Source of the DNA: Seison nebaliae
Lineage: Eukaryota
Length of the DNA: 49,246 nucleotides
Direction: 5' to 3'
Assembly (NCBI GenBank): GCA_023231475.1
Contig: JALJEE010001187.1
Location: 1-49,246, forward strand
The position numbers and the translations under genes are program-made. This document shows, piece by piece, positions 1 to 49,246 of this stretch; position 1 is the first letter of the stretch, and each line of letters begins with the position of its first letter. Below the pieces are notes generated by a model. It was given only the letters and a program-made list of their open reading frames with translations. It ran no database searches and was not told where the DNA came from.

Positions 1-203
1 CAAAGCATGAGCCTGGCTAATAGCTTGGCTCGAGCTTTGTATGTATAGGACTCTTATCATGTCTGGATTTTTTTTTTCCATGATGTATAGAGGACTCGAG
101 TTTTTTCACTTTGGACTCACGGATCATAATCACAGCACTAGAAAATGTTGAAGATAAGAAGATGGATAATATTCTTTTTTTTTGATTTGACCCAATTTGA
201 AGA

Positions 204-468
204 CATTTGGTAGACCAACCGTTTGGTAGACTCGATATACAAACTACAGTTATGTATATCTTTTGAATATTCTCTTTTGATCTACCATGGTAGACTCCTA
301 ACTGAGTCCCAATGGTCGGTCTACCAAATGGTCGGTCTACCAAATGGTCGGTCTACCAAGTGTCCGTTTACCAAACGTCCGTTTACCAAACGTCCGTCTA
401 CCAAATGGTTCGTCTACCAAATGACGTTTTCCCAATTTGATAGTACCAAATGCCCTAGACTGCCAAAT
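204..468. repeat. 15-16 bp tandem repeat array (AATGGTCGGTCTACCA x3 plus degenerate copies, 311-468) with two inverted copies at 204-232; likely non-autonomous DNA transposon/foldback relic
   Basis: Repeats read directly: CATTTGGTAGACC at 204 is the reverse complement of GGTCTACCAAATG in the array. The transposon interpretation is inference. Confidence 0.75.
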
Positions 469-2641
469 CTTATAGTACATATAACCAGTTATGACTATTG
501 ATGGTGTGAAAGAAGATTCATCTTCAAACCCATGAGAGTAGACGAGATCGTGCTAACAATCAATATATTGTTTTATTGGATGCACTTGATATGGGGGAGA
601 AGGAAGGATAATTCCTGAAAGCATATCTAACATATTCATACGTACATTTCTCATATTTTCGATGAATGAGAAATTTTAATTTTACAAACGATAATTTCTT
701 TCGTCACTCTCATGTTGATGTGTAAATGACGAGTAATTTATTAGGACAACAATAAACAATTTTCCATTGCATCATCTTTTTCAGCGTATCTTTTAATTAT
801 TTCTTGGACAGTTCCTTTATAGATGCAAAGTTTGTTATCTCCATCATATCTGGTACATGTCTTCCATTACTACATAGCTGGTAATTCCATTCATAAAAAG
901 AATCGTTTTAAACCGTATCATCAGTCTATTTAATTGAAAATGGTGAAAAGGCATGAAGAAAGTTGTTAATAGCAATACAATTATAACGTATAATATAATA
1001 CGAATTACAGAATTAATCGTAAAATGATAATTATTAAAGTGATTACTCTATGATGATAATTTTCATCTAAACATTTGTCGTAACTTATATTGTAAACACT
1101 TATATAAGTGTGTATGGAAAATGTACTAATTTAGGCAAATATTTGTACGTTCCATATTCCTCAATCCATCGAGAAGATAATAATTTATTGTGAATAAAAC
1201 CGGAAGAGAATTGCGTTTGGAATTGTTAACTAGTTTTCCTTTTAGTTTCTGGTTATTCCATTCGACCCTGGTTAATTAATCAGGTGAAATTTGTTTAGAA
1301 ATAACTTGGAAAACTCTTCTGTTCGGAAGGAGATTTGGAATTAGAAGGCTAATTTTATTCATCGACGAATAAAGACAATTATAAATTTTCTATCTGCATA
1401 TCTCTTGTCAATGGTCAATGAGTAATTCCATGAATAAATTGTGGAAAGTTTAGATAAATCGGAATGATTGGGAATGGGCAATCTTCATGTAGAAAGGAAG
1501 AGAAATCAGGGGATGGATGTATGAATCCAATTTTTTGGAAATGATTAATTTTATGAATTATTCTTCCTCTACTCTCAAGACAGTATCTCGTTAAATATAA
1601 TTACGATAAGGAGAATACGATACGGAGTGGAAACCTCGATATTGACTGGTGTTTGTATATGTCTTCTTCATTAATTGTGGAATGATGTTATGATGGGCGG
1701 AAGAAGTTATCAATGAATTCATTCTTATTAGATGAAGATTAGTAATATGTTTTTTATTAAATAAGTCACACGCTTCTGTCTTCATGTGCATGGCTTTGTT
1801 GGAGGTATAGGCAGATAACATGAAAATTAGGTATATCGTCATCGCCCTACAGATATCCTCCACTTCAAGTATTTGAGATAACATACGCCGTCTATCCCAA
1901 AATATTCATTCATCAACTTTATCTCGTGTGCATTTCCAATTAAAAGAATGGAATTTTTATCATGATTCTCTCTGTAATGGACTAGAATATATCTATCAGT
2001 TCCTGTCCATTTAACATGTGTTCGTCAGAAGGGATTGTTGGAGAGGATGTGAGTAGAAACGTAGAAGAAATAGGGGACAATCACCAAAAGTAATTGTACT
2101 TGCGACGGATATTATTTAAGGATAATCATATCATGCTTACACAACTTGACAGTAGTTGGAATAGACGATTGTTAATTGACAAAAATCAATTCTGATCACA
2201 CACACCTCTCCCACTTAATCTCGAGTAAAATAAAAACAATAAATTATTCTTGAGTAGTCGAACAGACAAACATGAAATTTTTGGACTGACTGACAAATCT
2301 TCTGAACGAACAATACGTTGCGTGAGAGAATGAGAAGAACTTTATTCTTTATTATCATAATAATGATATTATTATGCCTGACACACTCCCTATTTTGGAA
2401 CTGGAAATAATATGTAAAAAATATGAAATTTGAATAAGCTTAATTGGAATACATTTCCAATTCTCGATCATGTAACATGGTACTATAATATTTCTTCTTA
2501 TTTCTATTATGATTCTCTTATTCTTTAATGTTCGTTAATGTTCCTCGTTAGCAGATGAAGAATAAATCTCTCATAAAAATCTCGTACGATAGTCAACCAG
2601 AGGCGGAAGAGTAAAATATTTAAAGTCATTTTGGGGGAAAC

Positions 2642-4054
2642 ATGACCAATTTACCACTTCAAATTAGTTGGTGTAATGCGACGATGATAGAAGAGAACTC
2701 GTTACCAACTCCGACAAAACAAATTACTTGGGATCTCATTCTCTGTGGATATGTGGCGACGGCATTACAAATAGCGGGGACGATTGGTAATATTCTCTCA
2801 TTAATTGTTCTTTTTTCCAAAGAGATGAGAGCAAGTAGTACAAGCGTCTATCTCATAGCATTAACCATGGCACATTCATTGATATTGCCTCTAATGTTCT
2901 TATCGGTGGGTGCGAGAAGATTTTTCTCACTCCAACAACAATATGACAGTGAACTCTTTATTATTCTTTTGAAGAGTATGCCATACCTTTTACCTATCAT
3001 TGTGACAGCACAAGTCTCCGCCATTTATCTCTTAATCGCCTTCACTTACGATTGTTACATTTACGTATGTCGACCGATCGAAGCGGAGAAATGGTGTCGT
3101 CATTCCAATGCATTTATCGTCGTCATTTGTACAATCAGTGTGGCGACGTTATACAATATACCATCATGGCTCGAATATACGACAGAGGAACAATTCCAAG
3201 AGACTTGTGTTCGATTCAACGAAACTCATTATCTGAAGGCAGTGGAGAGTCGACTAATTTTCAAATTTACCGATCTGGCGAAACAAACCGTCTTCAAAAC
3301 CGTCGTTCATATGTATCTTTATGTGCCGTTCATTGTTCTCATACCAATCACATTGTTAAGCTTCTTCAACTTCTGTGTCATTCGATCATTGTTTAGTGGG
3401 AGATCGCCAACTAAACTCTCATGTCCCAATCATTATTCATGTAAATGTTTCTTCAAATTACCCTTGTCCAAAATGCCGGAACGAAGAACTTTCTCACGAA
3501 CAACATTCTCCAGAACCACAATCTCTTCACAAGAACCAGACGAACGTTCAAAATCATTATTGCAAAAACCGACAAAAAGTTTAACAAACGCGAATCGATC
3601 GAAGAAACTTAATAAGAAATTTAAATTGGTCATTCTTCTTTCTGGTATCGTCATCGCTTTCTTCATCTGTCAATTACCCAATTTCGCTTTAATGATTCTC
3701 TATTGCTTCAAATTTCAGATTAGTCCCATGATGAAGAACATATGTACCGTACTCGTCGTCACACATTCGGCGACGAATTTCTTCGTCTATTTTTTATTTG
3801 GCGAAAAGTTCCGAACTGCCGCAATGAAATATCTCAATTGTTTTGTCGTTTGTTACGGTAACGTCTCAAATAAAATCACCATATCACCCAGATCGTCTTT
3901 CCGTAGCTTCCAAAGATCCGTCAGATATACGGCCTCTCATTCGCCATCGAACATGAATTCAGGAATCGAGAATTTATGTGAAGTCGATCTATTAACCACG
4001 TCCAATTTCCGCCATCCCCAAACTCAATTGACGAAAGCGAAAATCTATATATAA
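2642..4054 (+). CDS. Class A (rhodopsin-like) peptide GPCR, FMRFamide/myosuppressin-receptor-like, intronless, 470 aa
   Basis: Seven hydrophobic segments; GNILS in TM1, SVYLIAL in TM2, YDCYIYVCRP at the end of TM3, YNIP in TM4, FFICQLP in TM6, ATNFFVYFLFGEKFR in TM7/helix 8. Confidence 0.9.
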   Translation: MTNLPLQISWCNATMIEENSLPTPTKQITWDLILCGYVATALQIAGTIGNILSLIVLFSKEMRASSTSVYLIALTMAHSLILPLMFLSVGARRFFSLQQQYDSELFIILLKSMPYLLPIIVTAQVSAIYLLIAFTYDCYIYVCRPIEAEKWCRHSNAFIVVICTISVATLYNIPSWLEYTTEEQFQETCVRFNETHYLKAVESRLIFKFTDLAKQTVFKTVVHMYLYVPFIVLIPITLLSFFNFCVIRSLFSGRSPTKLSCPNHYSCKCFFKLPLSKMPERRTFSRTTFSRTTISSQEPDERSKSLLQKPTKSLTNANRSKKLNKKFKLVILLSGIVIAFFICQLPNFALMILYCFKFQISPMMKNICTVLVVTHSATNFFVYFLFGEKFRTAAMKYLNCFVVCYGNVSNKITISPRSSFRSFQRSVRYTASHSPSNMNSGIENLCEVDLLTTSNFRHPQTQLTKAKIYI

Positions 4055-4569
4055 AATCAGAAAAAAACTTTTCTCTGAACAATTACTCTGAACAGTTTTT
4101 CTCTCGTTCGCTTCAATTTACCAATAACGAATTTTACTTATTTTCTCTCTAATAGAAAGTGTTTTTTTTTTATTTAAATAAAATTCTAATAAGAAATACT
4201 CATGAAAGATTTGTTGATAAAAAGTAACATATAAATATAACGAAACTATAAAGTAGATAAATAACAAATGATAAATTTTATGATGATCCATTCACGACCC
4301 AGAAAAAAATTCAGTCGATCAATATCAAAAGAATCGTAGAAGTGAAAAGAAAAAAAAATGGGAATTTAAAAAATAATTGGAAAAAATTGTTTAATATTGA
4401 ACGAAATTTCAGAAGAATCGATTTGTAAAAAAAAGAGAAATTAATGAAATTTCAAAAAAAATAAACGGGACGTTCTGATAATTTCCATAAAAAAATTACG
4501 GAAATCGATTTATGTGATTACTAATAAATTGATAAAAATGATCAAAATGATAGAAGACAAATTGATGGA

Positions 4570-7500
4570 TTAGAATTTCTTTAAAAATTTCGATATATTC
4601 TCTTTATAATTCCGATCGGTGATTAGTTCATTGAGTTTGTGGTCGATGGAAAGAGGAGTAAATAAGGGGAAGTTAATTTCTATTAATTTCAAACGACATA
4701 ATACTTGCAACGATCTAATCGGTCTCGTTTCATTACTTTTACAACAGTACAAGAGCAAATCTATTCGACTTCTTTCCCATTCATTTTCGCCTTTGGACAA
4801 TCGTCGCCAATCGATGTCTATTTGATCAACGAGACAACTTCTCAGATCTTCCAATTGATGTGATTCGACGATTATATTCCAAATTTGAAGAAAGAATTTG
4901 AATTCAACATTACGTTCTTTTGATGGTGTTCGTAATATGCGACGAATCCAGTGATCGATCGGATATGGAAAAGTGAGACGACAACCGATTCTTACGAATA
5001 ATTGAAGAAGTGAAAGAAGAAACTTCTTTAATAATTCCAATCGATAATGAAGGGAACGTCGAAGGAGTGTCCTCAATAAATAATTTGATGTTGGTAATTG
5101 TAATCGGAGTAACAACCAATTGAGAACTTTACTTCCAAATTTAATATATTCATCTTCGATTGATGATGAATGTTGAATGTGGCCGAATTGTTCACGGAAA
5201 AGAATTTCTTCTTCATTATTTCGTTCGAGAAATTGAGTAGGATTCCAAAAAAAGTAGAAATCGATAAAATAACAGATCAAATCATATGGTACTTCCAATG
5301 TGTTGATGGATGAAAAGAAGAAATAATTCCGTTTAATATTCCTGAACTTCAATTGATTATCGAATGAGTTGGTGAGGACGTTGAACAAATCTTCGGCATA
5401 ACGACATTTGATGAGATGTTGTCTCAAAGAAAATATTCGGAGAATATTTGAAAAAATAAATGATTGACATTTGAAAAATAATTTATCAGACATTTTCGAT
5501 TGGAACATTAAATTCTCATAATCTTCCTGTGTTATCGTCAATTCATTGATGGCACGTCTTCTCTCGAATTTGTTCCGTTCCTGATCGAACAATAATCGAT
5601 AGAAGTAAATGGAATAAGGACGAATGAAAACATCTGAAATTTTCGTCCTCATTGTCGTGGTCGTTTCGACGGAAGCTGAATCGATTGATTTCATTGATTT
5701 TTTCCGTTTAATCGATAATGACATATTGGATCGACCACCATTATGATATCGAATAGAACGTTGAAAAGTTTTCAATGTGATATATCGATTCAATAATGAC
5801 GAGTTTTCTAACCACGACGATGATTTCGTTTTTTGTGTTGATGAAAATGTATCAAAATCATTTTTATTATCATCATCATTAATATCATCATCTTCTTCTT
5901 CCTTATATTCATGATTTTCACCATTACCGAAATATGGTAATTCAATCTCTGACAATTGTTCCATCATTTCTCGTTCATTCACATCCTCCACATTGATCGT
6001 CGTCTCATGATTTTTGATGGAATCGTTAAGGATAGATTGTACTTCATTTGTTGGCGATTTGAGATTCCAATCGACTCGTTGTAATTTCGAATGTGCACAA
6101 CATTCGTCTGTTCCGACATTGTCCGTATAAATTTGAAGTAGTCGAAGAATGAGAATTCGATTGGAACGTTGACGGAAATCGTCAATGAGTTTCCTGATTT
6201 GTGAACGTTGTTGACAGTTGCAATGACTCGTCAATTGATAGGAACAGTTGATGGTTAAAGGAAAATGAGTTGATTGTGTGAATGTTTGGAGGATGTTCTT
6301 TACCGTCAAAAATAGAGAATTATAACATTTCACCAGGAAATAATTATACGGATTAAGATCGATAGTCAATTGTTGAATCTTCTCTTCGATTCGTCTTCTT
6401 TTATGTCTTCGAGTCATTTCGCTATCGAGATCGCTAAAATCCAAATCTAATTTATTCAATTGTTGATGATGGAAATCGAGAAGATGATGAAGACGACGTT
6501 GTCGTCTCACAACGAAAATAAAGGATTGAAGTGAATTGCTCAATGAACTGAGTGGTCGTCTTGTTGTGATTTGTTCGATATCGAGGAATTCATTCATCCA
6601 CGAATTGATTTCTAATCGAGACGATGAATATAAAAGTACTTGAATTCCTCCGAATAATTTCATGAGAATAATAACGATCATATGTGGATTGGTTGGAGGG
6701 AAGAGACGACAAACATCACGAATCATCAATTCGAAAACGATCGATAACTGCTCCTCCAAATAAAAGTTCTCAATATTCTTCACAGAATTTCTTTTGATTT
6801 TCGGTTTATCATCTAATCGATCGCCGATAATAACAAAATGAATGAGATGACTGAAAGTGAAGAGAGTGTGATACATCTCATATAAATACTTGTCATAAGG
6901 TTGAAGGAATTTGTGAATACTTGACTTGATCGATTCATCATCACGTTCTCGATCATTATCGATCATTTCAAAAATAGTCAAAACATTATTTTTTCGTCTT
7001 AAATTGAATGTGCGGAATTTCTTCATTGTTTCTAAATGGATTTGAAAAAGAATATCATTCTCTTTCAAAAAATTATTGTAGAATTTGAAGAATTTGAATA
7101 AAGTCTCTTCCAATAATGCCAAACGATCAGTATGTGCAGAAAGGAAGGAACGGAATAATTGAAGATAAAGAGACGACGATGATTGAGAATCGTCACCGGA
7201 AAAAAATTCCATAATATTCCGACGAAAGAAAAGATATTTGATCTCTCTAATCAATTCGCACATCGACTCCTCGTTCAAATATCGAACGATACAACATAAA
7301 TAATGTCCGACCGACAACAAATAAAGATTCAACTCGAAATATTGTTGGAAGAATTTGAATTTTCGTTTCCGTTTCGAACGGTATGATAAATTTTGTTTTG
7401 ACGATGTTAAATCGTCAATGTCATCGTAATCAGATTCGTCGTCGATTAATGGATCATCTGGACCGATGGTGAAGGATCGTCTTAAACGATGAACGAAAGA

Positions 7501-10500
7501 GATTCTCGATGTTAATCGATTACGAGAAGTTGATCGATTGATGGTTTTTCTCCGTTTCTGATGAAGGAATATCTCATTTTCGATACAATCATAAATGTTC
7601 TTCATTATCGATTGAATGAAGAAAAGAGTAATATTGAAACCGAAAAAACAGATTTCTGAATTGTTCTCATCGTTCGTTTTATGATAATGCTCGTTTGTTG
7701 ACCACACATCATAATTGGTTCGATCGTTAAATTTCTGGAGTATACTCCCAATAAAATTGTCATTTTTAAAATAGAATTTCTTATCTTTATGAGTGAGTAG
7801 CCAAAGGATTGGATCACTCATTGTGACATATTCATCTAATTCAGATAAGGAACTTGGAGGATATTCTCCTTGAATTAATTGTTCTTCTTCATCTGAGAAC
7901 AAAATATCGATCAATGACAAATGTTTATCGAAATGTGATTGTTCATATGAGTGAAGGAAAGTAATGGCTCGAATCATTCCAGCAAAGACGTTGTTGTGCA
8001 AAGCAAGAAAAATTAGACGTTTCTCATAAACATTCTTCAACGTTCCATATGTTGATGATGAAATGAGATAGAAGAAGAAACGATAATAAATCGATTCATC
8101 TGTTCGTAATGAGACGAGTAGATCGATCTGTTTTTCACAACGATAATATAAATATTGAATGTAACACCAGCGGAAGATGTGACGAAGAAGATTAATGGAT
8201 CGACAGAAACAAATGAGGAAATGTTGAGTATCTTTCAAATCACAATTACAGAATTGACCCAAATTTCTCCCACTTTTCCCATCTACCAAATGTGTCGTCA
8301 CTAAATAAAAGAGAGAACTACGGAAAACGGTTTGAGTAATCTTGCCAATTTGTAATTGAGGACGATAATGATGTTGGAAATCGTCAGCGAACATATAATG
8401 AATATAAAGTCGAACAATATAACTCAAATTAATTTCAAATAAATTGGGACTATCATAAATGATTGTGAGACGTAAAATCTCCACTAAACATTTTAATCGA
8501 TCATAATATCGACAAGTTCTCTCTGTCATTCCAAGACGGATAGCCATCAATTGCCATAATTGATGATAGTGAAAGTTGAAGAATTGTCGAATCTCTTGAA
8601 CTTTCTTCATTTCCCAAACCAATTTTCCTCGTTGTTGTTGATTTGGAGTGAGGGAGGATTTGGCAGGTAATTGAATGGACGAGATGACACTCACCGTTTT
8701 CACGATGCTGTTCGTCATCAAATGTGCGACTAAGAAATCATGTCGATTTGGAAGATAATTGAATTTGGGGAAAAAAAGAGAAGAATAATTGCGGAAAATT
8801 GGATTGATTAATCGATTCTTATCCAAGAGATAAATGTCGTTCATCAACCAGAGAAATCGAGAACAATATCGACTGGTGAATGTGAAGAAATGGATGAAAC
8901 GATTCGTTTTATTTGTATCATCATCGAAGGAGTTTTGATAAAATCTCACTGTTTTTATTCGTTGATTTCTCATTCCATCTTCGTTACATTGAGAATTATT
9001 AGAATTGAAAAAATGAGAATTTGGTCGATTAAGAAGAGAAATACTCGAACTCGACATTTGGAGAATATTCCTGTTGTCATCGATCGTTCGATTACTCGTA
9101 GAACGATAGAAAGAAACAGATGAGAGTTTATGCCACATCATTTTCAATAACGATTTCTTTGACATTTTCTCTTGTTCATCATCAAATTGGAATCGCGCTC
9201 GGTGTTTTTTTTTATTCAATTTCGATCGTCTCGTTGTCAGACTATTATTGGAACCGTTTTGTGATTGTTTGAGAAGTTGATCGAATGATTTGAATTTGAG
9301 GAGGATATGAGCGGAAATGAAACTGAGAAGACCAACATTTCCTTTGACGAGTATTTCCGTGAATATTTTCGAATAAATATCACAATTATCCGCCATCAAT
9401 GCCAAGCGTAAAGGGGAAAGATATTCGAATAAATTATCATAATTATTTCGATAATTATCATTCGATCTGGCATCAGTGAACTTTTCCAAAAGTATTTCAT
9501 ATAAATTCGATTGATCATCATTCAATTCAAATGGTCGTTTTCTCCAAACTTTCGATTTTGTTCCCGATGACGACAATGGGAGTTTGTGGAAGGAATCGAT
9601 TGAAATGTTCGTGGGAATTTTGGGGAAAGTTGAACAATTCTTCCTGAGAAATTGATATTGAACTGAAGCGGAGAAATGTGGTGCATACATCGGTTGTATT
9701 AAACGTCTGACGGAAATGATGGATAATTGAGAGAGCACGAATGGATTTAATTGATCAGATATTCGTTGTATTAATGAGAAGAGTGTTGAATTAGAATTCT
9801 CTTGTTTATCCTTTGAATTTTGAATGATGATCATATCAATGTTCTTGTCATTTATCCATTCTAATTGACATAATGTTGTCATTGCACAATCATAGATATA
9901 TGTGTGATTATAATAAATGGAACGATATTCCAATTGATTCGGTAATTGCCATTGACGATGATCGTGAAGTAGAAGTGAATGAAATTGAACGAACATCTCA
10001 AACATTCGTTGAAGTAATTGGAGATTATCGGAGTAAAAAACGGTGGCGAGTGTCATCAATTGATCATAATAAAGACAATCAGAAACCGTTTTCCCATTCA
10101 TCCTCTTCACATTAAATGAATCAACAAACATTTTATTAAACGTCTTCTTTCTCTTCCTCTTTTTCTTCTTCTCTTTCTCCTCTTTTGTCGTCTCCACATT
10201 ATCTTCGAATAATCGTCGAATATTGGTGATGGTGTGGAGGACGTTGGAGTCATTCACTATCAATTCATTTCTCACAAGATAGAGAGTGTGAAACGTCAAT
10301 AAATCGAGTAATAATGTTATCATACGAATATCTTTCGATAAAATTGCTGCATGGAAAAATTTATGAGAATAATTCAAATTAGTTTCATCTTCATTCTCAT
10401 CATAACTATCATCGGATGACCAATGGAATTGATCCGATTCATCCGAATCATCTGAATCTTCACATTTCTTTCTTCCATCACTCTTCCTCCATTCCACTAA

Positions 10501-10854
10501 ATTGCCGAAAAGAAGAAAATGAGAAAGTTCCACATTGAAAAAACTGAAGAGTACTATCTCTCTCAAAATCTCTCCAATGACGTAGGTGTTGGTGGAAGAG
10601 AGATAACGTAATTTCAATTCATATCCAAATTTCATTGTGATCCATTCAATCTCTTTCTCTTCATATTCGAAAGAGAACTCATTCCAATAATAAAGTGTCG
10701 CCAATTCTCGAATGACATCGACGATTACATTGATTGATTTCGTATCGAATAATTCTCTCGTTAAATTCCCAATGAGTTTGGGCTGTGCTGCCGAAGTGAT
10801 ACGGAGAACTCGCGATAAGAATTGTTCGGTGAGATCTCGATCTCTCATCTTCAT
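4570..10854 (-). CDS. Large single-ORF protein (~2,094 aa from first ATG) with C-terminal SOCS/BC-box-like motif and possible degenerate ankyrin-like repeats
   Basis: 6.3-kb uninterrupted ORF in AT-rich DNA; C-terminal PIRSLQVLCRLKL; FHAAILSKDIRMITLLLD and SPLRLALMADN are ankyrin-like. The 5' end is uncertain (ORF track starts at a TTG). Confidence 0.8.
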   Translation of the reverse strand: MKMRDRDLTEQFLSRVLRITSAAQPKLIGNLTRELFDTKSINVIVDVIRELATLYYWNEFSFEYEEKEIEWITMKFGYELKLRYLSSTNTYVIGEILREIVLFSFFNVELSHFLLFGNLVEWRKSDGRKKCEDSDDSDESDQFHWSSDDSYDENEDETNLNYSHKFFHAAILSKDIRMITLLLDLLTFHTLYLVRNELIVNDSNVLHTITNIRRLFEDNVETTKEEKEKKKKRKRKKTFNKMFVDSFNVKRMNGKTVSDCLYYDQLMTLATVFYSDNLQLLQRMFEMFVQFHSLLLHDHRQWQLPNQLEYRSIYYNHTYIYDCAMTTLCQLEWINDKNIDMIIIQNSKDKQENSNSTLFSLIQRISDQLNPFVLSQLSIISVRRLIQPMYAPHFSASVQYQFLRKNCSTFPKIPTNISIDSFHKLPLSSSGTKSKVWRKRPFELNDDQSNLYEILLEKFTDARSNDNYRNNYDNLFEYLSPLRLALMADNCDIYSKIFTEILVKGNVGLLSFISAHILLKFKSFDQLLKQSQNGSNNSLTTRRSKLNKKKHRARFQFDDEQEKMSKKSLLKMMWHKLSSVSFYRSTSNRTIDDNRNILQMSSSSISLLNRPNSHFFNSNNSQCNEDGMRNQRIKTVRFYQNSFDDDTNKTNRFIHFFTFTSRYCSRFLWLMNDIYLLDKNRLINPIFRNYSSLFFPKFNYLPNRHDFLVAHLMTNSIVKTVSVISSIQLPAKSSLTPNQQQRGKLVWEMKKVQEIRQFFNFHYHQLWQLMAIRLGMTERTCRYYDRLKCLVEILRLTIIYDSPNLFEINLSYIVRLYIHYMFADDFQHHYRPQLQIGKITQTVFRSSLFYLVTTHLVDGKSGRNLGQFCNCDLKDTQHFLICFCRSINLLRHIFRWCYIQYLYYRCEKQIDLLVSLRTDESIYYRFFFYLISSSTYGTLKNVYEKRLIFLALHNNVFAGMIRAITFLHSYEQSHFDKHLSLIDILFSDEEEQLIQGEYPPSSLSELDEYVTMSDPILWLLTHKDKKFYFKNDNFIGSILQKFNDRTNYDVWSTNEHYHKTNDENNSEICFFGFNITLFFIQSIMKNIYDCIENEIFLHQKRRKTINRSTSRNRLTSRISFVHRLRRSFTIGPDDPLIDDESDYDDIDDLTSSKQNLSYRSKRKRKFKFFQQYFELNLYLLSVGHYLCCIVRYLNEESMCELIREIKYLFFRRNIMEFFSGDDSQSSSSLYLQLFRSFLSAHTDRLALLEETLFKFFKFYNNFLKENDILFQIHLETMKKFRTFNLRRKNNVLTIFEMIDNDRERDDESIKSSIHKFLQPYDKYLYEMYHTLFTFSHLIHFVIIGDRLDDKPKIKRNSVKNIENFYLEEQLSIVFELMIRDVCRLFPPTNPHMIVIILMKLFGGIQVLLYSSSRLEINSWMNEFLDIEQITTRRPLSSLSNSLQSFIFVVRRQRRLHHLLDFHHQQLNKLDLDFSDLDSEMTRRHKRRRIEEKIQQLTIDLNPYNYFLVKCYNSLFLTVKNILQTFTQSTHFPLTINCSYQLTSHCNCQQRSQIRKLIDDFRQRSNRILILRLLQIYTDNVGTDECCAHSKLQRVDWNLKSPTNEVQSILNDSIKNHETTINVEDVNEREMMEQLSEIELPYFGNGENHEYKEEEDDDINDDDNKNDFDTFSSTQKTKSSSWLENSSLLNRYITLKTFQRSIRYHNGGRSNMSLSIKRKKSMKSIDSASVETTTTMRTKISDVFIRPYSIYFYRLLFDQERNKFERRRAINELTITQEDYENLMFQSKMSDKLFFKCQSFIFSNILRIFSLRQHLIKCRYAEDLFNVLTNSFDNQLKFRNIKRNYFFFSSINTLEVPYDLICYFIDFYFFWNPTQFLERNNEEEILFREQFGHIQHSSSIEDEYIKFGSKVLNWLLLRLQLPTSNYLLRTLLRRSLHYRLELLKKFLLSLLQLFVRIGCRLTFPYPIDHWIRRILRTPSKERNVEFKFFLQIWNIIVESHQLEDLRSCLVDQIDIDWRRLSKGENEWERSRIDLLLYCCKSNETRPIRSLQVLCRLKLIEINFPLFTPLSIDHKLNELITDRNYKENISKFLKKF

Positions 10855-11996
10855 CGAATGCAAAAGAAACTAGAAGCAGATAAATGTAACACACCCGCTC
10901 CTTTCATTTAAATTTGGGAGAAATTAAAAAATTATTCCTTCATCTTAGACTAAAATTTCGAAAGAGGAAAATGTGCAAAGAGTGATATGGGACGATAGTA
11001 AAAGGGAAAGCTTAAGCATCACATCATCTAATTTTTGGCGGCAATTCAAATTTTCTCGTCTTCCAATCCTACATCGTTTCGCTTAACATTTGTTCATTTT
11101 TTCTCTTATGTCAATAGTTGGACGACCTTCACGTCTCCTCCTAATCATATCAATATTATTCAAACTTAAAATCATTTCCAAAGAAGTAATTATTATGAAT
11201 TCATTTCGTTACCTACACATCTTCAGTTTGAGAGTATGTGCGAAAGACAGAAGGACAATTTACTAATTCATCGCAAACACAAGTGTGAATGTATATGGAG
11301 ACAAAAAATATTCCGCGCAATTACGTATCGAACTCCACTATTTATCCATCTCTCATAAACGAGGAACATTCTTTATTTACTTTTCCTCTTAAAATAAACT
11401 CAATTCTCGAAACGAATACTTAATTATGTAGAGCAATGATAAAATACTCTTCAAACCATTTCATCGTCCGATTTCTTTTTATTAAAAATTATTATTTACA
11501 ACCAACTATTAAATATTGTGTCATTATCCGTCAAGAGACTGGACGAATTAATTCGACATAATGAACTAGATAACCATCAATTATCCTCTTATTTCCATAT
11601 CTCTTTCTTGCGTAACATTAACGAATCCACCGGAAATTCCTGATTTCTATTCTGATATTGCCCTACCAGTCAATGACTTACTTAGCGAAGGGGATGACCT
11701 ACTTAAATTAGCCAAATTTCCCAACCTGTTTCACATTACAATAAAATAATTTTTCGATAACACCATTGCCTTTTTTTTCTCGATAAATTCACATTATATA
11801 TTTAACTTCTGTTTATGGTGTATTGAGTTGATCTTATCAAAAAAAAAAACGATGAAATAAAGAGATGTGTTTACTAAATTTCTTTTTTTCACTTTTTTCT
11901 CAAATGTTTGTGAGATAACTTTACTTCATTTCAATGAAATCATTGAATAATTTAGATATAATTTTATAAAAATAATAAATTATTTATTTTTCTCGT

Positions 11997-12971
11997 CTAA
12001 AGCGCCACTCTATTCCAAACCAATTGCCAATAATAATCATTCGGTTTGGTACGATTAAATTGCATTAATTCATTGCAAGTCTTTTCGAAAGCGTGTTTCG
12101 ATTGATTCAAATGAAGTATAAGAGAAGAACATTCCAATGCGATAGGAAGAATACGATTCCAAATTAAATTTGAATCTTCTCTGCTCAGATTGAATGGTGC
12201 TAACGAATAAGATGTTTCCGACCCAACATTCGAATAAACGACATATTGACACGCTGATAGGTGGAGATATAATGACATAATACTCGTTGCCGTTTTATTT
12301 TTAAAGAGCGTAGAATTTATCGTTTTTCTTATTACTGCAAATAATATAACGATTGTCGATGGACTGTTTAAGGGTAAAGTGTACATGTCATATCCCAAAT
12401 ATGCGTCACAACGTGTAAGCCAAAGTATAACTAGTTTATAAATTCTTTTGAAACTGATTTTTTCATTTTTCATCTTCTTCCACTCGGCCAAAGTGGCAGG
12501 AAGTTTTTTTTCATCTGTAATCGTTGATGAAATTTTACTTTCATATTCCTCCTCAATATAACTAGCCAATGCATGTAATAAAATTGTTTTTGATGGCAAT
12601 TGAAATTCTTTTCTTAATTTCTCTCCAAAAATCGCGCTTAAATTCAATTCATTATAATAATCGCGCCTTGTTGTAATAGTCGGTGATGCTGGTAAAATAG
12701 GACATATTAGACGGATTAAATTGCGCTGGTAAATTAGAGAATTCATCGGCGATACAAAATAATGTTCATATGACAGTGGCGATGGAGTTACCATACCCGG
12801 AGATTCAGAAAGTCTGTCCACTCGTTCTTTGCAATGAAAGAAACGTGCTGGCTTCAATCTCAGAGGTTCGACAGGTTCAAATGTATTGAAATCGTACAAA
12901 CTTAACGTTCTTTTTTTGTTTCCATTCGTCTTAGCAGAATTCTTCTCTAATTCATCTAAAACATAATTCAT
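11997..12971 (-). CDS. Divergent CDK5 activator (p35/CDK5R1 family) paralogue; 5' end uncertain
   Basis: Shares IVILFAVIRKTI, VGSETSYSLAPF and WNRILPIALECSS..HLNQS..AFEKTCNEL with the adjacent p35-like gene; first in-frame ATG at 12971. Confidence 0.8.
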   Translation of the reverse strand: MNYVLDELEKNSAKTNGNKKRTLSLYDFNTFEPVEPLRLKPARFFHCKERVDRLSESPGMVTPSPLSYEHYFVSPMNSLIYQRNLIRLICPILPASPTITTRRDYYNELNLSAIFGEKLRKEFQLPSKTILLHALASYIEEEYESKISSTITDEKKLPATLAEWKKMKNEKISFKRIYKLVILWLTRCDAYLGYDMYTLPLNSPSTIVILFAVIRKTINSTLFKNKTATSIMSLYLHLSACQYVVYSNVGSETSYSLAPFNLSREDSNLIWNRILPIALECSSLILHLNQSKHAFEKTCNELMQFNRTKPNDYYWQLVWNRVAL

Positions 12972-13670
12972 AACTATTTCTTTCAAATAATGTTCTTCCT
13001 TGATATTTTTCTTCTACTGGTAGAATTGTGTTATTTGCCCAAACAAATTTTCCCAATCCCACCAAATAATCGGTCCAATTGCTTCTATTATTCGAAAATG
13101 AAAACTTTTATGAAATTTACTTATATTGTTTCTTGAAATTTTTTTGCGAAAAAATGCGTTTTTTACAGCTTTGATAATTAAAATACGTTGCATAATTAAC
13201 AGTTCAAACAAGAAAACTTGGTAAATTTTTTACAGAGAAAAATTTTAAATAAATAATCTAATTTCATTCCTTAATCGCTTGCATGATTACTAATAATCTT
13301 ATGGTCACTTTTATTGTATCTCTAAAAAATTTATAACATATTTTTTCAACAAATTTATAGGTACTTTTTCAATTTACAAATGAATGAATATAATCTAAAT
13401 ATATTTGGAGAACTTATAGAGGAATAGAAAAAATTTTATATTTCTGAAACCTTTCTGACCAATTTATAATATGTTAAAAGAAAATTCGTAGATTTTTTCA
13501 CAATTAAATTTCGTTCCACTAACTAAATTTCATTTTTTATCATTCATGAGAATGAAAAATTAAATTAATACATGGAAACTTCTCTAATGTATTCGTATTT
13601 GAATTAATTATTATTATTCCAAGGAAAGAAAAAAAATACCAATTTGAGTAAATTAAAATATATTTTTTAA

Positions 13671-13853
13671 CCCTTTCCGGACTAAGAATGTTCTCTAACA
13701 CAATAATCTTACCTTATCTGAATAAAGATTCGATAAAATTTACGGATTTTCTAGTATTCATTGGTCTACTTAAATTCGTCATTTTGTGATTTACAGAACT
13801 TTGTTAATTAATCATAGTTTTAAATATATGTATTATTTGTTTTTAGTGGAGGG
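13671..13853. mobile_element. Possible piggyBac-like MITE relic (183 bp)
   Basis: TTAA|CCCT...AGGG|TTAA termini; degenerate inverted ends CCCTTTCCGGACTAAG vs CCCTCCACTAAA. Confidence 0.35.
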
Positions 13854-14048
13854 TTAATTTAGAAACTTTAGATTTTCATAAATTTATTAAAAGAATGGGA
13901 AGAAAATAATATATAAAATATAATAGAATTGGTGTGTATCTGCGGTTAGATGAATGTGTTACACATATGTTGGGGGGAAGTAAAAAATGGAGGAGAAAGT
14001 AAAGTAAATGAAATGAAATGTTTGGTCGTCGATCATTCCCAAACTAAT

Positions 14049-17000
14049 TTAATCACCGAATGATCTGAGTTCGTTACAAGTTTTTTGGAAAGCTGTTTCC
14101 GATTGATGCAAATGAAGTTGAATCGAAGAAGAATCGAGCGCGATCTGTAAAATTCGATTCCATGTTATGTTGCGATCCTCCTGTGGTAGACAAAAGGGTC
14201 GTAAAGGATATGAAATTTCCGCTCCAACATAACTAAATGTGATGTAGAGACATGCCAATATGTATGCTTTCAATGAGAGAATTGATTTGGCCGTTGTATT
14301 GTCCAATATCATGGAATCGATCGTTTTCCGAATAACCGCAAATAGAATGACAATATTTGATGCAACACTAAAAAAAGGAACATCTTGCCATCCTTGTTGC
14401 AATAATCGTTTATCAGCAGTGATGATCCAATTGAGTAATTTATCATAAATTCCACGATTATCAGATGACTGGAATGATTTCTTCAAATTCTTCAGGTCAG
14501 TTGACTTGGATGGAAATTCAAAATTACTGATATCGAACGATGCATATTTCTTACCACATTGTTTCTGCATATACTGACCTAAACATCGCAACAAGTGCGC
14601 AGACGAAGGCAAACGGAAATTCTTCTCAATTGTCTCTCGTTTCGAAATGTTAGATGAGAAATTAGTTGTACATGAATCCTTCTGCGACGAATAGGGCGAT
14701 GACGTCGAAGATGAGACAGATGATGCTGATACTGGTGATGATGACGATGATGATGACGACGAATTACAAGAGACTGAATACGATGAGAAAGAGGAAGTTA
14801 TCGAAGAGATTTGTCGATGACTGGACGGTAATTGAAGTGATTCAGTCATCATTTCATTCGAAAGGCAATTGGTATTCCCATGATTCGCTAATTGTTGTTC
14901 GTACGTCTCTTTCCGCGCATTTATTCCGTTGACGCCGAAAATGTAACTGTGATGTTTTATCATTGGCACATTGGAAGATGAGGAGGAGGAAGACATATCA
15001 ATTCTATCAGTCACTTCACAACCATCATTCTCCTGTTTCTCATTCTCATTCGTTCCGATACATTTCAATGAAAATAATTGACGGCGATTCTCCAAATATT
15101 TCGAGGAGCAATTGGTCATTCGATTATATTCCTTAAATTTATTATCTGTATTCTTCTTCTTTCTTATTCCGATTTTGGCAGCAGTCGTTGCTAACGTCGT
15201 CGTCGTATTGACGGGAAGAGTAGTCGTTGAACTAGTGGAAGACTTGAAAAGATTTTTCAATTTTCTACTCGATGCTAAAGGAATATTTCCTTCATTTCTC
15301 GAGTTACTCCTCACATCATTTGTTGTTGTTCGATTCTGACTTTTGGAGAAACGAAATCGTCTCATCTTTTCCGAAGATTTCTCTAAGTCACGATATTTTC
15401 GCTGAAATTTCTTCACACTAAAAGTCATTCCATTCTTTAATAGACATGTCGTCGATTTATTACGATGAGATCGAAGCAATTGTAGCAATGTGGGCAATTG
15501 TCGAAGATTGGACGATTCGAAATTCGTCATTTTATTCTTCTTATTTTTCGTCGGATTTTTTAAATTATTATTTCTCAAATTCTCCTTGTTATTCTGATCA
15601 TTTACCACACCACCACCACCAACACCATTATCTGATTTATATAAATCAGAAAAGATGATAGTATTCCGATATCGATTTGTCTGATTTAAATCTTTTAGAT
15701 CACTAATATAATTGTTACTGGAAATTTTCGTTTTACGATTGTTATATAAATTCCTTTCCGAATTTCTTCCACTCACTTCTATCTCCTCGATGTTGGGAGG
15801 AGGTGGTCGTGTCGGTAACTTCATCGGATTAGCCACAGTGAAAACAGGTCGCGACGATGTCGTCAATATCGATCGACATGTTGTCGTTGTCGTCACTGTT
15901 CGGGTGACAGCCATTATGATTGGAGTAGATGTAGCTAATATAACTGTTGTTGTTGTTGGAATCATATCCGATAATTGGATATCAGTCGATGGTCGTTGGA
16001 AGATTTGAGATTTAGCCATATGGATTGGTTCGTGTGGGAGGATTTTCTCCGTATTATGAGTTGATGTTGTCGTTATAGATGGTGTTATTGGAATAGTTGC
16101 ATGAGAACGACGTGCTAATGATTGCAAATTGAAACGATGAAGTTTCTTAAAACTCGTCGTCATTCGAGACATGAGCGGACGTATATGACGTGTGGCTAAT
16201 GTACCATTCTCAATCATAGATACGGTATGAATATGATTCGAACCGAGAATGTTGTTATCGAATGGGATATCGTTGGAAATGTTCATCGGTTTCTCTACAA
16301 TCTGATTTTGTACAATGAGTGGTTTCTGTGAAATTTTCATCGATTTCGACATATTTCTTCGATTGGAATTAGTTTTCGTCAAACAATTGTGCGATAACTT
16401 CTCGAACGAAATCGAATTCTTCTCTCCTCCACAATTCATGATTTGAGACGTGGTACAATTGTTAATGGGTCGCTCTAACGTGATGTCGAATTCGGAAGAA
16501 TGAGTGACTAACGGCGGTAATCGAAGTTTTGGTAATTTCATTTTATTACGGTCGGTATCTCGTGGAAGTTTGCCTGTTTCACTATATAACAAATTAGTTC
16601 GATAGGTCATCTTCTTGGGCGATTTGGCAGTGTCACTGGGACCTTGTGTATTATGAGACATGAAAGTAGACGAGGAATCCGTCAACTTTTTATTTCTTTT
16701 ACCCAATTCCTGTTGGGAGAGATGAACGTAATCAGTGAGGTTGGTGGATTGTGGGAAAACGGGAATATAATGAGAATTGGCTTTCTTATTCAAATATTTG
16801 GAGAGTAGAGTGGACGACTCTTTCTCCCGTTTCAATCGATCCAATGTCTCATCTCCCACATACTTGTTGATGAGTTGTGTTGCTTTCGATTCCAAATTGA
16901 TGACATCATTGAATTGATTAATATAATCATAATTGTTCCGATCGTGGAAATGATGGAGATTGGAAAAGTTTTGATTTATGATTTGATTATCTTCTGTCGA

Positions 17001-17601
17001 TTGTTGATGATAGAGTGAATGTCTGGATTGTCGTCGAAGTAGTTGATGATTATGAAACTGGTGATCATTCGTGTTAAGTTGAACATTCAGATGATGTAGC
17101 AAGCTCCTGCGACTACCATTAGCACTATTATTCTGATGGATAATGCTATTGGAACTAGTCTTGCTATTCTGTCGACTCTTCTTATTCGATTTCTGCTTAT
17201 TAGTTTTCGTCTTCGAATAATGATTGTTATCACTGCTATTACTAGTCGTGATGACATGCGTCGGTGTGAATTTCTTTCTTTGCTGTTTATTATTCTTGTT
17301 CGCACAATTATTATAATGCCGATTTAGATGATGATTTCCAAATTTTTCTTCTGGCTCCAATTCCCCTCCTCCTTCTTGCGTTTCCTCTTCCTGTTCCTCT
17401 AGCTCTCGTTGATGATAAGTGTAATTATTAAAAATTCTATTCTTTTTGATATTTCCATATCCTTCTAGACAATATTGATTATAATTGTAACAACTATTAG
17501 GATTGCTGGTCTTGCTGTTGTTGTTGGTGTTGTCGGTAAAACTATTTTCATTTTTAATGTTATTATTTTCTCGATAATGTTGATGGTTATAACTAATGTT
17601 C

Positions 17602-17632
<31 letters not shown>

Positions 17633-17813
17633 TATTATTATTATTGTTGCTAATCGTGCAATGCTGCTGTTGGGAACGATGATGATGATGTTGCTGATGA
17701 TGATTATGATTATGATGATGATGATGATTATGATGATGTTGCTGATGTTTGTATAGCGATGTAGATGACGACGTTGTTCTCTTCTCGTTACTTTCAAGAA
17801 TGAGAAGCGACAT
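14049..17813 (-). CDS. CDK5R1: CDK5 activator (p35/p39 family), 1,254 aa, with ~1,060-aa low-complexity N-terminal extension
   Basis: C-terminal domain has the p25 motifs LLRCLG, DKRLLQQGWQD, LACLYITFSYVGAEISYPLRPF and WNR; N-terminus has poly-H/N/Q/S/T tracts. Confidence 0.9.
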
Positions 17814-18825
17814 ATCCTACAGCGGCGTTAAATTTCCCAAGAAATTATTCGATTGTTATCCGCTTAATTATTTGCACATATAAATATTGCATAATGCGCC
17901 ACAATTGACAAATATGAGAAAATGGATGACGAAATAATTGTAACAACAGAATTCAATACTGCTATTCATCCAAACGGAATAATTTGCTTTTTCTTTCCCT
18001 TCTGTTACTTCGTCATATAACACAATGCAAGAATCGTACGATTATGAACTGAACGGGAACATTCTCTCAACAAATTCCTTATTATTTCTCGTCTTGTTGA
18101 TATTGATGTTGGTGCTCCTATTCTGATTAATGAATATAATATGTCTTTACATTCATTTACTCTTCTTCATCTTCTCCGTCCTCTACTTAATTCATCAATA
18201 AACGAAATTATTCATGCTTTTCTTTCTATGCTCTTCTTTTTCTTTTTCTATTGTAACAAAATTCTCATCGGAAATTCATTTTATTTCTTTTTCATACAAC
18301 TTCCCTTCATTGGCAGTGCGACATCGCCATCCCCATCATTGTCGTAATGAATATGTATTCATCATCAATGCAGCACAATCTAGTGAGCCAGCTATCTGTC
18401 TCCTCTATGTCTCTATGCATCAATCCGGCTCAATGTTTCCTCGCTCGTCTAATTCACTATTCTCTCTTCGTCCAAAAAAAAGATGCATTCATCCACAATC
18501 TCTACTTCTGTTGTTCTTCATCAAGTTCCAGTTTAATCGATATATCCTCCAATTCCAAACAAAACTAACGAGTTGCGCTAAATCGAGTTTAATGAAAGAT
18601 TATCAAATAGTCCGTTTCGCTTCTATTATCTCCTTCGTTTTTTCTTCCTTTCCGCATCACCATCAATTTCTATCCGCTTCTTCCTCACAGATTCTTTCTT
18701 ATTCGTCTCTTCTCTCACCAATTCCACTTTTCATCTGATAATAAACGACAGAAAATTTTTATTTATTAGTCACTAATCGTGCGTCTGTCCCGCTAAAAAA
18801 AGAATATGATCACCACACGCACAAG

Positions 18826-18895
18826 CACACACACAAACACACAAACACACACACACACACACACACAAACACACGTACACAGTCGTGCACACACA
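18826..18895. repeat. Imperfect (CA)n microsatellite
   Basis: Directly visible. Confidence 0.9.
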
Positions 18896-20694
18896 ACTCA
18901 TAATCCATCGAACTGACTGAACTTAAAGCGAGAAATTGGAATCTCGTCCATTAGTAATCTCTGTTCATCATCTGCCCGCATCTACCCTGCACACACATCA
19001 GGAGGGGGAGATGGCGATAATACATTTATTGATTTTCCAAATCATCCGACATCTAACAGCACGCAGTTAATAATCGACTAATACAATATTACTGTTCTAA
19101 CTGAATTATCGATTAAAATTTCATGCATCCAATTTTAACAAAATATTTATTATTCCTCCCATCCCAAATTCATTCTCACAACTTGTCAGTCCCGTATATT
19201 TTATCACTTCCTTCCTTAAGTACTACTGGGAGTGCTCGTTCTTTCTATCATTCATCCCCATTCATATCAACTCGAATTTAGCGAGAGGAAGCAACCTGAT
19301 AAGAAGCAGATTACAATAAATAAATAAAACTCTCTAAAGGAAAAGATTCTAGAGGCGCACTACGTTCAATTACCACTTCAAATTAGTGGAATTGTCGTAT
19401 GCGTGAGACGAATTTATTCGCCTTCGATTGATCACATGCACAATTACGATTTCCCTTCTCTCTCTCTCTATTTTTTTTTCCATCGTTAATTTCAAGCAAT
19501 TCTGATAATAATACAACATCTATAGAACAATATATATATCATCCGAGAGAAAAAAAACGAAAAGGAGAGAAGATGCATGTTTTCGCCATTCAACTCACAC
19601 GGGACTTCCATCCACTTGAATTAATAAACTTAATGACAATGACATCGATATAATAATATGACTCTCCTTCTGTCTTCTCCATCTCATCATTCCTCATTCT
19701 CTAAATTAGATAATTAATAGACTATTAATTATTATCCTCATCCTATATTATTAATAATAATAGTTTATTAAAGAAATCAGTGAAATCCTCGAAAAATGTT
19801 ATAGTTTCCGCCATTCGTTTTTTCGTGACAAACTAATTAATTTTATGAAAGGAAAAATATAGATTCCTTCTTATCTCCATTCAATTTATAATTAAAACTT
19901 TCATTTTTCCTAATTATTCTCATATATTATTTAGAATAATATGACGGTATTTAACCTTATCGAGTTTTTCCCACATATTATATTTAAATCTTAAAATTTT
20001 ATGAGTAGGACAATTTTTATAATTTATAAAATAATCCGAAGAGGATATTCTATAATTCTCAATATCTTCTCCAATCTATTTTCATGGTAATTGAATGAAG
20101 AATAGTGACAATTTAATTATTCCAATTATGTTTTTATCAAATAATAGAATTGGGGAAATATGTCCATTCCAATTCCCAAAGAAATTCAAAATATGTTGAC
20201 TGTTGAAAATGAAATAAATTAGGAACGGGGTTCAAGATGAAACTGAAGAAATTACCAAAAGAAAAAAAATAAAGAAAAAAATAAAGAAAAAAAAATATTG
20301 ATTAGATTTGATGTTTTAGTGATTAGATGATGTTCTTTTGATATGAGTCCAATGAACCATTATTCATGATACATGATTTGATTCCGTTAAAAAAAAATTA
20401 ATTGAATTTTCGATAAACCAAAAATCTTTTTAATTTATTTTTATTTCTTTTTTTTTTACATCTATTAAACTGAAAATTCATTTCATTAATACTGCCATTA
20501 ATGTGAGGGGGACGACGACAATGACGATAAGAACTGAATGGTAAACTGAGAATGCCAAATTAAAAATGGTTGAACTGATTTTAGGACAAACATTGAACTG
20601 AAAAAGTATTAATTATTTGTTGAATCATTTTTAAAGTGAATTTTCTCTCTCTCACCTTCTTCTTCTTTTCCTTCTCATCACACGGCACTCTCAT

Positions 20695-23030
20695 TTATTG
20701 ATTGACGAAAATTGGTGCGTCAAAAAAAGAATCTTCCGTTACCGAATATGGATAGTTGGTAAAAGGAGGATTGCTATTACATAACCATTCATCATTCAAG
20801 AGGGAATTACGAGACAAAGATGGGAATAAGAGATTTGAATTGTCATAATTCTCCTCGTTTTTTTCAGCATCGTCATTGGTAAAAGTGACATCGAATAAAT
20901 CGTTCGTATATTGTTCCGATATGAAATCATTAGAAGTATGATCAATGTCGTTGGTTGAGAAAAAATCATTTTTCGACATATTCTTTAAAGATCCAATTGA
21001 TGAAAATAGAGAGAGATGTGATGATGTTTGTTGAGGAAAGAGAGAAGAAGAATCGTTTATTGCACCGTCAAATTGGCATGGAGAGACGCTGAACTGACCA
21101 AGTTGTCGATCGAATGGATTTTCTTCTTCTGTAATTCCGTCTTCTCTTCCGAACATGTTGTTGTCTTCATCTTGGTTAGACGAAAGGATTTCAGGGAAAT
21201 TGTCGAATTCGCCATTGGTGGTGGGGATGGAGATAGAAGTATTGGATTTCCAGGAGAACGGCCCATCAAATTCAGATCTGGAATCGATTCCATTTCGAAT
21301 ACTTCCTTCGGTGGCAGAGTTCTCATCTTCTCCGAAATGTCCCAAAGAGATTCGACGAGATTTGGAAGAACTCGATTTTCTAAGTTTGGATCGTCGCTGG
21401 CTTTTGAAGTTATATCCTGATCCAGTAGTTGAATTTGTCGGAGTAATGGCAATTCCTCCATGTTCAATTGTCGGCTCAATAATCGTTGTCTCTGACTGTT
21501 GTTCCATTGATACATTCGTCTTAGCATTCTGATTACCATTCGTTTTATTGGTTGAAATCGTTTTGATTCTATTTCGTATTGTTTTCGATTGCGGCGTATT
21601 GACAGAATTGACCGTCTTGATGATCTCCTTATGTTGGGAGAAGAGGTCGGATTTTGACCACGAGAAATTTGACTGATTAACGCTGGAATTGTCGAGCAAA
21701 CTGACAAGATCTCTCGCTCCCTCTCGTAACTGGACCGGTTCGGATAGAATTGCGCCAGACGTGGTGGTAAGCGACGATTTGCCATTCGGCGACGTTTGAT
21801 ATTGTTTCCGTCGGAATTGGGTGAGAGATTGAATGTTCTTGTCCATAATTTCCTCATTTTTTCGGGTAAGTGTGGCATTAGAGATTTGCCGCGGCTGAAT
21901 AATTGGAAATTTGGTTTGAATAATGGGAGGATGTCGAGATTCGTGTCGACCGATGGATTGTTTTCCGATGGTTTTTTTTGATTTATTTCCGTCGGGCTTT
22001 CGGAACGTTCCACATTTGTTTGTTTGGTTGTCCGTGTTCGTTGTCTTTGCGGACGTGGAGGACGTTCGTCTCGTCTCCGATAAATAGTCAGAGCCAATCT
22101 CCGAATTTGTGAAAGTAAGTTTTGTTCCTTTTCGTCGAATGGGAGGTGGATATCGATATTGAAACGAAGAATCGCTTGAAGGCACTGAAGAATTAGTGAG
22201 AATAGAACATGTCTCGTACTCTGGAATGACATTGACACGTTTCGCGGTTCCCTCAACTCGGGTGGAACGAGTTGATTTAGAACCTGTTGCAATTGATGTT
22301 CCTTCTGCAGAGGAAGCGACACAGCAGGTCGTTGGGTCATCGATTGCAAAGACGATTCGGTACTGCCATTCCGTAAACCAGTCAATTCTTTTCTCAATTC
22401 CTTATTCTCCAATTCCAATGATGTCAACGTTTCTCGATAATGAAAATTCTCCGTTTCTAATTTATTAACTTGTGAATGAAGATAAATTATTTCCGTTTCC
22501 ATTGTATCCATTTTCGCTTTTTTACGATCACGAGCTGATTGAGCTGCAATTCGATTCTTCATTTTTCGTCTCATCATCTTCTCTTCATCTGTCAATTTAT
22601 CCAATTTGAGTCGTTTACGTGGCGGTGCTGGCACTTGTGCCCAATCTTCTCCATGTCGATTAATGTTTCCATACATAGATTGTAATCCACTTGTCAATGA
22701 CGACGTTTTCAACATTGTTTGATATCGATTCTCATTATTAACCGAACTTCCTGAACTTCCATGATGGTAAGGTATTGATGATATTATCGTATTCTCATCC
22801 GTTTCAATTCGATGAGGAGATGTAGGAGTGGAAACGGACGATAAACCAGAATCACTCGAATGACATCCTCCATTCCTCATCAATGATAACATATCTTTTT
22901 TCATCAATCTCTGATTCATCGTACTCTTTCCCGTATTCACCGTCAATGGTGATGTTGTCATATTGGACTCTTTCCGTCCTCCATCCTCGTTCTGCACTGC
23001 AACAAAAATTAAATCGCTCGAACTTTCCAT
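20695..23030 (-). CDS. XBP1: XBP1 spliced form (XBP1s), join(23030..22325, 22307..20695), 772 aa
   Basis: bZIP RKRLKLDKLTDEEKMMRRKMKNRIAAQSARDRKKAKM. Removing the 17-nt IRE1 intron gives RPA/EGTSIATG...NSSVPSSDSSFQY with no stop, joining the 496-aa ORF. The acidic tail contains NLLFPSL, resembling the ELFPQL motif of vertebrate XBP1s. Confidence 0.93.
21057..23030 (-). CDS. XBP1: XBP1 unspliced form (XBP1u), 657 aa
   Basis: Continuous ORF through the intron; hydrophobic HR2-like segment HVLFSLILQCLQAILRF after the splice site. Confidence 0.85.
   Translation of the reverse strand: MESSSDLIFVAVQNEDGGRKESNMTTSPLTVNTGKSTMNQRLMKKDMLSLMRNGGCHSSDSGLSSVSTPTSPHRIETDENTIISSIPYHHGSSGSSVNNENRYQTMLKTSSLTSGLQSMYGNINRHGEDWAQVPAPPRKRLKLDKLTDEEKMMRRKMKNRIAAQSARDRKKAKMDTMETEIIYLHSQVNKLETENFHYRETLTSLELENKELRKELTGLRNGSTESSLQSMTQRPAVSLPLQKEHQLQQVLNQLVPPELREPRNVSMSFQSTRHVLFSLILQCLQAILRFNIDIHLPFDEKEQNLLSQIRRLALTIYRRRDERPPRPQRQRTRTTKQTNVERSESPTEINQKKPSENNPSVDTNLDILPLFKPNFQLFSRGKSLMPHLPEKMRKLWTRTFNLSPNSDGNNIKRRRMANRRLPPRLAQFYPNRSSYEREREILSVCSTIPALISQISRGQNPTSSPNIRRSSRRSILSIRRNRKQYEIESKRFQPIKRMVIRMLRRMYQWNNSQRQRLLSRQLNMEELPLLRQIQLLDQDITSKASDDPNLENRVLPNLVESLWDISEKMRTLPPKEVFEMESIPDLNLMGRSPGNPILLSPSPPPMANSTISLKSFRLTKMKTTTCSEEKTELQKKKIHSIDNLVSSASLHANLTVQ
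22287..22349 (-). other. IRE1 bifurcated stem-loop with 17-nt unconventional intron (22308-22324)
   Basis: Minus strand: CGAC[CTG^CTGT]GTCG, then C, then TTCCT[CTG^CAGA]AGGAA. Both 7-nt loops fit CNG/CNGN. Closing stem TTGCAATCGATG/CATCAATTGCAA has 11 of 12 pairs. Confidence 0.93.
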
Positions 23031-23175
23031 TAACGTTTTTTCAACTGACAATTGTTTAAAATTTTTCGAATATTTTTAAAATGAAATTTCCTTTTAATCT
23101 CTTACTCCCTTTTCAATTCTTATAAAGATATCTTCTCCAATGTACTATAACATCTATCGACTAGTTGGAAATGGT

Positions 23176-23212
23176 ACACGTCATTCTCCTTCCGTCACCA
23201 AAACACACGTCA
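23176..23212 (-). promoter_or_regulatory. Two UPRE/CRE-like TGACGTGT sites upstream of XBP1
   Basis: ACACGTCA at 23176-23183 and 23205-23212, ~150-180 bp upstream of the ATG. Confidence 0.6.
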
Positions 23213-23439
23213 ATATATCGTAATGTTCACTTTGATGTAACATGGATGGAAGATTGCGTAGATACCATTCTTCCTTCATATTTTCCAATTAATTTACCGA
23301 AATTTCTTTTTCAAATTTTTAGTTTATAAATAAATTTAACTTAAAATTTATAAATCATTCATATAAACTTCTACACAATAAATTATCATGTACACTATAT
23401 AAGTTTATTTTACGTTTTATTTTTTCTTTAAACATTTTC

Positions 23440-24541
23440 TCATTCTTCCTCTTCCAACGAATCAATTACTTCACACAAATATGGAAAAATATCAGATGTG
23501 ATAAATGACCTTTGATGGCTCTCACAAATTCGTTTCGTTGCCAATTTCATTATTTGTGTTGCTAATTTGGCAGCATGGAATCCGGTTATTTTCATTGAGA
23601 TTAATCCCGAAACTATTCCTGTCAAAATATCACCTTGTCCGCCACATCGACGTTTACAACCGTTATCTATTTCGCCCATCCATTGTACTGCTCCTTTCCT
23701 GATCATATCGGGATTGCCTTTATTGAGGAATATGATATTATCGTATAAATTCGTTAAGAGATCTAAGGCCAATTGTCGTTGCTAAAGAAGAAAAATAATT
23801 TTCAAAATTTTTGGCTTTTGTCCATAAAAATTGAACTTCAACTGATTTCTTTATTTTAAGTTCCGCCAATTGACATAATTCGACTATATTGGGAGTGAGG
23901 ATCGTAGTTGTCTTTCGGTTATTTATCGTTTTCAATGCATCACTCGTCCTCAAGAGATATAATGCATCCTGAATGAATTACATGAAAATTGAATGATTGT
24001 AAAAAAGGAAAAAATGGAAACGGCATCGATAATCATTGGAATATTGTCATTTTCTTTTAAAAATAATAATTTCTTTTTCATCATGGAAAATTCGGTTTCT
24101 AAAAAAAAGGAACTAGTGCAGTGGCGAGAGTCTTCTCATTCCTTCCTAATCCCGGACCACAAATGATGGCGGAGAATCGACTACAGATATTCCGATAATA
24201 TGACAAACATTCATTCATTTCTTGATGTCTAATAAAATTAGTTAATTATTAATTTCGAGGAAACTAACAATATTCCATGAACAATCAAATCAGGCGAATA
24301 ACTCTTTATTATTGGTGCAGCAGATTCGGTGCAGAAAATGTGCACTAAATCTCCACCTGACCTTAATGCTGCCATACCTGCAAAATATGGTGCACCACTA
24401 TACCTGTAAGTATGTGCGATGAAAAAAAGATATGAAGAGAATTGAGAACTGATCACATCCTCCAATAATGGCAATCTTACCACATTCACCTTTCATTCCA
24501 TTGAAAGAAAGTGAAGGAATTTTTAAAAGATTTCGACTCAT
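23440..24541 (-). CDS. NAXD: ATP-dependent NAD(P)HX dehydratase (NAXD/CARKD), 6 exons: 24541-24450, 24403-24269, 24228-24114, 24072-24022, 23968-23837, 23781-23440; ~288 aa
   Basis: Spliced product has [49 protein letters not shown], and [12 protein letters not shown]. Confidence 0.92.
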
Positions 24542-24638
24542 TTCTATTTAATTTCTTTCTTTTTTTCTTAATTTAATTCTTTTCTGACATTTGTCTCTAA
24601 CACATATTACCTATGAGTCTCTAACGTAAGAAGAGAAA

Positions 24639-24938
24639 TGACGTAGGGAAATAGACAGCCATAAATTTTAATGAAAACAAAAAAAAATTAAATGATTCTC
24701 ATGAGAGTGAAGAAAGGTAATTAAAGATGAGTTCATTTTTATAAGATGACCGTTTGTCTCATGATGAGAAATATTCGATTGAAAGACACGTCAATGTTAA
24801 GCATTACGTAAGTCGTGAATATGTTATCAATTTGATGGAAGCTGAAAATTCAAATGAGAAAAATTGAGATAAAATTTTTGAAAATAAAAAAAATTCAAAT
24901 GAATAAATTCAATTTGATAATCATTTAAGACTGACGTA
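24639..24938. promoter_or_regulatory. Divergent NAXD/HYOU1 promoter with TGACGT-core sites (24639, 24786-24793, 24932)
   Basis: TGACGTA twice and ACACGTCAAT; the latter 10-mer is identical to the one in the XBP1 promoter. Confidence 0.55.
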
Positions 24939-25143
24939 TCTTTAAATTGTAAGAGTGATTGTGTTCGTGTTTTAAAAGTTGATTGTAAATTGCAATAATT
25001 TTTTTATTCGATTTTATTTTCTTATAAAATTCTTCTCAAACTTTTTAATACATTTTTTTCTCCTCCTTTCTAGAACATTCATTCTTTTTTGCCTGTACAT
25101 TTTCTTTTGTAGTCGACTCTGTTTTTTCATTTTATCATAGAAA

Positions 25144-28100
25144 ATGAGACTGCTCATTTTATTGTTATGTCTCTCCATAGTCCATTGGATGGATTGTCGA
25201 GCAGTAGCGTCGATCGATTTCGGTGTGGAATATATGAAGATTGCTATCGTCAAACGAGGAGTTCCGATGACAATCGTATTGAATGCAGGGTCAGAAAGGA
25301 AGACGGTTAATGGTATGTCATTTCGAAATGGTGAACGAGGATTTGAAGATTCAGTCCGAATTAATTCTATGAAGAAACCGACAAGTGCATTTATGTATTG
25401 TCGAGATTTGTTAGGAAAACGGTCGATGGAAGATGAAACGGTGAAATTGTATTTGAAACGATTTCCGTGGATGAAGAAGATTTTATCGATCGATCAAAAT
25501 AATTTACTTTATTTCCAATTACCAACTGAATTGTTGAAGAATACAACAAAAATTACAAATAAAGAAGAAATCAGAAAATTGAGTGTTGTGGAAATCGTTG
25601 CCCACGTATTGAAATATGGAATTAATTTGGCGGAAACTCACGCTGAACAGAAGATTGAAGGAATCGTTGTTACAATTCCACCATTTTTCGGACAATTAGA
25701 AAAACGAGATTTTCTTGACGCTGTTGAAATGACTGGACAGAAATTATTACAATTCATCACAACAGATGTGGCGACTGGTCTTCATCACGGAATATTTCAG
25801 AGGAAACAAATTTTAAGTTCGGATGAGAAGAATGTGGAAAAAAAACCATTCATTATTGTCGATTCTGGTGCTGGTTCTACAACTGCCATTCTTGCACAAT
25901 ACCAGAAACATACGGTAAAAGAAGACGGTTATAGTGATACGGTGCCATTATTGAAAGTTTTAGGAATTGGATCAAAACCATTTAATGGTGGTCTCACATT
26001 GACATTGAAATTAAGAGATAATTTATTGAAACAATTTGCGGAGGAACGACGGAAAAAGAAGATTGATGATTTCAATCCCATAATGGAAAGTTTTGGACAG
26101 AAAGATTTGACTGATACTGATCGATGGAAATTATTTCAACGATTTTTTGCTGAAGCAGAAAAGGCCAAACGAATTTTGTCAGCTAATCAAGAAACCATTT
26201 TCCATTTAGAGGATGTATTCGATGGTGTAAATTTCCGTACACATATCAATCGAAATGATTTTGAGAAATTATTCGATGTTTCTGATTTCATCACTCCCAT
26301 ATATGACGCATTGGAAATGAGTGGGAAACAATTGAGTGAAATTTATACAATTCTCTTAATGGGAGGTAATACCAGATTGCCAATATTACAAAAGACGTTA
26401 GAAGATGATATGAAACCGACAATAATTGGGAAGAGTTTAAATACTGATGAATCGGCAGCGAATGGAGCTGTTTATCATGCCGCTTTCCTGTCTAAGGGAT
26501 ATGTTGTGAAAAAGTTTCTGGTAGAAGATATGTTGATCGAAGGAATCTCTATGACATTCCCAAGTGGAGAAGATAATGAGAAGATGTTGAATCGAGTTTT
26601 GTATTCAGTCAAATCGACATTTCCATCAAAGAAAGTTATGTCGTTTACGAAACATCTCACCAATTTCAATTTGAGTGCATCAGAAATATCGATTAATCGT
26701 AAATTTGCTCTCATTCAATTAAAGAATTTGACGGAAAGTATTGAATCGATGAAGAAAACTCATCATTTCAAAGGATTTCGATTACATTTCCTCTTAAATG
26801 ATTCGGGTTTATTCCATCTCGTCAATGGTGATGCATCATTCGAAAAGTTAAATTCAACTTCCTCCAACAATTCCACAAGTACAGAAGGAGATGATGATTC
26901 AACATTAACGAAAATCGGTAAAGGAATATCATCATTATTCTCATCGAAAGAAGAAGTGACGGTAAATAAAACGGAAAATAGAATAAATGAAACGATGAAA
27001 CAGTCAGAAAATAAGACAATAAATGAAGAGAAGAATAATAACATAACAATGAATTTGAATTCAACAAATTCGACGAAACCATTAAATGGAACGATGAAGA
27101 CGGAAGTGAAGAAGAAAAAGATGGTTCATAAAGAGAATATTTATTTCGAAGTAAATTATCCATTCGATATTGATCAGAAAACTTTAAGAATTTGGAAGAA
27201 GAAATTACGTTATGTTACGAACGAAGAGAATGAAAAGAAGAAATTAGAAAAGATAAAGAATGATGTTGAATCATTTATTTATAGTTGGAAAGATAAATTG
27301 ATGTATGATGATGAAGTGATTGATTGTTCGGAGGAAGAAGAACGAGAAAAAATAATCTCACAATTAACTGAAGCGAATGATTGGATGGAAGAATTACCAT
27401 TTGCTGATGAAACGATTAGTGTATTTGAAGAGAAATTAGCATTCTTACAAAAACTCACTATCGATCTTCAACGTCGTGTCAAAGAGAAAAACGAACGACC
27501 AAGAGCATTGATGGAATTGAAGAATACCATCAAATCTACTAATAATTTCCTTAAAGAAGTGAAGAATAAAACGAATGTGGCACATAGTTTGAAGAAGATG
27601 TTGAATTTGACGAAAGTGGATGAGAGCGATCCAATGATGAAGGCAATGATTGGCGACGGTCCATTATCAGCGACAGATATCGAGAAATTACATTCGAAAG
27701 TGAATGAAACATCTGAATGGCTCGAATCGAAAGAGGAAGAACATCCGATCAGTGAAAAAGACAGTTGTCCGAAAAACGTAAAAATTTATGAAAGTTTCAG
27801 TTCGAAAATCATCGTGGATAAACAAAGAAAATTGAGAATAGAAGTCGATCATTATCAAAAGAAAGTACAAACATGGCGTCCAAGTATGGATTATTTTAAA
27901 AATTTTCTCAATGAAACTGAATTGAATTACAAAAAATTAAATAAGACAAAATCGAACGAAACGATTGTAGAAGGTACGAATAGTCAAGAGAAGAACATAA
28001 CGACGGACAATTCGACAATGAAATCTGACACAAACAACAATTCCACCATTCAACCAGAGAAAACGGACGAACCGATCAAATTGGAAGTTGAAGAGAAACT

Positions 28101-28242
28101 GACAACGGACGAAAATTTCATTCCTCCAAATTCCAAAAGTACCAGTGAAAAGAATAATGATAAGGAGGAGGCGTCAAACAATGGAGAAAAGACGACTAGC
28201 AAACCAATCGATCCAGCAACTCACGACGCGATCGATTTATAA
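25144..28242 (+). CDS. HYOU1: Hypoxia up-regulated 1 / GRP170 (ER Hsp70-family nucleotide exchange factor), intronless CDS, 1,032 aa
   Basis: Signal peptide; SIDFGVEYMKIAIVKRGVPMTIVLN..ERKT; VVTIPPFF; AEKAKRILSAN; LMGGNTRLP; LNTDESAANGAVY; many N-glycosylation sequons. Confidence 0.95.
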   Translation: MRLLILLLCLSIVHWMDCRAVASIDFGVEYMKIAIVKRGVPMTIVLNAGSERKTVNGMSFRNGERGFEDSVRINSMKKPTSAFMYCRDLLGKRSMEDETVKLYLKRFPWMKKILSIDQNNLLYFQLPTELLKNTTKITNKEEIRKLSVVEIVAHVLKYGINLAETHAEQKIEGIVVTIPPFFGQLEKRDFLDAVEMTGQKLLQFITTDVATGLHHGIFQRKQILSSDEKNVEKKPFIIVDSGAGSTTAILAQYQKHTVKEDGYSDTVPLLKVLGIGSKPFNGGLTLTLKLRDNLLKQFAEERRKKKIDDFNPIMESFGQKDLTDTDRWKLFQRFFAEAEKAKRILSANQETIFHLEDVFDGVNFRTHINRNDFEKLFDVSDFITPIYDALEMSGKQLSEIYTILLMGGNTRLPILQKTLEDDMKPTIIGKSLNTDESAANGAVYHAAFLSKGYVVKKFLVEDMLIEGISMTFPSGEDNEKMLNRVLYSVKSTFPSKKVMSFTKHLTNFNLSASEISINRKFALIQLKNLTESIESMKKTHHFKGFRLHFLLNDSGLFHLVNGDASFEKLNSTSSNNSTSTEGDDDSTLTKIGKGISSLFSSKEEVTVNKTENRINETMKQSENKTINEEKNNNITMNLNSTNSTKPLNGTMKTEVKKKKMVHKENIYFEVNYPFDIDQKTLRIWKKKLRYVTNEENEKKKLEKIKNDVESFIYSWKDKLMYDDEVIDCSEEEEREKIISQLTEANDWMEELPFADETISVFEEKLAFLQKLTIDLQRRVKEKNERPRALMELKNTIKSTNNFLKEVKNKTNVAHSLKKMLNLTKVDESDPMMKAMIGDGPLSATDIEKLHSKVNETSEWLESKEEEHPISEKDSCPKNVKIYESFSSKIIVDKQRKLRIEVDHYQKKVQTWRPSMDYFKNFLNETELNYKKLNKTKSNETIVEGTNSQEKNITTDNSTMKSDTNNNSTIQPEKTDEPIKLEVEEKLTTDENFIPPNSKSTSEKNNDKEEASNNGEKTTSKPIDPATHDAIDL

Positions 28243-31200
28243 ATAATTTAATATTTTTTCCAAACCAATTTGTTATAAAATGATAGGACATTGTTGATGT
28301 TAATTCTCGAGAGTCATTACAACATCTCCTCTTCAACTTTATTTATACAAAAATTTTGTTCTTACAAAAATTTAATTCGTTTAATTTTTCTTTCGAAAAT
28401 TCGTTTGTTTTCTTTCATTTTCGATAAAATTTTCTTTTCACAATTTTTATGATGATAAATTGTCGTCGGAGAAAACCATTTGTCTGTTCGAAAGAATTTG
28501 ATGGTTCCTTTTCTGTTATTTGTCAGTGTAAAAGAAATGTAATTCTTTTCATAAAATTTATCAGTTTCTTTAATGATATTCCGTTTGTTTTGAGCCCTCT
28601 ATAAAATTTATTTTAGGGAAAATTTAAATTCCATAAAAATTAATTAAATTTTAAATATTTCTCTTTTAATTTCATTTTTTATGAGAAATTCAACAGTTTC
28701 TTTTTGGAACGAATGATTGAATGGGAGTTGATTGAAGGAGAAGATATATAAGAAGAAAATATAATAAATATACGAATGAATAAATGGAAAGAAGAGTATT
28801 GAGAAAGTTAATCGATTAAGAGATCGGATGAATATTATAAAGTAAATGGAGATTGAGATTAGGAGTTGATCGGAGATGGTCAGTGGAAGATGTGTTAGTG
28901 GCAGTACATTACATGAAGTGTTGATAGAAGCAATTAATATTAAATTTTTTACAAGTGATTCATTCAACGTTTGAATTGATATAGTGTTTTCGAATTATAA
29001 AGTTTCTGTTTACATTGAAATCCCACGTGGAATTATCGATTTAGATGGGAAGGAATGCTGATAAAAAGTTGGGGAGGAAAGGTTGCGATGAGGGAAGTGG
29101 AAGGCAGTTCGTTCTGTAATCAATTACAAATGATTCGGAGAGAGGAGGCGAATGATGAGAATTGAGGAGGAAATATTGGCAAGAGAACAATTAATTCGGT
29201 TCATCTTTTCAATGAATAGAATTGATTGAATGGAATTATTGATGTGAAATGGAAGAATGTACAATATTCGAAGGAAAAGAATTGGAATATACTGGGAAGG
29301 AGAAAATGAAAGAGATGTAAAAGAAGGGTGATAAATAGTTGTGAGAAAATGTAAATGAGACGACGAACGTTAAACAATGAGAAGAATCAATTCGCCGGAA
29401 CCGAATAATTTCCTATTAATTCGATTCAGTACTAATCATCATCATCATCATCGTCATCATATTTACTTCATGCAAATAATCGGGGAGCCTAATCGATAAG
29501 TTGTTTTCGATGATGTGAAGACGAAGTATTTGATGGAGTTACGAGTCGATACTGCGAAGTAACATCATTCATCTTATTCATTTATAAGTCGAATTAGAAA
29601 TCGACTAAAGGAATGGAACGAACTTGAGAGATGTAAGTAAGGAAGACGGGTAACTCTTGAATCGATGAGACCATAACACCTTTATGAATAAAAGGAACAA
29701 ATACGATTGGTGGAGAAGAGGAGGGGGGGGGAGAATCAAAATCGATTGTTTTCTTAAGACGATTTCGTTTATTTTTCTTTCTCCACCACTCAAATGTCTC
29801 ACGTCATTCCAGCAAAAAAATTTCCTATTTTCTATCATTTTCTTTCGTTTTGAATGAAATAACCAAAATTTTTTTTATTAATAATTTCAATAGAACTTCG
29901 ATGGAAGTTAGTTAGGTATTGGCGTCGGTAGAGAAGCGATTGTCTATGTGTAATTGTGATGAAGTGTGGAAGTGGAGAAAGAATTGGGTGCATGTAACAT
30001 ACGAAATCGAATGGTTCGAACAAAGTGATTGTTTTGGAATGAAGATGGAAAGAAAATGGATTGTTAGAGAAAGAGATCTCCCTCATTCCTTTACAATTTC
30101 TACTTCACACCAAATGAAAAAAAGGAAAACTTCAATTTCGGGTTTCCTTAAAAAGAGTTCCATTAGCCAGAGTTTATTGGGAGATAGAAGAAAGGTGTAT
30201 TAGGTAGAGAGAGAGAGAGGGACGATGGGAGAGAGTGTAGATAGAAGTCCTTTAATTCTTCTTCATCATATTCAATCTAATATTATTGTTTCTGAAGTAT
30301 ATTTGTATGTCTATAGCTCACCCTAAGAGTGGGTAAGGGAAAAAGATATTAAACGATATTAATCGTCTAGTTATCGGTCATACATATCACAACTACCGCT
30401 CGTCCACCAAATCTCATCTAATTACAAGCAGATAGACGTTAATTCTCTGTTGCTCATTCGATCCATTCTCCAATCTTCCACTTCTCATTCTTCCACTTAA
30501 CTATGATGATGATAATGATGACGACTCTGTTATCTGTGTGGAATTAACTCGGTGTGTGTAGCGGACGATGGAAATAAGTTTCTGCTACTAACGGAGAATT
30601 GGGAGAAAGAAATAAGAAAAACAAAATGTTTTCATGTTCTAAGATTAAGTCGTCAGTCGTCGGTCTGTTTGGGGAGGAAGGGAGGTGGTGTGGAGGGAGA
30701 AGGAATTGGATGATCGTCAATCGCCTGAAGCAAATCGTATCATTAGAATGTGTCGACCTGCTAGATGGCAGGTAACATTGTACGTTGTCGTTATTTGTGA
30801 AACACGTTTTAGGGGATAAGTCTAAGTTGCACCATCGGAACTGGATGGAGGTGGGAGAAAATAACTTTCTTTCATTCTCGTTCTTAATACCGCTCGATTA
30901 TACTTTCCCGCCGTTTATTTGGATTATGACAAGTAGAATTTATTGTTATTTTAGTTAATGATCGCATCAGACTAATCTGCGGGGCAATAAGCGGAATGTT
31001 TCGCTTTCATTTCCAGATTACATTGACGATTGCCATCAGCACTTTTCCTTCTTCCCAAAACTTTCCTTTTCACATTTTCAATTAGATATCTCAATCCCAG
31101 ATTTCCTTTAGCGTCATTAACGGCTATATTGTCTGTAAGCGTCGATAGATTCCATTATCAGAATATAGAAACAATCTTAATCTCTTTTGAGGAATGAGAA

Positions 31201-31770
31201 GATGAAGAAGTGAACTCTCCACTAACAACTGCTCTCGTCTTGACATTTCCAATTAACTGATGATGATGAAAATTTACATATTCATCCAACAACAAACGAA
31301 TAAAGTGGATGATGATGATGATGTAGTTGTTGTTTATAATGATGATGATGATGATGATCAATCGCCCTCTAATTTCCTACATGTTCCCATTTCTAAGAGG
31401 TGATAAGAATTCTATTTTGCTCTTCTATTCATATCATAGATCATAATTCTTCTCCCCTCAACCATCTTTTCGTTTATTCTTCCTGTTTATCAGCGTTTAA
31501 TTATCATCAGTTAAATGAGAAAAGGAAAAATCATTTAAACGATTCCATCCATTTGATTTGTGGAGAAATTCGATTTGTTTTCATTAAAACTTAATGATTG
31601 CGCAATTAAATTGAAGAGCAGTTTTTTTGGTAATGGAGTAAATTAATAATTTTCATTGTTTTCATTTCTCTTATGTAAGAGCAGACTTCTCACGTATAAG
31701 GTCAATTGGTGATAGAGAGTGATCTGATTACGAGTTAAAGAAAACAATTCGAACGAGTAATTGGAAAGAA

Positions 31771-33898
31771 ATGAACGAAAATAATATTTGTCCATCAGAA
31801 AATCTTATAAATTATCTATCGAATAATAATCAATTATTCCAACAACAACACCAACAACAACAACAACATCATCATCATCAGCAGCAACAGCAGCAGCAAC
31901 AACAATCACTTTCTCAGCAACAGCAGCAACAGTCATATGACGATAATAGAAATACGTTAAATGAACTAATAAAATCTGGTTTATTGAATGAGGAGTCGAA
32001 ATTGAGTACGATTGATCTTCAGATACCAAACGAAAATACGATGGAAATGATTCCATCAAACATTGCTACTAATTTCCTCGACAGTTGTGTTAATGGTAAA
32101 ATAATTAACAATGAATTGTTGAGAACGGAGAAGACTTGTTCAACCGCTGCTCCAACAACATCTCCATCCACAACAACAACAATAACAGCCACAGTGGATG
32201 GACGACCTTCTCTGATATCAGAAGACGAATCACGCCTCACAAATAACGATACACCAACAACATTATTAGGAGATACTCATCAAGAAATTAAAAATCATTC
32301 AATTAACAACAACAATAATAATAATAATAATAATGAGCATCCGAATAATGAACATATTATAGAGAATAATCCGACTATGTTAAATTCATTTAATGATGCC
32401 AATAACAACACGATAAAACAAGAAGGAAATGATGATTTGTATCAGATCAATTATGAGCAGTATATCAACGCATTAAACATTCAATCTGCATTGATGAACA
32501 ATGCATACCAACGACTAATGCAGAACGCTGCTGTTTCCAGCGGTGTTGCACAGCAAGTACTAATTCCATCTCAAGATGTGACTTGTCATCCATTACTCCA
32601 ACATTTAACGGCCAACTCTCTCCTTAACCAGAACTCCATTTCTTCCTACACAAACAACGTCTCAGGTAAAGATATGGTGAAACCGCCATATTCCTATATT
32701 GCACTCATTAGTATGGCAATCCAGCATGCTCCTTCTCAACGAGCCACACTCAATCATATTTATGCGTTCGTTATGGAAAAGTTCCCATATTATCGAGAGA
32801 ACAAACAAGGATGGCAGAATTCCATCCGTCACAATTTGTCTTTGAACGATTGTTTCATTAAAGTGCCTCGGGACGACAAGAAACCGGGAAAAGGATCTTA
32901 TTGGGCACTCCATCCCGATGCTTATAACATGTTCGACAATGGTTCTTATCTGCGACGACGTCGACGTTTTAAAAAACCGACTACCGTCAAAACGGAATCG
33001 AAGACTCTCCTCCCCCATAAACAAAACATGAACGAAATGAAAAACGAACGGAAATTTCCCTCAGAGAAAAAATCGAGAAAACGAACGTTCAATCAAATCA
33101 ATAAAGACGAACAACAGATGAATCATTCTCTTCAACACAAAAAGATGACGAAAGAATCGGAATCCGGTTCGCCAGTCCAATATCATGCCAATTCAACCGA
33201 TTCGACTAATACCGATTCTGCTTTGTCTATTGAAGGATCGACAACATCATCTACATCGTCATCGAACACTACAGCATCCAATTCTGCCATATCACCAACA
33301 TCAATGATTAATGCCAATTCAAATTACTTTCCAGTTCATCAGAATATTTTGACGGAGAAAATTCCCGACAATTTTCATAGTCCTAACAAGAATAAAATAG
33401 AGAATGAGAATGAACTGAACAATTCGAAACAGTTGATTAGCAATCCTTTTCTTCGCTCATATTACAATGAACAACGTAACGATCTAACATCAGAACCGGT
33501 TCCCAAAATACATTTGGATAGTGCCATGTCAAACTTCCCCAATCAATACCAATCACCAATTCCAATAAATTCATGTGAAATGAAGACGATTGATAGAAAC
33601 GACTCTAAATTAATTGAAGACAAATTATTATCATCAACATCCGCCACCACTTGGTACGAAAATAATTTTCCTGTTGGTTCTTTTTAATTCATTTCTTAAA
33701 CTTTTTTCCTCTTTCTTTTACAAATAGATGACGAATTGTGAACGAACTCCAAATGAAGATATAATGAAGAATTTCGTTCATAATGAACTCCGCCAGCAAA
33801 TCACAAATTTCTCAAATTTCAACTTCTCTCTTCCCAACAAGAGCAATTTGTCTGCCATGATGTCGTATATGCACAATTCATCTGTAAATTCGCAGTAA
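31771..33898 (+). CDS. FOXC: Forkhead box C transcription factor, join(31771..33672, 33728..33898), ~690 aa
   Basis: [19 protein letters not shown]...[35 protein letters not shown]...[17 protein letters not shown] closely matches the FoxC class; a predicted 55-nt GTT..TAG intron adds an open 56-aa exon. Confidence 0.92.
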
Positions 33899-34265
33899 AT
33901 TAATTTATAAGATAATTATAGATAATTCAAATAGTATTCTCCGTTTTTATTATCGTTTCCTTCTTCTCGTCTCCTCTACATTTATCCGTCATATTTCATA
34001 ATTTATCAAAACTTTATGTTGGTGAGTGAAACTCTTTTCTTTTTTTCATAATATTTTCTTCTTTTCTCAATTTGAAATTATTAAATTTAATTTTATCCAT
34101 TTTTACTTTAAATCTTCAAAATTCAAAACAGAGATCAACGAGAACATATAAAACAAATTAATTAAGATATTTTTTTTTGGTTAAAGTCGAATGATGATAA
34201 TTATTCATCACTATAATTGTTAAAACGAATAAATTAGTTTTGGAAATTGATTTTCTGTTTCCAAC

Positions 34266-35376
34266 TTATTTATTGATCTTCCTTCGATATAACGGATCCT
34301 TCTTCTACATGGTATTCAAATAAAATTCTAGGAAAGGAATCATATGAGGAAAGAGAACTTTTGATTTGCGATAATAATAATCCATTTCCGATTCACCAGG
34401 TTGACGGAAAGTTTCATCGCCTTGCAATTCTTGACGATATTGACGTAAGAATGGATGATCATCATCAGTTATTGGTGCATTGAGCACTTCGGGTGGTGGG
34501 GCACCAATTCCACTTTCGTCCATTCTCATATAACCGGGTGCCAATGAAGAGAATCCAGTAATTCCACCCATCGCTTGGTAGCCATGAACGACTTGACTAC
34601 CTGGTTCTCCTGGTAGTGGAGCTACTGGATGACCACGAGCAATTCTATCATCTCTAGTTTCTACGATTGTGCTATGTAGTTTCACCGCTTCACCACAATC
34701 ACACGTATAAGAACCAACGAATTGATTACAATTACATTTTCCTTTCTCTTATTAATATTATTTATTAATTATTAATTAAATTTATTAAATTAATTAAATA
34801 AAAGAATTAACGAGTACATGGGTAGGGATGTTTGGCGGAATGTTCATCTGTAAAATGTTTACATGTGCACCGGATCGGTCTCGAACCATTCTTCGGTACA
34901 TAATGATAAGCAGCACACAAACATTGACCGAATCGACATCTCAATTTGTACGGTTTCTTCAACTTCGACACATCGACATCTGTTTCATGTTGACGGTATC
35001 TGTTAATCCAGGAAAGAATGAAGGTGGATAAAAGAAGAGGAAATCATTTCGAACTTATGTCCACAGAAACAAGGAGTTTCCGGACCTACCAGCTTACAAT
35101 CCATACCTTTGCTGTTCGTCCAACTGACATACAACCGATTGAGAGCACGCTAGAAAAATGATTTTCTATAATTAGACTGAAAGGTAAGAGTAACATCTTT
35201 ATGTTGTTGCTTATATGCTTCGAATTCTTCAGGAGTAAACAACTTCCCATTATCATCATCGCCAACGATTCTTTTAGAATGAAAATGAAAATTCTCCCCC
35301 TCAAATACAACCTTTTATATTCCACATATTCATCGATATGCGCTGTAGGTGGAACAGGTTTCCTATTGTTTTCCAT
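34266..35376 (-). CDS. FAM221A: FAM221A (C7orf46) homologue, 6 exons: 35376-35312, 35270-35195, 35149-35055, 34999-34812, 34741-34359, 34304-34266; ~281 aa
   Basis: Spliced product has DEYVEYKRIVGDDDNGKLFTPEEF, NRLYVSW...GMDCKLVGPETPCFCGHKYRQH, PIRCTCKHF and AMGGITGFSSLAPGYMRMDESGIG, matching recalled FAM221A motifs. Confidence 0.92.
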
Positions 35377-35535
35377 CAATCACCAAAATGAATTATATTT
35401 TTTGGGAATGGAATATATTTTAAGAATGGAATAAATTTCAGAATTGAATCAAATGTTTTGTTGTCGAAACTAATTAAGAAAGTATTGAAAAGAAAAAGTT
35501 TGAAGAAAAAGTATTAGAAGAAAATTAGAAGTTCC

Positions 35536-35549
35536 GTTTCTATGGTGAC
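35536..35549. promoter_or_regulatory. RFX X-box upstream of FAM221A
   Basis: GTTTCTATGGTGAC fits RTHNYYWTRRNRAC at all 14 positions, 160 bp upstream of the ATG. Confidence 0.7.
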
Positions 35550-35938
35550 GGAAAATAATATTTATTTTGGAAGTATTAGCTTCCAAAAAAAGTGGGAAGC
35601 TATTTCGAATTGATAGTTTTACACCATCCAACTACATTTGTCGTTCATTATTTTTTTGAAGAAATATTAAAATTTCTGTTTGATTTGATTAAAAACAATT
35701 TTATTGTTATAAATTTGAAATGGATTTTGATATGAAAATAATAAAATTTGTCTGGATGAAAAATTTATATCACAAGTTGGAAGCACAAAAATTTAGAATT
35801 CTCTTTTTGCTGTTGTTTGTGTGGGAGGTGGAATTGAGGAAACATTAAGAGAATGACGATTTTGGAAATAAACATTTTGGAAATTTAATACTTTTTGTTG
35901 AAAATAACGATTTAGAGTCTGTATAAAATGAGGAGGAG

Positions 35939-36838
35939 TTATCTATTGAAATTTTTCACATCCAAAATGACCGTTGATTGTTGTTGACGAGACTCAGTTC
36001 TTCTTGGCGGTGACATATAAGTTGATTGTGTTTGTAATTGTCGAGCCATTCGTTCGGTGATTTGTCCATATTGTGGATGAATTATAACTTGTTCGTCATT
36101 CGAGAGTTCGTCGATCGAAAGTGAGAATTGTGGAGGTTGAATGGTTGAGATTCGTTTATGGTTTTTGGGCCATCGTTGACTTTTGAAGGAATGGCGAGTC
36201 CAATTCTCTCTGGGATGTTGATAAGATCGAGTACTTTGTCTAATCGGCCCATTATTTGATATGGTTGTAGCGACGGTAGCAGCTGAAGATGTAATATTTT
36301 CTTCTTCCGGATATAATTCGTTGTAATCGGGAGGAAATAAAAGTGATCGAATATCGTCGTATGTTGGTGGGGCTTGTTGTAAAGAGGAAGCGGTTGGACC
36401 ATGAACAGGCGACCAAATAAATAAAGCATTCCAATGTTGATTATCCCAATTATTTGAACGTTCACAATCATTGTTGTTGTTATTGTTATTATTACGGTTT
36501 GATCGTCGATTACTGATGAAACAAGAATTCGGTGCATTCCTTTGACATACGGCGACGGCTTTTGTACATAATCCAACACGAAAACATATACAACCGATGG
36601 ACAAGATGAGAAGAGATGTCAATCCAAAAACACTAATTAAGGCGCTTGCTGTCTCAATTCCTCGTTTGACATCGAGACTTCGATGGAAGAAATCTTGGAA
36701 TAAACTCTCATTCTTCTTTTTAACGAAATTAAATGTCGAGGTATTGTCGGAAGTTGTTGGTGTTGTTGTTGTTGATGGAATTGGTGTACCATCGACCACT
36801 AACCATATCAGAGTTGATATGATGAGAAAATTATTCAT
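35939..36838 (-). CDS. Type I single-pass membrane protein with two PPxY motifs (WBP1/VOPP1/PRR7-like architecture), 299 aa
   Basis: Signal peptide, short S/T-rich ectodomain with N-glycosylation sequons, TM followed by a Cys cluster, cytoplasmic PPTY and PPDY. Confidence 0.8.
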   Translation of the reverse strand: MNNFLIISTLIWLVVDGTPIPSTTTTPTTSDNTSTFNFVKKKNESLFQDFFHRSLDVKRGIETASALISVFGLTSLLILSIGCICFRVGLCTKAVAVCQRNAPNSCFISNRRSNRNNNNNNNNDCERSNNWDNQHWNALFIWSPVHGPTASSLQQAPPTYDDIRSLLFPPDYNELYPEEENITSSAATVATTISNNGPIRQSTRSYQHPRENWTRHSFKSQRWPKNHKRISTIQPPQFSLSIDELSNDEQVIIHPQYGQITERMARQLQTQSTYMSPPRRTESRQQQSTVILDVKNFNR

Positions 36839-37928
36839 TTCTGTATGACGAGAAAATGAAAAGACAATGAAAATATGTTCGTTTAAGTGTAGAAGAGGAA
36901 TGACAACGACGAAGACGTTGGAGGATGATGGAATGGAAGAAATTATTTGTGAGAAATGAAAGAAATTTCGTCGAATTTAAATGAAGCGAAGTAAAGCGAT
37001 TAATTAGTTGAGATGCATCACTAATTGGAAGTGTGGTAATTTGGAAGACATGAATTCGTTTCCAAGATAAATTGTAGGACGAAAACAAATTAATAATCGG
37101 AGAAAAACAGACACAGACAGAATATGATTTCGTTCCGCAATTCCGACATCTATTCCTTTATTTCGATCGGCAATTCATATTATTAATAGATTTATTGATG
37201 AATAACAATTGAATGGAGTAATGGAATCTGATGTAAATGAAATATTGATCGGCTATCTCCATTCATCTATCAACATTTCAAGTAGTTGGACACGTGATAG
37301 TCCAGTAAGAACGATTGAACTTCCGTGAGAGAAGATGTTATGAAAGAACGAATTCATATTCATTTCCGTATCTTCTTCCATAACGATTTCGAGAGATATC
37401 ACGTAAATGCAGACGAATTATGTACTTTTAGCATGTTGCTCAAATTCAACGATTTATTGTTAGAGAAACAAATGTTAAAGTGAAATCGAAGAAGAAGAAG
37501 AAGAAACTTTTGTCTTCCATTAGGAGAAGGAACGAACTAATAAAAGTCAAAGGAAAGACCAATAAATATATTGAACAGTTGGTTCAAAAATTTACTCTAA
37601 ACTCATTCTACTTAGCGAGAGATTTGGGAGAAATGACAAATTAATTCTTTTTCGAAACTCTATTAGGAAAATTGAGAAAACAGTTTCGTATGATCAATGT
37701 CGTCCGATTACATCACACAATCGTGTATTATCCAACTATCTACCGTGTAGATTAAGGGCGAGATAAATTCTTTAATTAGTTGAAAGAGTATCCACTTTTC
37801 AATTGTCTTCCGTCGACTCGATCCAGAGAGATATGGGAGTGGATATTAGATCTAAAAATGTGAAATGGTTTTCCTTTCGACAAATCTTCTTTCTTACTCT
37901 TCTCTCCTCCTCTAAGCACAACCACATT

Positions 37929-37958
37929 CACACACACACATATACACACACACACACA
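37929..37958. repeat. (CA)n microsatellite
   Basis: Directly visible. Confidence 0.85.
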
Positions 37959-40900
37959 GAGACTTAAAATTGCAATTTCCTTGCCTAAGGCGTAAAAGTT
38001 TTATTCTTCTTTAGTGTTTCTCTTATGTTACGTTAATATTTCGATATATCTCAATCCGAAATTTCACCTTATTATTCTTATTCTTATCATACTTCTCCTT
38101 CTTTTAATGCAATATGACGTAAGCTACTAGGAAGTTGATACTTCCTTGAGTTGGAAGGGAATAATGTTACCGAAGGAATTGATGGCGACAATTCTCGAGT
38201 CAATGTAGTAGTAGCGAGACTTTGATTCATATAGTTTTATGGAGAGGAGGAGTTATTAAGAATTCTCATTTCGGTTGATGAGGGCGACGATCAGACTTGT
38301 TGATGAAGTTGGAGATGGATTCTATTTGAAGGAATGATGTTGAAGGCAATTTGAGAATAGATGAGAATAAATATTAAGAGGAATGAACAGGTGATGAATC
38401 ACGATAAAACGAATCTTTGGTCACCAAAGTTTGGTGACCTATTTTCCTTGTGAACTATCACTTGCCAATTATTAAGAGAATAATACAAAAAATTCCATCA
38501 TATCACTTGAGTACTGACGTCTGATCATAATCATCATTATTATTAAGATGCTTATTGATGTCTTCAATTATCATGAAAACAAATGAAGAATGGAAATGGG
38601 AGAATAGAAATGGAGAAATCCTTTTTATGAAGATAAATTTGATGGAAAGAAAAAGCCGAATTTTGTTTAATGATGCGAAGCTATTGTTAGTTTCATGATC
38701 GGCTACTAATTCCGAAAGGAAGAAGAAAAGGAAAGCTTCCCATCAATTACAATCAGAAAATGGAAAACAAATAAACAAGTTCTTCACTTTCACCGTTGTT
38801 TAAAACAACGGTCCATTTCACTTTCATTACCACCAACTCGGAGGAAAGGTGGAAGATTAAAATTCTAATTTCAAATAATTTCAGACTTTTATTCCATTCT
38901 GATTTCCTTTAAACGAAGGTCCCTCATAAAATTCGATGTTTCCCCCAAAACTTGTTTTTACAAAATAAATAAAATGTCTAATTAACCTGTTTAATAAAAT
39001 GAGTTTGGTAAAATCTGTTTACTCGAAATATGTTATTGAGGGAATTGATTCCAAATCGAACATCAAATTAAAGAGAAGATTACGTAAAATGAAAAATATT
39101 TTTCAGTTAAGCTTAACCCAAAACTGTATAATAGTTTCAAGTAGGCGAAGTAGCTCGTAAGATTGTGTGGAGTAGTAGATGGTTGGAGAGTTAAGAACTA
39201 CTTTATTGTTCTTAAGTTGTTGGTAGATAAGAAAATCTTGTCGATTAAGGATTTATCAATTCCTTCTCATTTACTCCTTTATCTATCAATCAATTTGATA
39301 CATATGTACGATTTCGATTGATATTGGTTTAATGTAAATTTCTATATTTATTAATAAGTTCTTTCTTTCACTTTCGCAAGTTATTGACCTCGATTATCTA
39401 TTGGGTCCACTTTAGACATATTGGCGACAAGTTTTCTTCCCATCGATTGATATGGAGAATCAAGAGAACACTTCACAATCCGCCTATTTATCTCTTCATT
39501 ATCGATTGATTTTTCTGTCTGTCCGTGTGTTGGCAATCCTTCTCGATGATAGTTAAGGTTTTCATTCGGAACTCGCTTCCCTTTCTCCCATGGAATGTCG
39601 ACTTTCTACAAATGTGTTTCTTTCCTTCTTTTCATACTTGTGAACTGATAATGGAATGTATCAACAGAAGACAACAATGATAAGTAGAATAAATCCTAAA
39701 TTTATTGCAGATACATATGAATCAGTCAACAATTCACATAATAGAAAGAAATATCATTGAATTGTCATCCCTCTCTCTATGTGTGAGAGTTTCGACTGTT
39801 GTTGTTGTTGTTCTGTTTGCCTAATTCAATATTCGATAGCAATTGTTTGGGAGATAAATGGAAATTCGTATACAAACTCTATATTTCTTCGATATCCAAT
39901 GTCAAATGGACAATGGTCGAGTAATTGTATATTCTAATAATGAATTCACCTTAATATTATATTGACAAATTATCCTCAAGTAAATTTCATGGGAAGATAT
40001 AAACTGATATTGATATATGAACATCCTAATAATCTAACCGGCATGGAGAAAAATTATTATCTACAGGAACGGGACAATTTATTATGATTAGATTCCATAA
40101 TCTTCATAAAATTTCTTCTTTTTAATAATCTGCCTCTCCCTCCCCTCAAGACTATCTCTGGAAGCAGTCTACTTATTTCTGGATTGAGGCCGTACATCTC
40201 TCACAATTTGAAATGTTCGAACATCCTCACGAAACTCATCTGGATAATAAGTATACCGATCTACTATAATACATCAATGACGATCTCGATTTGCTTCTCT
40301 TAAGCTTTTGATAACCATCTTTAGATGACTTAATTCTGTTTCTCCATTCGTTGAAGATGAAACAAAAAACTTAAGAAGATTACTCGTTTTAAGGAAGGTG
40401 GCTCGATTGACTTCATTTCTTTTTAGGTCTCATTTGCCACTAACAATAATTAGACACATGAATCATTCTCCGATCCATTAACATTTGACGAAGAAAGGAA
40501 AGTTTAATGGGAAAAACACCTCGACTTATCATGATATTACGACATATGAAAGAAAGGAATTGTGTATTTCTCCAAATGAGAGAACATTTGGAGAAGAAAA
40601 TAATTTACTAACTTTTCATATCATGTGACAATCGTGTGAAACGGAAAATAGATAAACTAGTCAGCTATCTTTAGCATGACTGGAGAGGATGGAAAGCATA
40701 AATCAGCTGGACGTTTGTCATCTCAGAAGGAAATGGAGGAATAATGTTTATGAATACTGATAAGGGAAGTTTTGGAATGAGGCGAATAATAAAGGACGAA
40801 TAATCTAGATCGAAGTGAAGTGAATGGGTGAATGAATGATAAAATATAAATAGAATACAGTCTCATCGAAAATGGAACTTGGTCACTCAGTTCGAGTGTA

Positions 40901-43843
40901 CATCCTTCGTGCCCCGAATTAAGAGAATGGTCAACTCTATTAATATGTCAATCAAAGTTTTATTTAAATAATTCTCCTATTACTACGGGGACCATAATCG
41001 AAGAGCAGTTTTAGAAGGATTTAGATGTGCAAGAGAGGAGGGGGAGAAGGATAATTATTCATCAGAATGCTAAAGAAATAATAATAATTATCGTTTGCCA
41101 ACTTGATGAACATGCACAAAGATAACGGAAAGGAAAACTTTCGTATGCAGATGAGCATATGGTCAACTAATCCTCCAATTCTATATCTCTCCCCGAATTC
41201 AATTATTGGCAGTTCATTGATAGGAACTTGGCGGTTTCAAGTTTTTTGGATGATATTATTACTATCTATATCCCGCACAATACACACATATATTATCGTC
41301 GGCATCCGATACAATCTGACAGAGATTGTTCCCTCGAAGAATTTCATTCATCTCACTCCATCATTGCACTTCCAATATTTGCATGCGAATCATTAAGAAA
41401 ATAATAAGTAAACATCTAACATTGCCAATAAATATCGATTCAAACAATTGACGATGAGGATGATGATGATATTGTTAGATAGAAATCTTCATCTTCTTCA
41501 AATAGTCATAGTTATCGAGAATGAAAGGAGCATTATCCGAACCAAATCCTAAAATTTCGAGGTGGTATCGTATTAATCGAAAATAATAACACATCAAATG
41601 AGATACATTAGACAATCTTATTATTCTTATATTTCATCATCTTCTCCAACCGACATATCGATTGCAATTACACACTCTCTCATATATTCTGTCGTCGTCA
41701 CCACCACCATCACCACTACCATCGGAGAGATACGGACGATTGAATAAAAATAATTTGTCGCCGATCGCCACACAACCATCGTCACACAGAGATTGGAGTT
41801 GAATACGATGAAATGATTACAATTACATTAGAGTGAGATGGAGAATATTTGGATGAGAAAGAACAGGAAAATTTACAGATATATTCGACAAAAATTTCCC
41901 TCCCGAGCAACATAATAATTTGTGTCATATTTTCATTTGAATGTTTCCGTCACTTTAACCGAATGATTAAGGAAAGACATTCTCCTTTCAAGTAGCCTAT
42001 TAGTAGAATGTTGAAATTATTATTAGTTCTCTCATCATGAATTTGATCCAAACGATTCACATGAGAACGAAGAGACTTAATAGAATATTCAATTTGGAAT
42101 TGCGGTAAGTCGACGACAATCGTCGATTCGTGCACATAATTCATAAGAGTGGCAATGTGTCTAATCGTAGGAGAAATAGGAAATATTCTTGCCAATACTC
42201 GTAGAATCTGATAATGGGAAATACCATCAGTTCATATATCAATGACATTGAATCGACACTGACATTAGAAGCGGAAATGAGATGACAGTAAATCTCTTGG
42301 CACATGACATACTAATGCATCATATCTCTCCATATATTCCCTTCGATATGTTACATTCACTCGTCAACATCTGATGGTGAGTACACATTGGAAGAATGTT
42401 TCTCTCTAATTGCTTTTCATATAGAAACATGAAGAAAAGAATTTTCTTTTCAAAAGAAATTAGGTTACACCAAATAAATATTATTTTTTAAATAAAAGAA
42501 AGAAAATAAATTGACGAGTATCATTATAATTGAGCGCATCATTGTCAATTTGGAGCAGATTAATTTAAGTGGAAAAAGAATTAAGAAGACGACATCGACG
42601 ACGACGATAACCAGAAAGCAAGATGATGTAATCGATTTATTGATGAGAAGAAGAGAAAGAAAAGAATTGATGAGGAAAATAAAAGTTTCCACCTTCCTCA
42701 ATTAGTCGTGTGAGTGGGACACTTGTGTAAATGAAGACACGAGAGAGACACAGAACTGGTAATAGGAGTCGAATGATGGATTTGTTCCGATTAATTAATT
42801 CTGTCAATATGAAACATCATCAATACACTCACATCCTCCCAATTTATTAGCATCTGTTAATGTGTTCTCATCCCGAAAAGATAATCTCCCAAATTAATTT
42901 ATTAGCAGTCCACTCACAACTTCACTGGATGAAGAGGAAGAGAATTGATATGATTAAATTACTTTTATAATGATAGTGATGATGATCGAAAATAATGTTT
43001 CTTCAAGACGATAACACAACTTTCCATTATCAATAAAAATTAATTAATAAAATTATATTCCAACTTATAATTTCGAAGTCAATTTCAAATGAATTCCAAT
43101 TGGTAATTATTCCGATGGAAATTATTCTCTGTCATTGTGAAATGAATAAAACTGATAAAATAATGAACGATCGAGACACGATATCATTGACACTAACATC
43201 TTTCTATAATATGCATCTGTTCGTCATGTGACTGAAATAATTTGAGACTATGATCCATCGTCTACTCAGATGATGCTCTCTAGAGAAATACAGACTCCAA
43301 CATCACATAACATTGTGGATGAAGAAAGTAGAATGAAGGTCGAAGTAAAATATCATCAATTTCCAATAAATTATTTTCACTTTTCTTCTCCTCCTTCTCT
43401 CACCTTTTCCATCCATCATCATTTCAGAAAAGAGAATTTCATTTTATTCAAAACTATTTTACAGCATATCTCAAAATCAATCAATAATATCTAATAATTT
43501 TCTTTTCATAAATTTATGGAAAAGAACAAAAAACTTTTCTTATTATTCTATTCAATTTCCCTTCAAACTTTTTTTTCGATCGATATTGAGCATTAGATTC
43601 AGAAAACCGAAATTAAAGAAAATATTATGGAATAATTATTTTATTAAAAGAGAAATAAAAAAATGTTTATGAAACGTTCTTGAGTGAGGACATTCCAAAA
43701 TAATATCGTTAAAATTAGAAAAAAATACTTGAATGCTTTTGATGCGAAAAACAAAGTGGATTGGAAACAAGTCGAGTAGAATAAATGAAAAAAATACGGT
43801 TTTTCAAAATTTTTAAATCAAAATTATTTACAAAATTTCGAGG

Positions 43844-46768
43844 TTATAATTTGTGTGGTAAATTGTGGAATTGAGGATTGGGTGAAGTGCTGTCTCTCTC
43901 TACTGTCGTAGCGTCTTCCGTATCTTCTTCCAAATCGATTATTTTTGGCTTCTCATCTGATAAAGTCTGTGGAAAAAATTTTAAATTAATTATTTCAGAA
44001 AAATGATAATTTAAGTTCAATATTTATGAAGTGATAAAATGGACATATGTTCGACGTATAATTGGATGGAAATTGAATGATATAAAATTAGTGATAAAGT
44101 TCAGACGAGTAACAATGTTAAAACTTTCATAAGAAATGTTAACATGTCAAATGTTTGAAAGAAAAGAAATTTAATTTTTTTTTAGTCTTTCAACTACTTC
44201 GACTAGATTTTTGAGAAATATCTTCTAATTTAAATGGTTAGAATTAAACGAGTATAAAATTCAATTTCCGATTTTATTAATTAGCATGATAATTTCGAAT
44301 ATTAACTTTATAATCGTCAGAATCTGAATCAGTTCCTTCCTCATTCAACGTTGAGCCAATTTTAAGATTGTTTAATGTTTCGGTGGATGAATCGATGTCA
44401 TTTTTAAAGAGTTCGCCATCTTTATTCGTTTCGCCCAACTGTTGCGATGAGAGATGAAAATAAAAATATTTTCAATTTTAAATCAAACCGTATGAAGATG
44501 GAGAGCAGTAATACTCATGATCATTTGTGCTCGATCTTCACTCTTCTTTGGTATACGATAAGCTTCATTCATCATTGATGATGCGAAACTATTATTGATG
44601 GATTCGCTAAAGAAGAAAATGAATTTGAATAAATGAAATAAATCGAACTTGACCAATGTTGAGTCAGATGTAGTGTGATCAATGTTGAAAGTATCATTTC
44701 GTATAATGGCACCAGATAACGCATATTTCTTCGAATCCGCTAATCGAGTATCATAATATTGAGAAGCCATTAATTTTTTGTAAACGGTATTATTCTTGGA
44801 ATCGGATGGTGGACGAGAAGTGATCATCGAATTATCCATTGTCATCGGATCGATATTTGACATTTCCATTCCTATCGTTTTATTTTGTGAATCTTTCACA
44901 CGTTGAATGAATTGTTCATCTGACGGATGGTTACATTTCCATGAAGGATTCATATAATGGAAATTCATGAGAGACAATTCTAATTTACCATCCATCATTC
45001 CTGGATGACGATCATCTTGAAGAAATGGATCGTTCGATTTGAAAACGGCATTCGCTGAATATTTGGCAGTGTTGAATAAACCTAGATCGCAAATATCGCC
45101 GATATCTTTCGTCTCTTTCGTATAATAAGAGAAGAATGAGAGCATTTCATTTGATTTGGGTCGAACATAATAATATAATGCCAATGGTGTCATGATGGGT
45201 GAAAGTAATTCTTCTAATAACCAAACGAAAGTATATTGGAACATATCGGCCAATTCATTACGAGTAGTTGATGATTTGGGATTTTGTCTCCATTCGTTCG
45301 GCATATAATGAATTTGACTCAATAAAATTTTCATTTGTTCTTCCGGACAAAAGACCACCCAATCTTTTGGAATCATCGCTCGACAGAAATTCGAGATTAC
45401 TAAACACGACGCCACTATTTGGAGAAGATGATGAACTTTCAATACATCTTCGTCAATGTAAGCGAGGAAGAGAATGGAGACGAGTACCGCTCCAGAAATA
45501 TAAGAAATGAAATTGCAAATTATCGTTAATAATGGAACAGGAAATGAATCGAGATATTGTGTAGCTGGTCGATACGCTTTCCTCAATCTCAATTCTAACT
45601 CATGATCCAATTCGTTCAAATGTCTCAAATAATATTTACCATAATAACTCCAGCGACGTAATCCCAAAACCGTCGGATCTGATTTTAACATTTCCGAATA
45701 TTTGAAGAGAATATTCAACATTCGCCATAATAAGATCACTGGCGATAAGAGGAAATTTATAAGACATAAAAATAAAATGGTTTGGGATAATCTTCTCTCT
45801 TCCTCCACTTGCACTTTCTTATATTTCTGTTTCAATCGACAATTCGTATCGAAAAATGAGAATCTCGCCCCATGTATCAAATATCTGATATTTGTCAATA
45901 ATCCCGACGGTAAATAAACGATATCTCGTCCCCAAATTGGTATGTAGAATTTGAAGTCGAGAACTTTCCTATTCATCATTGCCACCAGATAATTGTCATA
46001 ACGTAAAATGATGTTATTTATATCTAGAATACTCAATTCCGTTTGGAAACCGATTTTATTATATTTCTGACGTTCCACTAATTTCTCCACGATATTCTGC
46101 CATGCCATTTCCGAGAAATCAGACTAAAAAAAATTTTCTTTCTTAATTATTAAATTAATATGAAAAAATTAACTTCATTAATTTGAAGAATTTTCTTATA
46201 AAAATTTCCTACTTCTCGATAATCGATTAATCGACGTATTGCATGATACGCTTCCCACAAGAAATAGATAATAATAACAAGAATTACCAAAACGGTGAAT
46301 GTGTCAAATCTTGAAAAAATATAATTAAAAGTACAAATGAGAAATGAGGAACCGTTTTGCACATTCTTCTTTTGAATAGAACACGTCAGAAATTGATAAT
46401 TTCCTATGAATCGTCGAATTGTTTCCTGGTCGTTCGTCGAACAACAATGGATAATTCACACATTTCACCAACACAATAATTAGTACAGTAACGAAAACGA
46501 ATTGCCTATGACGAATTGGAGAATTGAGATGGTTAAAAGGAGGAAATGTTAACAATAATTTCAAAAGTGATTTAAGAACGGAACAAACGAATCCACTTTG
46601 ATGGAAATATTCATAAAGTCGAATAATAAACTCGTATTTTTCTAAGAAGAATTACATTCGAATTCGAATTAATAAAATATTTTAACTTCCTTCATTCGGT
46701 TGCATGATATAAGGAACTGGTGGTTGCATTGGATCCAAATCTCTCAATTCTTCATATTGATAACTCAT
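43844..46768 (-). CDS. ATG9: Autophagy protein ATG9, predicted exons 46768-46687, 46641-46554, 46505-46353, 46309-46174, 46123-44649, 44606-44489, 44438-44307, 43966-43844; ~768 aa
   Basis: ILRYDNYLVAMMN, LRHLNELDHEL, HYMPNEW, LEELLSPIMTP, IGDIC, GKLELSLMNF; N-terminal exons give YEYFHQSGFVC...QFVFV. The last exons are less certain. Confidence 0.93.
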
Positions 46769-47144
46769 TCTCCTCAATAAAATTTATGTAAAATACACTC
46801 CTGTTTTTCTGATTTACATTAAAATATTTTATACAAATATATGTTTGTATATGAATTAATAGAAAAGAGATGTTAGTCAAACACTTCCTCTCCATCATCA
46901 AATGGGAATAAGAAAGAATTTCTTTTCGAATTTTAAGCAAAAAAAATGTTGGGAAAATATTTCTAAATTCTCTGCGAAATTATTTCGCTCATCTTCCCAT
47001 CAATCACACAATCCTCTAGTTACGTATTCTGATAAGGAAATACGATTTACCTTTTTTTACAGTTAATTTATTTCTTCTTCTAAAAAATATTTTTTCTTTT
47101 CTCAAAAATTTAAAAAATATTTTCTTCATCACTTCGGGTGTGGC

Positions 47145-47956
47145 TCATTTTGTTGATCGGGGAGTAGTCCAATTCTCATTCTCATTCTCTTGACTGAGCG
47201 TTCGATAGAGAAATTTATTTCGAGTCTCCATTGAAATCGGAGCTCTCTTCAACAATTCTTCGACGGCTGTTGTTGAATTGAGTTTATCTACATAAATCGG
47301 TTGAAGTCTAAAATTTAATTTAATTTTAATATTTCTTTTTCTGATGGGAAAAAAGTGAACTGTTCAGTTGATCGAATTTTTCGCTCCGTTGCAGGACTAA
47401 ATTTAATTTAATTTCAAAGTTAAAATAAAAGAGAATAAAGAAAACGCTTTATTTTCTATCGCTCGTTCGACAATCGTCGCTAATTGATTTCCGAGAATCT
47501 CCGATAAATTCTCTTTGTTCGATAATTTACTTTCCTTTTTATTCTTATTCTTCAACACAACTTCATTCTTCTCGTCGTTTTCGGATGACGTTTGTGTCGT
47601 AGAGAAAACGTCGTTCCATGCTCTCAATTTCGGTCCGTTCAAAGCTCTCGCTGGGAGATAATTCGATTTCTCTTCCGCTAATAACCAGAAATGAGAGGAA
47701 TTGAATTAATTTTGATTTTAGGAAAACCTGTACCAGTACAAAGGATTTCTTTTATATTTTTCAATGTTTCATTGAATGCTTCTAAATAAAGCCTCTTGGT
47801 TGATCGAAATCTCTCTTCGCTCAATCGATTATTAATACTCTGCTGCAAACTGAGCTGTTGCTCCAGTGTATTACGTTGTTTAATGAGAGTTGTATAGCGT
47901 TCCGAATAATAGTCAGTCATTTTTTCACTACAAATCGATTTTTCATTTCGACTCAT
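47145..47956 (-). CDS. Unknown protein with N-terminal coiled-coil, 4 exons: 47956-47728, 47677-47446, 47396-47361, 47307-47145; 219 aa
   Basis: Three AT-rich 49-53 nt GTT..TAG introns with compatible phases give a continuous ATG-to-TGA frame; no family recognised. Confidence 0.7.
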
Positions 47957-48437
47957 TTTTTCAAAAAATTCTAAACGGATGACGAGTAATTTATATAAAC
48001 AACTTAAATGAAAATGAACGTTCCAACTCAATTTGTATAAAGAGAGAGAAGACGATGACCGAAAGTGAAAACAATTCTAATCTATAGAGAGTTTCAAGAC
48101 ATTTAATAAAAATTATTTTTCTATTCTCTTCCATTTTATTTCCCACGTAGAGAATAAATTACTTGAAAGAATCAGATTGTGTGGAATGACTATAGATTAT
48201 TTACAATTATAACTTTACTAAAAAATAAAAAAAAAATTAAAATAAATAGATATTTATTTATTGATGTTCAAGACGGATTTCTTGACGGAAGAATAGAAAA
48301 TAAATATGTGGTTTCCCGAATAATAGTAGAAGTGCTTTTTTCCATTTATCTCTTCCTATTTATAATCCTCCTCTGTACAAACCCTCTGTTTTTATCTCGT
48401 TTTTCACAGGTTTCCTACATCACTCCCCTCCGAATAT

Positions 48438-48828
48438 CAGAAAACTATATTTTTTTTTGCACTTTTTGTGCAAATATTTAAGCGTTCAGCAGGGTGCCTA
48501 ATTCTGAGTCGATTTTTATGAAGTGGATCTCAAATTAATCGTCTATTATTTCTTAACTTATGTTTAAGATTTCATGTCAATAACGTCGATATTCTTCTTT
48601 TTATAGATAAAAGTATAAGAAACATTAATTTTCAATTTCGAGAAGATCAATAATTTAAAAATGCGAGCAAAAATGCAATTCGCGGCTATCATTCGGACAA
48701 GACGATACGTATAAGATTAATAGACGATCAATTTGAGATCCACTTCATAAAAATCGACTCAGAATTAGGCACCCTGCTGAACGCTTAAATATTTGCACAA
48801 AAAGTGCAAAAAAAAATATAGTTTTCTG
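48438..48828. repeat. 111-bp near-perfect inverted repeat (48438-48548 / 48718-48828, one mismatch) with 169-bp spacer; probably a MITE or part of a non-autonomous DNA transposon
   Basis: Arms compared base by base: 110/111 complementary; no clear target-site duplication. Confidence 0.85.
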
Positions 48829-49246
48829 TTACCAATTTTTAATAAAAATCTGTATTTTTGGGTTATCGAGGATGCTGAAGAAGATAGGGTAATTTAAATT
48901 TTTCAATCAAGTAAAATTTCTTGGATAATGCAAAAAAACCCTTTTCGAACAATGCTCAATAATTACATAATTATTGGATTTTTAAAATTTTTTTTTTAAT
49001 AATCTGTATCACTTCTTCATGCGGAAACCGAATATTCTACTTAAAATTAGATACTTTTAAAATTTCTCAACCTATAATATTATTTTCGAATCTCAAAAAT
49101 AGATGAAAATGAAGTTTGTTAATTAATCGATTATTTGACGACGATTTTTAAATTTATTTTTGTCGAAGTTAGAACTATTTGAAAGAGCTTGAATTGGGCT
49201 ATCTAACAGTATGCTCCCTTAAGCATATAATGCTATTTGAAGAAAG

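Follow-up and report, generated by a model that had tools for sequence, protein, structure and literature searches.

A purine at position +3 and the see-saw between G at -1 and G at +5 count as nearly universal features of animal introns, which usually start with GTA or GTG; a raised minority of GTT donors is found in some compact animal genomes (nematodes, astigmatid mites). Seison nebaliae is a tiny marine relative of rotifers. In the literature searched, with most subscription papers outside reach, we found no donor consensus for Seison, rotifers or acanthocephalans, and no rule of GTT donors in another animal.

Several described systems can be compared with the Seison introns. In Entamoeba, GUUUGU(U) donors go together with a U1 that has co-evolved (Roy and Bowser, bioRxiv 10.1101/2022.06.08.495308). 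Like Entamoeba, Seison is an AT-rich, host-associated lineage in which +3U is the rule (21/21 introns here), with a U preference just after the hexamer (at +7 in Entamoeba, at +8/+9 in Seison). However, the hexamer of Entamoeba, an intron-poor protist, is strict and retains +5G, whereas the animal Seison, whose four genes analyzed have 4-7 introns, fixes +3 only, has lost +5G and -1G (4/21 each) and has no GUUUGU donor (0/21). In animal U2 introns, the donor classes NN//GURAG and AG//GU cover about 99% of human donors (Parker, Fica, Simpson, PMC11732430) and 76% of those of C. elegans (PMC11347140). The Seison introns share with them the GT-AG ends, ancestral positions and removal from mRNA, but only 2/21 of their donors belong to the two classes (AG//GT in 2/21, GTRAG in 0/21; p=2e-10 against C. 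elegans).

In Saccharomycotina, switches from +4A to +4U are tied to the loss of METTL16 and SNRNP27K (PMC11732430). This is likewise a lineage-wide change at a single donor position, attributed to the U6 hand-over and not to U1; it occurred at +4 in intron-poor yeasts, whereas Seison is an intron-bearing animal that changed at +3 and under-uses +4U. Finally, the U-rich tract right behind Seison donors with a poor U1 match is reminiscent of donors to which TIA-1/Nam8 bring in U1 through such tracts (PMC9311317), although that assistance is a minority regulatory class elsewhere, would be the default in Seison, and leaves the invariant +3U unexplained.

GTT donors in transcript-supported introns

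The window analyzed is the whole stretch of 49,246 nucleotides of contig JALJEE010001187.1, for which the original prediction stated that all 21 reconstructed introns start with GTT. Every one of its 21 donor hexamers is present in the sequence as given, and recounting returns its tallies (+3T 21/21, +5G 5/21, -1G 4/21). Its concern that choosing phase-compatible GT sites might have introduced a selection bias is excluded for 20/21 junctions by identical gaps in the transcript map (Additional file 2 of PMC8351084, contig k141_4315, at least 30 rows), in which no different donor is seen on this contig. The same rows reveal a 22nd intron that had been missed, also with a GTT donor. The RNA-supported set (n=21) comprises the 20 earlier introns and this new one, and excludes the FoxC intron, for which there is no transcript row among those listed for the contig (Table 1).

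GT-AG ends and removal from mRNA are seen in 21/21 cases, each gap being at least 40 nt long and having exactly one GT-AG placement among equivalent slides, namely the GTT placement. The NCBI proteins P0121, P0122 and P0001, when mapped back, place 17/17 introns at the same donors; these models are not independent evidence because the annotation may rest on the same RNA. With HMMs of non-Seison homologues, every non-GTT donor within 60 nt, and likewise retention, is either closed or costs 4 bits or more in 13/17 introns, while NAXD i5 and ATG9 i5, i6 and i7 are not pinned by homology but by RNA. The DNA contigs of runs X1 and X2 have no differing letters in the listed pieces, which lie within 32347-48211. 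Exact look-ups in the protein collection retrieve no contiguous ORF for FoxC (from any of 7 starts) or for HYOU1 (from any of 4), which fits spliced models without proving them. The gene with introns between 47308 and 48019 is left unnamed because its first exon finds only weak bacterial look-alikes below recognition level in the Atlas search, and Pfam gives no convincing match.

GTT is the donor in 21/21 RNA-supported introns, as compared to 88/265 unused GT sites (Fisher p=4e-10). Of the 4,398 GT dinucleotides that the window contains, 37.4% are followed by T, and the T content of intron bodies is 49%; the probability of 21/21 by chance is p=1e-9 at the former rate and p=3e-7 at the latter. 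If introns are assumed to be independent draws, the one-sided 95% lower bound of the GTT share is 0.87. The observation of GTT donors is thereby confirmed for four genes of one contig, and its genome-wide validity is an extrapolation.

Table 1. Introns of the window, with their ends, lengths and support, and a negative control.
Feature	Position	Strand	Sequence features	Support
NAXD i1	24404..24449	-	GTTCTC, 46 nt	transcript gap, P0121, HMM margin 46 bits; retained in 1 isoform
NAXD i2	24229..24268	-	GTTAGT, 40 nt	transcript gap, NCBI protein, HMM
NAXD i3	24073..24113	-	GTTCCT, AAG acceptor, 41 nt	transcript gap, NCBI protein, HMM; retained in 1 isoform
NAXD i4	23969..24021	-	GTTTCC, 53 nt	transcript gap, NCBI protein, HMM
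NAXD i5	23782..23836	-	GTTCAA, 55 nt	transcript gap, NCBI protein; HMM alone insufficient
FoxC, candidate last intron	33673..33727	+	GTTGGT, 55 nt	inferred only; open frame, 56 further codons
FAM221A i1	35271..35311	-	GTTGTA, AAG acceptor, 41 nt	transcript gap, NCBI protein, HMM; position common to other animals
FAM221A i2	35150..35194	-	GTTACT, 45 nt	transcript gap, NCBI protein, HMM
FAM221A i3	35000..35054	-	GTTCGA, 55 nt	transcript gap, NCBI protein, HMM; ancestral position
FAM221A i4	34748..34811	-	GTTAAT, AAG acceptor, 64 nt	transcript gap, NCBI protein, HMM
FAM221A i5	34305..34358	-	GTTCTC, 54 nt	transcript gap, NCBI protein, HMM
ATG9 i1	46642..46686	-	GTTAAA, 45 nt	transcript gap, NCBI protein; retained in 1 isoform
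ATG9 i2	46506..46553	-	GTTAAC, 48 nt	transcript gap, NCBI protein; 21.7 bits lost on retention
ATG9 i3	46310..46352	-	GTTCCT, AAG acceptor, 43 nt	transcript gap, NCBI protein, HMM
ATG9 i4	46124..46173	-	GTTAAT, 50 nt	transcript gap, NCBI protein, HMM
ATG9 i5	44607..44648	-	GTTCGA, 42 nt	transcript gap, NCBI protein; not pinned by HMM
ATG9 i6	44439..44488	-	GTTTGA, 50 nt	transcript gap, NCBI protein
ATG9 i7	43967..44306	-	GTTAAT, 340 nt	transcript gap, NCBI protein
Unnamed gene, new 5' UTR intron	47971..48019	-	GTTCAT, 49 nt	transcript gap (1 isoform); 4 isoforms retain it
Unnamed gene i1	47678..47727	-	GTTTTC, 50 nt	transcript gap
Unnamed gene i2	47397..47445	-	GTTTTC, 49 nt	transcript gap
Unnamed gene i3	47308..47360	-	GTTCAC, 53 nt	transcript gap
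ATG9 3' UTR, negative control	43679..43797	-	GTA sites at 43797 and 43728; U tract, AG 50/62 nt downstream	unspliced

Donor profile and unused GTA/GTG sites

In the RNA-supported set, +3T is as invariant as +1 and +2, whereas there is free variation at -1 and +4 to +7. T occupies +3 in 21 introns vs 9.9 expected and A in 0 vs 6.5 (p=0.0003), C is also absent from it (0/21), and +4 and +5 are T-poor. Both -1G and +5G are missing from 14/21 donors; A is found at -2 in 11/21 and at -1 in 10/21. Beyond +3, signal is added only by +9, where 18/21 introns have T (9.9 expected; p=0.0002, or about 0.016 when corrected for 80 tests), and more weakly by +8 (T in 17/21; p=0.001, not significant once corrected). 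The start signal of these short GT-AG introns is GTT followed by a short U run at +8/+9. At +4, T is under-used (4 vs 9.9 expected, nominal p=0.008) and C is in excess (9 vs 3.3 expected, p=0.003), neither of which survives multiple-test correction; the T deficit weakly suggests that a methylated U6 still disfavours +4U.

Intron lengths are narrowly distributed (40-64 nt in 20/21), and the bodies are G-poor and U-rich. AAG acceptors are found in 4/21, and the T content of the last 20 nt (0.48) is close to the intron average. Branch-like hexamers, counted without a control, occur at no fixed position in 12 of the 21 introns originally predicted. Retention in one or more of the assembled isoforms affects 8 of the 21 introns and could mean either weak splicing or pre-mRNA.

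Across three genes, 14 canonical-looking GTR sites (7-8/11 matches) are unused. Unused sites also lie very close to true donors: FAM221A i1 has an in-frame GTA donor 3 nt downstream (35308; 6.1 bits lower by HMM) and i1 of the unnamed gene has in-frame GTA donors 6 nt (47733) and 12 nt upstream, none of which is used in transcripts. For ATG9 i6, the GTA alternative is merely 0.7 bits lower by HMM, yet it is not used either. The GTA sites of the ATG9 3' UTR, found by an intron-like filter, sit within a 340-nt stretch that transcripts of 3 isoforms cover without a gap. A further GTA candidate of 46 nt upstream of HYOU1 (25095-25140) is unpinned and lies outside the cover of the transcript rows listed.

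Reading of the donor by the spliceosome

The GTT rule is best read as a lineage-level change in donor recognition. To this extent the original prediction holds, and the seats that it proposed for the change (U1, U6 or a protein) are candidates. An Rfam scan of the window gives 0 matches and no snRNA gene, and splicing-factor terms have 0 matches in the listed rows of both supplements of PMC8351084. Pairing was estimated with the standard U1 5' end, as taken from 128 loci matching the standard U1 pattern in public contigs. The duplex energy (17 donors) is -1.5 kcal/mol for true donors, -1.4 for unused GTT and -3.2 for unused GTR sites (true donors vs unused GTT, p=0.87). Pairs in the normal register number 61 vs 49.0±5.5 in shuffles (p=0.02); given this residual signal, U1 pairing is not absent.

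Our leading reading, to which we assign slightly less than an even chance, is that the Seison spliceosome treats +3U as a fixed requirement that is checked after U1, at the U6 hand-over, a stage suggested by the donor profile alone. We propose that introns would first be located by intron definition, i.e. by length, low G and the U tract, because standard-U1 pairing is no better at true donors than at decoy GTT sites; a TIA-1/Nam8-like protein would probably help U1. The U6 ACAGA stage would then set the exact cut site. There, the +3 base lies opposite U6 G44 (PMC11732430), so that only U would be accepted if a remodelled pocket relied on a G-U wobble, or alternatively if the U6 box or a chaperone (SNRNP27K, Prp8 region) had changed; SNRNP27K influences the choice at +3 (PMC11347140). 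An unchanged U6 alone is insufficient, since C would pair with G44 better than U and yet is absent from +3. The all-or-none pattern, with +3 fixed and its neighbours free, also differs from additive U1 pairing, in which a mismatch at one position can be offset elsewhere in the donor (PMC11732430). Old GTR donors would have been converted genome-wide as the +3U preference hardened. As a counterpoint, Entamoeba, the best-documented +3U lineage, altered its U1 and kept the U6 ACAGA box.

A co-evolved U1 with A opposite +3, as in the Entamoeba-type compensation, is the chief rival, possible as the main cause but less probable. Its precedents are five Entamoeba species with GUUUGU donors and an ACAAAC U1, and Mastigamoeba, which carries a third matched variant (bioRxiv 10.1101/2022.06.08.495308). 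Such a U1 would gain one pair at every donor, and the residual normal-register signal at -2A and +8T agrees with it. However, the full hexamer is present in 88-90% of Entamoeba introns but in none here, +4 to +7 being free, and several lineages with atypical donors have an unchanged U1, including 69/69 yeasts in the same source. The A variant also binds true donors (-2.15 kcal/mol) no better than decoy GTT sites (-2.25). With almost no constraint at -1 and +4 to +7, an A opposite +3 would give only three consecutive pairs, and this U1 change would therefore explain less here than it does for the strict full hexamer of Entamoeba.

Rather unlikely is a major spliceosome that has largely given up U1 donor reading, in which a rewired U6 box or active-site pocket would enforce the GUU code and introns would be found by length and U-richness alone; by analogy with Cyanidioschyzon, U1 would then possibly be degenerate or lost.

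We consider it improbable that relaxed machinery and drift merely left +3U tolerated in short U-rich introns and filled by AT-biased mutation. The T-rich intron bodies, the relaxed appearance of most other donor positions and the retained introns would fit, but pure composition is ruled out by the T and A counts at +3, next to a +4 and +5 that are poor in T; GTA donors within reach go unused, and drift would not fix a single position while its neighbours stay free. No better a prospect is a standard U1 in the +1-shifted register known in human (PMC4856993; Roca and Krainer 2009 as cited), with U1 A7 facing +3U. This register accounts for +3U, +9U and -1A without any snRNA change, and its pairs exceed shuffles (63 vs 51.7±5.7, p=0.03), an excess no larger than that of the normal register. 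It is rejected since its key G-C pair with U1 C4 needs +6G, found in 0/21, and the register calls for A at +8, where 17/21 introns have T.

There is also little chance that the pattern is confined to this contig or these genes. The sampling of four genes on one contig and the candidate upstream of HYOU1 would allow it, but four unrelated housekeeping genes agree, a single spliceosome serves the entire genome, and the gaps in two sections of the map of transcripts across the genome are mostly similarly short.

Two FAM221A introns bear on the origin of the donors: 38/50 homologues carrying the motif break at the same residue as i3, and the position of i1 is common to 4/12 homologues. At least two positions are therefore ancestral, which argues that old donors were converted and not that new introns were inserted. 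Despite the uniform intron lengths and the C and T frequent at +4 to +9, loosely resembling U12 donors, we dismiss as most improbable that the introns were copied from an introner (a mobile element carrying GTT at its end) or are U12-type introns that have degenerated: the highest pairwise score, out of 190 intron pairs, is 33 as against 30.1±3.2 in shuffles, there are no terminal inverted repeats, RTATCC donors and U12 branch motifs (CCTTRAY) each occur in 0/21, and the two FAM221A positions are common to other animals.

With +3U fixed and both compensating signals gone, such an animal offers a natural experiment on U1 pairing versus U5/U6 hand-over in donor choice, and on the co-evolution of cis signals and snRNAs. 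Gene prediction in the group is affected because standard donor models would prefer the unused GTA/GTG sites.

Intron boundaries in transcripts and protein homology

The RNA-supported introns of this contig begin with GTT. Mauer et al. 2021 placed assembled transcripts on the genome with GMAP (Additional file 2, PMC8351084), and in the part consulted at least 30 of the rows listed belong to contig k141_4315, whose coordinates are identical to those of the window. The 30 listed rows contain 25 distinct gaps, 20 of which match exactly the introns of the original prediction, namely 21 introns that all start with GTT. The remaining one, in FoxC, has no row among those listed for k141_4315 and thus stays a predicted intron. 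The listed rows also reveal a new intron in the 5′ UTR of a spliced 207-aa gene, while four short non-GT-AG gaps (1, 9, 15 and 17 nt, the last being the XBP1 segment described below) were excluded from the intron count. The confirmed introns come from four genes on one contig; in these four transcription units, GTT is found at 21/21 RNA-supported donors vs. 88/265 unused GT sites (Fisher p=4e-10). It should be noted that, judging by their names, the transcripts were probably assembled with the genome as a guide, a procedure that favours GT-AG but no particular +3 base. Retention in one or more assembled isoforms is seen for eight of the 21 RNA-supported introns (window 23782-48019), and for the new 5′ UTR intron it extends to 4 of 5 isoforms. 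Isoforms are not equivalent to read counts; such retention could indicate inefficient splicing or pre-mRNA.

Protein searches identified the NAXD, FAM221A and ATG9 products as SNEBB_006471, SNEBB_006474 and SNEBB_006476 of Seison nebaliae, respectively. When these three NCBI proteins are aligned exactly to the contig, 17/17 introns are recovered, each with one GT-AG placement and the predicted donor, with the caveat that the NCBI models may rest on the same RNA as the transcript map. For independence from this annotation, HMMs were built from non-Seison homologues only (119 NAXD, 119 ATG9 and 25 FAM221 sequences), and all frame-keeping GT/GC donors and AG acceptors up to 60 nt away were scored. 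The annotated donor is the best, or within 0.3 bit of the best, in 17/17 introns. In 13 of these, all non-GTT donors as well as retention are excluded by at least 4 bits, the exceptions being NAXD intron 5 and ATG9 introns 5 to 7. The concern raised originally, that the choice of junctions might have been biased, is ruled out for 20 of the 21 junctions by the transcript gaps.

Donor composition and sites passed over

Among the RNA-supported introns, 20/21 are 40-64 nt long and one is 340 nt. T makes up about 49% and G about 6% of the intron bodies, compared with 18% G in the flanking exon. The third intron base (+3) is T in 21/21 and A in none, vs. 6.5 A expected from each intron's own composition. 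G occurs at the last exon base (-1) in 4 donors, at +5 in 4 and at +6 in none, and 14/21 donors have neither -1G nor +5G; GURAG is absent (0/21) and AG/GT is found in 2/21. Besides +3, the sole position surviving correction for about 80 tests is +9, with T in 18/21 (9.9 expected, p=0.0002), while +8T (17/21), +4C (9/21) and a deficit of +4T (4/21) are nominal only. The acceptors are TAG (12), CAG (5) and AAG (4), and no clear branch motif was found in the introns. Because four of the 21 acceptors are AAG (at 24073, 34748, 35271 and 46310) and the pyrimidine tract is indistinct, reading of the 3′ site may be relaxed as well.

Usable GTA and GTG sites are skipped by splicing. An in-frame GTA 3 nt inside FAM221A intron 1 is unused, as are in-frame GTA sites 6 and 12 nt upstream of the first coding intron of the 207-aa gene. 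In the ATG9 3′ UTR, splicing also ignores two GTA sites that have U runs behind them and an AG at a distance of 50 and 62 nt. Decay could conceal the use of out-of-frame decoys, which is less likely for the in-frame and UTR cases. One candidate intron, at the HYOU1 5′ end, may depart from the GTT rule: the sole GT there that would yield an intron of 40-55 nt is followed by A. This candidate is covered by no transcript row among those listed.

Other features of the window

Long single ORFs span five examined genes, namely those of a GPCR, a 2,092-aa protein, two CDK5 activators and XBP1. The 2,092-aa ORF has no Pfam family, and the 207-aa gene has no convincing family in Pfam or Atlas. Rfam gives no matches across the window. 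The XBP1 segment is likely an IRE1-type non-spliceosomal intron: its excision shifts the reading from a frame of 657 aa to one of 772 aa, and exactly these 17 nt are missing from one of two assembled isoforms. The minimum-energy fold has a hairpin at the second loop only. In other animals this intron is 20-29 nt long, and the Seison segment is thus shorter.

Features of the window and their coordinates
Feature	Position	Strand	Description
Tandem repeats	202-435		contig start; 15-16 nt units plus inverted copies
2,092-aa ORF	4570-10848	-	intronless; covered by one ungapped 6.8-kb transcript
CDK5 activator, 324 aa	11997-13013	-	intronless; adjoining paralogue of the next
CDK5 activator, 1,254 aa	14049-17816	-	intronless
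XBP1 segment	22324-22308	-	17 nt between two CNG/CNGN motifs
HYOU1 candidate intron	25095-25140	+	46 nt; acceptor-like end directly upstream of ATG
207-aa gene	47145-47920	-	spliced
New 5′ UTR intron	48019-47971		49 nt, GTT start; transcript gap
Inverted repeat	48435-48831		127-nt arms, 94% complementary; MITE-like; high-copy, depth up to ~100-fold background

Origin and recognition of the GTT donors

In FAM221A, similarity ends exactly at the intron 3 junction in 38/50 homologues with the RY[KR]QH motif and at the intron 1 junction in 4/12 homologues, the pattern that gene predictions ending at or skipping an exon would leave. At least these introns appear to be old, and their donors therefore to have been converted. 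Copying from introners or other elements was rejected (190 intron pairs, best score 33 vs. 30.1±3.2 shuffled; no terminal repeats), as was the U12 type (donor motif 0/21, branch motif 0/21).

That donor recognition is altered, as originally proposed, is supported in part; the altered component would be U1, U6 or a protein. An invariant +3 amid free neighbours would resemble the all-or-none check of +1/+2 rather than additive U1 pairing. In the portions consulted of the respective studies, the +3 base lies opposite G44 of U6 during the hand-over (PMC11732430), SNRNP27K influences +3 choice (PMC11347140), and U-rich tracts behind weak donors bring in U1 via TIA-1/Nam8 (PMC9311317). For these reasons we tentatively favour a scheme in which introns would be located by intron definition, i.e. 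by length, low G and the U tract, and +3U would then undergo a hard check at the U6 stage. Against such a check, C could pair with an unchanged G44, yet +3C is found in 0/21 donors.

Ranked below it, and compatible with it, is a compensated U1, which we consider somewhat less likely as the main cause of the GTT rule. U1 did change in the sole well-documented +3U lineage, and a residual signal persists in the usual U1 pairing register (61 pairs vs. 49.0±5.5 in shuffles keeping GTT, p=0.02); both points favour this explanation and count against the U6-stage check. However, a U1 with A opposite +3 still fails to separate true from decoy GTT among 17 donors. With a standard U1 5′ end (that of locus L073), the same number of true donors (-1.5 kcal/mol) bind no better than unused GTT (-1.4) and worse than unused GTA/GTG sites (-3.2). 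Pairing shifted by one, with U1 A7 opposite +3U (63 pairs vs. 51.7±5.7 in the same kind of shuffles, p=0.03), was rejected, since its key pair needs +6G, found in 0/21.

In the parts consulted of the two studies, the two recognised donor classes comprise 53.6% and 45.1% of human sites (PMC11732430) and 44% and 32% of C. elegans sites (PMC11347140); 2/21 Seison donors belong to them (p=2e-10 vs. the C. elegans rate). Donors with +3U are already known, since Entamoeba has GUUUGU in 88-90% of introns and a matching U1, while U1 is unchanged in several other odd-donor lineages (Roy and Bowser, bioRxiv 10.1101/2022.06.08.495308, in the part consulted). Literature searches returned no donor description for Seison or its relatives, and the consulted portions of PMC10125929, PMC13161344, PMC11347168, PMC4856993, PMC9311317 and PMC10599564 make no mention of such a code. 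In contrast to Entamoeba, the host here is an animal and the code has only three letters, dispensing with +5G and -1G.
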